This document shows, one piece after another, positions 1 through 64,000 of a stretch of DNA of 64,000 nt. Below the pieces are notes generated by a model. That model saw only the letters and a list, made by a program, of their open reading frames with translations. It was not told the DNA's origin and did not search any database. This DNA is from an uncultured Alphaproteobacteria bacterium (GTDB lineage Bacteria > Pseudomonadota > Alphaproteobacteria > HIMB59 > GCA-002718135). Position 1 is the stretch's first letter, and the number at the start of each line of letters is the position of its first letter. The translations under genes were made by a program, and so were the position numbers. Where the stretch lies: contig CACNHX010000002.1 in the NCBI GenBank assembly GCA_902620425.1, positions 75,127 through 139,126 on the forward strand, in the 5' to 3' direction.

Positions 1-39
1 ATATCGATGTACTACCATTGCCTTTTTCAACAAAAAAAA

Positions 40-747
40 CTAACTAATTAATTTAGCAGTACAAAAATAATTTATCATATAATTTTTTGACAATTTCCAT
101 TCCCTATTTAATGGATCAAAAACCAAACCTTTAATATTCTTAAAATAAAATTTTTCTTTTAATAAAATTTTTTTTAATTCTTCAGGTTGAATTAATTTAT
201 TATAATCATGTGTTCCTTTTGGTATCCAATGGAGGAAATTTTCTGCTAAATCAATTGCAAATAATTTAGAAAGTAAGTTTCTATTAATTGTAGAAAATAT
301 AATTATACCATCTTTGTTTAAATTATTTCTTATATTTTTAATTGTTTTTTTCCAATTATCTAAATGTTCTAAAACTTCAAACATTAGTATTAAATCAAAT
401 TTTTTATCGAATTTTGATTTTTCAATATCTTTATAAATATAATTAATTTTAAGTTTATTTTTTTTGGAATGTATCTTTGCAGCCTTAATATTATTTGGGG
501 CAAAATCTATCCCGGTAACTTTAGCGCCTAGTCTGGCTAGTGGTTCACAAATTATTCCCCCACCACAGCCTACATCAAGTATTTTCAAATTTTTAATGTT
601 CCTATTATTAATTTGATCTAATATGTAAGTCATTCTATGACTTTTAATTTGATGAAGAATCTTAAATTTACCGTTTTCATTCCACCATTCATCAGAAAGT
701 TGATTAAACAAAGCAAATTCTTCATTTTTTGATTTTATATTCATCAT
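40..747 (-). CDS. ubiG: Ubiquinone biosynthesis O-methyltransferase
   Basis: WW..G.FK.LH N-terminal motif, SAM-binding LDVGCGGG, EVLEH, GTHDY; divergent from lysC as in alphaproteobacteria. Confidence 0.93.
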   Translation of the reverse strand: MMNIKSKNEEFALFNQLSDEWWNENGKFKILHQIKSHRMTYILDQINNRNIKNLKILDVGCGGGIICEPLARLGAKVTGIDFAPNNIKAAKIHSKKNKLKINYIYKDIEKSKFDKKFDLILMFEVLEHLDNWKKTIKNIRNNLNKDGIIIFSTINRNLLSKLFAIDLAENFLHWIPKGTHDYNKLIQPEELKKILLKEKFYFKNIKGLVFDPLNREWKLSKNYMINYFCTAKLIS

Positions 748-810
748 ATTTCTTGTTTGTTAGAAACAATAATTATATTAGCTCAAATAATTTAAAATAT
801 ATTTAAGTCA

Positions 811-2022
811 ATGAAACTTGTAGTAATGAAATTTGGAGGTACATCAGTTGGCAGTATCGATAAAATCGATAATGTTGCAAATATAGTAGAAAAGAAATTA
901 CATGATGGAAAATTGATTGTTGTTTTATCTGCAATGTCAGGTGTAACAAATCAATTACAAGAGTATATAGACGAAATTAAGTCAAATGAGATTATTGAAA
1001 ATGATTTAATTTTAACATCTGGTGAAGCTGTTTCAGTTGGACTTCTTTCAGCTATTTTAAAAAAAAGAAAAATTAAGTCCGTTCCATTGCTCGGATGGCA
1101 AATTCCAATTATTACTGACAGTAATCATCAAAAAGCTAAAATATTGAACATCGATAAAGTTAGAATTAATCAATACCTAAAAAATTATGATGTTATAGTT
1201 GTTGCTGGATTTCAAGGTGTCGATATAGATGGAAATATTACATCTTTAGGTAGAGGGGGCTCTGACACAACCGCAGTTGCTATCGCTGCAGCTGTTGATG
1301 CTGATAGATGTGATATTTATACTGATGTTGATGGTGTTTATACAACTGATCCAAATTTAGAACACAAAGCTAGAAAGATTAATAAATTAGCATTTGAAGA
1401 AATGTTGGAAATGTCATCTACTGGAGCTAAAGTACTTCATACCCGTTCTGTTGAATTAGCGATGAAAAATAATCTTACCTTACAAGTGCTTTCTTCAATA
1501 ACAAAACAAAGTGGCACTTTTGTTGTAGATGAAAATAAATTAATTGAAAAAGAAATTGTAAGCGGAGTAAGCTATAGTAATAATGAATCAAAACTAACCT
1601 TATCCGGTATTGCCGATAAACCTGGCATATCTGCAACAATTTTTGGATTGTTAGCTAATAATAATATTAACGTAGATATGATTGTTCAAAATACATCACA
1701 AGATGGTGTAACAGCTAATATCACCTTTACTGTTCCGAACAGCGAAATTTATAATGCTAAAAAATTATTGGAAGAAAATCAAAATTTGATTAATTTTAAA
1801 TCGATTAAAACCGATACTAATATTTCTAAAATTTCTGTAATTGGTATGGGGATGATGTCTCAATCTGGGGTTGCAAAGAAAATGTTTACAACATTAGCAG
1901 ATAATTCAATTAATATACTAGCTATCTCGACGTCAGAAATAAAGATAAGTGTCTTAATTGATAAAAAATTTACAAAAATTGCTGTTAAATCTCTACATGA
2001 GGCATATAATCTAGGTAAATAA
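811..2022 (+). CDS. lysC: Aspartate kinase
   Basis: VMKFGGTSV, LGRGGSDTTAV, IYTDVDGVYT motifs; C-terminal ACT domains. Confidence 0.97.
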   Translation: MKLVVMKFGGTSVGSIDKIDNVANIVEKKLHDGKLIVVLSAMSGVTNQLQEYIDEIKSNEIIENDLILTSGEAVSVGLLSAILKKRKIKSVPLLGWQIPIITDSNHQKAKILNIDKVRINQYLKNYDVIVVAGFQGVDIDGNITSLGRGGSDTTAVAIAAAVDADRCDIYTDVDGVYTTDPNLEHKARKINKLAFEEMLEMSSTGAKVLHTRSVELAMKNNLTLQVLSSITKQSGTFVVDENKLIEKEIVSGVSYSNNESKLTLSGIADKPGISATIFGLLANNNINVDMIVQNTSQDGVTANITFTVPNSEIYNAKKLLEENQNLINFKSIKTDTNISKISVIGMGMMSQSGVAKKMFTTLADNSINILAISTSEIKISVLIDKKFTKIAVKSLHEAYNLGK

Positions 2023-2808
2023 ATGAAAACAGTAGGTCAGATTTTATCAATTGGAAGAAACTCTAAAAATCTTTCAATTAGCGATATAGCAATTGAATTA
2101 AAAATTTCTAAAACTATCATTATTGATCTTGAAAATGATAATATAAAAAACAATTCAGATATTATTTTTAATATTGGACATTTAAGGTCTTATTCAAACT
2201 TTCTTGAGCTAGATACAGACGCAATTATCAAAAAATTTAAAGATGAAGTATCATTTAATTTTAAGGAAGAGAAAAAGAATATTACCCCAATAGTTGAAAA
2301 TAATTTTTTTAAAGCAGAAAAATTTTTTGCTGCTTCTATTATTCTAATTATATTTACTTCATTTTACTTTTTATTCATTGATCAAAATGATAATAAAATA
2401 AACTTTGCTTTAGTTCCAGATATACCTGAAAGTTTAGAACCTATAGTTGAAAAAGCTAATACTTTTGATAACTTATCTCCAAGCACTGATATTAAAAAAA
2501 ATGATTTGGTAAATAATTCTAGTGCTATAGCATCTATAGAAATTGATGAAGATGTGACTATAGTTGCTACATTAAAAATGTTAAATCCAACTTGGCTTCA
2601 ATTAAGAGATGAAGAGAATAATATTGTTTTAAGCAAGTTAATGGATAAAGATGAAGAATTTTCATATGAATTAAAATTGAATTACAATATTACTGCAGGA
2701 AATGCAGGGAATATTTTAGTACTTATAGATGATGAAGTAAGAGGGAAGATAGGTAAATACGGTGATATTTTAGACTCTTTTGTTTTATATAAAGATTTTA
2801 CAAACTAA
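2023..2808 (+). CDS. rodZ: RodZ-like cell-shape protein (HTH, TM helix, DUF4115)
   Basis: N-terminal HTH with G.LRSYS.FL, one hydrophobic helix, C-terminal WLQLRD/TAGNAG; position upstream of ispG. Confidence 0.8.
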   Translation: MKTVGQILSIGRNSKNLSISDIAIELKISKTIIIDLENDNIKNNSDIIFNIGHLRSYSNFLELDTDAIIKKFKDEVSFNFKEEKKNITPIVENNFFKAEKFFAASIILIIFTSFYFLFIDQNDNKINFALVPDIPESLEPIVEKANTFDNLSPSTDIKKNDLVNNSSAIASIEIDEDVTIVATLKMLNPTWLQLRDEENNIVLSKLMDKDEEFSYELKLNYNITAGNAGNILVLIDDEVRGKIGKYGDILDSFVLYKDFTN

Positions 2809-2812
2809 ATAG

Positions 2813-3910
2813 ATGCTAAGACCGTATCAACAGATTAATAGAAGAAAATCGCGCGTTATTAAAGTTGGAAATGTAAGCATTGGTGGAAATAATCAAATTG
2901 CAGTGCAAACCATGACAAATACTTTAACTTCTAATGCTAAAGATACTATTGCTCAAATAGAAAGGTCAGCAAAACTTGGAGTTGATTTAGTTCGAGTTTC
3001 TGTTCCAGATAAAGAGTCTTCACATTCTTTAAAAGAAATTGTTAAGCATAGCTCTGTACCTATTATTGCAGATATTCATTTTCATTATAAAAGAGGTATC
3101 GAAGCAGCAAATAATGGTGCCTCTTGTATTAGAATAAATCCTGGTAATATCGGTAGCACTGAAAGAATAAAAGAAGTTATTAAAGCTGCAAAAGATAATA
3201 ATTGCTCAATTAGAGTAGGTGTAAATGCAGGAAGTTTAGAAAAACAAATTTTAGAGAAATACTCTGAACCTAATCCTGAAGCTTTAGTTGAAAGTGCTCA
3301 ATTAAATATAAAGATACTTGAAGATAATGATTTCACTAATTTTAAAATTAGTGTGAAATCTTCAGATATATTTATGTCAATAAAAGCATATGAGCAATTA
3401 GCAGAATTATGTGATTATCCATTGCATTTAGGTATTACTGAGGCAGGAGGCAAGAGAACAGGTTCAATTAAATCTTCAATTGGAGTTGGAAATTTACTTT
3501 TGAGAGGAATAGGGGATACAATAAGAATATCATTGTCAGATGAGCCTGAAGAAGAGGTAAGAGTAGGATTTGAAATCTTAAAAAGCTTAGGACTAAGAAA
3601 TAGGGGCGTAAAAATTATTTCATGCCCTTCATGTGCTAGACAACAATTTGAAGTAATAAAAACTGTAAAAAACTTAGAAAAAAAATTAGATGATATTTCA
3701 ACTCCTATAACAGTGTCAATAATTGGATGTGTTGTTAATGGTCCAGGTGAAGCAACGATGACAAATATTGGAATAACTGGTGGTGGTAATGATACACACA
3801 TGATTTATCTTGATGGTAAAAAAAATAATGTTGTAAAAAATGTTGATTTAGAAAATTATCTTGAAGATCTAATTAGAAAAAAAACTAAAGAAATAGAACT
3901 AAGTACTTAA
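2813..3910 (+). CDS. ispG: (E)-4-hydroxy-3-methylbut-2-enyl diphosphate synthase
   Basis: [28 protein letters not shown] and GCVVNGPGE Fe-S motifs. Confidence 0.97.
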
Positions 3911-3911
3911 T

Positions 3912-5156
3912 ATGAAATTAAGATCAGTAAGAGGCACACATGATATGTTTGGAGAAGAAATAGATAAGTTTAACTTTATTTCTAATATTGTTTCTAAAAA
4001 TGCTAATTTAAAAGAATATAAAGAAATCCAGACACCAATTTTTGAATTTAGTGAATTATTTGCAAAACCTCTTGGTGAACATTCTGATGTTGTGTTGAAA
4101 GAAATGTATTCATTTGAAGATCGAAATAATGAATATTTAACACTACGCCCTGAGTACACAACACCTATGATTAGAGCGGCTATTACTAATAATCTCCTAA
4201 ACGAACTTCCATTAAAAATTTATGGAATTGGGCCAATGTTTAGAAGGGAAAGGCCGCAAAAGGGTAGATATAGACAATTTAATCAAATTAATTTTGAAAT
4301 ACTTGGAACTAGAGATTTTCTTGCTGATGTTGAGTTAATTTCTCTGTCAAATAATATTTTAAACGAACTGTTACCTAAATCTAAAATAAAACTTAATATT
4401 AATTCTTTAGGAGATAAGAAAACGTTAATTGATTTTAAAAAAAGTCTTTCAAAGTATTTTAATACCCATAAAAAAAAACTATCAGAAGAAAGCATTAAAA
4501 AAATTGAAACCAACCCATTAAGAATATTAGATTCAAAAAATGAGGAAGATGTAGAAATTTCACTATCTTCACCTAAAATTTACGAATATTTAACCGATGA
4601 AGCTAAAAAGCATTACGAAGATCTTAAAAGATCTTTAAAAATACTAGAAATTGATTTCGAAGAAAACGCTAATCTTGTTAGAGGTCTTGATTATTATTGT
4701 AATACAGTATTCGAATACAAATCAGATAATTTAGGAAGTCAAGATACATTATTAGGTGGTGGAAGATATGACGGTTTAATAAAAGTATTAGGCGGGCCTG
4801 ATATACCTGGTATTGGATGGGCCGCAGGTATTGAAAGAATTGCATTATTAATGGAGTCCGAAAAAAAAATAAGCTCAACTATTCATATTGCTGTAACAAA
4901 TGAAAAATTTACAGATTATTTTCTTTATCTACAAAAATATTTGAATGAAAATAGAATTTCATATTATTGGAATTATAAATACAATTTAAAAAAATCATTT
5001 ACAAAAGCAAATACATCATCAGCATCATATATTATTATTATTGGAGAAAATGAGTTTAATGGTGATTTTTTTACTATAAAAAATTTAATGACTGGTGAAC
5101 AAAAAGAATTAAAGCTTAATCAAATATTTAATCATTTGAATGATAAATCTAGATAA
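3912..5156 (+). CDS. hisS: Histidine--tRNA ligase
   Basis: [36 protein letters not shown]. Confidence 0.97.
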
Positions 5157-6216
5157 ACAATTTTCAATAATTTTAGAAAAATTTAAATTAATTGAAAATT
5201 CATTAAACAATATGAATGATATTGATTCAAATGAATTAATTAAATTAAACAGAGAATATTCAGAGCTCAAACCAATTGTAGAAAAAATTCAAGAATATAA
5301 CAATTTACAAAAAGATATATTAAATCTTAATGAGTTAATAAAAGATAATGATTTAGAAATTAGTAAGATAGCAGAATCGGAACTAATTGAAAAAAAAAAT
5401 CTAATCAAAGATCTTGAACAGGAATTATTGAAGTTACTAATACCAAAAGATGAAAATGATTCTAAAAATTCAATTTTAGAAATAAGAGCTGGTACTGGAG
5501 GCGATGAAGCATCACTTTTTGCTTCTGATTTATTAAATATGTATCAGAGATATGCTGATTTAAATTCATGGAAATTTGATATTTTATCAATATCAGAAAC
5601 AGGTTTAAAAGGAGTAAAGGAAGTAATTTGTAATATTTCAGGATTAAATGTTTTTTCAAAATTAAAATTTGAATCTGGTGTTCATAGAGTGCAAAGGGTT
5701 CCCACTACTGAAAGTAGTGGAAGAGTACATACTTCAGCTGCTACTGTAGCAGTTCTACCTGAAGCTGAAGAGGTTGATATTGAAGTTCTTGATAAAGATC
5801 TAAGAATTGATGTTTTTAGATCAAGTGGACCAGGAGGACAATCTGTCAACACTACTGATAGTGCTGTAAGAATAACACATACACCAACTGGTATAGTAGT
5901 TTCTCAACAAGATGAAAAATCTCAACATAAAAATAAAGCAAAAGCTTTAAAGATTTTACGATCAAGATTACTAGACAATCAAATACAAGAAAAAAACAAA
6001 GAAAGATCCGAGCAAAGAAAAAATCAAGTAGGTTCTGGAGATAGATCTGAAAGAATAAGAACCTATAATTTTCCTCAAGGAAGGGTTTCTGATCATAGAA
6101 TAAATCTTACATTGTATAATCTATCAGAAATACTTGAAGGTAAAATAGACGAGTTGATAAATCCTTTAATTGCCGAAGAAGAAAGTACAAAGTTAGCAAA
6201 TATGAAAAATGAATGA
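5140..6216 (+). CDS. prfA: Peptide chain release factor 1
   Basis: GPGGQ motif, PTT specificity motif (PxT), followed by prmC. Confidence 0.97.
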
Positions 6217-7039
6217 TTTAATTAAAGAGAGTTTAACTAAACTAAAACAAAAAAATATAAGTAATCCAGAACTAGATCTGAGAATTTTACTAAAGTATGC
6301 TTCAAAGAAAAATAATGAAATTATTTTAAGTAATCTAAATGAAGATAATATTGATATTGTGAAATTTAAATATTATCTTCAAAAAAGAATTAATAGACAA
6401 CCATTAGCTAAAATCATTAAGAATAAACCATTTTGGAAAAATGATTTTTATGTAAATAATTTTGTGTTAGATCCGCGTCCTGAAACAGAATTAATAATTG
6501 AGGAAGTTTTAAATATTTATAGAAACAAAAACCTTAAATTAAAAATATTAGACATTGGTACCGGATCAGGTTGCATTGCAATATCACTAGCAAAAGAATT
6601 TAAAAATGCATCTATCACAGCTATAGATATATCTAAAGAAGCGCTAGAAGTAGCAGAAAGAAACTTAAAAATACATAATTGTTATAATCAAATCCAACTT
6701 AAGATGATTGATTTTAAAAATATTAATTCCAAGTTTGATTTGATTGTATCTAATCCACCATACTTAACAAACAAACAGTTTAATAATGCAGACCCAGAAG
6801 TTAAAAATTTTGAACCTAAAATAGCTTTAGTTGGAGGAGATGATGGGTTGAAATTTTATAGAGAATATTCAAGTTATCTAAAAAAATTAATGAATAAATG
6901 TGCTTATTTTGTATGTGAAATTGGTATTAATCAGAGACAAGATTGTGAAGAAATTTTTGAAAATTCTGGATTATATTTAAATAAAATAGTTAATGATCTT
7001 CAAGGAATCGAGAGAATTCTAAGTTTTTCAAAGATATAA
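6209..7039 (+). CDS. prmC: Release factor glutamine methyltransferase
   Basis: [22 protein letters not shown]. Confidence 0.95.
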
Positions 7040-7117
7040 GTTGAAATAAATAAAATGAACTGTATAGTTAAAGAAAAAGATTAATTATTTAAAAAAAATT
7101 TTTAATTTCCAAACAAT

Positions 7118-7531
7118 ATGTATAAAAAAAACGGTAGAACCGCTTATAAGAGTAATAGAAGAACCAGTTTTAAGAAACCTGGTGGATACAAAAATTTCAA
7201 TAATAGAAATAGAGGAAATGTATCCCAGCAATATAACAAGTACTTAAAACTAGCTAAAGAAGCATCAAGATCAGGCGATAGAATTCAATCTGAATACTAT
7301 TATCAATTTACCGATCACTACTACAGAATAATGGTTGAGTTAGGTATTAATATTGAAGAAAACACAAATTTTGATGAGCAAAAACAAAGTACTTCAAATG
7401 AACAATCTTCAGATACTGATAATCAAACCACCGAAGTAAATGATAATGATAAAGCAGAAGATGACTCTATCGAATCTATTCCATTTATAGCTGAACCATC
7501 TAAAGAAAAAAGAACAAGATCAACAAAGTAG
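7118..7531 (+). CDS. DUF4167-family protein
   Basis: RG..SQ.YNKYL.LAKEA..SGDR..SEYYYQF.DHY.R motif plus acidic low-complexity tail; usual position after prmC. Confidence 0.8.
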   Translation: MYKKNGRTAYKSNRRTSFKKPGGYKNFNNRNRGNVSQQYNKYLKLAKEASRSGDRIQSEYYYQFTDHYYRIMVELGINIEENTNFDEQKQSTSNEQSSDTDNQTTEVNDNDKAEDDSIESIPFIAEPSKEKRTRSTK

Positions 7532-8824
7532 TTATTCATATAACATGCTCAAATGATCAGCATATATTATTTTATATTCTTTTTTAAATTTTTCTAATTC
7601 CTTACCCTCAAGTATTTTTCCAGAAGGAAGTTTTAGTTTTAATGGATTTATATGTTGATTTTGATAAATAATTTCATAATGAAGATGAGGTCCTGTAGAA
7701 TTACCTGTACTACCTACATAGCCTATAACTTCACCTTGGTTAACTCTTACCCCTTTAGAAATACCTTTCTTATAATTTGACAAATGTGCATACGCTGTTT
7801 TATATCCATTATTATGCCTTATACGAATATATTTTCCATATCCTCCATTTCTGCCAACGTATTCAACAATTCCGTTCCCTCCAGCATAAATTGGTGTTCC
7901 AGTAGGTGCAGCAAAATCAACACCTTTATGCATTTTATTGAAACCTGAGATAGGATGTTTACGCATACCAAAATTTGATGAAATTCTAGCGCCGTCTAAA
8001 GGTGTCTTTAATATTGATTTTTTAACATTTTTACCCTCTCTGTTAAAATAATCAATATAACCATCATCTGTTATAAACTTAAAATATTCTAATTGTTTCC
8101 CATCAATTATTATCGAAGCATATTTAATATCGTTATATTCTAATCTACCCGTTTCAATTATTTCATCAAATTCATAGGATATTGAAACAACAGTATCAAC
8201 TCTAATATCTCTTTGAAAATCAAGATCAAAACTAAAAAGACTGATTATTTTAACTAAAATATCAGGTGATACACCATTTTTAATACCGTCTGAAAATAAT
8301 GATTCTGTAATTGTATATTCTTTTGATTCAATGAATGAATCCTTAGTTAATTCTCTTATATTTAAATTTATTTCTTTATCTAAATAAACTGATATAATTG
8401 TCTCACTGTTCTTAAAAAATTCAATTTTTTTTATTTCTCCAAAACTATTTTCAAATACACTTATAATTTCTCCAGTTTTGATTTTCTTTAAATCAAAAAA
8501 GTTTTCTATCTCACTTATAATTTCATAAATATTTTCTTGTTCAAAGTTTAAGCTTTCTAAAATAGAAACAAAAGTATCACCTTGTAAAATTTTAATTTTT
8601 TTCTCAACATACTGCACTTTATCAATACTTTTTTTTATATTAGGTAAAGCCACTTCCTCTTTTTTTTCTTTAATTATTTCTTTTTTTTCTTCTATTATTT
8701 CATTTTTTACAATATCTCTCTCTAAAAATTTTTTCTCTGATAAGTTAAAATATTCTGAAATAAACAGATAATATCCTGACGATATTAAAGAGATTAAAAT
8801 TAGATATCTTAAAATTCTAAACAC
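7532..8824 (-). CDS. M23-family peptidoglycan DD-endopeptidase
   Basis: N-terminal TM anchor; HKGVDFAA, YAHL, TGPHLHYE Zn motifs; GTG start. Confidence 0.9.
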   Translation of the reverse strand: MFRILRYLILISLISSGYYLFISEYFNLSEKKFLERDIVKNEIIEEKKEIIKEKKEEVALPNIKKSIDKVQYVEKKIKILQGDTFVSILESLNFEQENIYEIISEIENFFDLKKIKTGEIISVFENSFGEIKKIEFFKNSETIISVYLDKEINLNIRELTKDSFIESKEYTITESLFSDGIKNGVSPDILVKIISLFSFDLDFQRDIRVDTVVSISYEFDEIIETGRLEYNDIKYASIIIDGKQLEYFKFITDDGYIDYFNREGKNVKKSILKTPLDGARISSNFGMRKHPISGFNKMHKGVDFAAPTGTPIYAGGNGIVEYVGRNGGYGKYIRIRHNNGYKTAYAHLSNYKKGISKGVRVNQGEVIGYVGSTGNSTGPHLHYEIIYQNQHINPLKLKLPSGKILEGKELEKFKKEYKIIYADHLSMLYE

Positions 8825-9289
8825 TTAAAAATATTTTGAATTAAAATATACAAGTGGTTTCATTTTATCGTTAGATTGTAGTTCTAATATCTTACATATA
8901 AATATTATATGATCACCTTTTTTGATTTTATCTATTACTTTACACTCAAGATTTGCTATGCAATTTGGTATAATTGCTGTTTTATTTCTTCCTTCAATAA
9001 ATTTTATATTTTCTAACTTTGGTGTAGTTGAAGCAAAATTATCAGATAATTCTTTTTGTTTACTAGATAAAATATTTATTGATAAAAATTTAGTTTTTGA
9101 AAATAGCTTTAATGAAGACGAGTAATTACCTAAAGAAAACAAAACCATAGGAGGGTTTAGAGATAGAGAGTTAAATGAATTAACAGTTTTCCCATATATT
9201 GAATTATTATGTTTAACACATACAACAGTAATTCCCGTCGAAAACTTACTAAGTGTTTTTTTAAAATTCTTAGTGTTTACTTTTTTCAT
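8825..9289 (-). CDS. Flavin reductase-like FMN-binding protein
   Basis: F.TGITVV, TVNSF.SLSL.PP.V, GDH.IF motifs. Confidence 0.88.
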   Translation of the reverse strand: MKKVNTKNFKKTLSKFSTGITVVCVKHNNSIYGKTVNSFNSLSLNPPMVLFSLGNYSSSLKLFSKTKFLSINILSSKQKELSDNFASTTPKLENIKFIEGRNKTAIIPNCIANLECKVIDKIKKGDHIIFICKILELQSNDKMKPLVYFNSKYF

Positions 9290-9786
9290 AATCTTTTTTG
9301 CATATAAATTGAATCAATCCACTTATTTTTTTTAAAACCGGCTTTTTTTATAGTTCCAATATATTGAAAACCATTATTTCTATGTATTTTTATGGAAGCA
9401 AAATTATTTTTTCCACTAATCACTGCTATTAAATTTTTAATTTTTGTAATTTTTTTACATATTTTCATAAGTTCTTTTAATATTTTATTACCATAACCAT
9501 TATTAATGTAATCTGGATTTACATAGATTGAGTGTTCATATGAAAATCTATATCCACTTTTTTCTCTAAACTTATTTACAAATGCTAATCCAATAACTTC
9601 ATTTTCTTTAATTGCTAAAATAAATGGTAACTTATTTTTTTTTACTTGTTTTAATAATAAATTAAATTTTGATTTAGATAATTTTTTTTCTTCAAAATTA
9701 GAGAATGAATTTTCAATAAAATAATTATAAATTTTTAGAGCTTTAGAGATTTCATTATCTGTAAAATTATTTTCTTTTACTTTCAT
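9286..9786 (-). CDS. GNAT N-acetyltransferase (phosphinothricin/YncA-like)
   Basis: Y..SYEHSIYV.P...G.G, N.ASI..H...GF; AAGGAG SD upstream. Confidence 0.82.
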   Translation of the reverse strand: MKVKENNFTDNEISKALKIYNYFIENSFSNFEEKKLSKSKFNLLLKQVKKNKLPFILAIKENEVIGLAFVNKFREKSGYRFSYEHSIYVNPDYINNGYGNKILKELMKICKKITKIKNLIAVISGKNNFASIKIHRNNGFQYIGTIKKAGFKKNKWIDSIYMQKRL

Positions 9787-10006
9787 TTATCTCCTTATTT
9801 CAAAAATCAATTGTATGAATAATTCTAAATCCTGAATATTATTTAATAAAAAATTGATCAATATGTTTATAATTTATTTACCTAATTAATGATTAAAAAA
9901 GGTTAAATTAAGTAAAATTTAAAAATATTATATAAGCTTTCGATTGTTGCTTTAGCTTTAAAAGTCATTATATTTCAAATACTATATTTAAATAAAAAAA
10001 TTACTT

Positions 10007-10081
10007 GGGTGTGTAGCTCAGCGGTAGAGCACTGCCTCGACACGGCAGGGGTCACAGGTTCAATCCCTGTCACACCCACCA
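10007..10081 (+). tRNA. tRNA-Val(GAC)
   Basis: GGGTGTG/CACACCC acceptor stem, TAGCTCAG D arm, CTGCC-TCGACAC-GGCAG anticodon arm, GGTTCAATCC T arm, encoded CCA. Confidence 0.96.
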
Positions 10082-10135
10082 TAGAAATTTTAATAAATAT
10101 TCTTGAAATTTAATAATATGATATATTTATAATAT

Positions 10136-10546
10136 ATGTTTAAATGTTTGCTAGTAGCGACTCTAATTGCTTCACTGATTTTCTTAATAATAGATATAAT
10201 TTGGTTAAGCTTTGCCACAAAGTCTTTTTATAAACCTCTAATTGGTAACTTATTAACTGAAAAACCTGTGATGTGGGCAGCCGCTCTTTTTTACATATTA
10301 TACGTCTTTGGTATGGCTTTGGTTGTAATTCAACCTTGTGTTGATTCTGGTAACTTAATGAAAACATTGTACACTGGATTCATATTTGGTTTGGTTGCAT
10401 ATGGCACATATAACTTAACAAATATGGCAGTACTTAAAGGATGGTCACCAACCGTTACCTTCGTAGATATGTTATGGGGTGGTTCATTGACAGCTGTATC
10501 AGCTACATCTGGGTTATATTTAGCAAAAAAAATAGTACATTTTTAA
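10136..10546 (+). CDS. DUF2177-family membrane protein
   Basis: D..WL, G...YGTY.LTN.A.LK.W...V..VDM.WG signature; hydrophobic. Confidence 0.85.
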   Translation: MFKCLLVATLIASLIFLIIDIIWLSFATKSFYKPLIGNLLTEKPVMWAAALFYILYVFGMALVVIQPCVDSGNLMKTLYTGFIFGLVAYGTYNLTNMAVLKGWSPTVTFVDMLWGGSLTAVSATSGLYLAKKIVHF

Positions 10547-11433
10547 CTTAGTCGATCCATTCCAAACGCTAGCATTTTTATTAGTATAGGGTTTTGACTT
10601 ATTTTATTTTTATATTTTTTTATAAAAGTATTAATTTTATTATTACATAAATCTGTAACTTGTTTTTCACCAATTAATTTTAGTAAGGTACTTTTGCCTT
10701 GCTCAATATCTTTACCTGGTGTTTTTCCAATTTTTTTAAAAGTTCCAATTTCATCGATTAAGTCATCTATAATTTGAAATATTAAACCAAATAACATTCC
10801 ATAATCTTTTGCAAATTGAATATCTATTTTACTTTTATCTTTTAATATAAAAGGTGCAGAAAAAGAGAATTCAAATAACTTGCCAGTTTTTCTAGAATAC
10901 ATATCTAAAATTTTATTTTTAGATAACTTTTTATTTTCGTATTCTAAATCTAAAGCTTGACCAAGAGCTAATCCATTATGTCCAATACACAAAGAAAGAT
11001 AATTTATTAAATTTAATCTAGAAATAACATTTTTATTTTTTAAATTTCCTGAGATTAATTCAAATGCTAAATCATGTAAAGCATCTCCTGCTAAAATTGC
11101 AGTAGCCTCATTAAATTTTTTATGAGTACTTAATTTACCTCTTCTGTAATCATCATCATCCATTGATGGTAAATCATCGTGAATTAAGGAGTACGAATGT
11201 ATACATTCAATACATGAGGCTATGATAAAGGCATCATTTGATGAAATTTTTGCTATTTTTGCAGACTCCATTACTAGAAATGGCCTTATTCTTTTTCCTC
11301 CATTCATAGAGCCATAAAAGATTGCATTAGATAAATTTGATTTGTCTAGCTTATATTTTAAAAGTTTTTTAAATTTATTATCAAACTTTCTTTTATTTGC
11401 ATTTATTAACGTATTTAAGTTCATAGATAACAA
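10543..11433 (-). CDS. ispA: Farnesyl/geranyl diphosphate synthase
   Basis: GGKRIRP, LIHDDLPSMDDDDYRRG, FQIIDD, GKTPGKD. Confidence 0.93.
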   Translation of the reverse strand: MLSMNLNTLINANKRKFDNKFKKLLKYKLDKSNLSNAIFYGSMNGGKRIRPFLVMESAKIAKISSNDAFIIASCIECIHSYSLIHDDLPSMDDDDYRRGKLSTHKKFNEATAILAGDALHDLAFELISGNLKNKNVISRLNLINYLSLCIGHNGLALGQALDLEYENKKLSKNKILDMYSRKTGKLFEFSFSAPFILKDKSKIDIQFAKDYGMLFGLIFQIIDDLIDEIGTFKKIGKTPGKDIEQGKSTLLKLIGEKQVTDLCNNKINTFIKKYKNKISQNPILIKMLAFGMDRLS

Positions 11434-11486
11434 TTTATATTTGTTTTAATTTCTAAATTATTTAATACAAATATGCGAATGTATTT

Positions 11487-12524
11487 ATGAGAATCGAAGA
11501 AGAAATTAAACTTGACTACTCAGATGTCCTTTTTAGACCAAAGAGAAGTACTTTAAAAAGTAGGAAAGATGTTGATTTGAATAGAAAATATACTTTTAAA
11601 CACTCAAGATCATCATGGAAAGGAATTCCAATAATAGCCTCTAATATGGATGGTGTTGGTGAAATAGATGTCGCAAAAAAACTAAGTTCTCACAAACTAA
11701 TGACTGCTTTAACAAAACAGCATGACATTAATCAAATAGGAAGTATTTATAAAAAAAATATCTTCTTTGATACAATTGCTCTTAGTTGTGGTACAAGTAA
11801 AGACAGTTACAATAGGTTAAATTCAATTCTAAAAAAATATCCAAAATTTAAATTTATCTGTATTGATGTTGCAAATGGTTATTCAGAAAATTTTAGTAAT
11901 TTTGTTTCAGAAGTAAGAAAAAAATATCCAAAAAAAACTATTATTGCAGGTAATGTTGTTACTGCAGACATGACTCAGGAATTAGTATTAAGTGGAGCGG
12001 ATATTGTTAAAGTTGGTATAGGTCCTGGAAGTGTATGTACCACTAGAATACAAACAGGAGTAGGGTATCCACAACTTAGCGCTGTAATGGAATGTGCTGA
12101 CGCAGCACATGGATTAGGAGCGCATATTATCGCTGACGGAGGATGTACTTGTCCTGGTGATGTTGCAAAAGGATTTGGTGCTGGTGCAGACTTTGTTATG
12201 CTTGGCGGAATGTTAGCAGGTCATAAGGAAGGTGGTGGTGATATAATTGAGGAAAATGGAAGTAAATACATCGAGTTTTATGGATCAAGTTCTGAAGAAG
12301 CAAATGAGAAACATTATGGTGGTCTTGCAAATTATAGATCATCTGAAGGTAAAAAAGTTAAAATACAAATGAAGAATTCGCTAGATAGTACAATTAGAGA
12401 TATTCTTGGGGGTGTACGAAGTAGTTGTACATACGTTGGTGCTTCATCATTGAAGCAGCTTAGTAAGTGTACTACATTTGTAAGAGTAAATAATCAGTAT
12501 AATGACACTTTTGGTAAAGTGTAA
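11487..12524 (+). CDS. guaC: GMP reductase (type 1)
   Basis: [41 protein letters not shown]. Confidence 0.95.
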
Positions 12525-12525
12525 G

Positions 12526-14112
12526 TTAGTAACCTATTGCCATACCATCCTTTCGTGGATCTGACCCGCCAATAATCACTCCATTTTTTCTATCTATTTT
12601 TATACATTGACCACCGCCAATAGCATTTTTATTTGTTTTAATTTTATGACCAATATTTTTTAATTTTTTGACAATTTTATCATCTAATGAACTCTCAACA
12701 TTTAAGAGACCATTTAGAGCAAATGCTCTAGGTAAATCCAAGCCTTCTTGTACTGTCATGTTATAGTCGATTATATTTTGAATCAAATGAGACTGACCAA
12801 CTGGTTGATATTGCCCTCCCATCACTCCATAAGAATACAGTGTCTCATCATTCTTATTAGTTATTAGTCCAGGAATTATTGTATGAAGTGGCCTTTTATG
12901 ACTATCAATTGAATTGGGGTGACCATCTTCTAGTCTGAAATTTACACCTCTATTTTGAAAAAGAATTCCTGTTTTATTACTTGTAATTCCACTTCCAAAA
13001 CCATGACATATTGAATTAATAAATGATACTGAATTCAAATCTTTATCTACAACACTTAAATATATTGTTTCGGGGTGAGAAGTTACATAGCTTTTTTTTG
13101 AAGAATAAATTTTATTTTTATTTATTCTAGAACATAAAGAGTTTATATATTCATTACTTAAATAATCTTTTATATTTATATTATTAAAATTAGGATCACC
13201 AAATATTGTTTCCTTAACCTCAAAACATATTTTTGAAATTTCAGCTTGAAGATGATATCTTTCAAAACTTGAATGATGGTATTTTTTGATATTTAATTTC
13301 TCAGTCATTGCCATCATCATCAAAACAACTAATCCAGGACTATTTAGGGGGCATTGATGTATTTTTAAATTTCTATATGAATTTGTTATTGTTTTTGAAA
13401 ATAACGTTTTTTGATTATAGAAATCTTCTTCTGTATGCAGTCCTCCAAGTTTATTTAGTGTCTTAACCATGTCCTTAGTTATTTCACTTTGATAAAATCC
13501 TTTAATTTTATTTTTTGAGATGTTTCTTAAAGTATTTGCTAAAGGAATATTCTTAAAAACTTCACCATAACTATAACTTAGATTTTCATTTAAAAATAAT
13601 CTTTTAGAATTAGAATTTTTTTTAAGTTTTTTTTCATTCTCTTTCCATGCAATAGCTTCAACTTCATGAACAGGAAATCCTTTTCTAGCAAAATTTTCTG
13701 CACCATTTAAAACTTCATTAAAATCAATTCTTCCAAATTTTTCATGCATAGAACACCATGCATGAACTGCTCCAGGAATAGTGACTGAATGTGGACTTGT
13801 TAAACCAATATTTTTTATTTTATTATCTTTATAAAACTCTAAATTTGCTCTTTTAGGAGCAATTCCAGAGCCGTTTACAGCAATTGGTTTTTTCCCATTC
13901 ATTGAAATAATTGCAAAACAATCCCCACCAATTCCTGTTGCGCTTGGACATACTACAGCTTGAACAGCTGAAGCCGCGATAGCAGCATCAACAGCATTTC
14001 CACCTTTTTGAAGCACATTAATAGCCACCATGGAACTTAATGGATTTGATGTTGCCACCATACCATTTTGAGCTAAAACATTAGATCTTCCTGGGTAAGA
14101 TAACTTTCTCAT
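12526..14112 (-). CDS. ggt: Gamma-glutamyltransferase family protein
   Basis: [17 protein letters not shown]-terminal nucleophile [24 protein letters not shown]. Confidence 0.92.
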
Positions 14113-14169
14113 ATTAATTCAGACAATATATGTTTGACAAAACAAATCCCAGAATTTAAAGCGCTTTTT

Positions 14170-14295
14170 ATGAAAGTTAAATGTTCATTAAAAACTGCCA
14201 AAACTAGAGATAAGGACTGTAAAGTCGTTCGAAGAAAAGGTAGGATTTATGTCATTAATAAGAAAAATCCCAGAATGAAAGCCAGACAGGGATAA
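14170..14295 (+). CDS. rpmJ: 50S ribosomal protein L36 (Zn-independent type); not in ORF track
   Basis: Manual translation [41 protein letters not shown]. Confidence 0.95.
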
Positions 14296-15237
14296 TTAAT
14301 TTTCTGCTATATATTTTTCAGCCTCTAAAGCAGCCATACAACCCATACCAGCAGCAGTTACAGCCTGCCTATAAATTTTATCTTTTACATCACCTGCTGC
14401 AAAGACTCCCTTAATACTTGTTTCAGTACTATCAGGTTTAGTAATTATATAATTTTCCTCGTCCATTTTTATCTTATCTATAAAAAGTGACGTAGCGGGA
14501 TCATGTCCTATAGCTATAAAAGCACCATTTACATCTATAGTTTTTTTGGTGCCATCTAATATGTTCTCTAAAATAATTTTTTTTAATGTATTTGGATTTT
14601 CTTCTCCAACGAACTCACAAACCTTACTATTCCAAATTACTTCAATTTTTTTATTGTTAAATAGTCTTTCTTGTAAAATTTTTTCTGCTCGTAAACTATC
14701 TCTTCTATGAATTAACAAAACCTTTGAAGCAAATTTAGTCAAAAACATTGCTTCCTCTACAGCACTATTCCCTCCACCAATTACTGCTACTTGCTGATCT
14801 TTGAAGAAAAATCCATCACAAGTTGCACAAGCAGAAATACCAAATCCTTTAAATTTTTTTTCACTTTCCAAATTCAACCATCTAGCCTGAGCACCTGTTG
14901 CAATAATTATCGATTTGGACACAAATTCTTTGCCTGACTCAGTTTTGGAAGTAAATGGATTTTTTTCAAAATCAACTGAAGTTACAATATCATTATGAAA
15001 GATAGTTCCTACTTTTACTGCTTGTTCTTTCATTTGTTCCATAAGCCAAGGACCCTGAATTACATTTTCAAATCCTGGATAGTTTTCTACATCCGTAGTG
15101 ATGGTTAGCTGACCTCCTGGTTCTAAACCTGAAACTAAATGTGGTTTTAAATTTGCTCTTGCTGCATAGATTGCAGCTGTATAGCCTGCTGGTCCAGAGC
15201 CAATAATTAAGACATCATTTTCTATTTTTTCAGTCAT
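14296..15237 (-). CDS. trxB: Thioredoxin reductase
   Basis: GSGPAG, CATCDG, GGGNSA, VFAAGDV. Confidence 0.97.
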   Translation of the reverse strand: MTEKIENDVLIIGSGPAGYTAAIYAARANLKPHLVSGLEPGGQLTITTDVENYPGFENVIQGPWLMEQMKEQAVKVGTIFHNDIVTSVDFEKNPFTSKTESGKEFVSKSIIIATGAQARWLNLESEKKFKGFGISACATCDGFFFKDQQVAVIGGGNSAVEEAMFLTKFASKVLLIHRRDSLRAEKILQERLFNNKKIEVIWNSKVCEFVGEENPNTLKKIILENILDGTKKTIDVNGAFIAIGHDPATSLFIDKIKMDEENYIITKPDSTETSIKGVFAAGDVKDKIYRQAVTAAGMGCMAALEAEKYIAEN

Positions 15238-15254
15238 ATAATTAAATTAATAAT

Positions 15255-15875
15255 TTAAGCACTTTTTTCAACTGACCAATCTGTATTAAAAGTAACATAA
15301 TTTATTTGAATACATCTTCTTTCTTTTTGAATTTCTTTTAATTCAAGCCCATGCCAAGTATCATCTCCTGAAGAAAAAAAATAACCACTATTATGAACAT
15401 ATTTAATTGTTTTAACTAATTTAAAATTTTTATCATATAGGTCGGTACCCAAATTTGACGCTTCATTATATGGGTTCGCCCAAACCATCATAGTCATTAA
15501 TTTTTCTGAAATATCTTTGTGTGGTTTTAACCAAAATCCTTTTTTATCTCCAATTATTTCTAATCTGACGTATGAATTTGATAAATCTTTATCAATTATT
15601 TTTGATATTTTATTTACCATTTCTTTGCTTTGTAAAGACTGAATTAATTTTGTTAGATATGGAAAATTTTGACAATTATTTTTTGTTATAAAAAGTCTTA
15701 ATTTGCCATCAACTCCCTGTCCTGTATGATCGGCAGCTCTTGTCCCATCGTACTTTCTTTCTCCTGACGGAATATTACTATACGAAATTTCATCTAATGC
15801 GCCTTCTTCTAAACAATTACTAAATACCCAGTGATTAAAGGGAAAATCTGCATGAGTTAAGTTCTCAAGATTCAT
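15255..15875 (-). CDS. Fe(II)/2-oxoglutarate oxygenase-fold protein
   Basis: PHKD (HxD), WHG distal His, RRCIQ.NY basic motif. Confidence 0.7.
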   Translation of the reverse strand: MNLENLTHADFPFNHWVFSNCLEEGALDEISYSNIPSGERKYDGTRAADHTGQGVDGKLRLFITKNNCQNFPYLTKLIQSLQSKEMVNKISKIIDKDLSNSYVRLEIIGDKKGFWLKPHKDISEKLMTMMVWANPYNEASNLGTDLYDKNFKLVKTIKYVHNSGYFFSSGDDTWHGLELKEIQKERRCIQINYVTFNTDWSVEKSA

Positions 15876-16818
15876 TTTTCCTTTCTATAATTCTTTTTTT
15901 TATAATTCCAGCAATTCTTTTGCTTTCCTCTAGTTTTGTATATGTCCAATTTTCTAATTTATCTAAAGTATTAAAATCTCTTGTTATATTCATTTTTCTA
16001 AATTCTTCATGGAATCTTATAAATCTTTTACTTTTTCTCTTCATTGGTAATTGATAAACATAAATTGGCTTACAAGATATACTTGCTTCAGAAATCATAG
16101 AGGTTGAGTCAGAAGTAATAATAAAATAACTGGAATTATAGATAGCAAATTCGTATGGATTCTTTCCTTCTCCAAGCCATAATGTAGAGATAGTGCTCAA
16201 TTCTTTTTTCAAAATATGCTTAATTTCTTTATTAGTTCTTCTTGAGGTAATAACTAAAATTTCATTATTATGAGACTTTAATTTTTTTATTCTTTTACAA
16301 AGATCTAAAGTATTTTCTTTTGAGAAATTATAGTGATTATTTTCACCTCCAATAATACATGTGATTAAATTTTTTGTATTAATTTCATAATGATTTTTCA
16401 AATTATTAAATTGTTTAAAATGATGTATTGCACCCGAAGAATTAATTACATTGTCACCATATAAACCATCATGATTTGGAGCTATAACATAAGAAAAGTT
16501 TTTTGAAGAAATTTTTGGGTTTTGAATATGAATATTAATAATATTTGGATATTTTTTTTTAAGATATATTGATAGGTAAACACTTTTTCTTCCACAACTG
16601 ATAACTAAATCAGGTATCTCATCTATTGGTAACTTATTTTTAAATATCCAATTAAAAATAGGAAGTATCCCAGGCTGTAATTTATTCCAAGGAAAAATTA
16701 TTTCAGTTTTAATTTCCTTTATATTCATACTCAATTCATTTGCCAGACCTTTTGTCTGACTTATCATTCCTTGTGAACCATCAGTTAAGGACCAAATTTT
16801 AGGATTGTCTATATTCAA
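15865..16818 (-). CDS. ELM1/GtrOC1-like (mitochondrial fission ELM1 family) protein
   Basis: L.DG..GM.SQ..GLA, ISCGR, HIQ.P, IAP.HD, IGG, TSRRT, T.DS.SM.SEA; neighbour of greA. Confidence 0.8.
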   Translation of the reverse strand: MNIDNPKIWSLTDGSQGMISQTKGLANELSMNIKEIKTEIIFPWNKLQPGILPIFNWIFKNKLPIDEIPDLVISCGRKSVYLSIYLKKKYPNIINIHIQNPKISSKNFSYVIAPNHDGLYGDNVINSSGAIHHFKQFNNLKNHYEINTKNLITCIIGGENNHYNFSKENTLDLCKRIKKLKSHNNEILVITSRRTNKEIKHILKKELSTISTLWLGEGKNPYEFAIYNSSYFIITSDSTSMISEASISCKPIYVYQLPMKRKSKRFIRFHEEFRKMNITRDFNTLDKLENWTYTKLEESKRIAGIIKKRIIERKNES

Positions 16819-17288
16819 ATGTATTTTATTGATAATATTGTATAACTTTTTAAACCTTTTGGACTATTGATTTCAACATTGTCTTCTGCTGTTTTACCAA
16901 TCAAGCCTCTTGCTAAAGGACTAGTAATTGAAAGTTTTTTATTTTCAATATCAGATTCATATTCCCCAACAATTTGATATTGTTGTTTTTCTCCACTTTC
17001 ATCATCTTCTATTTCAACTGTTGCGCCAAATTTAATATCGTCACCTTCAATAGATTTAACATCTATTATCTCTGCTTTACTAATAGCACTCTCTAAATCT
17101 ATAATTCTTCCTTCAATTAAACTTTGTTGTTCTTTAGCATATTGATATTCTGCATTTTCAGATAAATCACCGTGGCTTCTAGCTTCGGCAATTGCTTCAA
17201 TAATTTTTGGTCTATCTTCAGAAGTTAATTTATTTAATTCATCTTGTAATTTTGTATAACCCTCAGCAGTCATAGGAATTTTATTCAT
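16815..17288 (-). CDS. greA: Transcription elongation factor GreA
   Basis: AR.HGDLSENAEY, SITSPLARGLIGK. Confidence 0.97.
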   Translation of the reverse strand: MNKIPMTAEGYTKLQDELNKLTSEDRPKIIEAIAEARSHGDLSENAEYQYAKEQQSLIEGRIIDLESAISKAEIIDVKSIEGDDIKFGATVEIEDDESGEKQQYQIVGEYESDIENKKLSITSPLARGLIGKTAEDNVEINSPKGLKSYTILSIKYI

Positions 17289-17328
17289 AAACTCATGATG
17301 ATTTATTTATTTTTTATAGTCAATAAAA

Positions 17329-20300
17329 TTAATTTATTGTTTGAAGACTTTTTATTGTGAATTCCTGAGTTTTCATATGTTCAATAGCATCTACAGCAAC
17401 TTTAGCTCCAGCTATTGTGGTATAATATGGAATATTATACATTAAAGATGTCCTTCTAATACTATAGCTATCTCTAATAGATGATTGAGTTTTTGTTGTA
17501 TTAATTACTAGCTGAATTTCATTATTAATTAATGAGTCAACTACATGAGGATTACCTTCTTTTACTTTATTTACTATTTTTGTCTTGATGTTATTAGAAT
17601 TTAAGTATTCAGCAGTTCCTTTAGTTGCAAGTAGATTAAAATCTAATTCTTTTAACTTTTGTGCTATCTCAATTATGAACTTTTTATTATCATTATCTAT
17701 TGAAATAAATACTGTCCCTTCAGATGGAAGAATATTACCACAGGCTATTTGGCTTTTTATATAGGAAGATAAAAAGGTTTCATCTATTCCCATAACTTCT
17801 CCTGTAGATTTCATTTCAGGACCTAATATTAGATCCACTCCATCAAATTTATTGAAAGGAAAAACAGATTCTTTAACATTAAAGTTTTTTAGTTCATTAA
17901 TTTTATAATCATTCAAAATTGCATTAAGATTTTCACCGACCATTACTTTTGCTGCAATTTTTGCGATTGGAATACCTTTTGATTTGGCTACAAATGGTAC
18001 GGTCCTGCTGGCTCTTGGGTTTACTTCTAAAACATATATTTTTTTATCTTTAATTGCTAATTGAGTATTCATTAATCCAACAACATTAATCTCATTGGCA
18101 ATTTTTGATACCCATTCAATAATTTTACTCTGAGTTTCTTTACTAACAGAATAAGGGGGTAAGGAACAGGCACTATCTCCAGAGTGAATTCCTGCCTCTT
18201 CTATGTGTTCCATAATCCCAGCTACATATATTTCTCCATTTTTATCTCTAATTATATCTACATCTATTTCTTTCGCATTCTCAAGATACTCATCAATTAA
18301 AATTACATTATTTGAAGAGACTTCAAGCGCTTCATTAGAAAATGATTCTAAATTATCTTTATCATATGCGATTTGCATAGCTCTTCCTCCAAGTACATAA
18401 GAGGGTCTAACTAAAACAGGATATCCAATTTCTTCAGCTTTTTCTAAAGTTTGAGCAACCGTATTTGCAAAAGCATTTTTTGGTTGAGCAATTTTTAGTT
18501 TCATTAATATTTCACTGAATCTATCTCTATCTTCAGCTAAATCTATTGCTTCAGTTGAAGTTCCTATAACTTTTATTCCAGCTTCTTCTAATTCTTTTGC
18601 AATTTTTAAAGGAGTCTGACCTCCAAATTGAACTAACACACCAAGAACATTTCCATTACTTTTTTCTTTATTGTAAATTTCAATAACACTTTCAGCTGAA
18701 AGTGGTTCAAAATAAAGTCTATCAGCAGTATCATAGTCAGTTGAAACTGTTTCTGGATTACAATTTATCATAATTGTTTCAATGCCCTTTTCTTTTAATG
18801 CATATACAGCATGTACACAGCAATAATCAAATTCAATGCCTTGACCTATTCTATTAGGTCCACCTCCAAGAATTATTACTTTGTCTTTTGATGTAGGATT
18901 TGCTTCACAGAATTTAGTATTTTCAAAATCCCAATCGTAAGTAGAATAAAGATACGGAGTTTTAGAATTAAATTCACCTGCGCAAGTATCCACTAGTCTG
19001 AAAACAGGATTAATATTATTATTATTTCTAAATTTTCTTAATTCGTTTTCTTTAATACTTAATATCGACGAGATTTTACTATCAGAAAAGCCTATTTTCT
19101 TAGCATATAATATTATATCTTTGTTGAGGTCTTTTTCTTTTAAGATTTTTTCAAAATCAATTATTGTTTTAATTTGATATAAAAACCATTTATCATATTT
19201 TGTAGTTTGATTTATTTCATCAACTGTTAATCCAATCCTTAGGGCTTCACCTACAACTAACAAGCGTTGCGAAGATTGTATTTTAAGTTCATTCAAAATT
19301 GTATTTTTATCATTTGAGCTAAGTTTTGGTTTATCAAAACCAGTTAGACCGTACTCAAGAGAATTAAACCCCTTTTGGATTGATTCATTAAAAGATCTAC
19401 CTATACTCATTGCCTCACCAACTGATTTCATGGATGTCGTTAAGTCAGAATTAGCCCCAACAAATTTTTCAAAAGTAAATCTTGGAATTTTAGTTACAAC
19501 ATAATCAATAGTTGGTTCAAAACTTGCTGGTGTCGTCGTAGTAATATCATTTTCAAGTTCATCTAAAGTATAACCTACAGCTAATTTTGCAGCAATTTTT
19601 GCGATTGGAAAACCTGTAGCTTTTGATGCTAACGCAGAAGATCTACTAACTCTTGGATTCATTTCAATTACATTAATTTCTCCATCTTCAGGATTTATTG
19701 CAAATTGAACATTTGACCCGCCAGTATCTACACCTATTTTTCTAAGAACCTTAATGCTGGCATTCCTTAAAATTTGATATTCTTTATCAGTTAATGTTAA
19801 GGATGGAGCTACTGTAATGCTATCTCCAGTATGAACACCCATTGGATCAACATTTTCAATTGAGCAAACAATAATACAATTATCTTTATTATCTCTAACA
19901 ACTTCCATCTCAAATTCTTTCCAACCTGAAACAGATTTTTCAATAAGTATCTGATTTGTTGGGCTAGCATTTAAACCCCTATTACATAAATCAATAAAAC
20001 CCTCATCATCATAGGCAACACCTCCTCCTGTACCTCCAAGTGTAAAACTTGGTCTTATGACAAGAGGTAAATTTAATTCATTTTTTACTCTTTTTGACTC
20101 TTCAATAGTGTTAACCACATAACTTTTAGGACAGCTTAGACCAATTTCTTTCATAGCATCTTTAAATTTTTGCCTATCCTCAGCTAATTCTATTGCTGTT
20201 GGATTAGCCCCAATCATTTTTACTCCGTGTTTTTCAAGTATACGATTATTAAAAAGTTCCATTGAAACGTTTAAAGCAGTTTGCCCTCCCATAGTTGGTA

Positions 20301-20559
20301 AAAGAGCATCTGGTTTTTCGATTTCGATTATTTTTTCTACAAATTCTTTAGTTATAGGTTCAATATAAGTTTGATCAGCTAATTCTGGATCAGTCATTAT
20401 TGTTGCAGGATTTGAATTAATTAATACAATTTTGTAACCTTCATCTTTGAGAGACTTACATGCCTGAGCACCTGAGTAATCAAATTCACAAGCTTGACCA
20501 ATAACTATAGGACCTGCACCTACTATTAATATTTTATTTATGTCAGTTCTTTTTGGCAT
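17329..20559 (-). CDS. carB: Carbamoyl-phosphate synthase large subunit
   Basis: Start moved to [30 protein letters not shown] (20559); duplicated ATP-grasp domains, MGS domain. Confidence 0.98.
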
Positions 20560-21712
20560 TTTTCTCAATAAGTTTATAAAATTCTTCAAACAAATAATGA
20601 CTATCATGTGGACCAGGCGACGCCTCTGGATGATATTGAACACTAAATACTGGTAAATGCTTATGTCTTAAACCTTCATTAGTCCCGTCAAATAATGAAA
20701 CATGACTTTCAATTATATCTTTGCCAAAACTATCTCTATCAACTTCAAAGCCATGATTTTGTGAAGTAATTTCAACAATTCCTGTTGCAAGGTTTTTGAC
20801 GGGATGGTTTGAACCTCTGTGACCTTGAAACATTTTTTTAGTCTTTGCATTTAATGCCAATCCTAAAATTTGATGCCCTAAACATATGCCAAATATTGGA
20901 ATATTATCATCAATTAATTTTTTAATCACATCAACTATTTTACTACCTGTGGCATAAGGATCACCAGGGCCGTTTGATAAAAAAATCCCTGCAGGATTAG
21001 TTTCTATTATTTCTTCATAGCTAGAAAATAAGTTTAATACAGTTGGGTTAAGATTAAATTCATTAAGATTTCTTAAAATATTATTTTTGATACCAAAGTC
21101 TAAACAAGTGACATTATATTTAAATTGGCTTTTAATTGATTTATCACTTTTCCATATTCCTTTTTTCCAACTATAGTTTTGCTCTGTCGATACTATCCCC
21201 GCCAAATCTAAATTTTGAAGACCTTTCCACTCATTTATTTGAGCTTTAAGTTTTTCAATTTTATTTTCACCTTCTCCAAAGTAAATAATTGCGGCCTTCA
21301 TAGCTCCCTCAACAGATAATTTCTTAGTTAAGTATCTTGTATCAATTCCAAAAATACATGGAATTTTGTTTTTTAAAAAATACGAATTTAAGTCATTTTC
21401 CGCTCTCCAATTAGAATACTCTGATAATGGTTGATTTATTACACAACCATCAGCGTAGATTTTTTTTGACTCTTGATCTTCTTGATTTGTACCTACAATT
21501 CCAACATGTGGAAAAGTAAATGTAATGATTTGTTTTGTATATGAGGGATCCGATAATGCTTCTTGATAACCTGTTTGAGAGGTATTAAAACAAAGCTCAC
21601 CTACAGCGGCCTTTTTCTCTCCTAATCCATAACCCCATAAGATTTCACCATTTTCTAATACAAGAGCTGCTGTTTTATTGTGTATATGTGGTTCTTTTTT
21701 TAAAACTTCCAT
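20543..21712 (-). CDS. carA: Carbamoyl-phosphate synthase small subunit
   Basis: [36 protein letters not shown]; start 21712 or 21730 uncertain. Confidence 0.96.
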
Positions 21713-21832
21713 TATATTTAGATGAAGCAAAATGATAGTTAGTAGGCATTTATAACAATGTAGTCAAGGATTAGTTGAATTTAAAAAGAAGAATTATATT
21801 ATTAAATTAAAATTATTAGAAAGTGAAAAAAT

Positions 21833-22288
21833 ATGAGCTTAAAGGATAAAATTGAAATTGATTATAACAATTCTATCAAAGAAAAAGATAGTAATTCCAT
21901 CAATACTTTAAGATTAATAAAGAGCGCTATTAAAGATAAGGAAATTTCTCTTAGAGGTAAACAAGACTCTTTGACCGATTCTGATATATTAAGTTTACTT
22001 CAAAGTTTAGTAAAACAAAGAAAAGACTCAATAGAAGCTTTTGAAAAAGCGAATCGCAATGATCTTATTGAAAATGAACTAAATGAAATCAAAGTAATTG
22101 AAATGTTTTTACCAAAACAAATGGATGAAGATGAAACAAAATTGATCATAAAGAATATAATTCAAGAGAATAATTATACATCAATCAAAGAAATGGGTGC
22201 ACTTATGAAAATAATTAAGGAAAAATATGCTGGAAAAATAGATATGGGTTTAGTTGGAAAAATAGCTAAATCTTTACTGGTCAATTAA
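21833..22288 (+). CDS. GatB/YqeY domain protein
   Basis: LRLIKSAIK.KEI, VKQR.DS...F, LP.Q; upstream of dnaG. Confidence 0.9.
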   Translation: MSLKDKIEIDYNNSIKEKDSNSINTLRLIKSAIKDKEISLRGKQDSLTDSDILSLLQSLVKQRKDSIEAFEKANRNDLIENELNEIKVIEMFLPKQMDEDETKLIIKNIIQENNYTSIKEMGALMKIIKEKYAGKIDMGLVGKIAKSLLVN

Positions 22289-24027
22289 TGTCATTTTCGA
22301 AAAATGATCTTGAATTAATAAAATCAAAAACTCTTCTTTCACAAGAAATTGAAAAAAAAACAAAAGTTATAAAAAAAGGAAAGGATAGTTGGTGTTGTTG
22401 TCCTTTTCATGATGAAAAAACTCCATCTTGTAAAATAAATGATGATTTAGGTTCTTATTACTGTTTTGGATGTGGGGCTAAAGGAGATATATTTACAATA
22501 TACACAGAACTTTATAATTTTTCATTCCCTGAAGCAGTAAAAGAATTAGCTCAAAGAGTTGGTGTTAGAATACATGATAATTTTGATTCAAATATTAACA
22601 AAAAAAATGATAAAATTTATAAAATTTTAGAAATTTCGACAAAATGGTTTCAGGATAATCTACAATCAAATAAAGATTGCCAAAGATATTTAAATAAGAG
22701 AAATTTATCAGACGAGACAATTAAATATTTTAGGTTAGGATTTTCTTCTAGTTCAAAACAAACTCTTTATCAATTTCTAAAAGAACATGATTTTGAAGAT
22801 AAAGAACTGCTTGAAAGTAATGTAGTAAAACTAGATAAAAATAATAAGATACGAGACTTTTTTTACAATAGACTTATTTTTCCAATCACAAATGAATATG
22901 GAAAAATTGTTGGATTTGGGGGAAGAGTATTAGATAGTTCAAATCCCAAATATATTAATTCACCTGAAAGTGATTTTTTTAAAAAAAGAAATATTTTGTA
23001 TAATCTTTCTAACGCTAAACAAACCATAAGGTCAAAAAAAAATATGTTAATTTGTGAGGGTTATATGGATGTAATTAGTTTGTACGACAAAAATATTAAA
23101 ACAGCTGTTGCTCCACTTGGAACCTCTTTAACTGATAGCCATCTTTTATTGTCATGGAAATATGTAAATAAACCAACATTGATGTTCGATGGAGATGCAT
23201 CAGGCTTAAAAGCTTCTTTTAAAAGTGCTATAATGTCATTGCCTTATTTAACTCCTTCAAAATTATTACAATTTGTAATTTTGCCAAATGAATATGATCC
23301 TGATACTTACATTAATGAATATTCTTTAAGTAAATTTGCAACATATCTTAAAAATCCACTTTCAATCGTAGATTTTATTTTTCAGGAATCATCAAAATCA
23401 ATTGATTTACAAAAATCTGATAATAAGGTTATTTTTGATAAATACATAGATGAACTAGTCACCAATATTAAAGATAGTAAAATAAAATATTTTTACAAAA
23501 ATGAGTTTAAATCCTTATTTTTTCAAAAATTAAAATCATTTTCTAGTAAAAAACAATCTATTAAAATTACACCAAAAACAATTTCTTTAAAAGAAAAACA
23601 AATTTACTCTTTTTTAACAGCTTATTTAAATCATGTGAAATTGAGACAAGAGATCTACTCGCTGTTGATATCTTCTGAATTATTAAATGATGATCAGTTC
23701 GAATTTTTAAATTTTATACAAAAATCAGAGTTTTTTGAATATGATATAAATAATATTAATACTGTTAAATTACCTAGTAAAGTATCCGAAATTTTTGAAA
23801 AAACTAGGGATAATACTATATTTCAACTTTTTCCTTATGTAAGTTTAGAATATGATTCTAAGGAAGCTTTAAATGAAATTAAAGAATCCATAAATAATTT
23901 GAAGACAAGACTTTCAAATTTGAAAAAAATAAATAAAAGCCTAAATGATATACAAATTAATTCATCTTCTATGACTTGGGAGGAGTTAAAAAATATCACT
24001 TTTAATCTTCAAAGTAATGAAGAATAA
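22288..24027 (+). CDS. dnaG: DNA primase
   Basis: CPFHDEKTPS..CFGC Zn finger, FGGR, KYINSPE, CEGYMD Toprim, FDGD, DPD. Confidence 0.96.
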   Translation: MSFSKNDLELIKSKTLLSQEIEKKTKVIKKGKDSWCCCPFHDEKTPSCKINDDLGSYYCFGCGAKGDIFTIYTELYNFSFPEAVKELAQRVGVRIHDNFDSNINKKNDKIYKILEISTKWFQDNLQSNKDCQRYLNKRNLSDETIKYFRLGFSSSSKQTLYQFLKEHDFEDKELLESNVVKLDKNNKIRDFFYNRLIFPITNEYGKIVGFGGRVLDSSNPKYINSPESDFFKKRNILYNLSNAKQTIRSKKNMLICEGYMDVISLYDKNIKTAVAPLGTSLTDSHLLLSWKYVNKPTLMFDGDASGLKASFKSAIMSLPYLTPSKLLQFVILPNEYDPDTYINEYSLSKFATYLKNPLSIVDFIFQESSKSIDLQKSDNKVIFDKYIDELVTNIKDSKIKYFYKNEFKSLFFQKLKSFSSKKQSIKITPKTISLKEKQIYSFLTAYLNHVKLRQEIYSLLISSELLNDDQFEFLNFIQKSEFFEYDINNINTVKLPSKVSEIFEKTRDNTIFQLFPYVSLEYDSKEALNEIKESINNLKTRLSNLKKINKSLNDIQINSSSMTWEELKNITFNLQSNEE

Positions 24028-24040
24028 TTAGAATAAAGTT

Positions 24041-26200
24041 ATGGCTAAAAAGAAGAAAAAAATTATTAAAAAGAAAACAATAGTACCCAAAAAGAAAACT
24101 ACTGTTAAAAAAAAATTAACTAAGAAAAAATCAGTTTCTAAATCTTCCAAAGTTTCTAAATTAAAAACTATAAAAAAAACAAAAAAAACTATATCAAAAA
24201 AAGTACCCAAGAAGACATCTATTAAACCTTCTACAAAGGATAAACCAAAAAAAATTCCCAAAGTTATTTCAGGCTTCGAAGAAAAAATTAAAGAAATTTT
24301 TTCAAAGTTAATTAATAAGCATAAAATTGATGGAATATATACCAACAAGATAATTGAAAAAGCAATTCCAAAAAAATTTAGGATTGATGAAAATATAAAA
24401 AAATTTCAGGATCTTATTACTTCTAACAACATTAAAATATACTCAGAAGAAGAAGCAAAAGAATTATTATCTATAGCTAAAGAACAGAGTGAAAAATCTG
24501 AGGATGGTACTGATGAGCAAGAAAAAAAACAAACTGGAAAAACTGATGATCCTGTAAGATTATATTTAAGAGATATGGGTGCTGTTGAATTACTTAGTAG
24601 AGAGGGTGAAATAGCAATTGCTAAAAGAATTGAGGCAGGAAGAGAAAAAATGATTGGAGCTATTTGTGAGAGTCCAATGACAATTAGGTCAATAATTAAT
24701 TGGAAAGATGCAATTAAAGACGGAACTATGCTTTTAAGAGATATTGTAGATCTAGAAGCTACCTATGATATGTCAGATATATCAGATTCAAAACTTGAGG
24801 ATACACTTAAATTAATTGAAAGTGGCGGTGATAACAAAGAAGATGAAAATAAAAAGAAAGAAGATGCAAATAATTCTGAAGATAACAATGGAGAAGAGCA
24901 GACGCAAGAAGATGACGAGGATGATAGTTTAAACGTATCTCTTGCAGCAATGGAGGAAAAACTTAAACCAAAAGTATTAAATGATTTTAATGATATAACA
25001 AAACTATTCAAAAAACTCCAAAAACATAGTCAAGAACTAATAAATACAGATAAAAAAAATGAAAAAAATTATATCTCCTTAGAAAAAAAATATTTAAAAA
25101 TTCAAAAGGAAATGGTTGCGGCCATGAAGGCAGTTCATTTTAACTCCACTACTATTGAAGCATTAATGGAAGCATTATACGAATTAAATAAAAAACTTCT
25201 ATTTCGAGAGGGTAAAATGTTGCGTATGGCAACTAGTGCAGGTGTAAAAAGAGAAGATTTTGTAAATCAATATTTAAGTTTTAATTTTGAAAAAAATTGG
25301 ATCCAAACTTTATTAGCAACAAAAGACAAAAATTGGGAAAAGTTTATTAATAGAAATCATATTGAAATAAATAAAAATATTGAAGAAATTAAGGAAATTC
25401 AAACTGCATCAGAATTACCTTTAACTGAATTTAGAAGAATAGTGGGAACTGTGCAACAAGGTGAAAGGTCAGCTAATAGAGCTAAAAAAGAAATGATCGA
25501 ATCAAATCTTAGATTGGTAATTTCTATTGCAAAAAAATATACCAACAGAGGTCTTCAATTTTTAGATCTTATTCAAGAGGGTAATATTGGCTTAATGAAA
25601 GCTGTAGATAAATTTGAATATCGTAGAGGATATAAATTCTCTACTTATGCAACTTGGTGGATAAGACAAGCTATAACCAGATCTATTGCTGATCAAGCAA
25701 GAACAATAAGAATCCCTGTTCATATGATAGAAACAATTAATAAAATAGTTCGAACAACTAGACAGATTATGTCTGAGATTGGGAGGGAGCCTACTCCAAA
25801 CGAACTAGCTGATAGATTACATATGCCATTAGACAAAGTTAAGAAAGTTCTTAAAATAGCTAAAGAACCTATTAGTTTAGAAACGCCAGTAGGAGATGAA
25901 GAAGATAGCTCTCTTGGAGATTTTATCGAAGATAAAAATGCTCTTATACCTATAGATGCTGCGGTAAAAAGTTCTTTACGAGATACTACAACTAGAATAC
26001 TTTCTTCTTTAACACCTAGAGAAGAAAGAGTATTGAGAATGCGATTTGGTATTGGAATGAATAGTGATCATACCCTAGAAGAAGTTGGTCAACAATTTAG
26101 TGTTACAAGAGAGAGAATTAGGCAAATTGAAGCTAAGGCCCTAAGAAAATTAAAACATCCTACCAGAGCAAGAAAGTTAAAAACATTTCTTGACGAATAA
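24041..26200 (+). CDS. rpoD: RNA polymerase primary sigma factor with Lys-rich N-terminal extension
   Basis: [45 protein letters not shown]. Confidence 0.98.
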
Positions 26201-27027
26201 TGAAGCTAACGCTTCTTGGGACAGGATGTCCATCTATTGATCACAAAAGATGCGGTTCATCTAATCTTGTATCCTCAAAAAAAACCAAAATATTGGTAGA
26301 TTGTGGCTCAGGCGTAACACAAAGATTACACCAAAGTGGAAATTCTTCTGCTGAGATTGATGCGTTGTTACTTACACATCTTCATACAGATCATGTTATA
26401 GATTTATATCAACTAATTATTTCCTCTTGGCATTCAGATAGAGATTCAATTTGGAATATATATGGACCAAAAGGTACAAAAAAATTTATAGATAAAATTT
26501 TTTTAGCTTGGAGAGAAGAGCGTGAACTAAGAATTAATTATGAAAAGAGAAAATCTATAAAAGGTCTCAAATATAAAGTTTATGAGTTCAATAATGAAGG
26601 TAATATAAAAATTAATGATATAAAAATTAAATATTTTGAAGTAGATCATAAACCCGTTCCTTTTGCCTATGGCTTTTCTTTTTTTAATAATAAAAAAAAA
26701 TTAACAATTAGTGGTGACACAAAACCATGTGAGAGCTTAATGGTTAATGCTCAAAATGCAGATGTTCTTTTGCATGAAGTTTTTATTGAATATGAAATGA
26801 ATAAGACTTCAAAACTTAGAACTAAAAAAACTTTACATAATGTTAAGGAATATCATACTCCAAGTAATTTAGTTGGTAAGGTTGCAAAATTATCTAATTG
26901 TAAAAAACTTGTGTTAACGCATTTTGTTCCAACAAGATTCAATATTTCAAAACTTAAAAAAATAGTTAAAAAAGATTTTGGAAAGGATCCAATAATTGGA
27001 GAAGATTTATTAACTATTAAAATTTAA
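26200..27027 (+). CDS. MBL-fold metallo-hydrolase (RNase Z/AtsA-like)
   Basis: LLGTG.P, VDCG.G, THLHTDH (HxHxDH), SGDT, YHT, LTHF. Confidence 0.82.
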   Translation: MKLTLLGTGCPSIDHKRCGSSNLVSSKKTKILVDCGSGVTQRLHQSGNSSAEIDALLLTHLHTDHVIDLYQLIISSWHSDRDSIWNIYGPKGTKKFIDKIFLAWREERELRINYEKRKSIKGLKYKVYEFNNEGNIKINDIKIKYFEVDHKPVPFAYGFSFFNNKKKLTISGDTKPCESLMVNAQNADVLLHEVFIEYEMNKTSKLRTKKTLHNVKEYHTPSNLVGKVAKLSNCKKLVLTHFVPTRFNISKLKKIVKKDFGKDPIIGEDLLTIKI

Positions 27028-27851
27028 TTGATTTTATTCAATAATTTTTCAAATTCATCATCTTTAATTTCAACAATATTTGAGGATGTTGGAAATTTTT
27101 TAGTTTTAACGTCATCTATAAAGTTTTTCAAACCTTCTACAGTGTCATCTATAAGTTTTTCATAAGACTTATTCGTATCCTTAAATACTTTTGCATGTCG
27201 TGGTACTCGACCAGTATTAGTTCCAATTACATCTTGTATAAATAAAAACTCAACATCACAATTTGGACCACTTCCCATTGATAAAGTTAAAAGATTTACT
27301 TTTTTTGTAATTAATTCTGCTACCCGATCAGGAACACATTCTACCTCAAGACCAATAGCTCCCGCATTGTCATATGCAATAGCATCTTGATAAACTCTAA
27401 ATGCTGAGTCAGCATCTTTTCCTACGGCTTTAAAACCTCCGGTCCAAGTACTCTTATAGGGAATTAAACCAATATGACTTACAGATGGTAAACCTTCTTT
27501 ACGAAGAGCTTCAATATATTTTGGACTATTTCCACAATAAACTGCATCTGCTCCATTGTCTCTTGCAATTAATGCAGCATCAATTGCCTTATCAATAGAT
27601 GAAAGTTGACCAAGGCCAAATATCATAAAAGTATTAGGAGCAGCTTCTCTAATATCTTTTATATGAGCATCTCTGAACCATTTATTTGTTGGTACACCGG
27701 TTCTTAATGTTTCTTTTTTAAAAGATACAATTTGGATATCTATGCCAGCTTTTTCTGCAGCATAAGCTTCTAAAGAATTCGTTACATATAGCTCAGTTAA
27801 TTTTACTTTTCCTTTTTTCTCAAATAAATCTTTAACAGTTAATTTAGTCAT
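27024..27851 (-). CDS. Divergent ketopantoate hydroxymethyltransferase (PanB)-like protein
   Basis: HIGL.P, GGFKAVGK, EVECVP, GSG..D..F.F..DV.G resemble PanB, but the GDS, DLPF and KIEG motifs are absent. Confidence 0.7.
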   Translation of the reverse strand: MTKLTVKDLFEKKGKVKLTELYVTNSLEAYAAEKAGIDIQIVSFKKETLRTGVPTNKWFRDAHIKDIREAAPNTFMIFGLGQLSSIDKAIDAALIARDNGADAVYCGNSPKYIEALRKEGLPSVSHIGLIPYKSTWTGGFKAVGKDADSAFRVYQDAIAYDNAGAIGLEVECVPDRVAELITKKVNLLTLSMGSGPNCDVEFLFIQDVIGTNTGRVPRHAKVFKDTNKSYEKLIDDTVEGLKNFIDDVKTKKFPTSSNIVEIKDDEFEKLLNKIN

Positions 27852-29215
27852 TAATTATATTGAGGTAAATAATCACCATGTGCTTCAATCATTTTATCGG
27901 TCATGTTATAAATTTCATCAATTGTCAGATTAGCTCCTGTTAAAGGATCTAGCATTGCAGCATGGTATATATGCTCTCTTTTTTTTGTTAGAGCAGCTTC
28001 TGCAGTTAGTATTTGCACATTAATATTAGTGCGCATTAAAGCAGCTAATTGCTCTGGTAATTTACCAAATTTTTGAGGTTTATAACCTTTTGAATTAATT
28101 ATTACAGGAACCTCTACACAGCAATTTTCTGGTAAATTATCAATTAAATTGTCATTCATAACATTAGCATTGATAGTAACTTCTTTATTATTTGCAATTC
28201 CATCCATTATAAATGATGCATACTCATTACTTCTTTTAAGAGGCATATCATAAATTGGAGTCATATCTTTTTCCAAATCTTTCCAAAGTTTAATGTTGCT
28301 TTTGCATCTATCGATATACTCTTCTATTGGTATCTTGTATTTTTTTATGACGTCATCTCTATTTTGTTTTATGAACCATGGAACATATTCAGCAAAATGC
28401 TCACTAGATTCTGTTACAAAATAACCAAATCTTCTAAGAATTTCATATCGTACTTTTTCATGAAGTACTTTATTAGATTCGTGATCAGTTTTTTTACTTC
28501 TTGAGGATATTTCTTCATCATTTACAATTTTATCAGCTAGTTTTTTTAATCTTGGATATAAATCTTCGTTTTCATTTTCATTAATTTTCTTTTCAAATTT
28601 TTTATAGAAGGCCATATGGTTTATACCGCCACAAAGATAATCAATATTATTAATATCTTCATCTAAATCTTTTGCCAACATTTCTGCGGTTCCTTGAACG
28701 GAGTGACATAGACCCATAGCTTTTATTTCTGGGAAAGCAGTATTTATTGCAATCATGTTTGAACACATTGGATTTACGTATTGCAACCAAGTAGCATTAG
28801 AACAAATATCCATAATATCTTTTGCGATATCTAGTAAAACAGGAATAGTTCGTAGACCTCTCATTATTCCACCTATGCCGAGAGTATCTGCTATAGTTTG
28901 TCTTAACCCAAACTCATTTGGAATTTTAAAATCAATAACTGTGGATGGCTCATATCCCCCTACTTGAATTGTTGTTTGAACAAAGTCTGCACCAACTAAA
29001 GATTCTCGTCTGTCAGTATGGGAAGTAACTTTAGGTGAAACATTTAATTTTTTTGAAATTACATCTATTAAATCATGTGATGCTTTTAATCTTACAGGAT
29101 CAATATCTTGTAATGCAATCTCCATATTTTTAAATTGCTGAATAGCTAAAAGATCGGTTACTATTCTTCTTGTAAAAACAGCACTACCTGCGCCAATTAT
29201 AGTGAGTTTAATCAT
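27851..29215 (-). CDS. melA: GH4 NAD+-dependent alpha-galactosidase (MelA-like)
   Basis: IGAGS, QTIADTLGIGG, YVNPM, GLCHSV, GINHM, FGYFVTESSEHFAEYVPWF. Confidence 0.88.
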   Translation of the reverse strand: MIKLTIIGAGSAVFTRRIVTDLLAIQQFKNMEIALQDIDPVRLKASHDLIDVISKKLNVSPKVTSHTDRRESLVGADFVQTTIQVGGYEPSTVIDFKIPNEFGLRQTIADTLGIGGIMRGLRTIPVLLDIAKDIMDICSNATWLQYVNPMCSNMIAINTAFPEIKAMGLCHSVQGTAEMLAKDLDEDINNIDYLCGGINHMAFYKKFEKKINENENEDLYPRLKKLADKIVNDEEISSRSKKTDHESNKVLHEKVRYEILRRFGYFVTESSEHFAEYVPWFIKQNRDDVIKKYKIPIEEYIDRCKSNIKLWKDLEKDMTPIYDMPLKRSNEYASFIMDGIANNKEVTINANVMNDNLIDNLPENCCVEVPVIINSKGYKPQKFGKLPEQLAALMRTNINVQILTAEAALTKKREHIYHAAMLDPLTGANLTIDEIYNMTDKMIEAHGDYLPQYN

Positions 29216-29948
29216 TTTGATACTCCATGATTGAATTATGAGGTGCCACTTTTAAAGGAGTATACCTTGCGTGTCCAATTTCTTTATATGGATTATTTGT
29301 TTTAGTATTAAAGCATACTATTAAAGTTCTTCTTGAGTAGTTTGAATTATTTGCCTCTGATGAATGTAAAAGATTTGCATGAAAAAAAAGAGCATCTCCT
29401 GGATCGGCTTCAACATAAATACATTCATGTCTTTTTTCTAATTCACGTATTCTATCTAAATCTGCAGTTTGTTCAGGAGTATCAGATACACCATGACCTA
29501 TTCTTCCAACTTTTTGAGATCCTTTTAAAACTTTAAGACAGCCATTTTCTTTTGTAGCCTTATCTAACATTATAAAACAAGATCCCATATCTGGATATAG
29601 ACATGCATTATGATACCAATAACCATAATCCTGATGCCAATCAAAACCACCATCACCTGGCTTCTTCCAAATTACTTTTGAATGATAGTGGTAAACTTCA
29701 TCTTCCAGGAATTCTTCCATTGGTTTTACAATTCTTTCGTTAGTAGAAAATTTCCCAAATAAATCATTTGAGGGTTCATTCCATAATGTAATATTTAATT
29801 TACCCGTAGAACTAAACGTTTCTCTAGCTTGATTTTCTTTCTCAGAATTTCTTTCAATAAATTCAATTAATTTAAATATCTCATCTTCTGAAAAGAGTTT
29901 TCTTTTAAGAATGTATCCATTATTTCTGAAATCTGTGTAATCTGACAT
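29208..29948 (-). CDS. PhyH-family Fe(II)/2OG dioxygenase (L-proline 4-hydroxylase-like)
   Basis: WHQDYGYWY (H105, D107), ENGCL, LLHSS (H195), RR; overlaps melA start. Confidence 0.8.
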   Translation of the reverse strand: MSDYTDFRNNGYILKRKLFSEDEIFKLIEFIERNSEKENQARETFSSTGKLNITLWNEPSNDLFGKFSTNERIVKPMEEFLEDEVYHYHSKVIWKKPGDGGFDWHQDYGYWYHNACLYPDMGSCFIMLDKATKENGCLKVLKGSQKVGRIGHGVSDTPEQTADLDRIRELEKRHECIYVEADPGDALFFHANLLHSSEANNSNYSRRTLIVCFNTKTNNPYKEIGHARYTPLKVAPHNSIMEYQND

Positions 29949-30014
29949 ATTAATTTCATGTTAAAAATAAATAATAATATTGTCAAATAATTTAAGGTGT
30001 TTAAGAATAATCTT

Positions 30015-31478
30015 ATGAAAGTATCATTTCTTGGTGCAGGTAGTGTTGGCTTCACCCAAACCCTTGTTAGAGATATATTAAAAGTTAAAAAACTTCAAAA
30101 TATAGAAATTTCTTTACACGATATATCTAGAAATAATTTGTTAATGGTAGCAGAGTTAATTCAAAAAGATATTAAAGCTAATAATCTTCCAACAAAACTT
30201 AGTATTGATCCAATTAGAAAAGAATCAATAAGAAATGCAAAATATATCATTAGTTGTGTTAGAGTTGGAGGTTTAGAAGCATTTGAAACTGATATATCTA
30301 TTCCTTTAAAATATGGGATCGATCAATGTGTTGGAGATACAATTTGTGCTGGTGGCATAATGTATGGACAACGAAACATTCCAGTTATTTTAGATTTTTG
30401 TAAAGATATAAAAAAATATGCAAAAAAAAATGCTCTTTTCTTAAATTATGCAAATCCTATGGCTATGAATACCTGGGCGGCAAATGAAATTGGTAAAGTT
30501 AATACAATTGGTTTGTGTCACGGTGTTCAAGGTGGAGCAAAATTAATTGAAGATTCATTAAACATTCCATTTGGAAAAATGAAATATTCTTGCAGCGGTA
30601 TAAATCACATGACTTGGTATTTGGATTTAAATTATAAGGGTAAAAAAATTACAAAAGACCAGCTTTCTAAATCGTTAAAGAAACATAAAAAATTTTCAAG
30701 AGATGAAAAAGTTAGAATAGATGTTTTAGATAAATTTGGATATTTTTCTACAGAAAGTAACGGTCATTTAAGTGAATATTTACCATGGTATAGACGTACA
30801 CAAAAAGATGTGAAGAAATGGAGTAGTCTTTCAAACTGGATACATGGCGAAACAGGTGGTTACTTAAGAGTATGTAATGAAAAAAGAAATTGGTTTGTTG
30901 AGGATTATCCAAAATATTTAAAAAATTCTGGAATTAAGCTTAAAGATTACAAAAGATCAACTGAACACGGAAGTTATATAATTGAAGCAATTGAAACTGG
31001 AAAAAAATATAGAGGGCATTTTAATGTTATTAATAAAAAAACAATTTTTAATTTAGATGATGATTGCGTAATTGAGAGTACAGGATACGTAGATTCAAAA
31101 GGTATAAAAATGATTGATGGAATAACCTTACCGCTGCAATGTGCTTCTCTGTGCAGTACCTCAATAGATGTCCAAAGAATGGCTGTAAAGGCAGCAATAA
31201 AAGGAGATATTGAATTATTAAAACTTGCTGTACTGCAAGATCCACTAGTAAGCTCAGTATGTTCATCTGAGGAAGTTTGGCAAATGGTAGATGAAATGCT
31301 TGTTGCACAAGCACAATGGCTGCCACAATATCAATCAAAAATTAATAGTATTAAAAAGAATCTAAAAAAAATAAAAAATTATAAATATAATAAATCAATT
31401 AAAGGGCTGACCAAAAAAACAAAGCGTAATCAACAAAAAAGGTCAATTTTAGTTGAAAAGGAAGCATTTAATTTATAA
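30015..31478 (+). CDS. Second GH4 alpha-glucosidase/alpha-galactosidase
   Basis: Start at MKVSFLGAGS; DQCVGDT, NYANPM, GLCHGV, GINHMTW, STESNGHLSEYLPWY. Confidence 0.87.
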   Translation: MKVSFLGAGSVGFTQTLVRDILKVKKLQNIEISLHDISRNNLLMVAELIQKDIKANNLPTKLSIDPIRKESIRNAKYIISCVRVGGLEAFETDISIPLKYGIDQCVGDTICAGGIMYGQRNIPVILDFCKDIKKYAKKNALFLNYANPMAMNTWAANEIGKVNTIGLCHGVQGGAKLIEDSLNIPFGKMKYSCSGINHMTWYLDLNYKGKKITKDQLSKSLKKHKKFSRDEKVRIDVLDKFGYFSTESNGHLSEYLPWYRRTQKDVKKWSSLSNWIHGETGGYLRVCNEKRNWFVEDYPKYLKNSGIKLKDYKRSTEHGSYIIEAIETGKKYRGHFNVINKKTIFNLDDDCVIESTGYVDSKGIKMIDGITLPLQCASLCSTSIDVQRMAVKAAIKGDIELLKLAVLQDPLVSSVCSSEEVWQMVDEMLVAQAQWLPQYQSKINSIKKNLKKIKNYKYNKSIKGLTKKTKRNQQKRSILVEKEAFNL

Positions 31479-31559
31479 ATTACTTTATCTAATCTTAAAT
31501 AGTTCTTCTCAATAATCCAATTTTATTATAGGTTTTTTAAAATTTTAAGTGGAGGACAG

Positions 31560-33611
31560 ATGAAAAAAAATAAATTTAGATCCACATTACTTGCTAGCGT
31601 AGCATCAGCTACTTTTGCATTAACCAGTACAAATGCGTCTGCTAGACCGGAAGGTGCAATAGCACTTCCATCAGCACCTGCAATTGAAAATATGCAAGAA
31701 GTTCAGTTCATTGGAAGAGATGAATTGATGAGCTATCAAGATATTGGAGACTTTGAATTTCTTTATGAACCAGAATACATTAGTGCTCTAGTTCAAGAAG
31801 GTAAACTACCACCGATTTGGGAACGATTACCAAAAAGACCTTTAGTTTTTAATGGAGATGCAATGCCTGATGGTATTGGTCGTTATGGAGGAACTTTTAG
31901 ACATACAATTGGTGGAAGACCTGAAGGATGGAACTGGACTGCTTCACAACATCAAGGATGGGGTGGAATTAATTACACAGTTCAAGAATGCCTAACAAGA
32001 AACGGTCCAATGGTAAGATTAAAAGCTGAAGACTCTTATCCTTTACCAAACTTAGCTACTGATTGGGAATGGGATGGAAATAAACTTACTATGAATCTTA
32101 TTGAAGGAGCAAAGTGGTCAGATGGAGATCCATTTGATGCAGAAGATGTTCGTTTTTGGTGGGAAGATAACGTTTTAGATGAGAACGTTCCAACAAGAAT
32201 GAATGCAACCACAATGGGAGAAGGGACTTCTTTGGAAGTACTTAGTCCAACCCAGATTAGATGGACATTCCCACAAGAAGAACCTAAATTAGTTCTTCAC
32301 TCCATGGCATATATAAATGGATGCCCTGGACCATCACATTTACTTAAAGAACATCACCCTAAATATGGTGGTACGTCTTATGATGATTATGTTCAAGCAT
32401 TTCCTGCTGGACGTTTACCATGGGTTAGCATGGGTGCATGGACTGCTGTTGAATATAAACAAGACGAGGTAGTAATACTTCGCAGAAATCCATACTATTG
32501 GAAAGTTGATAGTAAAGGACAACAACTTCCGTATATGAACGAGATGGTGTTCCAGTTAAAAACTTGGGGCCAAAGAACAGTTGATACCTTAGCTGGTAAC
32601 GCTGACTTCTCGAATATGGAGAACGTACCTTTATACTTAGAAGCTGTTAAAGAGTCTAAGAGTGATGATGCACAAGCTCAACTATCTTTTAGTGGAAGAA
32701 CCATGGGATATCAACTCGCCATGAACCAAGCAATTGGGTTAGGTGTATTGGATGATCAAATGGCAGCTATTCGAGATCTAAATAGAAATTTAGAATTCAG
32801 AAAAGCTGTTAAGCATGCAATTGATGGTAAAGCATTTGCAAAAGCAATGTCCAAAGGACCATTTGTGACAGTTTATGCAGGCGGTCTTGCTAGAGATAGT
32901 GCTTTCTTTGATGCAGATGCTACTTCATTTTTCCCTTATAATCCAGCAGGTGCAAATTCTATACTTGATGGATTAGGTCTTATAGATACTGATGGTAACG
33001 GAATTCGAAACCTTCCAAATGGAGGTGGAGATCTAGTTATTAATTTAGTTCAAAATAAAGGCAGTGATAATGAAATGTTGATTGGCGATGGAATGGCAAC
33101 TATGATGGCTGAAGTTGGTATTAAAATTAATATTAAACCAATGGAAGATACTGAGCCAACAAGACAAGCAGGTGAATGGGATTGGTTACTTGTAAGATCT
33201 CAACAAGAAATGGCCTTCCCTAATTCGGGTTATTGGTCAGATATGGGTCCTGTAACTACGTCTTCATTTGATCCTCACTTAGGAACTGATGAACACCCTC
33301 AACAACTTCAACCATTTGAGAAAGAAATCGTAAGTATTCTTGAAGAGTGGAGAGATGGTGTTGAAGGTGCAGAGGCTCAAGCATTAATGTCTCGCTATCA
33401 GAAACTATTTACAGAAAATGTTTATATGCCTGGTATAGTTCAATATCCAACAGCACTTTTGATAAACAAAAGAATTCAAAACTTAGCTGATGGAATGCCT
33501 GTTTTGGCTTATCAATGGGCTGAAGATACAGTTATCCGTGAACAATTCTGGGTTTATCAATATGATCAATTAGATGAACTTTTCCCTGGAAGAGTTCCTG
33601 GTATTGATTAA
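31560..33611 (+). CDS. Family 5 ABC substrate-binding protein, AgpA-like (probable alpha-galactoside binding)
   Basis: Signal peptide; GKLPP..ERLP, YGGT, WSDG.PF.A.DV, RNPYYWKVD.KG.QLPY; GGAGG SD; adjacent to GH4 genes. Confidence 0.8.
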   Translation: MKKNKFRSTLLASVASATFALTSTNASARPEGAIALPSAPAIENMQEVQFIGRDELMSYQDIGDFEFLYEPEYISALVQEGKLPPIWERLPKRPLVFNGDAMPDGIGRYGGTFRHTIGGRPEGWNWTASQHQGWGGINYTVQECLTRNGPMVRLKAEDSYPLPNLATDWEWDGNKLTMNLIEGAKWSDGDPFDAEDVRFWWEDNVLDENVPTRMNATTMGEGTSLEVLSPTQIRWTFPQEEPKLVLHSMAYINGCPGPSHLLKEHHPKYGGTSYDDYVQAFPAGRLPWVSMGAWTAVEYKQDEVVILRRNPYYWKVDSKGQQLPYMNEMVFQLKTWGQRTVDTLAGNADFSNMENVPLYLEAVKESKSDDAQAQLSFSGRTMGYQLAMNQAIGLGVLDDQMAAIRDLNRNLEFRKAVKHAIDGKAFAKAMSKGPFVTVYAGGLARDSAFFDADATSFFPYNPAGANSILDGLGLIDTDGNGIRNLPNGGGDLVINLVQNKGSDNEMLIGDGMATMMAEVGIKINIKPMEDTEPTRQAGEWDWLLVRSQQEMAFPNSGYWSDMGPVTTSSFDPHLGTDEHPQQLQPFEKEIVSILEEWRDGVEGAEAQALMSRYQKLFTENVYMPGIVQYPTALLINKRIQNLADGMPVLAYQWAEDTVIREQFWVYQYDQLDELFPGRVPGID

Positions 33612-33621
33612 TAAATTTTTT

Positions 33622-33652
33622 AGTAAGGGGCTATTTAAGCCCCTTACTTTTT
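33622..33652 (+). terminator. GC-rich hairpin plus T-tract after SBP gene
   Basis: AGTAAGGGGCT-ATTTA-AGCCCCTTACT-TTTT. Confidence 0.8.
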
Positions 33653-33660
33653 AAAAAAAA

Positions 33661-34659
33661 ATGCTTTCATTTATATTCAGAAGAATTCTTTATTCAATTC
33701 CATTACTGTTCGTAATCAGTATTATAATTTTTTTTATTATTGAATTACCGCCTGGTGACTATGCAACATGGTATGTTAGTCAAACTAAAGCTTTAGCAAA
33801 TATCACACAAGAACAAGCTTTAGAACTAACAATAATGTTGAGAGAAAAATACGGCCTTAATGAACCATTAGTAATAAGATATTTCAATTGGATTAAAAAT
33901 ATTGTTTTAAATTTCGATTTTGGTTTTTCCATGCATTACAACAAACCTGTCAGTGAAATGTTAGGTGATAGATTACCTCGAACTCTAGTAATAGCATTAA
34001 TTTGTCATTTTTTTGCTACAACTATAGGTGTTTTTATAGGAATTTATGCTGCAAAAAATCAAAATAAGTTAGGTGATAATGTAGCTACTATCTTCGCTTT
34101 TTTAGGAATGACCATTCCACGTTTCTTTCTAGCATTACTAATAATGTATTGGTTAGCAATTGTTCTAAATTCAGACAACACTGGATCAATGTATTCTCCA
34201 TACTACGCTGTTCAACCAATGTCTTTTGCAAAACTATGGAATGGCATACTTCATATTTGGCCAATATTTGTCATCGCTATAATCGGAGGTCTTGCCTACA
34301 ATATGAGAGTTATGCGCGGAAATTTATTAGATGTAATGCGTATGCAATATATTGAAACAGCAAGAGCAAAAGGTTTGTCTGAAAATCAAACATTGTACCG
34401 TCATGCAGTACCAAATGCTTTGCATCCCCTTGTAATGTTTCAGGGTATTGCTTTACCATATATGCTAATGGGAGAACTAGAAGCTGCGATCGTTTTATCT
34501 ATTCCAACTGCAGGACCACTTTTAGTAGAATCTATTCAAAGACAAGACACTTATACTACTGCAGCAATTTTATTTTGCTTAACAGTAATATTAATTATAG
34601 GAAATATAATTGCTGATATTTTGCTAGCAATTTTAGATCCTCGAGTAAGACAGAATTAA
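33661..34659 (+). CDS. ABC permease (OppB/DppB type)
   Basis: LPPGD, YIETARAKGL EAA loop, AD.LLA.LDPRVR. Confidence 0.9.
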   Translation: MLSFIFRRILYSIPLLFVISIIIFFIIELPPGDYATWYVSQTKALANITQEQALELTIMLREKYGLNEPLVIRYFNWIKNIVLNFDFGFSMHYNKPVSEMLGDRLPRTLVIALICHFFATTIGVFIGIYAAKNQNKLGDNVATIFAFLGMTIPRFFLALLIMYWLAIVLNSDNTGSMYSPYYAVQPMSFAKLWNGILHIWPIFVIAIIGGLAYNMRVMRGNLLDVMRMQYIETARAKGLSENQTLYRHAVPNALHPLVMFQGIALPYMLMGELEAAIVLSIPTAGPLLVESIQRQDTYTTAAILFCLTVILIIGNIIADILLAILDPRVRQN

Positions 34660-34664
34660 ATATT

Positions 34665-35768
34665 ATGGAAACAACTTCAAACTTACAAAATTCATATTTT
34701 TCACTAGTAAGAAAAAGATTTTTGAAAAACAGAGTTGGAATATTAGGCTTAATTTTTGTAGGCTTTCTAATTTTCTCTGCTGTTTTTGCAGATTTTTTAT
34801 CTCCATATGATCCAGCAGCAAGAGATAGTGATAGAGTTTTTTATCCTCCTCAGGGAATACATTTCTTTGATGAGGATAATAATTTTTCGTTAAGACCTTT
34901 TGCTTATGGTTTTACTGAAGGATTTGATCCTGACACATATCTTCCAATAATGGAGATTGATTATACTCAAAAAAACTATCTTTATTTTTTTACTAGAGGA
35001 TGGGAATATAAGTTTCTAGGCTTAAATTTGGACTTACATTTATTTACTACTAAAGACGGGTCTAAAGTATTTTTTATTGGATCAGACGCCTATGGAAGGG
35101 ATATGTTATCAAGAATTTTTAAGGGAAGTAGGGTAACGCTATTATTCGCTCTGATAGTTGTAAGTATAACAACTTTCATTGGTATTTTAGTTGGAATTAG
35201 CTCAGGTTATTTTTCAGGAAAATTTGATATAGCTTCACAAAGAGTTACGGAACTTGCTTTAGCTTTTCCAGATCTACCTTTGTATTTATCCTTGGTAGCA
35301 ATTCTGCCAAGGCAAATGGATCCATTTCTGATTTTTATCTTTATGGCATTTATTTTATCCTCTTTACGGTGGGCTCAACTATCAAGAGAGGTTCGGGGAA
35401 AAACCCTTTCTTTAAGAAGATTAGACTATATTAAAGCAGCTGAAGCTTTAGGCTCCAATGATCTAAGAATTATATATAGACATCTACTTCCCAATGTAAC
35501 AAGTCACGTTATAGTAAGTGTTTCTTTATTGATACCTTCTGTAATTTTGACAGAAAGTTTTTTTAGCTTTTTAGGTTTAGGCATTCAATCTCCATTTGTT
35601 AGTTGGGGTCTTCAATTAAATTCTGCTCAAGATATGCGAACAATTGGAAGTTATCCATGGGTTTTAAGTCCTGTTTTTGCAATCTTAATTTCAGTTTTAG
35701 GATTTAATGCTCTTGGTGATGCTTTACGCGATGCAATTGATCCATATGCAACAACAACAAAAAAATAA
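34665..35768 (+). CDS. ABC permease (OppC/DppC type)
   Basis: GSDAYGRD.LSR, YIKAAEALG, SFLGLG, LGDALRDA.DP. Confidence 0.9.
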   Translation: METTSNLQNSYFSLVRKRFLKNRVGILGLIFVGFLIFSAVFADFLSPYDPAARDSDRVFYPPQGIHFFDEDNNFSLRPFAYGFTEGFDPDTYLPIMEIDYTQKNYLYFFTRGWEYKFLGLNLDLHLFTTKDGSKVFFIGSDAYGRDMLSRIFKGSRVTLLFALIVVSITTFIGILVGISSGYFSGKFDIASQRVTELALAFPDLPLYLSLVAILPRQMDPFLIFIFMAFILSSLRWAQLSREVRGKTLSLRRLDYIKAAEALGSNDLRIIYRHLLPNVTSHVIVSVSLLIPSVILTESFFSFLGLGIQSPFVSWGLQLNSAQDMRTIGSYPWVLSPVFAILISVLGFNALGDALRDAIDPYATTTKK

Positions 35769-37390
35769 TGACTAATCTTGTTGAAATTGAAAATCTTCAA
35801 GTAAAGTTTAATACAGATAGTGGTAAAGTAAATGCAGTGAATGGCATATCCTTTAATATTAAAAAGGGTGAAACATTAGCACTAGTAGGAGAGAGTGGGT
35901 CTGGTAAATCTGTTACTGCTAGAGGAATTATTCGATTACTTGCAGAAAATGCAATTATATCTGATCAAACATCAATAAAGTTTAATGGTACAAATATAAA
36001 TTCTTATTCTGAAAAAGAGTATCAAAATATTAGAGGAAAAAATATTTCAATGATTTTTCAAGAACCAATGAGTTCTTTAAATCCAATATATACAATTGAA
36101 AACCAAATTAGTGAGGTTTTAAAAATTCATGGAAAATTTTCAGATAAAGAACTCAAAGAAAAATGTCTTGAATTACTAAAACAAGTTCAAATTCCAGAAC
36201 CAGAGTCTAGATTATCACAGTATCCACATCAATTGTCAGGAGGACAAAGACAAAGAATTATGATTGCTATCGCCATAGCTAATAATCCAGATTTACTTAT
36301 TGCAGATGAGCCAACTACTGCTCTTGATGTTACAGTTCAAACAGAGATACTTAAATTACTTCAAAGTCTTCAACAAAAATATCAAATGTCCATTTTATTT
36401 ATTACTCATGATCTGACTATTGTCAGACAAATAAGTGATAGAGTTTGTGTAATGTATAATGGAAAAATTAAAGAAACAGGCATTACAAAAGAAATTTTTG
36501 AAAATCCAAAAGATGATTATACAAAACATTTATTGTCATCAGAGCCAGAAGAAAGAGATTTACATTATGATAAAAATGGAAGAAGCATCCTTTCAGGAGA
36601 AAATCTTAATGTAACATTTAATACTAAAGTAAAAGTATCAGGTAGAAATAAAGTTTTATCAATTAACGCTGTAAATAATATCAGTCTCGATCTTAAAGAA
36701 GGTGAGACTCTTGGAATTGTTGGCGAAAGTGGATCTGGTAAAACTACTTTAGGTCAAACTTTATTAAGGTTAGTTGATAGAGAATCTAACACAGATGTAG
36801 AAGGTGAAATTAAGTTTTTTGATGATCGAATTGACCGTTTATCTCGAAAGCAATTTAAGCCATTTAGAAATCAAATGCAGATAGTTTTTCAAGATCCATA
36901 TGCATCTTTAAATCCACGATTGTCTGTTAAACAAATTATAGAAGAGGGATTAATTGTAGCACTTAATATGAAAGATAAAAACGAACGGCTAAATAAAATT
37001 GAAAACATAATGAGTGAAGTTGGTTTAGAACCTAGCTCCATGCTTAGATTTCCTCATGAGTTTTCTGGAGGCCAAAGACAAAGAATAGCTATAGCAAGAT
37101 CATTTGTCTTAAATCCAAAATTTGTCTTATTGGATGAGCCAACATCAGCTCTTGATTTATCTATTCAAAAACAAATTCTAGAACTATTACTTCAACTCCA
37201 AAAAAATCACAAAACTACTTATATTTTTATCAGTCATGATTTAAGAGTTATTAGATCAATAAGCCACAATTTAATCGTTATGAAAGATGGTTCGATTCTA
37301 GAACAAGGTGTGGCAAAAAATATATTAACCAACCCTCAGAATGATTATACAAAGAATTTAATAAAATCTGCTTTTGATATTATTTATTAA
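35768..37390 (+). CDS. Double-domain ABC ATPase (OppD-OppF fused type)
   Basis: Two Walker A motifs (GESGSGKS, GESGSGKT), two SGGQRQR, two DEPT motifs. Confidence 0.93.
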   Translation: MTNLVEIENLQVKFNTDSGKVNAVNGISFNIKKGETLALVGESGSGKSVTARGIIRLLAENAIISDQTSIKFNGTNINSYSEKEYQNIRGKNISMIFQEPMSSLNPIYTIENQISEVLKIHGKFSDKELKEKCLELLKQVQIPEPESRLSQYPHQLSGGQRQRIMIAIAIANNPDLLIADEPTTALDVTVQTEILKLLQSLQQKYQMSILFITHDLTIVRQISDRVCVMYNGKIKETGITKEIFENPKDDYTKHLLSSEPEERDLHYDKNGRSILSGENLNVTFNTKVKVSGRNKVLSINAVNNISLDLKEGETLGIVGESGSGKTTLGQTLLRLVDRESNTDVEGEIKFFDDRIDRLSRKQFKPFRNQMQIVFQDPYASLNPRLSVKQIIEEGLIVALNMKDKNERLNKIENIMSEVGLEPSSMLRFPHEFSGGQRQRIAIARSFVLNPKFVLLDEPTSALDLSIQKQILELLLQLQKNHKTTYIFISHDLRVIRSISHNLIVMKDGSILEQGVAKNILTNPQNDYTKNLIKSAFDIIY

Positions 37391-38916
37391 TGAGGAAATT
37401 AAAAAACGTAACTATCCTAGGCGCAGGCACCGCCGGTTGGATTTCTGCATATATTCTAAGTGATTTTTTTTACACAAATAAACAAAATGTAAAAGTAACA
37501 ATTGTTGATCCTTCAAGCATTCCTATAATTGGTGTTGGAGAAGGAACAACCGGAATATTTTATGATTTTTTAAAAAGATATAATTTAGATGAACTAGACT
37601 TTTTAAGAGAAACAAAAGCTACTCTAAAGTTTGGGATTGTTCATAAAGACTGGAAAGAATTAAATCATCAATATTATGGACCAATTGATGACCCACATTT
37701 GTTAGCATCTAAAAAAGACCCTGAAGATTTTGAATATTTAAATGTTTATGCAGTTGCTGCAGGTCGATCTGTTGCTGATGTGCATTTACACACAAAACTA
37801 ATGGAAACAAATAAAGTTCCTTTCAATCTTGAAAATAGCAGACCCGATTTAAAAAGCCCTTTTTTCTATGCTTATCATTTTGATAATCATCTTGTTGGAA
37901 ATTATTTAAGAAAAAGATCAAAAAATATAGAGATTCTTGATGAAGTCTATACGCATGCTTCATTAAATGAAAATGGAGAAATTGAAAAACTTCATTTTGA
38001 AAGTGGTAAAGAAATTGAAACTGATTTAGTTCTTGATTGTACAGGCTTCAGAAAACTCCTCATAAATAAATTATATAATGTTGGATGGAAATCTTATCAA
38101 AAAAATTTACCAGTAAATAGAGCTATGCCTTTCTTTTTAAAATTAGATGAAAAAAATATTAGTAATTATACTTTAGCTTGGGCACAAAAAAATGGTTGGA
38201 TGTGGCAAATACCAACTCAAGAAAGAATTGGTGCTGGTTATGTATATTGTGATAATTTTACAAGTCCAGAAGAAGCTAAGATTGAAATAGAGAAAGTCTT
38301 AGGTCATGAAATAGAACCAAGAAACGATATTAAATTTACTTCGGGTAGAATAGAAAAATCATGGGTAAAAAATTGTATTGCCATAGGATTAGCTTCTGGC
38401 TTTCTTGAGCCATTAGAAGCCACTTCAATTCATAGCACTCTAATACAAATGATTTTGTTTGCAACTGATTACCTCAAAGAAGAAATGGATTTTAATAATG
38501 AAAAAATAATGGATGAGTTTAATGATAGAGTTGGACGTCAGTTTGATGATTTTATGATCTTTCTTAATACTCATTATGTGTCCAATAGAGATGATAGTGA
38601 TTTTTGGAAATATGTTAAAAATGAATGTATTCACGAAGACACTTTGAACCTCATTAATAAATGGAAAAATCAATTACCTAGGATGAGTGATTTTGAATTA
38701 TATCTTTCAGGCCTTCCTCATGTTCAATCACAACTTTATTATCCTGTTTTAGATGGCCTAGGTTTACTCCAAAAAGATGTTGCAAGGGAAGAAATGAATA
38801 ATTTTAATTTAAAGCCCTTTGCAAGAGATGAATATAAAAGATTTAATGATCAGTATGATGATCAAATGAAAAGATTCATAAAGCACAATGATTATTTAGA
38901 ATATGCATCACTTTGA
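37390..38916 (+). CDS. Flavin-dependent (tryptophan) halogenase family protein
   Basis: GAGTAG, IGVGEGT, ATLK(80)FGI catalytic Lys, WMWQIP, FLEPLEATSI. Confidence 0.85.
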   Translation: MRKLKNVTILGAGTAGWISAYILSDFFYTNKQNVKVTIVDPSSIPIIGVGEGTTGIFYDFLKRYNLDELDFLRETKATLKFGIVHKDWKELNHQYYGPIDDPHLLASKKDPEDFEYLNVYAVAAGRSVADVHLHTKLMETNKVPFNLENSRPDLKSPFFYAYHFDNHLVGNYLRKRSKNIEILDEVYTHASLNENGEIEKLHFESGKEIETDLVLDCTGFRKLLINKLYNVGWKSYQKNLPVNRAMPFFLKLDEKNISNYTLAWAQKNGWMWQIPTQERIGAGYVYCDNFTSPEEAKIEIEKVLGHEIEPRNDIKFTSGRIEKSWVKNCIAIGLASGFLEPLEATSIHSTLIQMILFATDYLKEEMDFNNEKIMDEFNDRVGRQFDDFMIFLNTHYVSNRDDSDFWKYVKNECIHEDTLNLINKWKNQLPRMSDFELYLSGLPHVQSQLYYPVLDGLGLLQKDVAREEMNNFNLKPFARDEYKRFNDQYDDQMKRFIKHNDYLEYASL

Positions 38917-38965
38917 TAAATTAAAGCTTAATATTCATTTATTTTACATGTATAGGCAATAATTA

Positions 38966-39042
38966 GGGCTCTTAGCTCAGTTGGTTAGAGCGCCCCGCTC
39001 ATAACGGGGTGGTCCGGGGTTCAAGTCCCTGAGGGCCCACCA
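38966..39042 (+). tRNA. tRNA with CAT anticodon, probably tRNA-Ile2 (lysidine)
   Basis: GGGCTCT/AGGGCCC acceptor, anticodon arm with CTCATAA loop, GGTTCAAGTCC T arm, CCA. Resembles E. coli ileX more than metT and lacks initiator features; Ile2 versus Met not certain. Confidence 0.88.
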
Positions 39043-40154
39043 TTTAATTTTGTTGAAAAGTTAAATATAGTAAATATTAAAAAGAAAATTACACCAAATA
39101 TGATTAAAAAATAATTGATATTAAAGCTTATTAAAGTACCAATGATAGTTGGACCAACAAAGGAACCAATATTTTCACATATACTATAACTTGCTACTCC
39201 AAAAACAATTAAATGGCTTTTTAAATTAGTGTTAATTAAATTGAAATTAATAAGGAATAAACTTCCTATAGATAAATAAAAAATAAAAGTAAAAAAAATG
39301 ATACTAAAATAATTTTCTGTAAAAAAGAAAATAATTAAACCAGCAATGGAAATTAAGCAGAATATATTTAAAATTAAAACTTTGCTAATTTTATCTATTA
39401 ATTTTCCTATTAATGGAAAGATTAATAACACTAATATTCCTGAAGTAAAATTAATTCTTCCAACATCTTTATCTGTAAAACCTTTTTCAATTAAGAATGA
39501 TGGAAAAAGAGAACTCCAACCTGCATCACTAATTCCTAAAAAAAATACACAAATTAAAATAAATTTAATATTATTAATCACATTATAAGATAATGAAAAC
39601 TCAACCTTTTCAACTTTCGTTAAGAGTATGCTCGATTTAGAAACAAAAACTGGTAAAAATTGAAATACAATAAGCAGTATAGCGATTACATAACTTAAAT
39701 AATTAACTCCATTAAATGCAATAATAAGAGAGCCCAGTATTGCTCCAAATCCCGCACTAGACCAAAACAAAGAAATATAAAAACCTGATTTATTTTTAAA
39801 TTCTGAACTAATATATGTTTCAATTGTCAAAAAATTGATATGATTTGTAAATCCCATGACAAATGTAATAATCACAATAGTGAAAATGCTGAATTGAAAA
39901 AATAAAAGTAAAAAAAATAATAATTGAATTAAAATAGAACAAATTAAAGTAAAAAATAAACTATACTTTTCTCTAATAATATTATGCAAAAATGAAGAAA
40001 CAATAACTCCAAGTGCAAAAAAGGACAAAGAAAAACCAATTAAAGATTCATTATAATTTTTTAATTTAAGATCTATTGCTAGAGTAGAAGATAGAAAACT
40101 TGCTGCAAGAGCAAAAGAAAATATGATTGTCGAATAATTAATAATATTCCTCAT
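39021..40154 (-). CDS. MFS transporter (divergent)
   Basis: About 12 hydrophobic segments; G.L.DK..K loop motif in C-terminal half; G..VGP. Confidence 0.7.
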   Translation of the reverse strand: MRNIINYSTIIFSFALAASFLSSTLAIDLKLKNYNESLIGFSLSFFALGVIVSSFLHNIIREKYSLFFTLICSILIQLLFFLLLFFQFSIFTIVIITFVMGFTNHINFLTIETYISSEFKNKSGFYISLFWSSAGFGAILGSLIIAFNGVNYLSYVIAILLIVFQFLPVFVSKSSILLTKVEKVEFSLSYNVINNIKFILICVFFLGISDAGWSSLFPSFLIEKGFTDKDVGRINFTSGILVLLIFPLIGKLIDKISKVLILNIFCLISIAGLIIFFFTENYFSIIFFTFIFYLSIGSLFLINFNLINTNLKSHLIVFGVASYSICENIGSFVGPTIIGTLISFNINYFLIIFGVIFFLIFTIFNFSTKLNGGPSGT

Positions 40155-40201
40155 TATTTTCTTGAATAATCTTTTTATACAATTAATAAAGCCTTAAATA
40201 G

Positions 40202-41266
40202 ATGGCATTAATTTCACTAAGACAACTTTTGGATCACGCTGCAGAGAATAATTACGGTGTACCAGCATTTAATGTAAATAACCTGGAAGCGATTAGGGCT
40301 ATAATGGAAGGGGCTAAAGAGTTAAATAGCCCAGTTATTTTGCAAGCTTCTGGAGCAGCAAGAAAATACGCTGGCCCCATTTTTGTTAAAAAATTAGTAG
40401 AAGCCGCAATGGACGAATTTTCAGACATTCCAACTGTTTTACATCAAGATCATGGTGGATCTCCATCAGATTGCAAAAATTGTATCGAACTTGGATTTAC
40501 TTCTGTCATGATGGATGGCTCCTTAATGGATGACCAAAAAACACCTTCAGACTTTGATTATAACGTTAGAGTTACCAAAGAAACAACTGATATGGCGCAT
40601 GCCTTAGGTGTTTCCGTTGAAGGAGAAATTGGATGCTTAGGTTCTTTGGAAACTGGAACTGGGGAAAAAGAAGATGGTGTTGGTGCAGAAGGCAAACTTG
40701 ATCATGATCAACTTTTAACAGATCCAGATGAGGCATCAGATTTTGTTAAGGCAACTAATGTAGATGCATTAGCTATTGCTATTGGAACGAGTCATGGAGC
40801 TTATAAATTTTCTCGACCACCTACAGGTGATATTTTAGCAATTGATAGAATTAAAGAAATACATTCAAGACTTCCAAATACTCATTTAGTAATGCATGGA
40901 TCATCTTCTGTTCCTCAAGATTTAATAAAAACTATTAACGAATATGGTGGAAAAATAAAGGAAACATACGGTGTACCTGTGCCTGAAATCCAAGAAGGAA
41001 TTAAACATGGTGTTAGAAAGGTAAATGTTGATACAGACTTAAGACTGGCAGCTACAGCTGCAGTAAGAAAATATTTTCATGAAAATCCCTCTCAATTTGA
41101 TCCCCGAAAATATTTATTACTTTCAAAAGATGCTATGAAAGAAGTTGTAAAAAGTAGACTTCAAGAATTTGGAACTGCAGGAAATGCTTCATCTATAAAC
41201 TCAATTTCTTTAGGTGAAATGTCAAAAAAATATAAATCTGGTGAGTTTAAAGCTATTATAAATTAG
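40202..41266 (+). CDS. fba: Fructose-bisphosphate aldolase class II
   Basis: [48 protein letters not shown]. Confidence 0.95.
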
Positions 41267-41311
41267 CTTTTAATTATTGAAAAAAATTATTTTTTAATCC
41301 AAAATATAAAT

Positions 41312-42139
41312 ATGAAAAAAGTTTCACAGCTTGATGAATACTTATTTGATTTAAATGGATATTTAATAATTGAAAATGCTTTAAGTAGAAAAGAATTAAA
41401 AGATCTTAATAATATTCTAGATAAATTAAAAAGTTTAAAACATAAAGAATGGGCAGGCTATGTTCATGGACACAATTATGGTGGCAAGGAAGGTTTAAAT
41501 CTTCAACAAATTTATGAAGCTGGAAAACCCTTTGAAAAATTAATTGATCATCCTTCATGGATAAATCATATGCTTCATTTTGTTGGAGGAAAAGATACAT
41601 TTGATCAACATCATGGACCATTATTTATCGATGAAAATTTTGCGAATATTAGAGGGCAGGGAGAAGCTATTGGAATTCATTCTGGTGCTCACGAAGGAAC
41701 TCAAAGAGGTCATTATAGATTTGAAAATGGAAAATTTCACTGCGGACAAATTAATATTTTGCTAGCTCTAAATGATATAGGCCCAGGTGATGGTGGTACA
41801 GTCATTATTCCTTCATCACATAAATCAAATTTACGTCATCCAGAGTTTGATAAACATGTTATGAAAAAGGGCAAAGTTACATCAGCTGATAATATGACAG
41901 CTTCAAAAGAAATTTATTTAAAAGCTGGAGACGGACTATTATTTGTAGATTCACTTTGTCATGGTTCTGCAAAAAGAACAAATAAAGGAGAAAGAAGAAT
42001 TGTTGTTTACAGATATGGGCCTTCTTGGGGTTTTTTTAGACACCCTTATCGACCTTCAAAAAAACTACTTTCAAATCTCACTGAATTTCAAAAAAAAATA
42101 GTAATGCCTCACGAGCAAGTGCTTTCACCAAATAACTAA
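41312..42139 (+). CDS. PhyH-family Fe(II)/2OG enzyme with H-S-G in place of H-x-D
   Basis: FDLNGYL, GIHSG (H123-S-G125), DGGT..IP.SHKSN, AGD.LLF..SL.HG (H217), RR. Confidence 0.78.
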   Translation: MKKVSQLDEYLFDLNGYLIIENALSRKELKDLNNILDKLKSLKHKEWAGYVHGHNYGGKEGLNLQQIYEAGKPFEKLIDHPSWINHMLHFVGGKDTFDQHHGPLFIDENFANIRGQGEAIGIHSGAHEGTQRGHYRFENGKFHCGQINILLALNDIGPGDGGTVIIPSSHKSNLRHPEFDKHVMKKGKVTSADNMTASKEIYLKAGDGLLFVDSLCHGSAKRTNKGERRIVVYRYGPSWGFFRHPYRPSKKLLSNLTEFQKKIVMPHEQVLSPNN

Positions 42140-42232
42140 AAAAACAAGATTATTTAATAGTTAAATACATTTTTTTTATCTTGATTTTTCGATCAATTTA
42201 ACTTTTAAAAGATATATTAAAGGGAGGAATAG

Positions 42233-43486
42233 ATGAAATTAATTAAATCCTTAATTTTGTCTCTTGCAGTTTTAGTTGGGTTTTCATCAACTTCAAATGC
42301 TAGAGATATTACACTTTCAATGTGGACGCATAACCAGCTCTATGTTGATTATTTCAATACTTATCTTGAAGAAGTGCAAGCTGCATTTCCAGATGATAAT
42401 ATTACTTTTGATTTTCAAGTTACGCCTGATATGGCTACAAACAGTTTAACGGCGATTGCTTCAGGTTCTGAACATACTGATCTTTTAGGAATTGAGATAA
42501 GCGGTTTTGGTCTATTTATGGTTGATGATATTATTTCAGACAACTTTGTACCACTAACAGATATGTACGGTGACATGTCTCAATGGAATCCAGGAAAAGT
42601 AGCTGCTTGGACTCACACTAATGGTGAGATATATGGAATTGAAAGCGAAGGCTGTTATATGGTCTATTACTACAACCCAAGCATTCTTGAAAGTTATGGT
42701 AAATCAGTACCAAAAACTTGGGACGAGTTTATGGAAACTGGAAAAATTTTAGCAAAAGATGGAATTTCAATGATGCTATCTGAGTTAAGATTTATTGGAA
42801 TGTACCAACAAGCTGGTGGTAAATTCTTCAATGAAGATGGTGAATTTGAAATGGATGAAGATCTTTTCATGGAGGTTTTAAAATTCCAAGAAGAAGCTTT
42901 TGCATCCGGAGTAATTAACTATACTACTGACTATTGGGGTCAAACACCTGGTGTTCTTTACAATTCAAAGCAAACTGTAGGAACTATGGCGCCTGACTGG
43001 TATAACAATTGTTGTTTACAACCTACAGTTAAGGATACACAATCTGGTGAGTGGAGAGTTGCTCCTCTTCCTACTTGGGGAGATGAAGGATATAAAACTT
43101 TTCACTGGGGTGGAACTGGTTTTGCCATTCATAAATCTTCAGAAGCTGTAGACGTTGCTAAAAAGTTACTTGAACTTGCTTACTTTTCATATGAAGGTCA
43201 AATTGCAAAATATGATTTCTTCGGAGGAATGCCTACTTTATTGGCTGCTCTTGAAGATCCAAGAATTGCAGATAAAAAATTTGATTTTTATGGAGGTCAA
43301 AAATTTGCAGAGCCATTTATTTCTGTAGCAGGGTCAAGTGCTGATGACTATCAGCATGTTGGTCGAGCTATTATTGATAGTGTTTCTCGTGATTTGACAA
43401 CATTATTAGCAAATGGTGAAATAACTGCTGAGGAAGCTCATGAAAGGTTCATTTCACAAGTTCAAGATGAACTTGACTTTTTATAG
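42233..43486 (+). CDS. Carbohydrate ABC substrate-binding protein (CUT1)
   Basis: Signal peptide, P.TWDE, WRVAPLP, GGTGFAI; GGAGG SD. Confidence 0.88.
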   Translation: MKLIKSLILSLAVLVGFSSTSNARDITLSMWTHNQLYVDYFNTYLEEVQAAFPDDNITFDFQVTPDMATNSLTAIASGSEHTDLLGIEISGFGLFMVDDIISDNFVPLTDMYGDMSQWNPGKVAAWTHTNGEIYGIESEGCYMVYYYNPSILESYGKSVPKTWDEFMETGKILAKDGISMMLSELRFIGMYQQAGGKFFNEDGEFEMDEDLFMEVLKFQEEAFASGVINYTTDYWGQTPGVLYNSKQTVGTMAPDWYNNCCLQPTVKDTQSGEWRVAPLPTWGDEGYKTFHWGGTGFAIHKSSEAVDVAKKLLELAYFSYEGQIAKYDFFGGMPTLLAALEDPRIADKKFDFYGGQKFAEPFISVAGSSADDYQHVGRAIIDSVSRDLTTLLANGEITAEEAHERFISQVQDELDFL

Positions 43487-43499
43487 ACGATAATTTTTT

Positions 43500-43525
43500 A
43501 AAGCAGGGTTTTTACCCTGCTTTTT
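43500..43525 (+). terminator. Hairpin plus T-tract after SBP gene
   Basis: AAAGCAGGGT-TTTT-ACCCTGCTTT-TT. Confidence 0.8.
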
Positions 43526-43548
43526 AAAAATCAAATCAAAATAATAAT

Positions 43549-45375
43549 ATGTCAGTTGTGAGTAATAGTAGAAGATTTAGACCCGAAAAGGTTGCGCCGT
43601 ATTTTTTTATATCGCCATTTTATATTATTTTTACAATTTTTTTTCTTTTACCTACCATAGCTTCTTTTATTTTAGCTTTTTACAAATGGAAAGGTGTAAA
43701 GGCTCCTAAACCTAGAGGGTGGGGAAACTTTGAATATTTATTTTTTAAAGACCAAAACTTTTGGGAAACTTTCCAGAATACAGTATTTTATTCTGCTGGC
43801 AGTGTGTTTATTACTATTCCCCTTGCTCTTTTATTAGCTCTTGCTCTTAATAGTCATAGTTTAAAACTAAAACCTTTTTGGCGTTTAGTATTTTTCTCAC
43901 CGATTGTTACTTCAGTTGTTGCAGCTGCATTAACTTTCAAGATGATATTAAATAGTGAATTTGGATTACTTAATTATGTAATTGGTTTTATTGGAATTGA
44001 ACCAGTCAATTGGGTTGAGTCATCAGCAACCTCAAAGTGGTCTGTCATGATGTTAGTAATATGGAGATGGACTGGTTTAACCTGTATTTATTTTTTAGCT
44101 GGACTACAATTTATAGATAGAACTTTGTATGAAGCTGCAAAAATTGATGGTGCAACGGCATGGCATCAATTCTGGTATGTTACTCTTCCACAATTAGCAC
44201 CAGTTACTCTTTTCGTTTGTATAATTGTTTCTATTGGCTCTTTTCAAATATTTGAAGATGTATTTGTTATGTATAGTGGAAATGATGTTCCAACTCACGC
44301 TAAATCAATGGTTGTATACATGATGGAAAGAGGTTTCAATCAACTTAAATTAGGTTTTGGTTCTTCTATTGGTGTATTTATGTTCATCTGTATTTTGGTT
44401 ATATCATTATTTCAATTTAGATCATTTGCATCAAATTTAGATCAGGATGCTAGAAAAAGTTTTATTGAGAGAATTTTATCTCCTATCATAGATTTTATTG
44501 CTAATATTTTTCCAATAGAATCTGCTACTTCTAGTAAAAAATCTTTATCTCCAAAAATTGGTAAATACTCATTAAATTTCATTATAACAATTATTGGCTT
44601 GATAACACTTATCCCTTACGCTTTCATGCTTACCTCTTCAGTTAAATCAACAGCAGAAATAATGGCATGGCCACCAATAATGTGGTCTAAAAGTCCTAAT
44701 TGGGAAAATGTAACAAAATTGTTTACTGAGTTTCCAGCAAGTTTGTGGATATTTAATTCCTTCTTTGTTGCGATTGCAGTTACAATTTTAACGATTTTTT
44801 TATGTACTTTAGCTGGGTATGCTTTTGCAAAATATAATTTTAAAGGAAAAAATAAACTTTTCATATTTATGGTAGCAACTGCAATGATACCTTTCCCAAT
44901 TATAATGATCCCTCTTTACGTTTTAGTGGGGAGAATGGGAATGAATGATACTTTATCGGGATTAATCATTCCTTTTATTGCTCCTGCCATAGGAATTTTT
45001 ATGATGAGACAATTCATAACTTCTGTTCCTGATGAATTAATTCAAGCAGCAAGATCAGATGGTGCTGGTGAGTTTAGAATTTTTTGGCAAATAATTGTCC
45101 CACTTGTTTGGCCTGGTATTGCCACTCTAGCAATAATTACATTTGTTAATTCTTGGAACAGTTTCTTATGGCCTCTTATAATTTTAAGAGATGATCTTAA
45201 TTATACCATTCCTCTTGGTATGACAGAAGTATTTGCGTTAAGTGTTGGTCAGGAACCACAGTATGGACAAGCTATGGCTTTTGCAACCTTAACAACAATT
45301 CCAATTATATTCATTTTTTCTTTTGTTCAAAAATATTACATTGCTGGCTTATCAGCAGGAGCAGTTAAAGGTTAG
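43549..45375 (+). CDS. Fused double carbohydrate ABC permease (MalF-type plus MalG-type)
   Basis: Two EAA loops (LYEAAKIDGA, LIQAARSDGA) in one continuous 608-aa frame. Confidence 0.88.
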   Translation: MSVVSNSRRFRPEKVAPYFFISPFYIIFTIFFLLPTIASFILAFYKWKGVKAPKPRGWGNFEYLFFKDQNFWETFQNTVFYSAGSVFITIPLALLLALALNSHSLKLKPFWRLVFFSPIVTSVVAAALTFKMILNSEFGLLNYVIGFIGIEPVNWVESSATSKWSVMMLVIWRWTGLTCIYFLAGLQFIDRTLYEAAKIDGATAWHQFWYVTLPQLAPVTLFVCIIVSIGSFQIFEDVFVMYSGNDVPTHAKSMVVYMMERGFNQLKLGFGSSIGVFMFICILVISLFQFRSFASNLDQDARKSFIERILSPIIDFIANIFPIESATSSKKSLSPKIGKYSLNFIITIIGLITLIPYAFMLTSSVKSTAEIMAWPPIMWSKSPNWENVTKLFTEFPASLWIFNSFFVAIAVTILTIFLCTLAGYAFAKYNFKGKNKLFIFMVATAMIPFPIIMIPLYVLVGRMGMNDTLSGLIIPFIAPAIGIFMMRQFITSVPDELIQAARSDGAGEFRIFWQIIVPLVWPGIATLAIITFVNSWNSFLWPLIILRDDLNYTIPLGMTEVFALSVGQEPQYGQAMAFATLTTIPIIFIFSFVQKYYIAGLSAGAVKG

Positions 45376-45376
45376 T

Positions 45377-46420
45377 ATGGAAAAAATTAAATGGGGCATA
45401 ATTGGTCCTGGAAGTATAGCAAATAATTTTGCAGATGGACTTAAAGGATCATACTCTGGTCAACTGGTAAGTATAGCAAGTAAAAATGATGATCGCCGAA
45501 AAAGCTTTGGTGATAAATACGATATTCATCCTGATTTTAGATTTGAAAATTATGATGATATTATAAATTCAGAACATATTGATGCTATTTATATTTCGAC
45601 ACCACATACTCTACATGCTGAATGGACAATAAAAGCTGCAGGAAAAGGAAAGCATGTTCTTTGCGAAAAACCAGGAGCTGTAAATTTAATTGAAGGTAAA
45701 AAAATTATAGAGGCTGTAAAAGAAGCTGGAGTTTTTTATATGGAAGGTTTTATGTATCGATGTCATCCTCAAATTCCAAAACTTTTAGAAGTAATAAAAA
45801 ATAAAACGATAGGCAATATCACATCTATTGAAGCTTCTTTTGGTTTTGATATGGGTAAAACAATACCAGATCACAGATTATTTAATAAAAATTTAGCTGG
45901 TGGAGGTATCCTTGATGTTGGGTTATATCCTATTTCTTTTTCTAGACTTATTGCAGGCGTCGCAACTGGGGAAAAATTTTTAGAACCTAATTTTATAAAT
46001 GCTGAAGCGAGAATAGGGGAAACAGGGGTAGATGAAGTTGCACATGCAAATTTAGAATTTAAAAATGGTATCAAAGCTAAAGTCTCAACTGCAATTATGG
46101 AAAGTATGAAAAACAATGCAGTTATCTCAGGATCGGATGGCAAAATTGAGTTGCCAGATCCATGGATGCCTGGAAGAGAAGGCGGCCCATATCATGCTAA
46201 AATAATTATTACAAAAAACGGTAATGAAGAAATTATAGATGTTAAAGGACCAGAGCATTTGTTTTTCTTCGAAGGAGAGCTTGCAAGTCAATGTATTGCA
46301 AAAGAAAAAACACAACCACCTCATCCAGCAATGACTTGGGAAGATACATTAGGTAATCTTCAAGCTCTTGATACATGGAGAGAGAAAGTAAATTATAAAC
46401 TACCACAGGATGAAATATGA
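45377..46420 (+). CDS. Gfo/Idh/MocA oxidoreductase
   Basis: Start moved to MEKIKWGIIGPGSIA; YISTPH..H, HVLCEKP, GGGILDVG.Y. Confidence 0.9.
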   Translation: MEKIKWGIIGPGSIANNFADGLKGSYSGQLVSIASKNDDRRKSFGDKYDIHPDFRFENYDDIINSEHIDAIYISTPHTLHAEWTIKAAGKGKHVLCEKPGAVNLIEGKKIIEAVKEAGVFYMEGFMYRCHPQIPKLLEVIKNKTIGNITSIEASFGFDMGKTIPDHRLFNKNLAGGGILDVGLYPISFSRLIAGVATGEKFLEPNFINAEARIGETGVDEVAHANLEFKNGIKAKVSTAIMESMKNNAVISGSDGKIELPDPWMPGREGGPYHAKIIITKNGNEEIIDVKGPEHLFFFEGELASQCIAKEKTQPPHPAMTWEDTLGNLQALDTWREKVNYKLPQDEI

Positions 46421-47373
46421 AATATGATAGAATAGAAGGAATAGATAAAGACATATCCAAACTTGTCATGGGATGTGATAACCAAGATGATATAAACGAA
46501 GCTTCAAGGTTATGGGATCATTGGATTGAAGTCGGTGGTAATATGTTTGATACGGCATTCATTTATGGCGGGGGTAATCACGAAAAAGTTTTAGGACAAT
46601 GGTTAAAAAACAACAATAATAGAAAAGATGTTTTAATACTTGGCAAAGGTGCTCACACGCCTGATTGCAATCCTGAAGCTATTTCAAAACAATTAACAAT
46701 TTCTCTTGAAAGAATGAATACTGATTATGTTGACATCTATATTATGCACCGAGATAATACCGATTATTCTGTTGAAGAATTTATGGATGTTTTAAATGAA
46801 GAGAAAGAAAAAGGTAGAATAAAAATATTTGGAGGCTCAAACTGGACCATTGAAAGATTTAAAGAAGGAAATGAATGGGCACAAAAAAATAATAAACAAG
46901 AAATGTCTATACTTAATAATAATTTAGCTCTTGCTAAAATGATTAAACCTTTATGGAATGGTTGCTTATCTTCTAACACTAATGATACATTAGAATATTT
47001 AAATTCATCTCAGAAATCCCATATGTCATGGTCTAGTCAAGCAAGAGGATATTTTTTACCAGATGATATTACAAAAGAAATTGAAGACAAAATTACAAAA
47101 GCGGAAACATACAGAGCGCCTGGTGAAAATTCTAGTGGCCCTATCAGCTGCTATGATAGTGAAGATAATAGAGAAAGAAAAAAAAGAGCAATAGAATTAG
47201 CAGAAAAAAAAGGATGTTCTGCTCATAATATTGCAGCTAGCTGGACTATCAATCAATCTTTTCCTTCATTTGCATTAATTGGACCAAGAACTATTAATGA
47301 GCTTGATACAACATTACCTTGTTTAGATATAGAGTTAACAAAAGAGGAAATTAATTGGTTAAACTTATCTTAG
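46417..47373 (+). CDS. Aldo/keto reductase
   Basis: FDTAFIY (D/Y), GK, SLERM.TDYVD...MHRD, FGGSNW. Confidence 0.88.
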   Translation: MKYDRIEGIDKDISKLVMGCDNQDDINEASRLWDHWIEVGGNMFDTAFIYGGGNHEKVLGQWLKNNNNRKDVLILGKGAHTPDCNPEAISKQLTISLERMNTDYVDIYIMHRDNTDYSVEEFMDVLNEEKEKGRIKIFGGSNWTIERFKEGNEWAQKNNKQEMSILNNNLALAKMIKPLWNGCLSSNTNDTLEYLNSSQKSHMSWSSQARGYFLPDDITKEIEDKITKAETYRAPGENSSGPISCYDSEDNRERKKRAIELAEKKGCSAHNIAASWTINQSFPSFALIGPRTINELDTTLPCLDIELTKEEINWLNLS

Positions 47374-48402
47374 TTTAGACTTTTTGATTCTATCACTCGT
47401 TCCTTCATTTAATATTGGCTCAATCAAAGTTGATACTTTACGAATTGGTATGTCTTGATCTAAATCCTGTAACATTTTTACAGAACGTTTTCCCATTTCC
47501 ATTAGCGGGTGAGAAATATATGTAAGATTTTGCGAGCTTAAATAACTATCTTGATCGTTAAATCCTACTACTGAAATATCTTGACCAATATTCAGTTTTA
47601 AATCCTGACACTTCAACAAACACCCTGTAAAAAAACGAAGATGTGAACAAATTATAGCTGTAGGAGGTTTTTTTAAACCTAATAAATAACTTGTTAAAGC
47701 TGATCCTGATTCAACTGTTTCAATTAAACTATCTTGATAATATTCTTTAGAAAATTGAAGTTGTAAATTCCTTACTGAATTTTCATAAGCAACTTTTCTT
47801 TGAGCTCCATAATTAAAACTTCGATGGACATTAATAAACGCAATTCTTTTATGACCATTATTTGATAGTTTATTCATCAGAAGTTCTATGCTTTTGTTGT
47901 TATCCAAATCTATCCACGCATGGTCTTTCTGTTTATTTGTTCTGCCCCAAGTTACAAATTTAATATTTCTTTCATTCAAGAAAGTAACTCTTTCATCATT
48001 TTTTTTTATCTTATAAAAAATAAATTTATCTGCTTGTTCTGTAGAAATAAGTCTCTTGAAATAATTCATTTCTTCGTCTTCATTTAAGCAAAACTTTGTA
48101 ATTAATTCAGTATTAGTATTCTTTATTCCTAGAGTAATTCCTGCAAGAAACTGCAAAACAACATGATCAGGTGCGTCAGGATCAATAGATGATATAAAGG
48201 CAATTGTATCAGTTTTTTTTGATGCCAATCTTCTTGCATTCAAGTCAGGAAAGTATTTGTATTTTTTTGCAGTTTTAAAAACTTTATCCTTAGTTTGCTG
48301 TGATATATTGTCATATCCATTTAGTGCTCTAGAAACAGAACTTACAGATAAACCAAGTTTTTGGGCCAATCCTTTTATATTTATTTTTTTATTTTTTCTC
48401 AT
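47365..48402 (-). CDS. LacI-family transcriptional regulator
   Basis: IK.LA..LGLS.SSVSRALNG HTH, Y.P...ARRL, PTAI, SVVGF.D. Confidence 0.92.
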   Translation of the reverse strand: MRKNKKINIKGLAQKLGLSVSSVSRALNGYDNISQQTKDKVFKTAKKYKYFPDLNARRLASKKTDTIAFISSIDPDAPDHVVLQFLAGITLGIKNTNTELITKFCLNEDEEMNYFKRLISTEQADKFIFYKIKKNDERVTFLNERNIKFVTWGRTNKQKDHAWIDLDNNKSIELLMNKLSNNGHKRIAFINVHRSFNYGAQRKVAYENSVRNLQLQFSKEYYQDSLIETVESGSALTSYLLGLKKPPTAIICSHLRFFTGCLLKCQDLKLNIGQDISVVGFNDQDSYLSSQNLTYISHPLMEMGKRSVKMLQDLDQDIPIRKVSTLIEPILNEGTSDRIKKSKLR

Positions 48403-48448
48403 TTTGTAAGATTAGCTTTTCATAATTAAAAATTATTAGTCTTACAAG

Positions 48449-48490
48449 TAAAACGTTTTATTGACTTGATTAGTAAAACGTTTTACTAAT
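48449..48490. promoter_or_regulatory. Tandem LacI-type operators flanking a -35 box
   Basis: TAAAACGTTTTA (48449-48460), TTGACT (48461-48466) and a perfect 22-bp palindrome ATTAGTAAAACGTTTTACTAAT (48469-48490) in the divergent promoter. Confidence 0.85.
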
Positions 48491-48516
48491 TATCAAACTA
48501 TTAAGGGAGGAAAATA

Positions 48517-49761
48517 ATGAAAAAATTTTTTTCAATTTTACTTACGTTATTTATACCCCTATCTTTTACTAACGCTTCCAAAGCTGGTGGTCACATGGAA
48601 GCTGAAGTTATTCACTGGTGGGTATCTGGTGGAGAGCAAGCTGCAATATCAAAATTTGCTGAAGCTTGGAAAGATATGGGTGGTACTTGGATTGATACTG
48701 CTATTACAGGTGGTGATAATGCAAGAGGAACTACTGTAAACAGAATTATAGGAGGAAACCCTCCAACTGCAGCTCAGTTCAATATTTCTAAACAGTTTGT
48801 TGATTTAGTTGAACAAGGACAACTTCAATCATTAGAAGAAGTTGCATCCGCTGAAGGATGGAGAGATTTTATCTATCCACCTGAACTAATTGAGACATGT
48901 GAATTTGAAGGTGAATTCTACTGTGTACCTGTAAATATTCATAGTGCTCAATGGATGTGGATTAACAATGAAGTTTTTGAAAAAGCTGGTGTACCAAAAC
49001 CAAATACTATTCAAGATTTTATTGCTGTTGCGCCACAAATTCAAGATGCTGGATTTATACCACTAGCTTTAGGAGGTCAGCCTTGGCAAGAAGGTCTAAT
49101 GTTTGATGTTGTAGCATCTTCTACATTAGGTTTTCCTCACATGGCTAAACTTTATAGAGATAAAGATGTTGAAGCATTTAGAGATGGTAAGATGGAAATG
49201 GTTTTACAAACTTACAGAGATCTAAATAAGTTCATTGATGAAGGTGCTCCTGGCAGACTTTGGAATGATGCGACAGCAATGGTTGTAGAAGGAAAAGCTG
49301 CAATGCAAATCATGGGTGATTGGGCTCGAGGTGAGTTTGCGGTAGCAGGAAAAGAAGCAAAAGTAGATTACGATTGTGTAATTCCTGGTAAAGAAAAATA
49401 CGTTGCTCTTGGTGGTGATGTATTTGTATTTCCAAAAAATTCAGATCCAAAAGTTAAAGAAATTCAGCTAAAAATGGCAAGTATGATGGTAAATCCTACT
49501 GTTCAAGCTAACTTTAATAACGCAAAAGGATCACTTCCAATGAGATTGGATGTTGATACTTCAGCTGCTGATGCTTGTATGCAAATGGGTCTTGAATTAA
49601 TTCAACAACCTAGCGCAATAATGAGAGAAAATGATGACTGGAATAGCCCAGCCTTCACTTCTGCTTGGGAAGATATTATTTCTGAATTTAGAAATGATCC
49701 TAATTACTCTGTTAGTGCTGCTATGGACGATTTAGAAGCTGTTTTAACAAGCGGATTATAG
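48517..49761 (+). CDS. Carbohydrate ABC substrate-binding protein (glucose-binding GtsA-like)
   Basis: EVIHWW.SGGE, GG.W.D, PVNIHS..W.W.N, MQIMGDWA.GEF; GGAGG SD. Confidence 0.85.
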   Translation: MKKFFSILLTLFIPLSFTNASKAGGHMEAEVIHWWVSGGEQAAISKFAEAWKDMGGTWIDTAITGGDNARGTTVNRIIGGNPPTAAQFNISKQFVDLVEQGQLQSLEEVASAEGWRDFIYPPELIETCEFEGEFYCVPVNIHSAQWMWINNEVFEKAGVPKPNTIQDFIAVAPQIQDAGFIPLALGGQPWQEGLMFDVVASSTLGFPHMAKLYRDKDVEAFRDGKMEMVLQTYRDLNKFIDEGAPGRLWNDATAMVVEGKAAMQIMGDWARGEFAVAGKEAKVDYDCVIPGKEKYVALGGDVFVFPKNSDPKVKEIQLKMASMMVNPTVQANFNNAKGSLPMRLDVDTSAADACMQMGLELIQQPSAIMRENDDWNSPAFTSAWEDIISEFRNDPNYSVSAAMDDLEAVLTSGL

Positions 49762-49773
49762 TATAACTTTTAT

Positions 49774-49797
49774 TAAGGCAGGATTTATCCTGCCTTA
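49774..49797 (+). terminator. Hairpin after SBP gene (no clear T-tract; possibly mRNA-stabilising)
   Basis: TAAGGCAGGA-TTTA-TCCTGCCTTA. Confidence 0.65.
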
Positions 49798-49821
49798 GTT
49801 AACTTGCTTTTTAAATTTCCA

Positions 49822-50703
49822 ATGTATTATTTAACAAAAAACTTGGCATCTAAAATCTCTTTACTGCCAATGATAATTATTTCTTTAACCGTATTTGTTG
49901 GATGTATTATATATTCATTTATTTACTCATTAACTGGATCAAAACTTATTCCCGCTTTAAATTATGTAGGTTTTCAACAATACGAGAGGTTATTTAAAAG
50001 TAGAAAGTGGGATGTAGCTGTAGAAAATATATTTATTTACGGTTTTGTCTTTACAATTGGATGTTTAGTAATTGGTTTTTTATTAGCTGTATTAATAGAT
50101 CAAAAAATTCGAGGTGAGAGTTTATTTAGAACAATTTTTTTATACCCATACGCAATGTCTTTTGTTGTAACTGGGTTAGTATGGAAGTGGGTTTTGAATC
50201 CTACTTTTGGACTTGAGCATTCAATGCACCTATGGGGATTTGATTGGTTTAAACTTGACTGGTTAGTTAATAGAGAATTAGCAATTTATGCAGTTTGTAT
50301 TGCAGCAGTATGGCAAGGCGCAGGTTTTGTTATGGTTCTTATGCTTGCAGGATTAAGAGGAATTGATGAAGATATTTGGAAATCACTTAGTATTGAAGGT
50401 ATTCCAAAATGGAGATCATATTTATTTGTAATACTTCCTATGATAAGACCAATGGTTGTAACATCCATAGTCTTAATCGCTGCAGGAGTCGTAAAAGTTT
50501 ACGATTTAATTTTAGCATTAACATCAGGCGGACCTGGTTACGCAACTACAACCCCGGCTATGTATGTTATGGAGAATTTTTTTAGTAGAGCAAATTTAGG
50601 CCAAGCTTTTGCTGCATCAATTATCATGTTTATTAGTGTTGTTTGTATCCTTGCTCCCTGGGCATACTATGAATTTTATTTTAGGAATAAGGAAGCAAAA
50701 TAG
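49822..50703 (+). CDS. Carbohydrate ABC permease (GtsB-like)
   Basis: FRTIFLYP.A.SFVVTG..W, LAGLRGID; start ATG 49822 or TTG 49804. Confidence 0.88.
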   Translation: MYYLTKNLASKISLLPMIIISLTVFVGCIIYSFIYSLTGSKLIPALNYVGFQQYERLFKSRKWDVAVENIFIYGFVFTIGCLVIGFLLAVLIDQKIRGESLFRTIFLYPYAMSFVVTGLVWKWVLNPTFGLEHSMHLWGFDWFKLDWLVNRELAIYAVCIAAVWQGAGFVMVLMLAGLRGIDEDIWKSLSIEGIPKWRSYLFVILPMIRPMVVTSIVLIAAGVVKVYDLILALTSGGPGYATTTPAMYVMENFFSRANLGQAFAASIIMFISVVCILAPWAYYEFYFRNKEAK

Positions 50704-51599
50704 TGAATATTAATTCCAATAATTTTCAACCAAATGGACCGCGACCAAAACATTTAACTATAGGAAGAATAGGGATGTATGGTTTTATTTTTATGTGCGC
50801 TTTATTTTTTCTTATGCCTTTATACGTCATGATTGTAACATCACTAAAAGACATGGATGAAATTAGATCTGAAAATTTATTATATATTCCAAAAGCTCTC
50901 AGTTTTTATGCTTGGCCAAAAGCTTGGTCGGAAGCTTGTACGGGTTTTGTCTGTGAAGGTTTAAAACCAGGTTTAATTAATTCAATTAAAATTACTATTC
51001 CTAGTGTCATAGTATCTGTTTCACTTGGTGCATTGAATGGATATGCTCTGGCATTTTGGCGATTTAAAGGAGCTTATTTTTTCTTTGGCCTTTGTCTTTT
51101 TGGAGCATTTATTCCTTATCAAGTAATGGTATATCCTTTGTTAAAGATTGAGAGTGCAATTGGCATTTACTCTTCTTTGCCAGGAATAATTCTTGTTCAT
51201 ACTATTTTTGGTATGCCAATACTAACACTAATATTTAGAAATTTTTATGCTAGTCTTCCAATAGATCTTTTTAAAGCAGCCAGAATAGATGGTGGTAATT
51301 TTATAAAAATATTTTTCTATGTAATAATTCCAATGTCTACTCCTATAACTATCGTAGCTGTTATTCTTCAAGTTACGGGAATTTGGAATGATTTTCTTCT
51401 TGGGTTAGTTTTTGCCGGCAGAGATAATCAACCAATGACAGTTCAATTAAATAACATTGTTCAAGTAGATTACGGTGTAGCAGAGTACAATGTAGATATG
51501 GCTGCAACAATTTTAACTTCTCTAGTACCTCTTTTTGTATACTTTATTTCTGGAAGATGGTTTGTGCGTGGAATAGCAGCTGGGGCAATAAAGGGGTGA
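50703..51599 (+). CDS. Carbohydrate ABC permease (GtsC-like)
   Basis: LFKAARIDG, WNDFL.G, GRWFVRGI.AGA.KG; GTG start. Confidence 0.88.
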   Translation: MNINSNNFQPNGPRPKHLTIGRIGMYGFIFMCALFFLMPLYVMIVTSLKDMDEIRSENLLYIPKALSFYAWPKAWSEACTGFVCEGLKPGLINSIKITIPSVIVSVSLGALNGYALAFWRFKGAYFFFGLCLFGAFIPYQVMVYPLLKIESAIGIYSSLPGIILVHTIFGMPILTLIFRNFYASLPIDLFKAARIDGGNFIKIFFYVIIPMSTPITIVAVILQVTGIWNDFLLGLVFAGRDNQPMTVQLNNIVQVDYGVAEYNVDMAATILTSLVPLFVYFISGRWFVRGIAAGAIKG

Positions 51600-51601
51600 T
51601 T

Positions 51602-52675
51602 ATGAAAAATAGTGTTGAGGTAAAAAATATATCCTTCAGTTATGGAAAAACTGAAATATTAAATGATTTAAGTCTTGATATTAAAGAAGGTGAATTTATG
51701 GTTTTGCTAGGGCCATCAGGTTGCGGAAAAACTACTTTGTTAAACTGTATAGCTGGTCTTTTGGATTTAACGGATGGACAGATTTGGATTGAAGATGATA
51801 ACGTAACATGGAAAGAGCCAAAAGATAGGCACATAGGAATGGTGTTTCAGTCCTACGCCTTATATCCAAGTATGACTGTTGAGAAGAATTTGTCATTTGG
51901 TTTAAGGATGATGGGAACTGCTAAAAAAATTATAGATGAAAAAATAGAAAAAGCAGCAAATCTTTTACAAATAAATGAATTACTTAAAAGAAAACCATCT
52001 CAACTATCAGGAGGTCAAAGACAACGTGTTGCAATAGGAAGAGCTTTAGTAAGAGATGCAAAAGTTTTTTTATTTGATGAACCATTGAGTAATCTAGATG
52101 CAAAATTAAGAGCCGAATTACGTTATGAAATTAAAAAACTTCATAGAGATTTATCCAATACCATGATTTATGTAACCCATGATCAAATTGAAGCAATGAC
52201 ACTTGCTGATCGTATATCTGTTATGAAAGATGGTTTAATACAACAATTAGATACGCCTAAACAAATTTACAATAAACCAGCTAATTTGTTTGTAGCTGGA
52301 TTTATTGGATCTCCGAGCATGAATTTTTTAAATGCTAAATTTGATAAATCAAATCAAAATTTAATTATTGGAAAACGACATATTAATATTTCTAAATATG
52401 AAAATACTAATGATTTGATTGATGATCAACAAGTAGTATTTGGTATAAGGCCTGAAAATATAATTATAGATAAAAACGAAAATTCTATTTTATGTAAAGT
52501 TGAATTAGTAGAGCCCATGGGTGCTGATACTTTAGTTTGGACTAGTATTGAGGGTACACCGATATCAATTAGATTAGAAGGCAGTTCAAATTACAATTTA
52601 AATGATGAAATAAATATCTCTTTTGATATAAATAAATCTTCAATATTTGATAGTAAATCTGAGGAGAGAATCTAA
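51602..52675 (+). CDS. MalK/MsmK-type sugar ABC ATPase
   Basis: Start moved to MKNSVEV; GPSGCGKT, VFQSYALYP, LSGGQRQR, FDEPLSNLDA, YVTHDQ. Confidence 0.95.
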   Translation: MKNSVEVKNISFSYGKTEILNDLSLDIKEGEFMVLLGPSGCGKTTLLNCIAGLLDLTDGQIWIEDDNVTWKEPKDRHIGMVFQSYALYPSMTVEKNLSFGLRMMGTAKKIIDEKIEKAANLLQINELLKRKPSQLSGGQRQRVAIGRALVRDAKVFLFDEPLSNLDAKLRAELRYEIKKLHRDLSNTMIYVTHDQIEAMTLADRISVMKDGLIQQLDTPKQIYNKPANLFVAGFIGSPSMNFLNAKFDKSNQNLIIGKRHINISKYENTNDLIDDQQVVFGIRPENIIIDKNENSILCKVELVEPMGADTLVWTSIEGTPISIRLEGSSNYNLNDEINISFDINKSSIFDSKSEERI

Positions 52676-53448
52676 TGAACAGAAATGATGTATCTATGCA
52701 ATTATATACTACAAGAAAATTTCAACCTTATGAGCCAATTTTTAAATTCTTATCTGAGTCTGGAATTAAAAATATTGAATTATTTGATTTAGATAAAATT
52801 AATTTAGATAATTTTAAATCCATGATGGATGATAACGATATTTCTATAAAATCATCACACATAAGCTTTCAAGCTATAACAGATACTGATGAAACAATCA
52901 GAAGGATGAAATATCTTAATATAAAACATGCAATAGTCCCATCTGTACCAGAAAAATTCAATAAAGATTTTGCTTCAAATTTTGATCTTGATGAAGATAC
53001 TTGGAATAGTTTTGGGAAAGATTTATCTTCATATGTTCAAATTTATGAAGATAATGGATTAACACTTGGATATCATAATCACTCTTTTGAATTTAGACCT
53101 CTACCTAGTGGAAAACTTCCAATTGAGTGTATGATGGATCATAATGAAAATCTTAAAATGGAATTAGATCTTGGTTGGGCAGTTGCTGGAAAGGCTAATC
53201 CACTTGATTGGATAGAAAAATATAAAAATAAAATTGTTGGCTGTCATTTGAAAGATTTTTATGATCAAACTAAAAATTTATTAGAACATGATCAGCAATC
53301 TGCAGTAGGAGAGGGTTTCATTGATTGGCCAAAACTAATTTCAGAAGTTAAAAAAACACCATGTGAGGTATTTGTTTTAGAGCACGATGATCCAAAGGAT
53401 TATAAAGAATACACGACCAAGTCTTTAGAATATTTAGAAACAATTTAA
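52675..53448 (+). CDS. Sugar phosphate isomerase/epimerase (xylose-isomerase-like TIM barrel)
   Basis: QLYT.R, YHNH.FEF, ELD.GW, HLKD, G.G.IDW, LEHD metal ligands. Confidence 0.85.
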   Translation: MNRNDVSMQLYTTRKFQPYEPIFKFLSESGIKNIELFDLDKINLDNFKSMMDDNDISIKSSHISFQAITDTDETIRRMKYLNIKHAIVPSVPEKFNKDFASNFDLDEDTWNSFGKDLSSYVQIYEDNGLTLGYHNHSFEFRPLPSGKLPIECMMDHNENLKMELDLGWAVAGKANPLDWIEKYKNKIVGCHLKDFYDQTKNLLEHDQQSAVGEGFIDWPKLISEVKKTPCEVFVLEHDDPKDYKEYTTKSLEYLETI

Positions 53449-54572
53449 TGAATATTGGAATTGTTGGTTGTGGGAATATTTCTGAGACTTATTTTGAATG
53501 TCAAAAAATATTCAATAATTTCAAAATAGTTGCTTGCGCTGATATTAATAAAGAAGCTGCATCTAATGCTGCATCTAAATATAATGTTAACGCGTTATCA
53601 GTTGATGAAATATTAGAAAACAATGAAATTGATTTAATTATTAACTTAACAATTCCTGCAGCTCATAAAGAAATTATTACAAAATCACTTTATAATGGAA
53701 AACATTGTTTTAGTGAAAAGCCCTTAGCAATGAATTTTGAAGAGGGTTTAGAAATACAAAAATTAGCAGATGAAAAAGGCTTATATGTAGGATGTGCTCC
53801 TGATACATTTCTTGGAGCAGCAGGGCAAAGGGCTAGAAAATTAATTGAAGACAACAAGATTGGAAAAATTGTTCTAGGTACATTTAATTTGATGTCTCAC
53901 GGGATGGAGCATTGGCATCCCAATCCAGATTTTTTCTTTAAACCTGGTGCTGGACCAGTTTTTGATGTTGGTGTTTATTATATTACGCAATTAGTAAACC
54001 TAATTGGACCAGTTAAAAAAATAAATGCAATTAGTGGAACTGCTACAAATGAGAGAACAATAACTAGTCAACCAAGATACGGAGATAAAATTAAAGTTGA
54101 AACTCCAACAACTCTGATGGGTTCTTTAGAGTTTCAAAATAATGCAAAAGTTCAGTTTTTTTGTACTTGGGATGTTTGGAAAAATAATCATTCAACAATT
54201 GAACTTTATGGACTTGATGGTTCAATGATTGTCCCTGATCCAAATTTTTTTAGTGGTGATTTATTAATGTCCAAAAAAGATAGTGAATGGGAAACTATCA
54301 ATAACGATAACATGTTGTTAGGTATTCCGAATAAAAGTGACGGAGAAGGTAATAAAAAAGCAAATTATAGAGGAATAGGTCTCTCAGAAATGATTGATTC
54401 TATATCTAATAATCGAAAAGCAAGATGCTCTCTTGAGTTATCTCTTCATGTTCTTGAAATTATGGATGGAATTATAAAATCGGCTGAAGAAAACAAATCT
54501 TATCAACTATCAACCAACCCTAATCAACCTGCAATATTAACCGAAGAAGAAATAAAAAATTTAAAAATTTAA
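53448..54572 (+). CDS. Gfo/Idh/MocA oxidoreductase
   Basis: GIVGCGNIS, NLTIP.AH, SEKP, APDTFLG, WHPNP.FFF..GAGP.FD.G.YY. Confidence 0.9.
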   Translation: MNIGIVGCGNISETYFECQKIFNNFKIVACADINKEAASNAASKYNVNALSVDEILENNEIDLIINLTIPAAHKEIITKSLYNGKHCFSEKPLAMNFEEGLEIQKLADEKGLYVGCAPDTFLGAAGQRARKLIEDNKIGKIVLGTFNLMSHGMEHWHPNPDFFFKPGAGPVFDVGVYYITQLVNLIGPVKKINAISGTATNERTITSQPRYGDKIKVETPTTLMGSLEFQNNAKVQFFCTWDVWKNNHSTIELYGLDGSMIVPDPNFFSGDLLMSKKDSEWETINNDNMLLGIPNKSDGEGNKKANYRGIGLSEMIDSISNNRKARCSLELSLHVLEIMDGIIKSAEENKSYQLSTNPNQPAILTEEEIKNLKI

Positions 54573-54594
54573 TTATTGAGAATTTAATAAGATT

Positions 54595-55197
54595 TTATTC
54601 AGTAATTTTCTGATAACTTTGAAGGTTTTGATCAAATAAAACTTCATTAAATTTTGAAAGATTATTATCAACCTTTTTTAACATAGAATTAAATTCTGAT
54701 CTTTTTGTTACTACTAAAGAAATGTCAGCAACAATTAAATCAATAACATAGAATCGATCTTTTGATTCTTTTACTCGCCATGTTACAATAACTGATCCAG
54801 TATCTGAAAAAATCTCCATATCAATCAAGGTGACTTGATTTTTGCTGTCATATTTTGATTTTGTTAATTCATAAGTTTGGTCTGAATAACCTTGCATCAT
54901 TGAAGCTATATTTAAAGCCAAATGTCGTTTAAAATTATCAATATAGATTTTTTTTGTACTTTTATCTGATTTTTTCCAAGCTTCTCCTGCAACAAATTTA
55001 GCAATGCCAGTTCCAGCAAAATTATTATTTATTGTTTTTTCAATTAGAAGAAATCTGTTCTCATTTGAGAGATTTTGGTTTTTGTAAGCTTCAAGAATTA
55101 TATCAATTTCTCTTTTAAGCCATTCGGACGTTTCATCAGAATATAAATTTTTGGAAATAAAGATTATAAAAAAAAATATAATTAAACTAAACTTCAT
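54595..55197 (-). CDS. mlaC: Phospholipid-binding protein MlaC/Ttg2D
   Basis: Signal-like N-terminus, F.AG..WK, W.V......VID..V..ISL..TKRSEF; next to mlaA. Confidence 0.75.
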   Translation of the reverse strand: MKFSLIIFFFIIFISKNLYSDETSEWLKREIDIILEAYKNQNLSNENRFLLIEKTINNNFAGTGIAKFVAGEAWKKSDKSTKKIYIDNFKRHLALNIASMMQGYSDQTYELTKSKYDSKNQVTLIDMEIFSDTGSVIVTWRVKESKDRFYVIDLIVADISLVVTKRSEFNSMLKKVDNNLSKFNEVLFDQNLQSYQKITE

Positions 55198-55982
55198 TAT
55201 TCAAATTCTATGCTAATAAGTGGAAGAGGGGTTAATTCTGAGTCATCGACATTATTAATTGCTGCTTTTCGGTTTTGATAATAAGAACTTCTCACTGCAG
55301 CATAATAATCTACTGAATTATCTCTTAATGCATTAACTTCATCTATTATTTGTGATCTTGTATCAACAGCATTAACTGCTGTTCTCATTGGTACTAACCA
55401 GGCTTCACCCTCACTTACTGCATATGCATTAATTGGATCAGTCATCATTGTTAAAACCATTCCTGAAGTATCTCTAAGGTTTGATGGACCAAATAATGGA
55501 AGAACAATATAAAAACCATCACCAACACCCCAAGTAGCAAGTGTTTGTCCATAATCTTCCTCTTTTTCTTCAAGACCAACCTTTTCAGCTACATCAAATA
55601 ATCCAAATACACCCACAGTGCTATTGAGAATAAATCTTCCTGAAGATTGAATAGCGTTTTCACCTTGACCTTGTAACAATTGATTTACAACGACCAAGGG
55701 AGCTCTTAAATTGCTCAAAAAATTATTTATTCCACTTTGCAGTGGAGAAGGTAATTTTTTATAGCCTTTTGCAATTGGCTCTAAAACAATTCTATCTGCT
55801 ACATTGTTAAAACTAAATATAGCTCTATTTACTGGTTCAAAAGGATCATATATTTCATCCTCTATCGTAGTTGTTTCAAAATCCTCTGAGTCAGTATTTA
55901 CCTGATCGGCATCACTTGCTATTACTTTATAGGACAGTAAACTGAAAAATAGAAAAAATAGAATTATAATTTTTTTACTCAT
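55197..55982 (-). CDS. mlaA: VacJ/MlaA family protein
   Basis: DPFEP.NRA.F.FN, RF..NST.G..G.FD.A, EDYGQTL..WG, LP.FGPS..RD. Confidence 0.9.
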   Translation of the reverse strand: MSKKIIILFFLFFSLLSYKVIASDADQVNTDSEDFETTTIEDEIYDPFEPVNRAIFSFNNVADRIVLEPIAKGYKKLPSPLQSGINNFLSNLRAPLVVVNQLLQGQGENAIQSSGRFILNSTVGVFGLFDVAEKVGLEEKEEDYGQTLATWGVGDGFYIVLPLFGPSNLRDTSGMVLTMMTDPINAYAVSEGEAWLVPMRTAVNAVDTRSQIIDEVNALRDNSVDYYAAVRSSYYQNRKAAINNVDDSELTPLPLISIEFE

Positions 55983-56061
55983 AGACTCATCACTAATATT
56001 TAAACTATTATTTAATATAGTTTATAAATTACATTATATATATCTCTAATATAGCAAAAAA

Positions 56062-61091
<5,030 letters not shown>

Positions 61092-61124
61092 AATTTATTT
61101 ATATATCTAAATATACAAATTTGA

Positions 61125-61901
61125 ATGAAATATATAACTAAATACAAATCTCCAAATTATAATTCAAGAAATAAATCAATAATTAAGTTCATTATTATTC
61201 ATTATACAGCCTTGAAAAACACTGCAGAAGCTATCTCAATTTTATGTAATAAGAGAAAAAAAGTAAGCTCACATTATCTAATTTCTACTAATGGAGCAGT
61301 TTTTAATTTAGTAAATGACAAATTTCGAGCATGGCATGCAGGGGAGTCTTTCTGGCAAAATTTTACAGATATTAATTCTATTTCAATTGGTATAGAGCTT
61401 GATTATAATCCTTTCGGTAAAAATAATAAGTTTTCTTCTAAAATGATATCATCGTTAAAAAAGCTTATTATAAAATTAAAAAATAAATATAATATTGATC
61501 AGAACAACATTTTAGCACACTCAGATATTGCGCCTTTTAGAAAAAAAGATCCAGGTAAGCATTTTCCATGGAAATCACTTGCTTTTTCAAAAATTATACC
61601 AAATTTTAAAAAATTAAGAAAAGATGATATTAAAGTAATCGAAAATTGGTTTTATATTAACAATCTTAAGACCAAAAAACAGCAAATTATTTTTGTTCTA
61701 ACATTTATTGGTTACGATACTCGTAATGTTAATAAAAATTATAAACTTTATAACCGACTTAAAAATGCTTATAAAAATCGATATTTGAATGGTGTAGATA
61801 AAATGAATAATAATTTAATTTACAATACTTTAATTAAACATTTACATTTTTTATTGACGAAAAATAAAATAAATTTATTACACAATTTGATGGTGCGATG
61901 A
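61125..61901 (+). CDS. N-acetylmuramoyl-L-alanine amidase (AmpD/AmiD type)
   Basis: IIIHYT, SSHYLI, AWHAG.S, SIGIEL, HSDIAP.RK.DPG. Confidence 0.9.
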   Translation: MKYITKYKSPNYNSRNKSIIKFIIIHYTALKNTAEAISILCNKRKKVSSHYLISTNGAVFNLVNDKFRAWHAGESFWQNFTDINSISIGIELDYNPFGKNNKFSSKMISSLKKLIIKLKNKYNIDQNNILAHSDIAPFRKKDPGKHFPWKSLAFSKIIPNFKKLRKDDIKVIENWFYINNLKTKKQQIIFVLTFIGYDTRNVNKNYKLYNRLKNAYKNRYLNGVDKMNNNLIYNTLIKHLHFLLTKNKINLLHNLMVR

Positions 61902-62222
61902 TCGCTTGAGTAATCAAGAGGAAAGTCCGGGCTCCACTGGGAAAGAAACCAGGTAACACCTGGCAAGTGAAAGCTTAGGGAAAGTGCAACAGAAAATATA
62001 CCGCCTGAGAAGGTAAGGGTGAAATGGTAGGGTAAGAGCTTACCGCTTTTTTGGTAACAAAAATGGCTTTGCAAACCCTTTCTGGAGCAAGGTCAAATAG
62101 GAACGGCAATCAGTTCCAGCTGAGCTGTTCGGGTAGACTGCTTGAAACAAATGGTGACATTTGTTCTAGATTAATGATCATCAATTTTTTATTAAATTAC
62201 AGAACCCGGCTTATGCACCATC
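61889..62222 (+). ncRNA. rnpB: RNase P RNA, type A
   Basis: GAGGAAAGTCCGGGC, AGTGCAACAG, AAACCC, ACAGAACCCGGCTTA conserved regions; P1 GATGGTGC/GCACCATC. Confidence 0.96.
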
Positions 62223-62271
62223 TCTATATTTATTGAGAACATACAAAGAACATTTGTTATAAACTCATATA

Positions 62272-62306
62272 CCCATTGACGCCCATATAATCCCATGATA
62301 ACCCAT
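62272..62306. promoter_or_regulatory. Probable MraZ binding array
   Basis: CCCAT at 62272, 62282, 62292, 62302 (exact 10-bp period) immediately upstream of mraZ. Confidence 0.75.
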
Positions 62307-62311
62307 AATAC

Positions 62312-62773
62312 ATGGATCTATTTGTATCTAAATATATTAATAAAATAGATAAAAAAGGAAGAGTTTCTTTACCCTCTAGCTTTAGAAATGTTCTTCCAAA
62401 AGCTAATAGAAATGAAATTATATTATACAAATCAATTAAAACATCTTCTATTGAAGGTTGTGGTGTTGGAAGATTAAAGGAAATAGCTAAAAGAATTAAC
62501 AATTTAGATTTTTTTTCTGAGGACTATGATGATTTTTCAACGTCAATATTTTCAGAAATAATTACAACTAATATTGATAAAGAAGGAAGATTTTTAATTC
62601 CTGAAGAATTAAAATTATACGCTGGCATTAAAACTGAAGCTGCTTTTTTTGGTCAAGGTCATTATTTTCAAATTTGGGAGCCAAAAAAAGGACTAAAAAA
62701 TACTGAAGATTCAAGAAGACGTCTTTTAAACGAAAAAAAATCATTACGAATGATGTTAACACAACAAAAATAA
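62312..62773 (+). CDS. mraZ: Division/cell wall cluster regulator MraZ
   Basis: IDKKGRVSLP..FR and IDKEGRF.IP repeats, F.GQG..F.IWEP. Confidence 0.93.
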   Translation: MDLFVSKYINKIDKKGRVSLPSSFRNVLPKANRNEIILYKSIKTSSIEGCGVGRLKEIAKRINNLDFFSEDYDDFSTSIFSEIITTNIDKEGRFLIPEELKLYAGIKTEAAFFGQGHYFQIWEPKKGLKNTEDSRRRLLNEKKSLRMMLTQQK

Positions 62774-62774
62774 T

Positions 62775-63713
62775 ATGGAAAATTTACATAAGTCAGTAAT
62801 GATTAAAGAAATAATATCCTTTCTACCATTAAAAAAATCAATAAATGTAATAGATGCAACTTTTGGTGGTGGTGGCTATTCAAAAACTATTCTTGAAAAA
62901 TTTAATGTAAATCAGTTTTTGGCAATAGATAGAGATCCAATTTCAAAAATATTTGCAAAAGAATTAGAATCAAAATTTACAAACTTTATCCTAATAAATG
63001 ATAAATTTAGTAATATTGAAGAAATTGTTAATAATACAAAGTTTGAAGACAAAAAATTTGACATAATTCTTTTTGATATAGGTACTAGCTCAAATCAAAT
63101 AGACAATGCGCAAAGAGGTTTTTCATTCAACAAATCTGGACCACTTGATATGCGAATGGGTTCTTCAGATAAAAAAGCTTACGATATAATTAATAATTTT
63201 GAAGAAAAAAATTTAGCTGATATAATTTATCAATATGGAGAAGAACGATACTCAAGACTTATTGCAAAAGAAATAGTAAAAAACAGAAAAATAAAATTTA
63301 TAAGTGACACTATAGAATTATCAAACATTATTAAAAAATGTTTACCAAAAAAAAATCAATTAAATATAAAGATTCATCCAGCAACAAAAACATTTCAGGC
63401 AATTAGAATTTATGTAAATGATGAGTTAAATGAACTAAAGACGAGTCTAGAAAAAACTTTAAAAATTTTAAATAAAGATGGTTTGATTTTAGTAGTTTCT
63501 TTCCAAAGTCTAGAAGATAGAATTGTGAAAGATTTTTTTAACCACAATAGTGGTAAACGATGGCGTTCCTCCCGCCACTACCCGGAGTTACCTGATAAAC
63601 TGGCAACTCAACTTAAAATAATCACCAAAAAACCAATATTGCCGTCAGCTTCTGAGATTTTAGAAAATCCCAGATCTAGATCAGCAAAACTTCGGGTAGC
63701 TCAGAAAATTTAA
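62775..63713 (+). CDS. rsmH: 16S rRNA m4C1402 methyltransferase
   Basis: H.SVM, DATFGGGGYS, RGFSF...GPLDMRM, HPATKTFQAIRI.VN.EL, NPRSRSAKLR. Confidence 0.96.
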   Translation: MENLHKSVMIKEIISFLPLKKSINVIDATFGGGGYSKTILEKFNVNQFLAIDRDPISKIFAKELESKFTNFILINDKFSNIEEIVNNTKFEDKKFDIILFDIGTSSNQIDNAQRGFSFNKSGPLDMRMGSSDKKAYDIINNFEEKNLADIIYQYGEERYSRLIAKEIVKNRKIKFISDTIELSNIIKKCLPKKNQLNIKIHPATKTFQAIRIYVNDELNELKTSLEKTLKILNKDGLILVVSFQSLEDRIVKDFFNHNSGKRWRSSRHYPELPDKLATQLKIITKKPILPSASEILENPRSRSAKLRVAQKI

Positions 63714-63715
63714 TA

Positions 63716-64000
63716 ATGAAGTATACTAAATCAATTATATTCTTTTTAATTCTTAATTTAATACTGGTTTTTTCAATGATTTTTATTGCTAACAATACAA
63801 GAGAAATCGAAAAAAATAATCTTAATCTGAAAATGAATATTTCTAAGATTTCAGAAAACTTAAAAATCAATAAGATTGAACTAGCTGCTCATCAAAATAG
63901 CTCATATTTAAAAACACTATATGAATTGTATTTTTATAAAACTCAAAAAAATAATGTCCCTCTTATTGTAAAAATGCAAGAACTTTCAAATCAAGATAAA
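63716..64000 (+). CDS. Probable cell division protein FtsL (partial, runs off window; not in ORF track)
   Basis: Open frame MKYTKSIIFFLILNLILVFSMIFIANNTREIEK...; TM helix then coiled-coil-like segment; position after rsmH. Confidence 0.6.
   Translation, partial: MKYTKSIIFFLILNLILVFSMIFIANNTREIEKNNLNLKMNISKISENLKINKIELAAHQNSSYLKTLYELYFYKTQKNNVPLIVKMQELSNQDK

Follow-up and report, generated by a model that had tools for sequence, protein, structure and literature searches.

We interpret the variable region at 27024-54572 of the window (the whole 64,000-nucleotide stretch of DNA analysed here) as an integrase-free mosaic island for carbohydrate scavenging in SAR11, in which a halogenase-type enzyme (Hal) and the PhyH-family oxygenases work on imported glycosides and are not passengers, a reading to which we assign a probability of roughly 0.6. 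Its key observation is a linkage of Hal with family-4 glycosidases (GH4) and a MelB-type importer that is conserved across three alphaproteobacterial orders. The backbone sugar systems are known; the halogenase-type enzyme recurs in sugar operons like this one in many other bacteria. We found no description of such a link in the literature, and we know of no sugar pathway that uses a halogenase.

The region lies between core genes, with carAB, greA, dnaG and rpoD on the left and mlaC, mlaA, uvrD and ligA on the right. The protein clusters matched by the window carry Pelagibacteraceae (SAR11) source names, and six SAR11 contigs show nearly identical synteny. The left anchor is an RNase Z-like MBL-fold hydrolase (26200-27027, + strand; Pfam Lactamase_B_2), which is not cargo: its gene directly follows rpoD in all SAR11 variants compared, and hence the variable DNA begins at 27024. 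Of the extent proposed in the earlier note (26200-54572), the right end thus stands and the left start does not. On the right, mlaC (54595-55197, - strand; Pfam) is likewise an anchor and not cargo. Two further anchors, defined like the slots from MBL-anchored metagenome contigs and tRNA scans, lie inside the region. The first is a tRNA-Met (CAT) gene (38966-39042, + strand; ARAGORN), which the scans recover at 14 of 18 related SAR11 loci and which marks the end of slot 1 in 30 of 42 MBL-anchored contigs with enough downstream sequence. The second is the gene for a class II fructose-bisphosphate aldolase (FBA; 40202-41266, + strand; TIGR01521, 590.9 bits against a cut-off of 496), which is kept in all variants that reach this point, including a minimal one (L130) where it abuts mlaC directly. 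The order is therefore rpoD-MBL, slot 1, tRNA-Met, slot 2, FBA, slot 3, mlaC. Slot 2 is occupied by an MFS transporter (39021-40154, - strand; 377 aa, Pfam MFS_1) that is swapped for other genes in L100 and L130, and the locus as a whole has many alternative contents across SAR11 variants. ORF, Pfam and NCBIfam analyses recover every gene that the earlier note had listed, at the same positions, and its view of core-block flanks with neither integrase nor flanking repeat holds up; its list had missed the tRNA gene, and FBA, which it counted as island content, is a conserved feature of the locus.

Because the tRNA-Met and FBA anchors divide the region into slots that vary across SAR11, we regard it as a mosaic island lacking an integrase. 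The adjoining tRNA gene and the integrase that another lineage (L123) carries at this junction could suggest mobile-element cargo or, given the weak matches of the MBL protein to Apyc1, LmuA and Avs, an anti-phage defence island. This we consider extremely improbable: a Pfam scan of the ORFs detects no integrase or transposase in the window, the region has no flanking repeats beyond chance, PADLOC is negative for Hal, both PhyH proteins, the PanB-like protein and the MFS transporter, and the cargo is entirely metabolic. Since the locus is a hot spot of recombination, adjacency inside SAR11 alone is weak evidence of a functional link. This mosaicism favours an account in which ordinary sugar uptake systems and unrelated enzymes (hydroxylases of osmolytes or amino acids, an orphan halogenase and the PanB-like protein) have merely gathered in a hypervariable slot, as does the fact that these enzymes are not needed by any known sugar pathway. 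We think this unlikely, chiefly on the strength of the gene contexts set out below. Seawater metatranscriptome contigs cover all genes of the region and are deepest over the three substrate-binding protein (SBP) genes (within cassette A over that for SBP_5, and with high depth also over that of cassette B), although DNA may be present in such contigs and depth reflects expression only poorly.

Cassette A, in slot 1, combines a MelB/AgpA-type ABC importer and two MelA-type GH4 enzymes with Hal, PhyH1 and a degenerate PanB. The importer (31560-37390) consists of a 683-aa SBP_5 protein (31560-33611, + strand), two DppB/DppC-type permeases (33661-34659 and 34665-35768, + strand; Pfam BPD_transp_1, BPD_transp_1_N, OppC_N) and a 540-aa fused double ATPase (35768-37390, + strand; Pfam ABC_tran twice), the last being 50-56% identical across Hal-linked loci. 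The SBP_5 protein belongs with the MelB/AgpA-type periplasmic α-galactoside-binding proteins of the PDB 6EPY family and matches Agrobacterium fabrum MelB (6EPY) over query residues 37-681 (E 3.4e-179, 601 bits); judged only from this overall similarity, its putative ligand is of the α-galactoside type. The shorter glycosidase, GH4s (454 aa; 27851-29215, - strand; Pfam GH4 and GH4C), fills slot 1 more often than any other gene in SAR11 metagenome contigs; the longer, GH4L (487 aa; 30015-31478, + strand; Pfam, NCBIfam), is 33% identical to it. Both exceed the cut-off of 486 bits for the NCBIfam α-galactosidase model PRK15076 (585 bits for GH4s, 540 for GH4L) and retain both the GAGS and the GLCH motif. 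This backbone resembles the described α-galactoside systems, Agrobacterium MelB and Sinorhizobium AgpA-MelA. By analogy, the high-affinity binding protein and its Dpp-like translocator would import α-galactoside-type glycosides, which the two GH4 enzymes would then cleave by NAD+/Mn2+-dependent oxidation-elimination, with Hal, PhyH1 and the PanB-derived TIM-barrel protein as probable co-transcribed accessory enzymes.

Hal (37390-38916, + strand; Pfam PF04820, 334.8 bits) is assigned to the Trp-halogenase family of flavin-dependent halogenases, and its start overlaps the stop of the ATPase gene. In 20 aligned sequences that are 46-86% identical to the window protein (alignment A1), the GxGxxG motif, Lys80, W270xW272xI274-P275 and E340/E343 are all invariant. 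The AlphaFold2 model (pLDDT 89.5; TM 0.81-0.88 to Thal, BorH, PrnA and RebH) predicts a full Trp-halogenase fold with high confidence. The strongest contextual evidence comes from the 19 non-SAR11 genome loci in which Hal is 40-48% identical to the window protein: an ortholog of GH4s occurs in all 19, GH4L in 14 (where the GH4 is 54-60% identical to it) and a MelB-type SBP_5 in 16, often in a single operon, whereas our genome scan found none of the three in the 54 loci whose Hal is at most 37% identical. The Hal clade found inside GH4 and MelB-type importer operons spans Hyphomicrobiales, Rhodobacterales and SAR11, and in two loci (L020 and L026) the order SBP-permease-permease-ATPase-GH4s-Hal-GH4L is kept on one strand with gaps of 33-46 bp. 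Such ties in two orders beyond SAR11 argue against Hal being an orphan that drifted into a variable slot, as do the start/stop overlaps in the window, that of ATPase and Hal as well as those described below for PhyH1, GH4s and the PanB-like gene. The earlier note had named in advance, as the observation that would count against it, an absence of linkage between the oxidative genes and sugar loci elsewhere; such linkage is present for Hal in GH4 and MelB-type operons of three orders and in part for PhyH2, and is confined to SAR11 for PhyH1 and the PanB-like gene.

The same loci could instead be plain raffinose, melibiose or galactinol loci, since their MelB/AgpA-MelA backbone is the described system for plant α-galactosides, with Hal as an inactive or moonlighting relic that performs no halogenation (for example one that assists AraC or GH4 in a regulatory or structural role). 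In favour of this, and counting against our preferred reading, the Hal loci have no conserved flavin reductase partner. In Bauldia the AraC and Hal genes overlap, indicating translational coupling, which would fit either reading. A relic would not be expected to retain an invariant GxGxxG motif, catalytic lysine, WxWxIP and glutamate motif together with a predicted complete fold, and we view this alternative as quite improbable. Under our preferred reading, in which Hal acts on what the importer brings in, it could halogenate an electron-rich aglycone.

PhyH1 (29208-29948, - strand; Pfam PhyH, 113.6 bits) belongs to the Fe(II)/2-oxoglutarate oxygenases and has the canonical HxD...H triad, the WHQD motif aligning to its PDB homologs and the distal histidine lying in HANLLHSS; H190 and H195 are invariant in alignment A3. 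Its stop overlaps the start of GH4s, which is joined in turn by a start/stop overlap to the last gene of the PhyH1-GH4s-PanB-like operon. PhyH1 has 5554 homologs at E<=1e-10, the matches listed being marine sequences at 77-97% identity, and accompanies GH4s in many SAR11 variants. Two points favour its being a passenger: it stands alone in slot 1, without GH4s, in L109, L120 and L160, and its nearest PDB entries are 7DT0/7DZZ, GriE and EctD, the nearest solved relatives hydroxylating amino acids or ectoine and not sugars. The PanB-like TIM barrel (27024-27851, - strand; Pfam PF02548, 130.6 bits), a degenerate homolog of ketopantoate hydroxymethyltransferase, passes Pfam and fails both NCBIfam PanB cut-offs; it lacks the Asp84 segment and Lys112/Glu114 and retains His136- and Glu181-like residues. 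It has more than 2600 homologs, the best 120 listed being all SAR11-type and 85-100% identical.

Cassette B, in slot 3, begins with PhyH2 (41312-42139, + strand; Pfam PhyH, 56.8 bits), a HygX-like Fe/2OG oxygenase. It matches HygX in the PDB (4XC9/4XCB, E 1e-11), which is also the best fold match of its AlphaFold2 model (pLDDT 88.9, TM 0.65-0.75); HygX attacks its substrate at a sugar C-H bond. PhyH2 has an invariant HxG where HxD/E is expected, and H123-x-G125, H170-K171, H217 and R228 do not vary among 21 homologs. Related genes lie in or beside the Hal/GH4/MelB-type operon in two Rhodobacterales MAGs and several SAR11 variants: between the ATPase and GH4s genes in L030, which speaks against a passenger, 2.5 kb from Hal in L015, and, as paralogs in SAR11 variants, upstream of PhyH1 or after Hal. 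More distant relatives (45% identity) have unrelated gene contexts, as would be expected of passengers. If Hal and the PhyH enzymes do serve the sugar systems, they might tailor or unmask the imported glycoside or the released aglycone, with PhyH1 and PhyH2 hydroxylating C-H positions beside an O-substituent or the glycosidic oxygen. The algal glycosides suggested in the earlier note (methylated, halogenated or aglycone-linked) are conceivable substrates. The rest of the cassette comprises a CUT1-type importer (42233-45375), with a sugar SBP (42233-43486, + strand; Pfam SBP_bac_1/8) that has only weak PDB matches and a fused double permease (43549-45375, + strand; Pfam BPD_transp_1 twice), followed by a GFO/IDH/MocA oxidoreductase (45377-46420, + strand; Pfam) and an aldo-keto reductase (46417-47373, + strand; Pfam), both with only weak NCBIfam matches, to xylose, inositol and levoglucosan dehydrogenases. 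The importer has no ATPase of its own and is probably energised by the MalK-type ATPase of cassette C, which would then serve both importers.

Cassette C, also in slot 3, contains a divergent LacI-family repressor (47365-48402, - strand; Pfam LacI and Peripla_BP_3), which would control a glucose-type CUT1 importer (48517-52675). The latter consists of an SBP (48517-49761, + strand) matching the glucose-binding proteins PDB 5XPJ/5DVF/4R2B at E 1e-73 and the SAR11_0769 binding protein (8HQQ; PMC11485210) at E 6e-64, two permeases (49804-50703 and 50703-51599, + strand) and a MalK/UgpC-type ATPase (51557-52675, + strand; NF008653, 451 bits), and resembles the described GtsA/SAR11_0769-type glucose importers. 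The halogenase and HygX-like oxygenase are of kinds typical of secondary-metabolite clusters, and the region might accordingly serve to make a glycoside natural product that is halogenated or oxidised. We hold this to be very improbable, as it contains no glycosyltransferase, NRPS/PKS or sugar-nucleotide enzyme and no exporter except the one MFS protein, and does encode three importers that depend on binding proteins, glycosidases that act by hydrolysis or elimination, and the LacI repressor. Next to the importer is a xylose-isomerase-like TIM barrel (52675-53448, + strand; PDB 8BVK, E 3e-27), a candidate AtOGE-like 3-keto-glycoside β-eliminase/hydratase that keeps equivalents of the AtOGE residues Glu137 and Asp163 and of the catalytic His134 and His189 (PMC10628242). 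It is followed by a GFO/IDH/MocA oxidoreductase (53448-54572, + strand), a candidate glycoside 3-dehydrogenase or 3-keto-sugar reductase, which is nearest in the PDB to DgpA1/DgpA and has weak NCBIfam matches to levoglucosan dehydrogenase and the BT_2159 disaccharide 3-dehydrogenase. The pair resembles the described route of glycoside 3-dehydrogenase and 3-keto-glycoside β-eliminase and may split glycosides via a 3-keto intermediate; all cleavage steps of the island would then be redox-assisted and tolerant of unusual aglycones. Since the described oxidation-elimination route fits, the four redox or isomerase genes are not anomalous, and the backbone, for which no described pathway had been recognised earlier, matches three: MelB/AgpA-MelA, GtsA/SAR11_0769 and the 3-keto-glycoside route.

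The genomic context of the flavin-dependent halogenase homolog of cassette A (Hal, 37390-38916) is the main finding of this analysis. We scanned the Hal alignment over one genome per GTDB species and searched the 80 best loci by tblastn with the proteins of the window. At the non-SAR11 loci with a Hal at 40-48% identity, an ortholog of GH4s, one of the two GH4 paralogs of cassette A, is present in 19 of 19, the MelB-type solute-binding protein (SBP) in 16/19 and the second paralog, GH4L, in 14/19; the carriers include Devosia, Kaistia, Bauldia, Aestuariivirga, Tabrizicola, Histidinibacterium, Marivivens, Rhodobacter, Cypionkella and Paracoccaceae MAGs. In contrast, none of these three is found at any of the 54 loci whose Hal is at most 37% identical (Alteromonas, Cellvibrio, Caulobacter, sphingomonads and others), and the Hal clade is distinct from these paralogs without GH4 or MelB neighbors. 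Relatives at 47-50% identity from Devosia, Bauldia and a metagenome contig adjoin GH4 genes and a gene for an AraC regulator, which overlaps the Hal gene in Bauldia, and a 697-aa SBP_5 importer lies beside the relative in Devosia and the metagenome contig. Two Rhodobacterales loci (L020 and L026) show the one-strand order SBP-permease-permease-ATPase-GH4s-Hal-GH4L with gaps of 33-46 bp. AraC regulators occur in the non-SAR11 versions of the cassette A operon, whereas the SAR11 versions lack them. Among the SAR11 species representatives, just three or four code for Hal: one (L011, the single-cell genome AG-422-J16) has the window type, and two (L012 and L034) have a 66%-identical version in another gene order. 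Across 22 Hal loci, a clustering of neighborhood ORFs, which is noisy in high-GC loci because of spurious antisense ORFs and was used solely for the absence of a further recurrent family, recovered neither a flavin reductase nor any other recurrent family beyond GH4, ABC parts and AraC. A nearby flavin reductase partner is frequent, though not obligatory, for flavin-dependent halogenases. The earlier note had named the lack of a conserved linkage between the oxidative genes and sugar loci as the outcome that would speak against its proposal of a modified-glycoside system, and for Hal the opposite is clearly found. This conservation of the operon across orders is less consistent with a hot spot in which Hal and its companions are passengers.

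Hal matches PF04820 with 335 bits, and NCBIfam has no model for its clade. In 20 homologs, 46-86% identical to the window protein, the GxGxxG motif (G11-G16), K80, W270/W272/I274/P275 and E340/E343 (FLEPLEAT) are invariant, with the catalytic lysine K79 and the glutamate E346 of PrnA as reference points. Superposed on Thal, BorH, PrnA, RebH and PyrH, the AlphaFold (AF2) model of Hal (pLDDT 89.5) gives TM-scores of 0.81-0.88. By these invariant motifs and the superposing model, Hal looks like a working flavin-dependent halogenase, and the invariance of its catalytic residues is less consistent with a relic left in a plain raffinose-type locus. It shares the fold, the FAD motif, the catalytic lysine, WxWxIP and the glutamate motif with the tryptophan halogenases PrnA, RebH, Thal, SttH and BorH and with the orphan enzymes BrvH (6FRL) and Xcc4156 (6Y1W). 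However, its identity to the tryptophan halogenases is only 23-29% in structural alignments, and it lies in a catabolic import operon, whereas they belong to biosynthetic clusters. The SttH segment HHFYHPF moreover reads HQYYGPIDD in Hal, which makes tryptophan a doubtful substrate.

Cassette A (27,024-38,916) consists of two divergent operons: a minus-strand operon of PhyH1, GH4s and the PanB-like gene with overlapping stop and start codons, and a plus-strand operon of GH4L, the importer genes and Hal, in which the ATPase and Hal genes overlap at the stop of the former and the start of the latter. The SBP_5 gene is followed by two Dpp-type permease genes and then by one for a fused double ATPase. 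Residues 37-681 of the SBP_5 protein align with residues 15-668 of the Agrobacterium fabrum MelB chain, the "periplasmic alpha-galactoside-binding protein" (PDB 6EPY; E 3.4e-179, 601 bits). The cassette thus combines a cluster-C SBP of about 680 aa, Dpp-type permeases and ATPase, and an adjacent alpha-galactosidase gene; judged by its sequence, the importer is of the MelB/AgpA type and is predicted to take up alpha-galactosides. GH4s and GH4L are paralogs at 33% identity, which both exceed the PRK15076 "alpha-galactosidase" cut-off and share two Pfam domains, the GAGS NAD motif, GINHM and a Cys-His metal site (GLCHSVQG / GLCHGVQG). The cluster-C SBP, the Dpp-like permeases and ATPase and the adjacent MelA-type GH4 are common to cassette A and the A. 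fabrum MelB (PDB 6EPY-6EQ8) and Sinorhizobium meliloti AgpA-MelA systems. Unlike these, the operon in the window and in a defined set of Alphaproteobacteria is extended by a further GH4 and by a flavin-dependent halogenase, in some cases also by a PhyH-type oxygenase; we know of no halogenase in the described Agrobacterium and Sinorhizobium alpha-galactoside loci. The host differs too, in that it is an open-ocean oligotroph for which raffinose and galactinol are not obvious substrates. Such a content of importers and hydrolases is less consistent with a biosynthetic cluster.

The Fe/2OG enzyme PhyH2 (41312-42139) belongs to a subfamily separate from PhyH1, with about 1200 representatives. Its best match in both sequence and fold, at 19-20% identity, is HygX, the orthosomycin/hygromycin B Fe/2OG oxygenase (PDB 4XC9/4XCA/4XCB), whose target is a C-H bond beside a sugar ring; the context of HygX is antibiotic biosynthesis, whereas that of PhyH2 is catabolism and import. 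Rather than the HxD/E of the usual triad, PhyH2 has an invariant H123-x-G125 as its first metal motif, together with H217 and R228, an assignment made from conservation across 21 homologs (26-58% identity); an hhalign comparison with PhyH1 did not reliably place the HxD region. The HxG is as in Fe/2OG halogenases, but it may also be a HygX-like variant coordination; the HygX authors reportedly described variant metal coordination, with which the HxG of PhyH2 would agree. One Rhodobacterales locus (L030) has a PhyH2-type gene between those for the ATPase and GH4s, and another (L015) has one 2.5 kb from Hal; in SAR11 variants such genes occur upstream of PhyH1 or after Hal; a 45%-identical relative is found in an unrelated context. 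In the single-cell genome AG-422-J16, an extra PhyH2 paralog (L011:11536-12357, minus strand; 68% identical) directly follows Hal, besides the copy after the gene for the class II aldolase FBA.

PhyH1 has the canonical HxD...H triad, with WHQD in the translation and in the alignment to PDB homologs and the distal histidine in HANLLHSS; H190/H195 and R206/R207 are invariant among its aligned homologs, so that both the PhyH-family triad and the 2OG-binding arginine are present. PhyH1 is similar to GriE and EctD, which hydroxylate amino acids and ectoine. Its 5554 homologs at E<=1e-10 are marine, and the best 120 of the 5554 are 77-97% identical. Where SAR11 variants have the gene, it nearly always precedes GH4s, and it is also found alone; no linkage of PhyH1 to sugar loci was found outside SAR11. 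The earlier claim that the oxidative genes are tied to sugar loci stands for Hal, with a GH4s ortholog at every one of the 19 non-SAR11 loci, and for PhyH2-type genes in the two Rhodobacterales loci, but for PhyH1 it is confined to SAR11. Some SAR11 variants have a third kind of oxygenase in the PhyH1-GH4s operon, a fatty-acid-desaturase-family gene (PF00487, ~330 aa) between the two (L001:763-1758, L004:765-1757, L091:8742-9737, L092:8742-9734). The PanB-like protein passes Pfam but falls below both NCBIfam PanB cut-offs (TIGR00222, 105.9 vs 207.55; NF001452, 113.6 vs 272). Aligned with 1OY0 and 1O66, it has YCGNS in place of KLEGG and lacks the SDLP segment, while the His136- and Glu181-like residues are kept; lost with these changes are Asp84, Lys112 and Glu114 (E. 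coli numbering), the Mg2+ ligands and lysine of PanB. It has more than 2600 homologs, and the best 120 are all SAR11-type and 85-100% identical, which points to a conserved yet diverged function.

In cassette B, the binding protein SBP1a has no informative PDB match, and the cassette has no ATPase of its own; its importer presumably uses the MalK of cassette C. The sole candidate in a terminator scan, to which AT-rich DNA is ill-suited, is a hairpin at 43457-43475, at the 3' end of the SBP1a gene (stop 43486) and upstream of the permease gene, and it fits the far greater metatranscriptome depth on SBP1a than on the genes downstream. A promoter scan of the same ill-suited AT-rich DNA gave fewer sites than in shuffles, and a search with the LacI operator consensus was uninformative (36 matches against 35.8 expected).

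A variable "glycolysis operon" of SAR11 was reportedly described by Schwalbach in 2010. The cassette C binding protein SBP1b matches the glucose-binding proteins 5XPJ, 5DVF and 4R2B at E 1e-73 and SAR11_0769 of 'Ca. P. ubique' HTCC1062 (8HQQ) at E 6e-64. The latter, which binds D-glucose with picomolar affinity, is a homologous CUT1 glucose-family SBP with a patchy distribution among SAR11 and high in situ expression (PMC11485210); SBP1b is nonetheless less close to SAR11_0769 than to the glucose-binding proteins of Pseudomonas (5XPJ, E 1e-73). The TIM barrel of cassette C matches AtOGE (8BVK; E 3e-27), the 3-keto-O-glycoside beta-eliminase of A. tumefaciens (PMC10628242), and retains the HNH..E, ELD.W, H.KD and LEHD motifs, with the catalytic His134/His189 of AtOGE and the surrounding acidic residues conserved. 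The nearest PDB match of GFOb, the GFO enzyme encoded next to it, is the C-glycoside 3-dehydrogenase DgpA, weak at E 8e-16. By this pairing of an AtOGE-like barrel with a DgpA-nearest enzyme, the redox and isomerase genes are in line with oxidation-elimination, a route of deglycosylation that has recently been described and whose mechanism is akin to that of GH4. The systems of comparison are GlycDH/Gfo, AtOGE and AtHYD of A. tumefaciens, DgpA-C and the LgdA/B levoglucosan pathway, with which cassette C shares an AtOGE-homologous TIM barrel beside a GFO/IDH/MocA enzyme nearest DgpA. It differs from them in having one TIM barrel and one GFO, with neither a separate hydratase nor a GMC-type GlycDH, and in that the importer to which the pair is attached is a CUT1 importer of the glucose type; no NCBIfam equivalog cut-off is reached.

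In our best reading, the region is a glycoside-scavenging island in which cleavage would be redox-assisted throughout, by GH4 enzymes and by dehydrogenase plus eliminase, and in which Hal and the HygX-like PhyH2 would be genuine accessory parts of the alpha-galactoside module. As for the roles we infer for them, Hal would most likely halogenate an electron-rich aglycone or the glycoside itself, and the Fe/2OG enzymes would most likely hydroxylate a C-H beside an O-substituent or the glycosidic oxygen, leading to demethylation or oxidative cleavage. Passenger genes, a relic, a biosynthetic cluster and a defence island are all less consistent with an operon conserved across orders, with invariant catalytic residues, with a gene content of importers and hydrolases and with a negative PADLOC scan. 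Unlikely, with perhaps one chance in eight, is that halogenation itself serves as a step in breaking down or processing glycosides. Hal, possibly with the HxG-type PhyH2 as a second, radical halogenase, would then attach a halogen, either transiently or for good, to the alpha-galactoside taken up or to its aglycone, yielding either activation for cleavage ("cryptic halogenation") or a bioactive halogenated product, in a manner common to SAR11, Rhodobacterales and Hyphomicrobiales.

Contigs of seawater metatranscriptomes span the entire island, with the highest depth on FBA and the genes of the three SBPs and a lower, non-zero depth on the Hal, PhyH and GH4 genes; this is consistent with expression of the island in situ, though weak as evidence, since the contigs are strandless and may include DNA. 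No heterotroph is more abundant in the surface ocean than SAR11, which has the reputation of making poor use of carbohydrates. The three sugar importers, two GH4 enzymes and 3-keto-glycoside eliminase pair predicted here suggest that some SAR11 lineages scavenge glycosides by cleavage that is redox-assisted throughout. The tight linkage of an intact halogenase to an alpha-galactoside import operon across orders offers a testable physiological context for a large class of "orphan" halogenases, and the same operon is present in culturable Devosia and Rhodobacter relatives, which are open to genetic work. Should the link prove functional, sugar catabolism would gain halogenation, or Fe/2OG C-H oxidation, as an enzyme step beyond those known, and a pool of marine glycosides used by SAR11 would be identified. 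The backbone systems are already known; our literature searches turned up no account of this SAR11 island or of a halogenase clade linked with MelB/GH4 operons, and nothing relevant on a tryptophan halogenase with SAR11 or on a halogenase with TonB/SapC/PUL or with alpha-galactosidase/melibiose/raffinose. Neither PMC12636525 nor PMC12789548 mentions the Hal-MelB/GH4 link or the island.

The whole arrangement of the locus is common to six near-identical SAR11 contigs. A metagenome scan anchored on the MBL gene after rpoD gave 75 contigs, onto which the window proteins and tRNAs were mapped. Four elements are constant, namely rpoD-MBL, tRNA-Met, class II FBA and mlaC, and the contents between them differ, so that the region is a mosaic flexible island with fixed anchors and not a single unit; FBA, which the earlier note had counted as cargo, is one of these anchors. 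For slot 1, between MBL and the tRNA, 42 contigs have enough downstream sequence. The 30 that reach the tRNA have GH4s alone (19), PhyH1 alone (3), the PanB-like gene with GH4s (1) or with PhyH1 (1), or an empty slot of 53-281 bp (6), while the 12 that end earlier have GH4s (6), the PanB-like gene with GH4s (2) or by itself (1), GH4L-Hal-importer-GH4s (1, L149) or no match (2). A window-like cassette in slot 1 is seen only in L168, which falls outside the 42 since its MBL match is a 45-residue fragment. Slot 2, from the tRNA to FBA, is occupied by an MFS gene in the window, by another CUT1 importer in L100, and in L130 (2367-7157) by genes for a 693-aa radical SAM protein, DUF6580, a cytidylyltransferase and a GH1 glycosidase. 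In L130, a minimal variant, FBA directly abuts mlaC; window positions 41,312-54,572 are thus all slot 3 cargo, and the right boundary of the variable DNA was set from this contig. By the standard of integrase islands, the tRNA-Met is present, yet, in agreement with the earlier observation, the window codes for neither an integrase nor a transposase, and its flanking repeats are short, of low identity and at chance level. The only mobility gene at this junction among the variants seen is a phage-integrase-family gene directly after MBL (L123:969-1910), followed by five ORFs without Pfam matches on a SAR11-like metagenome contig that has no tRNA.

A second version of cassette A, with the order GH4L-Hal-SBP5-DppBC-DppDF, occurs in L012 and L034 (10001-17450) and in L149; its Hal is only 61-66% and its SBP only 42% identical to those of the window, and in L012 and L034 it lies at the same rpoD-MBL junction, which suggests a separate acquisition or an old divergence there. 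A contig 98-100% identical to the DppB/C/DF-Hal segment of the window (L046) is binned in an "uncultured Prochlorococcus" MAG, an assignment that is probably a binning error.

The ORF listing and the Pfam and NCBIfam scans recovered in place every gene that had been named from the sequence. The GC content of the window is low (about 0.25-0.36), and its assignment to Pelagibacteraceae (SAR11) comes from the source names in protein clusters. Housekeeping genes flank the island, with carAB, greA, a thioredoxin-reductase-like gene, ggt, dnaG and rpoD on the left and mlaC, mlaA, uvrD and ligA on the right, followed by bamD/yfiO- and mraZ/mraW-type genes in a near-identical genome. The tRNA-Met(CAT) gene (38,966-39,042, plus strand), overlooked at first, lies between Hal and the MFS gene, and it overlaps the 3' end of the convergent MFS ORF (39021-40154, minus strand) by about 22 nt; the overlap is also seen in L001, and the MFS gene call in L003 is shorter (283 aa). 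Base 26200 belongs both to the stop codon of rpoD and to the start of the MBL-fold gene (26200-27027). The MBL protein has sub-threshold matches to RNase Z, anti-Pycsar Apyc1 and cyclic-nucleotide phosphodiesterase models, and its gene is kept beside rpoD in every SAR11 variant seen.

Follow-up and report, generated by a model that had tools for sequence, protein, structure and literature searches.

Does a gene that belongs to the panB family, and has lost most of the residues that PanB needs for its reaction, still encode an enzyme, and what would that enzyme do? This question is raised by P0001, a SAR11 gene in a 64,000-nucleotide stretch of DNA (the window) from an uncultured member of the Alphaproteobacteria. 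P0001 is an intact open reading frame (27024-27851, minus strand, 275 amino acids, ATG start) and the last gene of its operon. We called it PanB-like from its matches to PF02548 and TIGR00222, from alignments, and from a structural model. It matched Pfam PF02548 at 130.6 bits (cut-off 28.7). In contrast, it scored 105.9 bits against the NCBIfam panB model TIGR00222, about half the cut-off of 207.55, and 113.6 bits against NF001452, below the cut-off of 272. The AlphaFold model had a pLDDT of 93.5. Used as a query against the PDB with Foldseek, its top matches were all PanB structures (E ~1e-16 to 1e-19, TM ~0.7); no structure in the PDB was nearer to P0001 than PanB, and matches in the ESM Atlas were only to clusters automatically named PanB. 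P0001 is similar to the known PanB proteins (EC 2.1.2.11; E. coli b0134, 1M3U; 1OY0, 1O66/1O68, 3VAV, 3EZ4) in TIM-barrel fold and in length, and a profile of its subfamily matched 1M3U with an E value of 2e-43, but the identity between P0001 and PanB is 22-25%.

We found that P0001 is missing most of the PanB active site. We compared it to PanB with a MAFFT alignment that included E. coli PanB, with an HMMER alignment of the subfamily profile to PDB 1M3U, and with the Pfam and NCBIfam matches. Residues were mapped at the level of sequence and secondary structure, and placement on the catalytic face was taken from the strand positions in the model. The Mg2+ ligands of PanB (Asp45, Asp84, Glu114) were absent in both the MAFFT and HMMER profile alignments, and the residues that bind the carboxylate of the 2-oxo acid (Ser46, Lys112) were also absent. 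The GDS segment reads VSF in P0001, with S44 aligned to D45 and F45 aligned to S46. D84 is replaced by G79 (A-D-L reads F-G-L) and K112 by Y105, and the position of E114 falls inside a deletion of two to three residues after beta4 (AVYC-GN versus MVKIEGG). In addition, the subfamily as a whole has deleted or rewritten ~20 residues past strand beta2, the GDSLG loop among them. The original prediction had described this open reading frame and, from a manual alignment, the loss of D45, D84, K112 and E114 and the retention of H126 and E171. All three of our alignments agree with it, and none revealed an acidic substitute at the positions of D45, D84 or E114, as mapped by sequence and secondary structure.

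What remains of the active site is shared with PanB. The equivalents of H126 (E. coli H136) and E171 (E. coli E181) are invariant across canonical PanB proteins and the divergent proteins related to P0001. Two more acidic residues on strands beta5-beta8, D199 and D207 (E. coli D209 and D217), are also kept. The full set of residues in common is H136, G138, P141, E181, G203, G205, D209 and D217 (E. coli numbering). Six charged residues, D46 (D45 here), D84, K112, E114, H136 and E181, have been described as conserved without exception among true KPHMTs (PMC13488298). P0001 has two of these six.

P0001 is not alone in these losses. In a quick IQ-TREE run with 89 rows, the divergent forms made up a single clade of 72 rows (SH-aLRT 99, or 100 once two basal intermediates were included), in which P0001 was sister to the protein from locus L030 (support 99). 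All 72 of the 72 non-redundant members had lost the same ligands. A dN/dS of 0.05-0.15 between P0001 and its SAR11 orthologs indicates strong purifying selection. Because the losses are common to the entire clade and the gene is under such selection, they are due neither to chance nor to decay. A decaying pseudogene was ruled out by the same dN/dS values.

The clade has its own signature: x-[IV]-Y followed by the deletion of two to three residues (replacing VKIEGG), E-x-E-[VC]-[VI]-P, S-[ML]-G-[SA]-G, and P-R-H-A. The corresponding sequences in P0001 are AVYC, EVECVP, SMGSG and PRHAK. Residues conserved specifically in the clade are Y105 (Tyr in 79% of members), W136, E169, S191, F204, R218 and H219; E169 and R218 are present in more than 90% of a 35-row alignment and H219 is invariant. 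In the predicted structure of P0001, the invariant polar residues are placed at or near the C-terminal ends of barrel strands beta4-beta8. The N-terminal half of the proteins is variable.

Members of the clade were found in SAR11, rhizobia, Rhodobacterales, Chloroflexota, Actinomycetota, and others. Among genomes of the SAR11 order, 37 of 40 contained one to four divergent copies besides canonical PanB, and scores against the subfamily profile were bimodal (209-364 bits versus 89-124 bits). The source genome of the window has three divergent paralogs that are 37-45% identical to each other, each tied to its own gene cluster. Public databases label the genes of this clade 3-methyl-2-oxobutanoate hydroxymethyltransferase. 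The clade is a large, uncharacterised sister family of PanB that is mislabelled as PanB in databases. In the literature we found no description of such a PanB-like family, and only a study of Rhizobium etli (PMC3082293) bears on it.

Several results indicate that P0001 is not needed as PanB. The original prediction, which considered a normal pantothenate enzyme unlikely, had suggested looking for a canonical panB elsewhere. We found one in the source genome on another contig (G000:C6:28394-29134), beside two further divergent paralogs, and panC was present in 37 of 40 relatives. It had also suggested complementation of a panB mutant, and for a member of the clade this experiment has been published with a negative result. 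RHE_PE00443, at 488817-489632 of plasmid p42e of R. etli CFN42 (Villasenor et al. 2011, BMC Microbiol 11:66), is ~40% identical to P0001, has the motifs of the clade (AVYC, EIEVVP, SMGAG, CDAQYLF, PRHAK), and is the sole PF02548 gene of p42e. An R. etli panB mutant was auxotrophic despite carrying RHE_PE00443, and constitutive expression of RHE_PE00443 did not complement the mutant (PMC3082293). RHE_PE00443, the only clade member for which we found published experimental data, was tested for PanB function alone, and no other role was proposed (PMC3082293). Because the ligands are lost, the TIGR00222 score is half the cut-off, a canonical panB is present elsewhere, and RHE_PE00443 fails to complement, P0001 is not a normal PanB. 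The best explanation is that it encodes a working enzyme of the PanB sister family and not a pantothenate enzyme.

The location of P0001 provides the main clues to its function. Canonical panB is found with panC, whereas P0001 is in an operon of sugar and oxygenase genes, in the order PhyH, GH4 alpha-galactosidase, PanB-like, and the three genes are coupled. The first gene (29208-29948, minus strand; PF05721, 113.6 bits) encodes a PhyH-family Fe(II)/2-oxoglutarate dioxygenase with an HxD motif (in a WHQD stretch) and a distal His. Among solved structures, those nearest to it are of small-molecule hydroxylases (7DT0/7DZZ, GriE 5NCH, EctD). It overlaps the start of the middle gene by 8 nt. The middle gene (27851-29215, minus strand; Glyco_hydro_4 and Glyco_hydro_4C) encodes an NAD+-dependent GH4 glycosidase of the alpha-galactosidase type (NF011657, 585 bits, cut-off 486), and its stop codon overlaps the start of P0001 in TAATG. 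Of the SAR11 orthologous loci with enough upstream DNA, nearly all (L010-L026, L029) had a GH4 gene as the immediate upstream neighbour of the PanB-like gene; the exception was L028 (83% identity).

The other side of the island is an uptake operon on the plus strand. It begins with a second gene of the GH4 family, divergently transcribed from the first (29997-31478; Glyco_hydro_4, 142 bits; Glyco_hydro_4C, 150 bits), followed by an ABC importer (31560-37390; SBP_bac_5, BPD_transp_1 twice, ABC_tran twice) made up of a family-5 solute-binding protein, two permeases and a fused double ATPase. This importer probably takes up the substrate of the island. The last gene (37390-38916; PF04820, 334.8 bits) encodes a flavoenzyme of the Trp_halogenase family. 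P0001 has its oxygenase in the same operon; in SAR11 variants whose operon has no PhyH, one is encoded in the divergent ABC operon.

Oxygenases are also the commonest neighbours across the clade, specifically PhyH dioxygenases and membrane di-iron oxygenases similar to MocDEF. We tallied the Pfam families of 118 neighbours within two genes of the PanB-like gene at 32 non-redundant loci, and the leading families were FA_desaturase (11), PhyH (8), Rieske (7) and FA_hydroxylase (5). At 20 of the 32 loci, a PhyH or membrane di-iron oxygenase was encoded within 3.5 kb. The density of such oxygenases was 0.159 per kb within 3.5 kb versus 0.020 per kb at 6-10 kb, and all three paralogs of the source genome fit this pattern. 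The remaining 12 loci had no recognised oxygenase within 3.5 kb and no second theme; their neighbours included an M20 peptidase, an alkylsulfatase-like MBL protein, radical SAM, PhoX, and an aldo-keto reductase. Other neighbours in the clusters of the clade include sugar-type ABC importers, GFO/IDH/MocA dehydrogenases, a lactonase, and an IlvD/Edd dehydratase.

The rhizobial loci have the simplest arrangement. In Rhizobium and Sinorhizobium, the PanB-like gene is directly behind genes for an FA-desaturase-family protein, a 'MocE family ferredoxin' and an FAD reductase. The minimal rhizobial module consists of oxygenase, ferredoxin, reductase and PanB-like protein, with or without PurU. PurU is encoded directly after the PanB-like gene at five rhizobial loci (L068, L072, L073, L083, L084), and in R. 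bangladeshense PurU is followed in turn by FolD. FolD, GcvT and PurU were looked for around each of the 80 loci, and nothing beyond these rhizobial PurU and FolD cases emerged. RHE_PE00443, like P0001, comes after an oxygenase module, but the module is a di-iron oxygenase system resembling MocDEF under a LacI regulator, whereas the partners of P0001 are PhyH and GH4.

These partners connect the clade to rhizopine (3-O-methyl-scyllo-inosamine). In R. lentis the desaturase, ferredoxin and reductase module sits with MocR-, MocA- and MocB-like genes, which is the layout of the rhizopine catabolic locus. Bahar et al., in 1998, reportedly assigned a demethylase role to mocDEF. The MocDEF system of Sinorhizobium and Rhizobium has the three parts of the commonest partner of the clade, that is, a membrane oxygenase of the FA-desaturase family, a Rieske ferredoxin of the 'MocE family', and an FAD reductase. 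It resembles the neighbours and is not a homolog of the PanB-like protein, and the oxygenase in the window is a soluble PhyH Fe/2OG enzyme. We found no mention of a PanB-like gene in moc loci in the searchable literature. The mocDEF genes are required for catabolism of rhizopine (PMC10107442).

What reaction might follow an oxygenase? To our knowledge, the only chemistry of PanB goes through 5,10-methylene-THF, and our proposal that P0001 acts on folate is drawn from this. The chances seem to us evenly balanced that P0001 passes a formaldehyde or hydroxymethyl unit, released when an oxygenase demethylates a methylated sugar, to tetrahydrofolate. Homology to PanB and the adjacent PurU and FolD genes in rhizobia suggest the step on folate. 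In this scheme, the island would import a methylated alpha-galactoside, or the sugar or cyclitol part of one, and GH4 would cleave the glycoside. The oxygenase would hydroxylate the methyl group, in the simplest case that of an O-methyl ether, to give a hemiacetal that releases formaldehyde. The PanB-like protein would then carry out the PanB reaction on the folate side alone, condensing free formaldehyde or the hydroxymethyl intermediate with tetrahydrofolate to make 5,10-methylene-THF, which FolD and formate-THF ligase would oxidise for energy. The methyl carbon would be harvested, and a cell with a small capacity for formaldehyde detoxification would be spared. The source genome encodes FolD, Fhs and 10 GcvT-domain proteins. 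C1 units are oxidised via THF in SAR11 (PMC3160333).

The proposed role has counterparts in function. In Fae (tetrahydromethanopterin), Gfa (glutathione) and the folate-binding GcvT domains of DmdA, DMGDH and sarcosine oxidase, a C1 unit at the level of formaldehyde is placed onto a carrier during demethylation, as P0001 might do with THF. This is a functional analogy, and these proteins are unrelated to the PanB-like proteins in sequence and fold. We know of no enzyme that condenses formaldehyde with THF. The two are taken to react spontaneously (PMC7073904, PMC3160333), and this reaction is too slow to carry flux (PMC7073904). It is possible, at somewhat less than even chances, that the family is the missing catalyst that joins formaldehyde, or a hydroxymethyl intermediate bound to the oxygenase, to tetrahydrofolate. 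It would be a 'folate Fae' made from PanB minus its keto-acid half-site. In combination with an oxygenase of the PhyH or MocDEF type, it would make up an O2-dependent demethylase of two parts, which would act in SAR11 and in rhizobia, including at rhizopine loci, and would supply the folate C1 pool with methyl groups taken from methylated sugars and cyclitols.

Some observations do not fit easily with transfer to folate. PurU and FolD are outside the top 25 neighbour families and are limited to a few related rhizobial loci. The 12 of 32 loci without an oxygenase include some near radical-SAM, alkylsulfatase and unrelated genes. The nearest solved relatives of PhyH hydroxylate C-H bonds of amino acids or ectoine, and none is a known O-demethylase. 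Free formaldehyde is oxidised only slowly by strain HTCC1062 (PMC3160333), which would weigh against this reading if that strain carries the gene. We know of no PanB-folate complex from which to map the folate site. E181 (E171 in P0001) is thought to be the base that acts on the keto acid in PanB, and for this reason retention of E171 is not specifically a folate signature. Three diverged paralogs in one streamlined genome argue for specificity for a substrate or partner over a generic formaldehyde catcher.

The most serious rival, unlikely in our view and still live, is a repurposed aldolase or other folate-independent carbohydrate enzyme: an aldolase or retro-aldolase, an isomerase or epimerase, or a dehydratase that acts on the sugar or cyclitol product of the oxygenase and the GFO/IDH/MocA dehydrogenases. 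The PanB-like genes are always in sugar or cyclitol clusters, with the ABC importers, GFO/IDH/MocA dehydrogenases, lactonase and IlvD/Edd dehydratase described above. In some operons of the Rhodobacterales type, a sugar-binding domain resembling galactose mutarotase is fused to the PanB-like protein or comes after it, which hints that the PanB-like protein itself may handle sugar. Specificity for a substrate is suggested by paralogs that differ from cluster to cluster and by the variable N-terminal half; in addition, the PEP-mutase/isocitrate-lyase superfamily of PanB is rich in C-C lyases, and PurU and FolD are rarely adjacent. However, the Mg2+ site of all characterised lyases of this superfamily is gone and a replacement set of ligands is not evident. 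The one partner common to the differing clusters is an oxygenase and not a dehydratase or dehydrogenase, beyond the PanB-like protein and, at some loci, PurU, the minimal rhizobial module has nothing but an oxygenase with its ferredoxin and reductase, and the residues that are kept are those in common with a folate enzyme. Separately, we rejected a 2-keto-3-deoxy-acid aldolase as a general role: most modules have no dehydratase, and there is no metal site.

A second rival is that the protein runs the PanB reaction in reverse on a ketone derived from a sugar, for example a C-methyl cyclitol or a branched or deoxy sugar. The oxygenase would hydroxylate a C-methyl group, a dehydrogenase would make the adjacent ketone, and a THF-dependent retro-aldol step would remove the hydroxymethyl group as 5,10-methylene-THF. 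This is the smallest change from the reversible reaction of PanB, it keeps a use for the proposed acid/base residues H126 and E171, and it accounts jointly for substrate-specific paralogs, the GFO/IDH/MocA neighbours and the link to PurU and FolD. We nonetheless consider it quite improbable. The rhizobial context resembles the moc locus, whose known substrate is O-methyl and not C-methyl; a dehydrogenase is missing from many minimal modules; and there is no conserved metal or Lys that could stabilise an enolate.

It is very improbable that the protein is a pseudoenzyme, that is, a dead PanB fold that serves as a scaffold, chaperone or regulator for the oxygenase. The loss of four of the six charged residues of the active site and the tight coupling of the operons to oxygenases speak for it, but H126, E169, E171, D199, D207, R218 and H219 are conserved throughout the clade (with Y105 in most members) on what the model suggests is the catalytic face of the barrel, dN/dS is low, and one to four copies persist in streamlined genomes. 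Finally, the idea of a true ketopantoate hydroxymethyltransferase whose active site is unusual, favoured by the PF02548 match and the database annotation, is barely conceivable and already contradicted by the missing D45, D84, K112 and E114, scores under both NCBIfam cut-offs, the canonical panB in the genome, the failure of RHE_PE00443 to complement (PMC3082293), and location in a sugar operon and not a pan operon.

The original prediction had named three alternatives: a repurposed aldolase, a hydroxymethyl or formaldehyde transferase, and a pseudoenzyme. Because of the oxygenase partners and the adjacent PurU and FolD genes in rhizobia, the transferase is the best fit to gene context among them; the invariant polar residues and low dN/dS speak against the pseudoenzyme.

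The annotation of the clade genes as PanB is very probably wrong. Hundreds of entries in databases carry the PanB label and the GO term for pantothenate synthesis, among them ~240 plasmid records from Rhizobium and Sinorhizobium and the majority of SAR11 genomes, and such entries inflate pathway predictions. That streamlined SAR11 genomes retain between one and four of these genes, all located beside oxygenases in sugar-uptake islands, suggests that the bacteria draw methylated sugars or cyclitols from marine dissolved organic matter and burn the methyl carbon via folate. A natural catalyst for formaldehyde and THF, if this is what the family is, would be of interest for C1 biochemistry and for the engineering of synthetic methylotrophy. 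The same module is present in cultured, genetically tractable rhizobia, so the idea can be tested cheaply.

We also noted three unusually long forms. P0275, a UxuA-like protein joined to a partial PanB-like domain, comes from a single 2-kb contig and is possibly an artefact. P0232 is a fusion of canonical PanB with PanE, and in P0124 the PanB-like domain is duplicated in tandem.

We found that P0001, the 275-aa PanB-like protein encoded at 27024-27851 (minus strand), has the PanB fold and is missing most of the ligand residues of that enzyme. The Pfam model Pantoate_transf covers P0001 from end to end (130.6 bits), but scores with the NCBIfam panB models were only about half of what is required (105.9 with a cut-off of 207.55, and 113.6 with a cut-off of 272). 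We compared P0001 to E. coli PanB in three ways: with MAFFT (E. coli PanB from NC_000913), in a wider family alignment, and with a HMMER profile against PDB 1M3U. All three alignments were concordant. H126 and E171 of P0001 correspond to H136 and E181 of E. coli PanB. D45/S46 are replaced by S/F, D84 by G, and K112 by Y, and the position of E114 falls in a short deletion. The original prediction had described both the presence of the C-terminal motifs (H126, E171) and the replacement of GDS (D45), D84 and K112/E114, and both were borne out. D45 (numbered D46 there), D84, K112, E114, H136 and E181 are described as strictly conserved in true ketopantoate hydroxymethyltransferases (KPHMTs; PMC13488298), and P0001 lacks four of the six. 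An AlphaFold model of P0001 (46 sequences) was confident (pLDDT 93.5). Its close folds were PanB structures only, followed by other members of the PEP-mutase/isocitrate-lyase superfamily.

P0001 is not the PanB of its host. The source assembly (SAR11, Pelagibacteraceae; 1.54 Mb, ~28% GC), of which the window is C2:75127-139126, has four PF02548 genes: three divergent ones (that for P0001 and two on contig 1) and a canonical panB at C6:28394-29134 (253 bits) in which GDS, D84 and K-I-E are all present. We did not find panC (pantoate-beta-alanine ligase, PF02569) in this 91%-complete assembly. Because panC occurs in 37 of 40 relatives, the pantothenate pathway is normal in the SAR11 clade, and the missing panC is probably in the unassembled part of the genome. 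A profile of the divergent form, searched against the same 40 relatives, gave two classes of hits with no scores between them: subfamily members (209-364 bits; 1-4 copies in 37 of the 40) and canonical PanBs (89-124 bits).

A member of the divergent clade has been characterized genetically. Of 12 active-site residues, the "second panB" on Rhizobium etli plasmid p42e, RHE_PE00443, was noted to have 5, and a metal site could not be detected (Villasenor et al. 2011; PMC3082293). An R. etli panB mutant is a pantothenate auxotroph although RHE_PE00443 is present, and constitutive expression of RHE_PE00443 did not complement the mutant (data not shown in that paper; PMC3082293). We found exactly one PF02548 gene on p42e, at 488817-489632, and it has all the motifs of the divergent clade. 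The genes adjoining it upstream encode a member of the fatty-acid-desaturase family, a ferredoxin ("MocE family") and an FAD oxidoreductase. Thus, complementation, a check originally proposed for P0001, has been tried with another member of the clade, and it failed. Together with the lost ligands and the canonical panB on C6, this supports the view that P0001 is unlikely to be a normal pantothenate enzyme.

The divergent forms make up one clade. An exhaustive HMMER search gave 3188 cluster representatives, 67 of them with E < 1e-30, and in a tree built from 89 non-redundant sequences, SH-aLRT support for the clade was 99 (100 when two basal intermediates were included). Its hosts are SAR11, Rhizobium, Sinorhizobium, Neorhizobium, Bradyrhizobium, Rhodobacterales, SAR324, Woeseiaceae, Caldilineaceae, Trueperaceae, Verrucomicrobiota and Acidimicrobiia. 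In a 35-row alignment, G100, H126, G128, G164, E171, G193, G195, D199, D207, P217 and H219 were invariant, and D102, E169, S191 and R218 were conserved in >90% of rows. Compared to canonical PanBs, Y105 (in place of K112), W136, E169 (in place of V179), S191, F204 and R218-H219 (in place of K-F) are specific to the clade. Most of these positions are at or just past the C-terminal ends of strands beta4-beta8 of the model, which would place them where the active sites of TIM barrels usually lie. The dN/dS of the P0001 gene relative to seven SAR11 orthologs was 0.05-0.15. The clade, the conserved positions at the strand ends and the dN/dS values therefore argue against a pseudogene, and make a pseudoenzyme, one of the options originally considered, unlikely.

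Loss of the ligands is partial in a few sequences outside the clade. P0137, P0165, P0211, P0241, P0236 and P0239 branch off at points intermediate between the canonical PanBs and this clade, and some of them lack D45 and D84, have K112 and E/Q114, and have no deletion. These partial sets suggest that the keto-acid site was lost stepwise. A 542-aa protein, P0124 (39% identical to P0001), has two tandem PanB-like domains in one polypeptide.

Genes for the divergent proteins are often near genes for oxygenases. The P0001 gene is the third and last gene of an operon, after genes for a PhyH-family Fe/2OG dioxygenase (29208-29948, minus strand) and a GH4 alpha-galactosidase-type glycosidase (27851-29215, minus strand; NF011657, 585 bits, above cut-off). 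Stop and start codons overlap at both junctions. Divergent to the operon are genes for a second GH4 protein, an ABC importer of family 5 and a flavoenzyme of the halogenase family. All three divergent paralogs of this genome adjoin oxygenases. The two outside the window are 37-45% identical to P0001, and separate sugar clusters rich in oxygenases surround them. The first (G000:C1:109490-110065; L004:1423-2247:-) is in the order PhyH, PanB-like, SBP, permeases, in a cluster with a sugar ABC importer, and FA_desaturase-family, GFO/IDH/MocA, ThuA and sulfatase genes are also beside it. The other (G000:C1:357047-357556; L003:1426-2253:-) is in a di-iron oxygenase cluster with the order FA_desaturase, reductase, Rieske, PanB-like, FA_desaturase, FA_hydroxylase, SMP-30 lactonase, IlvD/Edd dehydratase. 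In nearly all close SAR11 orthologs, GH4 is directly upstream, and PhyH either heads the operon or (L015 type) is in a divergent SBP1-ABC/class-II-aldolase operon. The exception is L028, with an 83% identical copy in the order SBP, permeases, PanB-like, PhyH.

The linkage extends beyond SAR11. An unbiased tally of genes within two genes of the PanB-like gene (118 neighbours, 32 non-redundant loci) was headed by FA_desaturase (11), PhyH (8), Rieske (7) and FA_hydroxylase (5). By tblastn, 20 of the 32 loci had such an oxygenase within 3.5 kb, and oxygenase density was 0.159 genes per kb within 3.5 kb compared to 0.020 at 6-10 kb. About one third of the loci had no oxygenase, and neighbours there were mixed.

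The rhizobial module runs from a LacI or MocR regulator through an FA-desaturase-family protein, a MocE-family ferredoxin and an FAD reductase to the PanB-like protein. In R. lentis it adjoins MocA- and MocB-like genes, the same layout as in the rhizopine catabolic locus (mocDEF, mocR, mocBA; PMC10107442). In five rhizobial loci (L068, L072, L073, L083, L084), PurU is immediately downstream of the PanB-like gene, and the order in R. bangladeshense is PanB-like, PurU, FolD. That FolD homolog (L083:11719-12492:+) has an in-frame stop at 11902-11904 and may be a pseudogene or reflect a sequencing error; the equivalent position in R. lentis is an unannotated gap of ~1 kb in the PLSDB table. Operons of the Rhodobacterales type run FA_desaturase, Rieske, PanB-like, X, GFO, GFO. 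Here X denotes a widespread family (764 hits) of ~360 aa, annotated "hypothetical", with no Pfam or NCBIfam model. It is either fused to the PanB-like domain (L104:8808-9944:+, the C-terminal 379 aa of P0274) or directly after the PanB-like gene (L106:8001-9089, L107:8001-9089). Its predicted fold is galactose-mutarotase-like (pLDDT 85; Foldseek 3NRE, 3DCD, 3Q1N).

P0001 belongs to a putative new functional form of the PanB fold, which is widespread and annotated incorrectly. For this form we established the fold, the loss of ligands, the single clade, the selection on the gene and the linkage to oxygenases. Bahar et al. are said to have assigned mocDEF an O-demethylase role in 1998. By analogy with MocDEF, the partner oxygenases would hydroxylate methyl groups, and the PanB-like protein would then move the resulting formaldehyde-level carbon to THF. 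We infer the folate step from homology to a 5,10-methylene-THF enzyme, from the PurU/FolD neighbours, and from the pattern of conservation in the site, whose beta5-beta8 half is retained and whose keto-acid half has been lost or varies. This fits the physiology of SAR11, which oxidizes C1 units via THF, some strains being without formaldehyde-activating enzyme and glutathione-linked detoxification (PMC3160333), and it fits the FolD, Fhs and 10 GcvT-domain genes of the source genome. It also agrees with the very slow condensation of formaldehyde with THF in the absence of a catalyst (PMC7073904). Three cluster-specific paralogs, the mutarotase-like fusion and the rarity of PurU/FolD adjacency count against a purely generic formaldehyde catcher, and we therefore retain two alternatives. 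The protein could be a sugar enzyme that acts independently of folate, a minority possibility that deserves some weight. It might instead be a THF-dependent retro-aldolase whose substrate is a hydroxymethyl ketone, but this seems quite improbable.

The window has a second sugar module at 40202-43486 (plus strand), encoding an aldolase of class II (F_bP_aldolase), an oxygenase of the PhyH family (275 aa) and a binding protein (SBP_bac_1). In some SAR11 genomes, those of the L015 type, a homologous module occupies the position of the family-5 ABC system and directly faces the GH4 and PanB-like genes. Convergent with the PanB-like gene is a gene for an RNase Z-like metallo-beta-lactamase-fold protein (26200-27027, plus strand) that is coupled to rpoD; the two 3' ends overlap by 4 nt. 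This 275-aa ORF was beyond the PanB-like gene in all SAR11 orthologous loci inspected.

Follow-up and report, generated by a model that had tools for sequence, protein, structure and literature searches.

The window (the whole 64-kb stretch of DNA analysed here) comes from a SAR11-type marine bacterium, a Pelagibacteraceae genome. ORF calling in the window places three co-oriented, overlapping genes on the minus strand, coding in order for a PhyH-family Fe(II)/2-oxoglutarate (2OG) dioxygenase (PhyH1), a family-4 glycosidase (GH4a) and a PanB-like protein (Table 1), at exactly the coordinates that had been claimed in an earlier reading of the sequence alone (the sequence-only reading). The GH4a start codon sits within the final codons of PhyH1 (CAAAATGATTAAACTC), the two reading frames sharing 8 nt (29208-29215; overlap ATGATTAA), and GH4a meets the PanB-like gene at TAATG (TATAATTAATGACT), base 27851 being common to both. 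An identical gene order and identical overlaps are found in independent SAR11 single-cell genomes (L012-L014), and both traits are kept across SAR11 lineages with proteins only 76-88% identical. Transcripts of the locus occur in the sea, metatranscriptome contigs spanning both junctions. The control region upstream of PhyH1 holds two candidate elements recognised by consensus match only, a promoter-like TTGACA-17-TAACAT on the minus strand (29986..29958) and an AT-rich palindrome (29964-29993). The triplet had been read as a functional unit of its own; it is instead half of a larger divergent alpha-galactoside uptake locus of the agp/mel type, the other arm of which carries a second GH4 gene (GH4b), an ABC importer and a Trp-halogenase-like flavoprotein.

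Table 1. Genes and features of the divergent locus and of its surroundings in the window.
Feature	Length	Position	Strand	Assignment and evidence
PanB-like TIM-barrel protein	275 aa	27024..27851	-	PF02548 (130.6 bits); start overlaps GH4a stop (TAATG)
GH4a	454 aa	27851..29215	-	Family-4 NAD+/Mn2+ glycosidase, alpha-galactosidase subfamily; PF02056 and PF11975, PRK15076
PhyH1	246 aa	29208..29948	-	PhyH-family Fe(II)/2OG dioxygenase; first gene of minus-strand operon
Divergent control region PhyH1/GH4b		29949..30014	.	Short; consensus matches
GH4b	493 aa (from GTG)	29997..31478	+	Second alpha-galactosidase-subfamily GH4; ATG at 30015 is the likely start
Substrate-binding protein (SBP) family 5, MelB/AgpA type	683 aa	31560..33611	+	Putative periplasmic alpha-galactoside-binding protein; 6EPY match
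Two Opp-type permeases		33661-34659, 34665-35768	+	ABC importer; ORFs and Pfam
Fused double ATPase		35768-37390	+	Same ABC importer as the permeases at 33661-35768
Trp-halogenase-family flavoprotein	508 aa	37390..38916	+	PF04820 (334.8 bits); start overlaps ATPase stop
PhyH2	275 aa	41312..42139	+	Second PhyH-family oxygenase; PF05721 (56.8 bits)

The importer half of the locus (GH4b, the SBP, the two permeases and the ATPase) is the system known in Rhizobiales as agp/mel, for the uptake of alpha-galactosides. Its SBP matches MelB of A. fabrum (PDB 6EPY, 'periplasmic alpha-galactoside-binding protein') over residues 37-681 (E value 3.4e-179, 600 bits), and the order and Pfam matches of the permease and ATPase genes agree with those of the relatives L001-L006 and of an Ensifer operon. 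To judge from these similarities, this agp/mel-type ABC importer with its MelB-like binding protein would take up an alpha-galactoside; some SAR11 strains (L012/L014) have a binding protein that is only 43% identical. The hallmarks of family 4 are an N-terminal NAD-binding GxGS motif and the metal/catalytic motifs GLCH (Cys-His) and GINH, and GH4a and GH4b alike carry GAGS at residues 8-11, GLCH at 168-171 and GINH at 197-200. The two enzymes are 33% identical to each other and score 585 and 540 bits, respectively, on the NCBIfam alpha-galactosidase model PRK15076 (cut-off 486), GH4a also matching PF02056 (197 bits) and PF11975 (195 bits). Of the two GH4s in the Ensifer agp/mel-type operon, the upstream one shares 55% identity with GH4b and the downstream one 47% with GH4a, the crosswise comparisons giving 29-33%. 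By this pattern GH4b and GH4a are orthologous to the rhizobial agp/mel pair, and both would cleave alpha-galactosidic bonds; the galactosidase named in the sequence-only reading indeed belongs to the alpha-galactosidase subfamily by PRK15076, within an alpha-galactoside uptake locus.

The flavoprotein carries GAGTAG and WMWQIP motifs. Every SAR11 version of the locus retains it, in L012/L014 directly 3' of GH4b. PhyH2 is 75% identical to a 278-aa PhyH of one relative (L002:9152-9988), and its closest solved chains (4XC9 and 4XCB) are described as 'putative oxidase/hydroxylase'; in relatives it is the first gene of the PhyH1 operon, from which it has been relocated in the window. Gfo/Idh/MocA dehydrogenases are present in the window as well. 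No MocD, MocE or MocF was found in its 64 kb, the oxygenases there being limited to 2OG-dependent PhyH enzymes and the flavoprotein.

In PhyH-type dioxygenases, a His-x-Asp...His triad binds iron and an arginine binds the C5 carboxylate of 2OG. PhyH1 scores 113.6 bits on PF05721 (cut-off 22) and its triad, which aligns with that of 7DT0, had been described as intact (H105-x-D107...H195); an alignment of 18 family members bears this out, with H105, D107 and R206 invariant and H195 at least 90% conserved. An AF2 model (pLDDT 89) matches PhyH-fold enzymes in Foldseek at a TM of about 0.8, SnoK/SnoN and EvdO2/AviO1 being significant matches and the best ones, with 24% identity, being the trans-3/4-proline hydroxylase H11, GriE and EctD. 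These last three are also the closest solved enzymes, and the motif WHQDYGYWY (W104 to Y112), linked in the sequence-only reading to proline-hydroxylase-like enzymes, has a counterpart in H11 (WHQDYTFWHH). The fold, the triad and a WHQDY-type motif are thus common to PhyH1, H11, GriE and EctD, but identity is only 20-25%, PhyH1 stays far under every NCBIfam equivalog cut-off (ectoine_ThpD, 60 bits versus 336.5; methylphosphonate hydroxylase, 53 versus 500), and its genomic context is one of carbohydrates rather than of amino acids or osmolytes. The nearest characterised relatives of PhyH1 act on free amino acids or ectoine and none on a sugar, which counts against a demethylation model.

Beyond SAR11, relatives of PhyH1 are 44-50% identical to it and lie in a carbohydrate context, beside Gfo/Idh/MocA oxidoreductases in 19 loci and xylose-isomerase-like TIM barrels in 16. 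None of 76 non-SAR11 loci of the family has a PanB-like or GH4 gene within 10 kb; the pairing of PhyH1 with the PanB-like gene is therefore specific to SAR11. Conservation of the triplet, suggested as a check, holds in part: order and overlaps recur in L012-L014, but other SAR11 relatives have a MocD-like oxygenase and a second PhyH inserted, or have dropped GH4a or PhyH1. Sister loci carry a full-length MocD homologue between PhyH1 and GH4a (34% identity over 327 aa to R. etli 'MocD-like', E value 2e-71), a MocD-like gene being found in L001-L010 and MocD-like, MocE and reductase genes in L093 and L125. PhyH1 directly overlaps the PanB-like gene in L144, from which GH4a is absent, and GH4a precedes it without an adjacent PhyH1 in L139 and L146; the parts of the triplet are therefore separable. 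L015 and L131 have the order PhyH1-ABC-PanB-like-PhyH3, and a second SAR11 cluster reads MocD-like-PanB-like-FA_hydroxylase-lactonase-IlvD/Edd dehydratase. The SAR11 variants keep the PanB-like gene with an oxygenase even where GH4 is missing, and in the sister strains it may be paired with the MocD-like enzyme instead of PhyH1.

The PanB-like protein falls under both PanB equivalog cut-offs (TIGR00222, 105.9 versus 207.55 bits; PRK00311, 113.6 versus 272). Its predicted structure retains the TIM-barrel fold of PanB (PDB 1M3U, 1OY0 and 1O66; TM about 0.78), all of the top 28 Foldseek matches being PanB (TM 0.66-0.78), and a conserved C-terminal half (H-x-G-L-x-P, GG, E-C/V-V-P and G-x-G) is common to both. 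PanB uses 5,10-methylene-THF; its Mg2+ ligands are Asp45, Asp84 and Glu114, and Lys112 binds the keto-acid (E. coli numbering). The window protein had been called a degenerate PanB, and rightly in that the GDSL loop with Asp45 and Ser46 is absent and Asp84, Lys112 and Glu114 are replaced by Gly79, Tyr105 and Gly107, while His136 and Glu181 are kept (H126 and E171). The same holds for the family: among 72 PanB-like sequences, 62 have Gly for Asp84 and 65 have Tyr for Lys112, Glu114 gives way to a small residue (S/N/G/A), and the Asp45/Ser46 loop is deleted or replaced, leaving a non-acidic residue at the Asp45 position; 66 retain His136 and 68 retain Glu181. Unlike PanB, the family has motifs of its own (DAVYC, K-x-TWTGGF-x-AVGK and PRHAK) and an extra C-terminal helix. 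With such residues, the protein should be incapable of binding Mg2+ and alpha-ketoisovalerate in the PanB manner and is predicted not to be a ketopantoate hydroxymethyltransferase. The 'broken' PanB is a widespread, unstudied and large separate family.

The conserved partner of this family is an oxygenase, not GH4. An oxygenase component occurs in 63 of 80 PanB-like metagenome loci (MocD-like in 44, MocE in 41, reductase in 20, FA_hydroxylase in 17, PhyH in 11 and P450 in 1), GH4 in only 4, and panC and panD, the partners of PanB, were never seen beside the PanB-like gene among the 80. The Rieske protein of these loci scores 173.9 bits on the NCBIfam 'MocE family' model (cut-off 136). On S. 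meliloti pSymB and on an R. etli plasmid the order is MocD-like-MocE-reductase-PanB-like with LacI alongside, and in an Anaerolineales genome a MocD-Rieske fusion is followed by the PanB-like gene. The pairing with a P450 is confined to a single soil locus (L130), reading sugar ABC-P450-PanB-like, and that P450 has no specific closeness to any solved carbohydrate demethylase. The formyl-THF deformylase PurU (371 bits, NCBIfam) is near the PanB-like gene in only 5 of the 80 loci, a low count that speaks against a link to THF. Gfo/Idh/MocA dehydrogenases recur in PanB-like and PhyH1-family loci. Across many phyla, then, the PanB-like gene is tied to the kinds of oxygenase that O-demethylate carbohydrates (MocDEF type, one P450, several PhyH), its conserved neighbour being an oxygenase within sugar or cyclitol uptake operons.

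Oxidative demethylation with the PanB-like protein handling the C1 product, as put forward in the sequence-only reading, is therefore partly supported by context, namely by the O-demethylating kinds of oxygenase, MocDEF and PurU found beside the PanB-like gene; the substrate, and the role of PhyH1 as the demethylase, we infer. The context of MocDEF-type oxygenase and PurU fits C1 handling surprisingly well, and gene neighbourhood makes it most likely that the PanB-like protein handles the one-carbon unit from the removal of a sugar methyl. We give a probability of roughly 0.4 to the triplet being one arm of a locus for the catabolism of a decorated alpha-galactoside, with demethylation by an oxygenase and C1 handling by the PanB-like protein. 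The candidate oxygenases (the operon's own PhyH1, the nearby PhyH2 and, in sister strains, the MocD-like di-iron enzyme) would hydroxylate a methyl (ether) group of the sugar or aglycone, and the resulting hemiacetal, being unstable, would release formaldehyde. The PanB-like protein would pass the C1 unit to tetrahydrofolate, or remove a hydroxymethyl by retro-aldol cleavage, and so feed the THF-linked C1 oxidation of SAR11, the GH4s freeing galactose before or after this step. We know of no methylated alpha-galactoside that is an abundant marine metabolite.

The substrate could also be a plain alpha-galactoside (melibiose, raffinose, galactinol, floridoside or galactosylglycerol), for which the importer and the two GH4s suffice, PhyH1 and the PanB-like gene being unrelated and sharing the operon merely through tight gene packing in streamlined SAR11 genomes. 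The Rhizobiales agp/mel system does work without a PhyH or PanB-like gene, and L139, L146 and L144 each lack a member of the triplet; this reading nevertheless seems unlikely, given the overlaps and gene order kept at 76-88% protein identity, the transcripts bridging the junctions and the presence of PanB-like genes with oxygenases inside sugar-uptake operons across phyla. We also doubt that PhyH1 hydroxylates amino acids or osmolytes (as enzymes of the proline, leucine or ectoine type do), with a free zwitterion or the aglycone left by GH4 cleavage as its substrate and the PanB-like protein serving other oxygenases. H11, GriE and EctD as best sequence and fold matches, and ectoine hydroxylase as top NCBIfam match, speak for such a role, but with the low identity and score given above; amino-acid or ectoine catabolic genes are absent nearby, the family lies among carbohydrate enzymes in other phyla, and the significant fold matches include SnoK/SnoN and EvdO2/AviO1, which act on sugars.

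Other chemistry is conceivable for the PanB-like protein, the C1 unit coming not from an ether but from the carbon-bound methyl of a branched or C-methylated sugar or cyclitol: an oxygenase would hydroxylate the C-methyl, a dehydrogenase would make the adjacent ketone, and the PanB-like protein would transfer the hydroxymethyl to THF by retro-aldol cleavage. This route is the closest to the chemistry of real PanB (in reverse), Glu181 and His136, presumed to be catalytic, are retained, a carboxylate-free substrate would explain the lost Mg2+/carboxylate site, and the dehydrogenases that recur in these loci (Gfo/Idh/MocA) occur in the window. MocDEF, the sole characterised partner system, is however an O-demethylase, and the three-gene operon itself has no dehydrogenase, so that we consider the route improbable. 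It is hardly credible that the PanB-like gene serves the cell as its genuine panB, or is a decaying duplicate of panB, despite the match to PF02548 and the label 3-methyl-2-oxobutanoate hydroxymethyltransferase in public records: substitutions at Lys112 and at all three Mg2+ ligand positions run through the family, the scores are under both NCBIfam cut-offs, and the gene is found beside oxygenases, never panC or panD. It is not decaying, because it is 85-100% conserved among SAR11 clusters.

The demethylation of a decorated alpha-galactoside that we favour has an established precedent in the P450 demethylation of 6-O-methyl-D-galactose by marine Bacteroidota (PMC6292453). The proposed logic is the same, a sugar methyl ether being oxidised off as formaldehyde on the way to glycoside catabolism, but the window differs in enzyme class and organism and has no PUL. 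To our knowledge, the Bacteroidota system has no PanB-like partner. The ferredoxin-dependent oxygenase system MocDEF demethylates 3-O-methyl-scyllo-inosamine, a rhizopine, as stated in PMC13434037 with reference to Bahar 1998. In Rhizobiales, in Chloroflexi and at many metagenome loci, a gene of the same PanB-like family comes after MocD-MocE-reductase, a partner of which we found no mention in the literature on moc genes; sister SAR11 loci carry the MocD homologue, whereas the window lacks all three Moc components. With the agp/mel operon of Rhizobiales (AgpA/MelB, two GH4s; MelB structures 6EPY-6EQ8), the window has in common a binding protein that aligns over 37-681 of its 683 residues, the order GH4-SBP-permease-permease-fused ATPase and both GH4 paralogues. 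The operon on Ensifer plasmid pT173d reads GH4-SBP-permease-permease-ATPase-GH4 with AraC alongside. No AraC or LacI regulator adjoins the window locus, in contrast, where the Trp-halogenase-like flavoprotein occupies the place of the second GH4 after the ATPase and this second GH4 has moved to the divergent operon, between the PhyH dioxygenase and the PanB-like gene.

The window, with a G+C content of about 29%, is judged from sequence to be part of a SAR11-type genome, since the proteins most similar to its own either bear the name Pelagibacteraceae or come from marine single-cell genomes. The usual view of SAR11, the most abundant heterotroph in the sea, is of a specialist in small C1 and osmolyte compounds that has almost no glycoside hydrolases. 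Three minus-strand genes of the window (the triplet) encode an Fe/2OG dioxygenase (PhyH1), a GH4 enzyme (GH4a) and a relative of ketopantoate hydroxymethyltransferase (PanB-like). The sequence-only reading described these genes as overlapping, which is indeed the case, the first junction being ATGATTAA and the second TAATG. The PhyH1 motifs that it pointed out, WHQDYGYWY and H105-x-D107...H195, are also present and, like R206, conserved across a family alignment of 18 members; PhyH1 is predicted to be an intact 2OG oxygenase. Contigs from four marine metatranscriptomes span all three genes and both junctions, which supports but does not prove a single transcript, as these contigs are unstranded and possibly include DNA. 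A promoter-like TTGACA-17-TAACAT lies just 5' of PhyH1; shuffling the sequence did not make such matches rarer, nor did it lower the number of sites in the promoter and terminator scan.

Features of the window, with coordinates and strand
Feature	Coordinates	Strand	Description
RpoD homologue	24041-26200	plus	lysine-rich low-complexity N-terminal extension of ~70 residues; spurious 106-aa ORF on opposite strand
RNase Z-like MBL-fold gene	26200-27027	plus	convergent with PanB-like gene, 4-nt end overlap (27024-27027); under all NCBIfam RNase Z cut-offs
PanB-like	27851-27024	minus	275 aa; Pfam Pantoate_transf 130.6 bits
GH4a	29215-27851	minus	454 aa; Pfam GH4 N-/C-domains 197/195 bits
PhyH1	29948-29208	minus	246 aa; Pfam PhyH 113.6 bits
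GH4b	29997-31478	plus	second GH4
Trp-halogenase-family flavoprotein	37390-38916	plus	PF04820 335 bits; GAGTAG and WMWQIP motifs; translationally coupled to ABC ATPase
PhyH2	41312-42139	plus	second PhyH-family oxygenase
Island continuation beyond PhyH2	42233-54572		two CUT1-type sugar ABC systems, two Gfo/Idh/MocA oxidoreductases, aldo-keto reductase, LacI regulator, xylose-isomerase-like TIM barrel
Fused CUT1 permease	43549-45375		608 aa

The third gene of the triplet very probably does not encode PanB, and its product should be incapable of PanB chemistry. Compared with E. coli PanB, it lacks the Asp45/Ser46 loop and has Asp84, Lys112 and Glu114 replaced by Gly, Tyr and Gly, while retaining His136 and Glu181 (E. 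coli numbering; we take the roles of these residues to be those known from the 1M3U work). Structure prediction was run with database proteins, and the AF2 model (pLDDT 84) is a PanB barrel for which the top 28 Foldseek matches are all PanB (TM up to 0.78), with low confidence exactly at the expected position of the Asp45 loop. A real panB can be rejected, as the ligand and Lys112 positions are replaced and the score is under both NCBIfam PanB cut-offs. Decay of a former panB can be rejected as well, since the SAR11 copies are 85-100% identical and the replacements are common to a large family: among 72 members, the Asp84 position is Gly in 62 and the Lys112 position Tyr in 65, with His136 kept in 66 and Glu181 in 68. 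The family has motifs of its own (DAVYC, KxTWTGGFxAVGK and PRHAK) and comprises thousands of clusters from SAR11, Rhizobiales, Chloroflexi and others. A profile search returned at least 6035 clusters at E ≤ 1e-10, canonical PanBs possibly among them, and 3-methyl-2-oxobutanoate hydroxymethyltransferase is the sole source name among the 120 best matches listed. The label of pantothenate enzyme that it carries in thousands of genomes, those of model rhizobia included, is very probably wrong.

The company kept by this family was examined by scanning metagenomes with its profile and fetching 80 loci (loci fetched in this work carry L-numbers). An oxygenase component is found in 63 of the 80, the remaining 17 being mostly short contigs. 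FA_desaturase-family (MocD-like) genes are the most common (44/80), along with Rieske ferredoxins (41/80), ferredoxin reductases (20/80), FA_hydroxylases (17/80), PhyH (11/80) and a single P450; PurU, the formyl-THF deformylase, occurs in five loci (assigned over its NCBIfam cut-off) and GH4 in four. The typical soil or freshwater operon runs from a desaturase-like gene through Rieske and reductase genes to the PanB-like gene, surrounded by LacI regulators, sugar-binding proteins, Gfo/Idh/MocA and xylose-isomerase-like genes. Against the NCBIfam 'MocE family' model (cut-off 136) the Rieske protein reaches 173.9 bits, and annotated rhizobial replicons carry the same four genes, the first labelled 'hydrocarbon oxygenase MocD-like' in R. 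etli; the desaturase-like gene of one SAR11 locus (L002) is 34% identical to that R. etli protein over 327 residues. Other arrangements are ThuA-PhyH-PanB-like (L128 and L114) and, in Anaerolineales (L175 4198-6500; L174), a 483-aa FA_desaturase-Rieske fusion followed directly by the PanB-like gene, with two LacI regulators in front. The only P450 partner is in a soil metagenome (L130 3774-8786), in the order sugar-binding protein (Peripla_BP_4)-permease-ATPase-cytochrome P450-PanB-like. Kinship of this P450 with carbohydrate demethylases was considered and set aside, the match being unspecific (top matches CYP125, CYP130 and CYP199A4). Taken as a whole, these loci make it very likely that the PanB-like family accompanies oxygenases in sugar operons as a conserved partner.

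The importer next to the triplet can be compared with a characterized system. A plus-strand operon, divergent from PhyH1 and 48-66 bp off, encodes GH4b, a 683-aa family-5 binding protein, two Opp-type permeases, a fused ATPase and the Trp-halogenase-family flavoprotein. In all likelihood, this is a rhizobial agp/mel-type alpha-galactoside system, because the binding protein matches MelB of Agrobacterium fabrum (6EPY, 'periplasmic alpha-galactoside-binding protein') with an E value of 3.4e-179 over residues 37-681 of 683, because of the Ensifer plasmid gene order (AraC, then GH4-SBP-permease-permease-ATPase-GH4), and because the two GH4s pair with their Ensifer counterparts (GH4b 55% identical to the upstream one and GH4a 47% to the downstream one, 29-33% crosswise). 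Both also pass the NCBIfam alpha-galactosidase subfamily cut-off and retain the GAGS, GLCH and GINH motifs. All SAR11 versions of the locus include the flavoprotein gene, which in L012/L014 is directly 3' of GH4b. In those two loci the family-5 binding protein (4813-6804) is just 43% identical to that of the window, the permeases 46-49% and the ATPase 56%, compared with 64-89% for the flanking enzymes; this suggests an exchanged transporter or one of different specificity.

The SAR11 versions share a chromosomal site, adjoining the RNase Z-like MBL gene, rpoD, dnaG and carAB, with variable content. The triplet is intact, with the same overlap, in the single-cell genomes L012-L014. Elsewhere the order is PhyH2-PhyH1-[FA_desaturase family]-GH4a-PanB-like (L001-L006) or PhyH2-PhyH1-GH4a-PanB-like (L167); GH4a-PanB-like occurs without an adjacent PhyH1 (L139 and L146), PhyH1 overlaps the PanB-like gene without GH4a (L144), and L015 and L131 have PhyH1-SBP_bac_1-permease-permease-PanB-like-PhyH3 without any GH4. 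Conservation of the triplet thus holds for some strains, other versions inserting or dropping parts, and these mosaic arrangements lead us to reject the triplet as a self-contained unit; what stays constant in the locus is the PanB-like gene together with a sugar importer and one oxygenase or more. A second SAR11 cluster (L015 15658-20691, minus strand; also L092-L111 and L125) consists of MocD-like-PanB-like paralogue (40% identity)-FA_hydroxylase-SMP-30 lactonase-IlvD/Edd dehydratase. Some of its contigs are extended upstream by a second PanB-like gene along with a MocD-like gene, a reductase and a MocE ferredoxin, so that two or three PanB-like paralogues follow one another, every one of them adjoining an oxygenase.

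PhyH1 forms a SAR11 cluster of at least 68% identity, relatives outside it (Planctomycetota, Acidobacteriota, Verrucomicrobiota, Bacteroidota and Alphaproteobacteria) being at most 50% identical. The triplet does not extend to other phyla: no GH4 or PanB-like gene lies within 10 kb of the non-SAR11 relatives in the fetched loci. These relatives sit in a carbohydrate or cyclitol context: 19 loci have Gfo/Idh/MocA oxidoreductases and 16 have xylose-isomerase-like TIM barrels, mostly adjacent, and further recurrent neighbours are PQQ dehydrogenases, SDRs and LacI regulators. By sequence and fold, the nearest characterized enzymes are the proline hydroxylase H11, GriE and EctD (TM ~0.8, 20-25% identity), ranking over the sugar-acting SnoK/SnoN and EvdO2/AviO1. 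Membership of PhyH1 in the ectoine or proline hydroxylases is rejected, all its NCBIfam equivalog scores being far under the cut-offs. Further downstream in the window are an MFS transporter, a class II aldolase and PhyH2, and the whole stretch is a carbohydrate island; the families beyond PhyH2 are those found next to PhyH1 relatives in other phyla. PhyH2 itself seems to have 'IHSG' in place of the WHQD of PhyH1 (by eye, in a region outside the alignment), which by analogy could be a His-x-Gly site like that of Fe/2OG halogenases; among solved chains, 4XC9/4XCB ('putative oxidase/hydroxylase') are nearest to it, in an alignment confined to the C-terminal half.

A possible mechanism would be as follows. 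The MelB-type system would import an alpha-galactoside, and oxygenases (the candidates being PhyH1, PhyH2 and, in sister strains, the MocD-like enzyme) would free formaldehyde by hydroxylating a methyl ether that the galactoside or its aglycone carries. The PanB-like protein would capture the C1 unit on THF, or cut off a hydroxymethyl group by retro-aldol cleavage, and GH4a/GH4b would liberate galactose. PanB uses 5,10-methylene-THF, the PanB-like protein keeps the conserved half of PanB, THF-linked C1 oxidation is established in SAR11, and five of the PanB-like loci hold PurU. We give this mechanism as a whole a probability of roughly 0.4. It is doubtful that PhyH1 is the demethylase in this strain. 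Equally tentative is the proposal that PanB-like proteins are a new family coupling oxidative carbohydrate demethylation to folate C1 metabolism, as THF-dependent formaldehyde or hydroxymethyl acceptors serving four unrelated classes of oxygenase (MocD di-iron, FA_hydroxylase, PhyH and P450). The sequence-only reading had the dioxygenase demethylate or hydroxylate a galactoside or its aglycone, GH4 free the sugar and a degenerate PanB handle the C1 or aldol product; its C1-handling idea gains comparative support from the oxygenase-linked PanB-like loci, and its triplet unit, substrate and role for PhyH1 are left unsupported. If PanB-like proteins do couple demethylation to folate in this way, SAR11 could strip and oxidise the methyl groups of imported glycosides via a cofactor-cheap 2OG dioxygenase, and such a conserved, expressed locus would tie its sugar use to THF-dependent C1 oxidation. 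In model rhizobia the PanB-like gene comes after mocDEF-like demethylase genes, and assigning its function would complete a carbohydrate/cyclitol demethylation pathway in which, since 1998, no step to handle the C1 unit has been in place.

Nothing relevant on GH4 or alpha-galactosidase in SAR11, or on floridoside or melibiose in Pelagibacter, came up in literature searches, and those on MocD/MocE and rhizopine and on pinitol demethylase/hydroxymethyltransferase found no paper mentioning a PanB-like partner. The importer and GH4 pair are a further case of a known system, here in a host where it was not expected, and differ from the Ensifer agp/mel operon in that the second GH4 has shifted to the divergent operon, between the dioxygenase and PanB-like genes. 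Likewise, the link of PanB-like loci to the rhizopine O-demethylase MocDEF (MocD di-iron, MocE ferredoxin, MocF) is chemistry of a known kind, as mocDEF removes the methyl group of 3-O-methyl-scyllo-inosamine (PMC13434037, citing Bahar 1998), and P450 demethylation of 6-O-methyl-galactose is established (PMC6292453). What appears to be new is that PanB-like proteins generally partner carbohydrate-modifying oxygenases and that, in SAR11, the family has been joined to a locus for alpha-galactosides in which a 2OG dioxygenase replaces the three-component MocDEF.

Follow-up and report, generated by a model that had tools for sequence, protein, structure and literature searches.

Halogenase homologs in the carbohydrate-uptake loci of proteobacteria were noted by 2010 (PMC2938197) and are still unexplained. 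In that work, Iyer et al. (2010) described a neighborhood of a JmjC/2-oxoglutarate dioxygenase, SapC, a TonB receptor, and one to three "tryptophan halogenases," and predicted that it synthesizes a halogenated siderophore-like compound. The BrvH/Xanthomonas-type cases are difficult to work on, since their large polysaccharide loci contain several paralogs. Among sugar-uptake systems, the melA-agp locus of Sinorhizobium meliloti is an alpha-galactoside system for which melibiose and raffinose use is documented (PMC4254191). Here, we describe a halogenase homolog that is encoded with genes related to the latter system and belongs to a clade marked by the motif GPIDD. In the literature searched, which included subscription papers in part, the only papers found to touch on this clade or on the function of sugar-locus halogenases were Iyer et al. 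(2010) and those on BrvH/Xcc, and no characterized member of the clade was found.

A halogenase homolog overlapping an ABC transporter gene

In the window, which is the whole 64,000-nucleotide stretch of DNA analyzed, a flavin-dependent-halogenase homolog of the GPIDD clade is encoded at positions 37390 to 38916 of the forward strand, as assigned by Pfam PF04820, PDB matches, AlphaFold2/Foldseek, and clade conservation. The genome is Pelagibacteraceae-like (SAR11, Pelagibacterales), with a GC content of about 29% and near-identical database proteins named "Pelagibacteraceae bacterium." The ORF starts with ATG and encodes 508 amino acids. The ORF of the fused ABC ATPase ends at 37390, the base at which the halogenase homolog starts (junction sequence ...TTATTAATGAGG...), so that the TAA stop and the ATG start overlap by 1 base (TAATG).

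Pfam PF04820 (Trp_halogenase) covers residues 6–428 with an E value of 1.2e-99, and solved tryptophan halogenases in the PDB match at E = 1e-66 to 1e-35. The FAD motif GxGxxG reads G11-A-G-T-A-G16, the FAD-sensor GVGE occupies residues 48–51, K80 lies within ATLKFG, WxWxIP spans residues 270–275 in G269-W-M-W-Q-I-P275, and the halide segment reads E343-A-T-S-I347; G97-P-I-D-D101 and a GLPH loop at 441–444 are also present. Alignment with 6NSD, 5HY5, and 8FOV placed K80 at the catalytic Lys of ATxK and E343 at the Glu of EPLESTGI, which are K79 and E346 in the PrnA reference numbering. The AlphaFold2 model (pLDDT 89.8, pTM 0.90) was matched by Foldseek to Thal, PrnA, RebH, PyrH, SttH, and Xcc4156 with TM scores of 0.82–0.88 and E values of about 1e-40, and its overall fold, an FAD-binding "box" and a helical "pyramid," is of the flavin-dependent halogenase type; the pocket residues were deduced from alignments alone. 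Neither a signal peptide nor a fused reductase was found in the protein. These data indicate a predicted halogenase-type flavoenzyme with intact FAD, Lys, Glu, and tunnel motifs. Thus, both the intact halogenase homolog (with GxGxxG, K80, WxWxIP, and EATSI) and its TAATG coupling to the ABC ATPase gene, as reported in an earlier sequence-only reading of this DNA, were confirmed.

A predicted operon for alpha-galactoside uptake and hydrolysis

The first gene of the operon, GH4a (29997 to 31478, forward strand; Pfam GH4), encodes a family-4 glycoside hydrolase of the alpha-galactosidase subfamily in the MelA position and scores 540 bits against NCBIfam PRK15076, for which the cut-off is 486. It is followed, all on the forward strand, by a periplasmic alpha-galactoside-binding protein of the MelB/AgpA type with an Opp-family fold (31560 to 33611; SBP_bac_5), an OppB/DppB-type permease (33661 to 34659; BPD_transp_1 and BPD_transp_1_N), an OppC/DppC-type permease (34665 to 35768; OppC_N and BPD_transp_1), and a YejF/GsiA-like fused double ATP-binding protein (35768 to 37390; two ABC_tran domains, NCBIfam YejF-like 637 bits). 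The binding protein matches PDB 6EPY, "Periplasmic alpha-galactoside-binding protein," over residues 37–681 of 683 (E = 3.4e-179, 601 bits), and is 43% identical over 681 amino acids to Ensifer/Rhizobium proteins from loci of the order AraC-GH4-SBP-permease-permease-ATPase-GH4. By this homology, on which the transport specificity also rests, the operon is an alpha-galactoside uptake and hydrolysis system; the marine ligand of the transporter could perhaps be an alpha-galactoside other than melibiose, raffinose, or galactinol. A sugar ABC operon had been proposed previously, and the 6EPY-like binding protein and the GH4 genes support the sugar assignment, but the transporter belongs by sequence to the Opp/Dpp (peptide/nickel) family and not to the classical CUT1/CUT2 sugar ABC families.

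A second alpha-galactosidase-subfamily enzyme, GH4b (27851 to 29215, reverse strand; Glyco_hydro_4 and Glyco_hydro_4C), scores 585 bits against PRK15076 (cut-off 486), and its ortholog adjoins the halogenase homolog in most related loci. GH4b is transcribed divergently from the main operon. It overlaps by 8 bases the gene of a PhyH-family Fe(II)/2-oxoglutarate dioxygenase of the hydroxylase type (29208 to 29948, reverse strand; Pfam PhyH, E = 2e-32), whose motif WHQDYGYW includes HxD. A SyrB2-type Fe/2-oxoglutarate halogenase was ruled out for this protein, given the intact HxD and a score of 46 against the NCBIfam "chlorinating enzyme" cut-off of 226. PhyH is kept beside the operon in the SAR11-type loci L001, L003, L017, L018, and L040 and is sporadic outside SAR11. 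The 3′ boundary of the operon is marked by a tRNA-Met (CAT) gene (38966 to 39042, forward strand; ARAGORN), a landmark without a functional part; it also lies 3′ of the operon in L017, L018, and L040, with the halogenase gene placed differently in the latter two. No AraC-type activator (AgpT) adjoins the operon in the window, nor does the SAR11 locus hold a regulator gene. Among the ORFs scanned at 22–60 kb of the window, no NRPS, PKS, or other secondary-metabolite gene was found, in agreement with the earlier claim that none lies nearby.

The clade is marked by GPIDD in place of HxF

The clade of the halogenase homolog was monophyletic in 200 of 200 neighbor-joining bootstraps. Across 20 members, down to 47% identity, G11, G13, G16, E51, K80, W270, W272, I274, P275, E343, T345, S346, and I347 are invariant. 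The Trp2 position reads GPIDD in all 30 of 30 members, replacing the indole-stacking HxF, which is present in nearly all tryptophan/indole halogenases of Table 1 in PMC8269204 and is kept in the TonB-receptor-linked homologs with retained catalytic motifs. The group B Trp3 motif (QxxQ/QxxxQ), which binds the amino-acid moiety, is absent, the aligned segment being LKSPF or PLGPF, and the group A Trp4 motif YYxxFExEFRNFW, which has the same role, is absent from the halogenase homolog as well. Its loop YLSGLPHVQS has only G, L, P, and the last S in common with the group B Trp4 motif (Y/H)YHG(L/F)(P/E)PYS; G441, P443, and H444 are invariant in 20 sequences, and the loop is variable in some Rhodobacterales members. 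LPVNRAxPF is an invariant block specific to the clade.

With the HxF sandwich gone and the carboxylate-binding QxxQ absent, the clade substrate is, judging from these motifs, probably something other than free tryptophan, and the database name "tryptophan 7-halogenase" is probably wrong because the invariant GPIDD replaces HxF. The sequence-only reading had overlooked this distinctive feature and pointed to EATSI as a departure from ESTGI. That reading of EATSI did not hold: the halide segment is E[A/S]TSI throughout the clade, and the presence of ESTSI in the TonB-receptor-linked homologs makes EATSI unremarkable. In this segment, the Gly-to-Ser change alone sets these non-tryptophan halogenases apart from the PrnA type. 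The GPIDD orthologous clade is, as far as the literature searched shows, previously undescribed.

Linkage to the alpha-galactoside gene set is conserved

Linkage was counted in the best 80 of more than 583 matches in a genome scan, so the counts describe a sample. All 26 of the 26 loci of at least 39% identity in this sample lie beside GH4 and/or transporter genes, in at least four gene orders. By comparison, none of the 54 loci of at most 37% identity among the same best 80 does, and 41 of the 54 lie beside TonB-dependent receptors. The conserved transporter link on which the sequence-only reading had staked its operon assignment is therefore present. That reading had also cited homologs at carbohydrate-uptake loci of Xanthomonas and Caulobacter; such homologs do exist in Caulobacterales, Lysobacterales, and Alteromonadales, but they form a different clade and serve as an analogy from another orthologous group, because they are at most 37% identical, keep HxF, and are TonB-linked.

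GPIDD-clade carriers belong to the alphaproteobacterial orders Pelagibacterales, Hyphomicrobiales, and Rhodobacterales, and homologs at 78, 66, 62, 53, 50, and 47% identity all lie in loci with GH4, binding-protein, permease, and ATPase genes. The position of the halogenase gene varies: it may close the locus, come second, separate two GH4 genes, or adjoin an AraC gene; a Sulfitobacter plasmid (Rhodobacterales) has the order GH4-halogenase-GH4 with 4-base overlaps. Among the 33 clade loci searched, the sole accessory gene that recurs outside SAR11 is AraC, found in 14 non-SAR11 loci, and no conserved flavin reductase or other accessory enzyme was found around the gene. The clade loci have no recurring short peptide gene, and none of them has a TonB-dependent receptor. 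The clade enzyme is best explained as an accessory component of a MelB/Agp-type module of a binding protein, two permeases with their fused ATPase, and two NAD-dependent GH4 alpha-galactosidases.

Selection and expression

The dN/dS of the halogenase homolog is 0.05–0.24, the value of 0.05 marking strong purifying selection, and the gene is covered by contigs in eight metatranscriptomes. Purifying selection and metatranscriptome presence indicate a real function, as its retention had been taken to imply. The binding-protein gene has the deepest operon contigs in metatranscriptomes X2–X4. Positions 37266–37383 were uncovered and no transcript contig bridged the ATPase-halogenase junction in the eight metatranscriptomes, where the Logan contigs are short and of low depth; the start codon is close to the first positions of two transcript contigs, 37384 and 37392. 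Such breaks are expected because of the short contigs and low depth. A scan of 29–40.3 kb found no promoter-like or terminator-like site at the junction, a scan that is uninformative in this AT-rich DNA, with fewer promoter-like sites than in shuffles.

Proposed function and alternative explanations

Our preferred reading, which we hold with about even confidence, is that the protein is a cytoplasmic two-component halogenase-type enzyme, accessory to the alpha-galactoside module, that halogenates an imported or GH4-derived compound. By the mechanism of the halogenase family (PMC7336383), a general flavin reductase would supply FADH2, which with O2 would form flavin C4a-hydroperoxide; this would generate hypohalous acid by oxidizing Br- or Cl- at the E-[A/S]-T-S-I site, and the tunnel lined by W270 and W272 would lead the acid to K80 and E343, where the bound substrate would be halogenated. 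The likeliest substrate would be a compound imported by the transporter, or released or formed by GH4 (a glycoside, an aglycone, or a keto/enol sugar intermediate), because the pocket appears polar and acidic and because of the genomic context. Halogenation is disfavored by the lack of a flavin reductase gene conserved in the neighborhood of the 33 clade loci, and by the fact that melibiose and raffinose, the known substrates of such transporters, lack the electron-rich aromatic carbons that halogenases normally attack. Moreover, rhizobial loci work without the gene, so the halogenase homolog is dispensable for basic alpha-galactoside use, and the presence of Lys, Glu, and WxWxIP may reflect structural inheritance and is no proof of halogenation.

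It is possible, albeit unlikely, that the protein is a halogenase-derived flavoenzyme that has lost halogenation and uses flavin hydroperoxide or oxidized flavin directly on a substrate of alpha-galactoside catabolism, hydroxylating or oxidizing either an aglycone or a compound derived from a sugar. Such a change would fit a rebuilt pocket, in which GPIDD stands for HxF and the invariant blocks LPVNRAxPF and GLPH are specific to the clade, a purely catabolic context without biosynthetic genes, and sugars that lack the typical target carbons. Yet all clade members have WxWxIP, a motif regarded as barring substrates from the flavin, and the catalytic Lys and Glu and the backbone segment of the halide site do not vary either; there is no sequence mark of lost hypohalous-acid chemistry of the kind visible in the degenerate TonB-array paralogs, which have lost these motifs. 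We consider it improbable that the substrate is a protein or peptide, for example a residue of the neighboring GH4 enzymes, in the manner of peptide-accepting halogenases or flavoprotein maturases. MibH, a non-tryptophan halogenase, acts on peptides, Xcc4156 has been proposed to accept them, and the coupling to GH4 genes is tight, as in the Rhodobacterales GH4-halogenase-GH4 arrangement with its 4-base overlaps; in Salinarimonas (L042), the gene after the outlying GPIDD-type homolog encodes a radical SAM/SPASM protein, a kind of enzyme typical of peptide maturation, but this is one locus only. Halogenase-free rhizobial GH4 loci of the same architecture support alpha-galactoside use, no short peptide gene recurs in the clade loci, and the immediate neighbor varies among GH4a, GH4b, the ATPase, and AraC, all of which argue against a protein substrate.

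That the gene is a mere passenger at the operon end, with its own promoter and functionally unrelated to the transporter, is very improbable. The unbridged ATPase-halogenase junction and the contig starts at 37384 and 37392 would agree with it, although breaks are expected from short, low-depth contigs; the 1-base overlap leaves zero intergenic space, the scan of the junction turned up no promoter-like or terminator-like site, and the linkage persists in 26 of 26 loci from three bacterial orders (best 80 of more than 583 matches) despite repeated rearrangement, with some positions inside the operon. Hardly credible is a true tryptophan 7-halogenase as annotated publicly. Database sources do use this name, and tryptophan 5- and 6-halogenases are the top matches by sequence in the PDB, but Trp2 HxF, Trp3 QxxQ, and the Trp4 motif of the 7-halogenase group A are all missing, no biosynthetic cluster was found among the ORFs scanned at 22–60 kb, and even genuine tryptophan halogenases frequently carry a wrong annotation of this kind (PMC8269204).

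Significance

Taken together, the GPIDD clade represents a genuine new form of the orphan halogenases already known from carbohydrate-uptake loci. It offers a simpler system, with one gene copy, a small operon that points to one substrate class, the alpha-galactosides, and a clear sequence signature of a changed substrate pocket; its cultured carriers include Devosia, Sulfitobacter, Tabrizicola, and Marivivens. Because of the strict linkage to the alpha-galactoside gene set, the role of the halogenase homolog there is now open to testing. Solving this clade could reveal the role of halogenase chemistry in sugar catabolism and would fix the widespread misannotation "tryptophan 7-halogenase," and it would bear on marine carbon and halogen cycling because SAR11 is so abundant. 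A more far-reaching and doubtful proposal is that a halogenase takes part in primary carbon acquisition in SAR11 and other abundant aquatic Alphaproteobacteria by halogenating, perhaps transiently, a carbohydrate-derived substrate such as a GH4 enol/keto intermediate or an aglycone. If true, a halogenase would for the first time have a catabolic role linked to sugars, and such enzymes could be a microbial source of organobromine in seawater.

Comparison with known systems

The closest known systems include the group C orphan indole halogenases BrvH, Xcc4156, Xcc1333, and Xcc4345, which share with the halogenase homolog the Pfam family, the fold (TM 0.84 to 6Y1W), the catalytic Lys and Glu, WxWxIP, and an E-S/A-T-S-I segment with Ser replacing the Gly of PrnA; the native substrates of the BrvH/Xcc enzymes are also unassigned. 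Like the GPIDD clade, the sampled TonB-linked relatives with group C motifs occur in carbohydrate-uptake loci and not in biosynthetic clusters. However, BrvH/Xcc and these relatives are only 25–37% identical to the halogenase homolog and form a separate clade (200/200 bootstraps), keep HxF, lack a Trp4-like loop, and adjoin TonB-dependent receptors, often as two to five tandem paralogs, whereas the GPIDD clade has GPIDD and the GLPH loop and is single-copy with ABC importer and GH4 neighbors.

The top solved-structure matches are the group B tryptophan 5-/6-halogenases SttH, Th-Hal, Tar14, PyrH, and AbeH (E = 1e-66 to 1e-57), whose Trp4 motif (Y/H)YHG(L/F)(P/E)PYS the loop xxxGLPxxxS partly resembles. 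These enzymes differ, nevertheless, in Trp1 (ATFS(D/T)(I/V) versus GTTGIF here), Trp2 (HPFE(Q/R) versus GPIDD), Trp3 (QxxQ, missing here), and the halide segment (ESTGI versus EATSI), and they come from actinobacterial secondary-metabolite clusters.

As in the set of Iyer et al. (2010), a halogenase homolog with an intact Rossmann fold and Lys lies with a 2-oxoglutarate dioxygenase, here PhyH, by an uptake system in Alpha-/Gammaproteobacteria. Unlike that set, the present loci combine an alpha-galactoside ABC importer with glycosidases, have no TonB receptor or SapC, and include PhyH regularly only in SAR11. The siderophore-biosynthesis reading is ruled out for the GPIDD clade, which is without a TonB receptor, SapC, or a peptide synthetase.

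The operon itself resembles the alpha-galactoside uptake systems of Agrobacterium (MelB, 6EPY), to which its binding protein is homologous over the full length, S. meliloti (agpT-melA-agpABCD), and Ensifer (L015). The shared set includes a pair of Opp-type permeases, their fused ATPase, and two GH4 enzymes of the alpha-galactosidase type. An AraC activator is part of the rhizobial loci, which lack a halogenase homolog, whereas the SAR11 locus, without a regulator gene, adds a halogenase homolog and a PhyH dioxygenase to this shared architecture.

Results

HAL and the operon that it closes

HAL, the halogenase homolog, is encoded by a plus-strand ORF of 508 residues (37390-38916; Pfam PF04820), and the final A of the TAA stop codon of the preceding ORF (35768-37390) is the first base of its ATG (TTATTAATGAGG), confirming the one-base overlap with the ATPase gene described in the sequence-only reading. 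The protein matched Pfam Trp_halogenase (PF04820) with E=1.2e-99 over residues 6-428. The FAD motif (GAGTAG, residues 11-16), K80 within ATLKFG, the WxWxIP motif (GWMWQIP, residues 269-275) and EATSI (residues 343-347), all named in that reading, were found in the translation. HMMER alignments to solved halogenases placed K80 opposite their catalytic Lys; E343 fell on the Glu of EPLESTGI. A confident AlphaFold2 model (pLDDT 89.8, pTM 0.90) superposed on Thal, BorH, PrnA, RebH, PyrH, SttH and Xcc4156 with TM scores of 0.82-0.88. The feature is real and its first description correct in essentials; by motifs and modeled fold, HAL belongs to the flavin-dependent halogenases, and it is predicted to work like them.

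The other genes of the operon, all on the plus strand, encode the family-4 glycoside hydrolase GH4a (29997-31478), an SBP_bac_5 binding protein (31560-33611), OppB-type (33661-34659) and OppC-type (34665-35768) permeases and, directly before HAL, a fused double ATPase (35768-37390). Minus-strand genes for a PhyH dioxygenase (29948-29208) and a second GH4 enzyme, GH4b (29215-27851), diverge from it. The transporter is, by sequence family, a peptide/nickel-type system. Its binding protein aligned from end to end with PDB 6EPY, "Periplasmic alpha-galactoside-binding protein" (E=3.4e-179), and was 43% identical to rhizobial binding proteins from AraC-GH4-SBP-permease-permease-ATPase-GH4 loci, an architecture shared by the S. 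meliloti agpT-melA-agp locus, which serves melibiose and raffinose use (PMC4254191). Both GH4 proteins, scoring 540 and 585, exceeded the NCBI curated cutoff of 486 for the alpha-galactosidase subfamily. Thus, the earlier designation as a sugar ABC operon holds and can be narrowed to a predicted module for taking up and hydrolyzing alpha-galactosides.

The window has a GC content of about 29%, and near-identical proteins labelled Pelagibacteraceae point to a SAR11-type genome. The operon lies in a carbohydrate island (27.8-54.6 kb) that includes two further sugar ABC systems and is flanked by dnaG/rpoD on one side and mlaAC/uvrD/ligA on the other; no secondary-metabolite genes were found among the ORFs scanned from 22 to 60 kb, as the sequence-only reading had maintained. 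A second sugar ABC system has a probable fused double permease gene (43549-45375; 608 aa, two BPD_transp_1 matches); after it come genes for GFO/IDH/MocA and aldo-keto reductase proteins and for a LacI regulator. A tRNA-Met (CAT) gene (38966-39042) lies 3′ of the HAL operon and adjoins a minus-strand MFS transporter ORF (39021-40154), whose last seven codons overlap the 3′ end of the tRNA gene on the opposite strand (39021-39042).

Linkage of HAL to GH4 and transporter genes is conserved

A genome scan with one genome per species gave 80 loci, the best 80 of more than 583 matches. Their neighborhoods were scored by phmmer, the queries being proteins encoded in the window plus a TonB receptor. 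A conserved link to the transporter had been set beforehand as a point on which the idea could fail: among these best 80 of more than 583 matches, GH4 and/or transporter genes adjoined the homolog in all 26 loci at ≥39% identity and in none of the 54 at ≤37%. The 26 came from SAR11 single-cell genomes, Devosia, Kaistia, Bauldia, Aestuariivirga, Tabrizicola, Histidinibacterium, Marivivens, Rhodobacter, Cypionkella and other Paracoccaceae. A TonB-dependent receptor was present in 41 of the 54 distant loci, often with two to five tandem halogenase paralogs; annotated examples are Asticcacaulis (TonB receptor-HAL-GH95) and a Catenovulum xylan locus (TonB receptor-HAL-HAL). A neighbor-joining tree built from 128 homologs grouped all GH4-linked proteins in a single clade in 200 of 200 bootstraps.

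Within the clade, gene order varied. It was as in the window at 78% identity (L001/L002), GH4a-HAL-SBP-B-C-ATPase at 66% (L003-L005) and 62% (L006-L008), where SBP is the binding protein and B and C the two permeases, and PhyH-GH4a-SBP-B-C-ATPase-GH4b-HAL at 53% (L009). At 50% (L012/L013), AraC-HAL stood beside GH4a with a convergent SBP-B-C-ATPase-GH4b unit, and Devosia (L014, 47%) had AraC, GH4a and HAL with that unit nearby on the opposite strand. On a Sulfitobacter mediterraneus plasmid (SBP-B-C-ATPase-GH4-HAL-GH4), HAL overlapped both neighbors by 4 bases. Loci at 51% (L010/L011) read GH4b-x-PhyH-HAL, with mannosylglycerate-hydrolase-like GH, GH2 and GH32 genes nearby. In this lineage (L010:2-12112, L011), HAL overlapped the upstream PhyH gene and no ABC genes were found within 13 kb; this gene content, GH4 included, hints at heterosides, small glycosides of algae, as a possible target. 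Outside SAR11, an AraC regulator was the only other recurring gene, and no conserved flavin reductase gene was found in the neighborhoods of the clade loci.

In the SAR11 lineages L017 and L018/L040, as in the window, the operon is followed by the same tRNA-Met gene (regions L017:11527-12521; L018 and L040:17701-17777). HAL is the last operon gene in L017 and the second in L018 and L040, indicating that it moved within a syntenic locus and was kept. In L017, a 97%-identical relative, a minus-strand PhyH gene lies between HAL and the tRNA gene; it is absent from the window, an indel of about 0.9 kb. A contig binned as "uncultured Prochlorococcus" (L052, CAJWWR010000053.1) carries the end of the SAR11 operon at 98% identity, and this assignment is probably a binning error. 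Judged from gene neighborhoods, comparative genomics could hardly make a stronger case for the linkage of HAL, and the idea held on this point.

The substrate-site signature departs from that of tryptophan halogenases

Lee et al. define four tryptophan-binding motifs; in Trp2 (HxF), residues one and three stack on the indole ring, and HxF is kept in nearly all tabulated tryptophan halogenases and in most non-tryptophan group C enzymes, e.g., BrvH (HPFGL), the exceptions still having Phe (PMC8269204). In an alignment of 137 homologs from all loci, this position read GPIDD in 30 of 30 members of the GH4-linked clade and HxF in the TonB-linked homologs retaining the catalytic motifs, a few divergent tandem paralogs deviating. 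A Streptomyces homolog showed the group B1 tryptophan 5-halogenase pattern (HPFER, YYHGFEPYS, ESTGI). In HAL, Trp1 reads GTTGIF, versus mostly AT[IVF][PS]xx in characterized enzymes, and Trp3 (QxxQ) was absent in the comparison with the published motifs (PMC8269204). The loop YLSGLPHVQS faintly resembles the group B Trp4 motif, in keeping with the PDB scores: those for SttH, Th-Hal, Tar14 and PyrH were slightly better than those for BrvH or Xcc4156.

Residues invariant in a 20-sequence clade alignment were Y95/G97-PIDD101, L240-PVNRAxPF248, R380/Q384-DDF388, N393/H395/Y396/R400/D402 and G441/P443/H444/Q448; in the 137-sequence alignment, GPIDD stayed invariant, and several Rhodobacterales members had substitutions in the GLPH loop. 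The halide segment was E[A/S]TSI clade-wide and ESTSI in TonB-linked proteins, so the EATSI/ESTGI difference noted in the sequence-only reading is shared by non-tryptophan halogenases in general and does not set HAL apart.

Lacking HxF and Trp3, HAL falls outside the tryptophan halogenases; lacking HxF and a TonB receptor and lying in a separate clade, it also falls outside the receptor-linked BrvH/Xcc group. HAL is best described as a putative orphan flavoenzyme of the halogenase type whose substrate site has been rebuilt and is more polar and acidic. The public name "tryptophan 7-halogenase" is very probably wrong for HAL given the HxF-to-GPIDD change and the absent Trp3.

Two further observations concern distant homologs. 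Salinarimonas sp. NSM (L042:9986-13165) encodes a GPIDD-type homolog (34% identity) that branches next to the clade and is, among loci from the best 80 of more than 583 matches, the only one of its type without GH4 or transporter genes nearby; a radical SAM/SPASM protein, a typical peptide maturase, is encoded directly after it. In tandem arrays by TonB-dependent receptors, some paralogs have lost GxGxxG, the catalytic Lys and WxWxIP (e.g., GRDADA / YALG / GWIGFYP; ORF starts L061:8423, L068:8407, L055:8458, L044:3083, L067:5465 and 8500, L043:5450) and resemble pseudo-enzymes without catalytic function, retained next to intact copies.

HAL is under purifying selection and is transcribed

The dN/dS of HAL was 0.05 in the comparison with the 97%-identical relative and 0.12-0.24 in comparisons with SAR11 relatives at greater distance, and metagenome clusters of near-identical proteins had hundreds of members. 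HAL contigs occurred in eight marine/aquatic metatranscriptomes, with depths resembling those for the two permeases and the ATPase. In X2-X4, three of the four runs compared across the whole operon, the binding protein gene (31560-33611) reached contig depths of 20-97, far above the roughly 1-9 of the permease, ATPase and HAL genes, a difference suggestive of unequal mRNA stability or of attenuation beyond the first genes; a consensus scan found no terminator-like site in the 33611-33661 gap. As for ATPase-HAL cotranscription, no contig in the eight metatranscriptomes covered 37266-37383, the ~120-base 3′ end of the ATPase gene; the HAL gene body was covered, with contigs beginning at 37384 and 37392 in two runs. 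This gap may stem from breaks in the assembly of AT-rich sequence or from a separate internal 5′ end, and a consensus scan found neither promoter nor terminator at the junction.

Discussion

The evidence in hand comprises the fold, the cofactor and catalytic motifs, the clade linkage to an alpha-galactoside module, selection and the presence of transcripts. Following the family mechanism (summarized in PMC7336383), FADH2 and O2 would form a C4a-hydroperoxide that oxidizes halide to hypohalous acid, which would be guided to K80 and E343 to halogenate the bound substrate. Given the pocket changes and the genomic context, this substrate would be neither tryptophan nor a stacked indole, and more likely a compound imported by the transporter or made by the GH4 enzymes. 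That HAL is a catalytically competent halogenase-type enzyme with a non-tryptophan substrate, an accessory of alpha-galactoside use, is in our judgment evenly balanced.

Several points speak against so simple an account: the electron-rich aromatic targets usual for halogenases are missing from known alpha-galactosides, rhizobial alpha-galactoside use needs no HAL gene, and HAL has no linked reductase partner. HAL might instead perform a non-halogenating flavin reaction, which we consider rather unlikely; the residues paired with the catalytic Lys and Glu of solved halogenases are in place. A protein or peptide substrate, hinted at by the radical SAM/SPASM neighbor of the outlying Salinarimonas homolog, seems improbable. 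An unrelated passenger gene is very improbable beside a linkage kept through changes of gene order. A true tryptophan halogenase, as the public name has it, is scarcely credible in a protein reading GPIDD at Trp2. As a small and tractable system for a long-standing question, the HAL clade deserves follow-up.

No publication on the GPIDD clade was found in the literature searched, the coverage of which was incomplete. Orphan halogenases in carbohydrate-uptake loci are already known; what appears new is the GPIDD signature and the strict linkage to GH4 and MelB/Agp-type transporter genes in three alphaproteobacterial orders. Iyer et al. (2010) described halogenase homologs and 2-oxoglutarate dioxygenases by uptake systems and interpreted them as siderophore biosynthesis (PMC2938197), a reading that does not fit the HAL locus. 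The two represent the same general phenomenon, but the HAL locus differs in having an alpha-galactoside importer and glycosidases.
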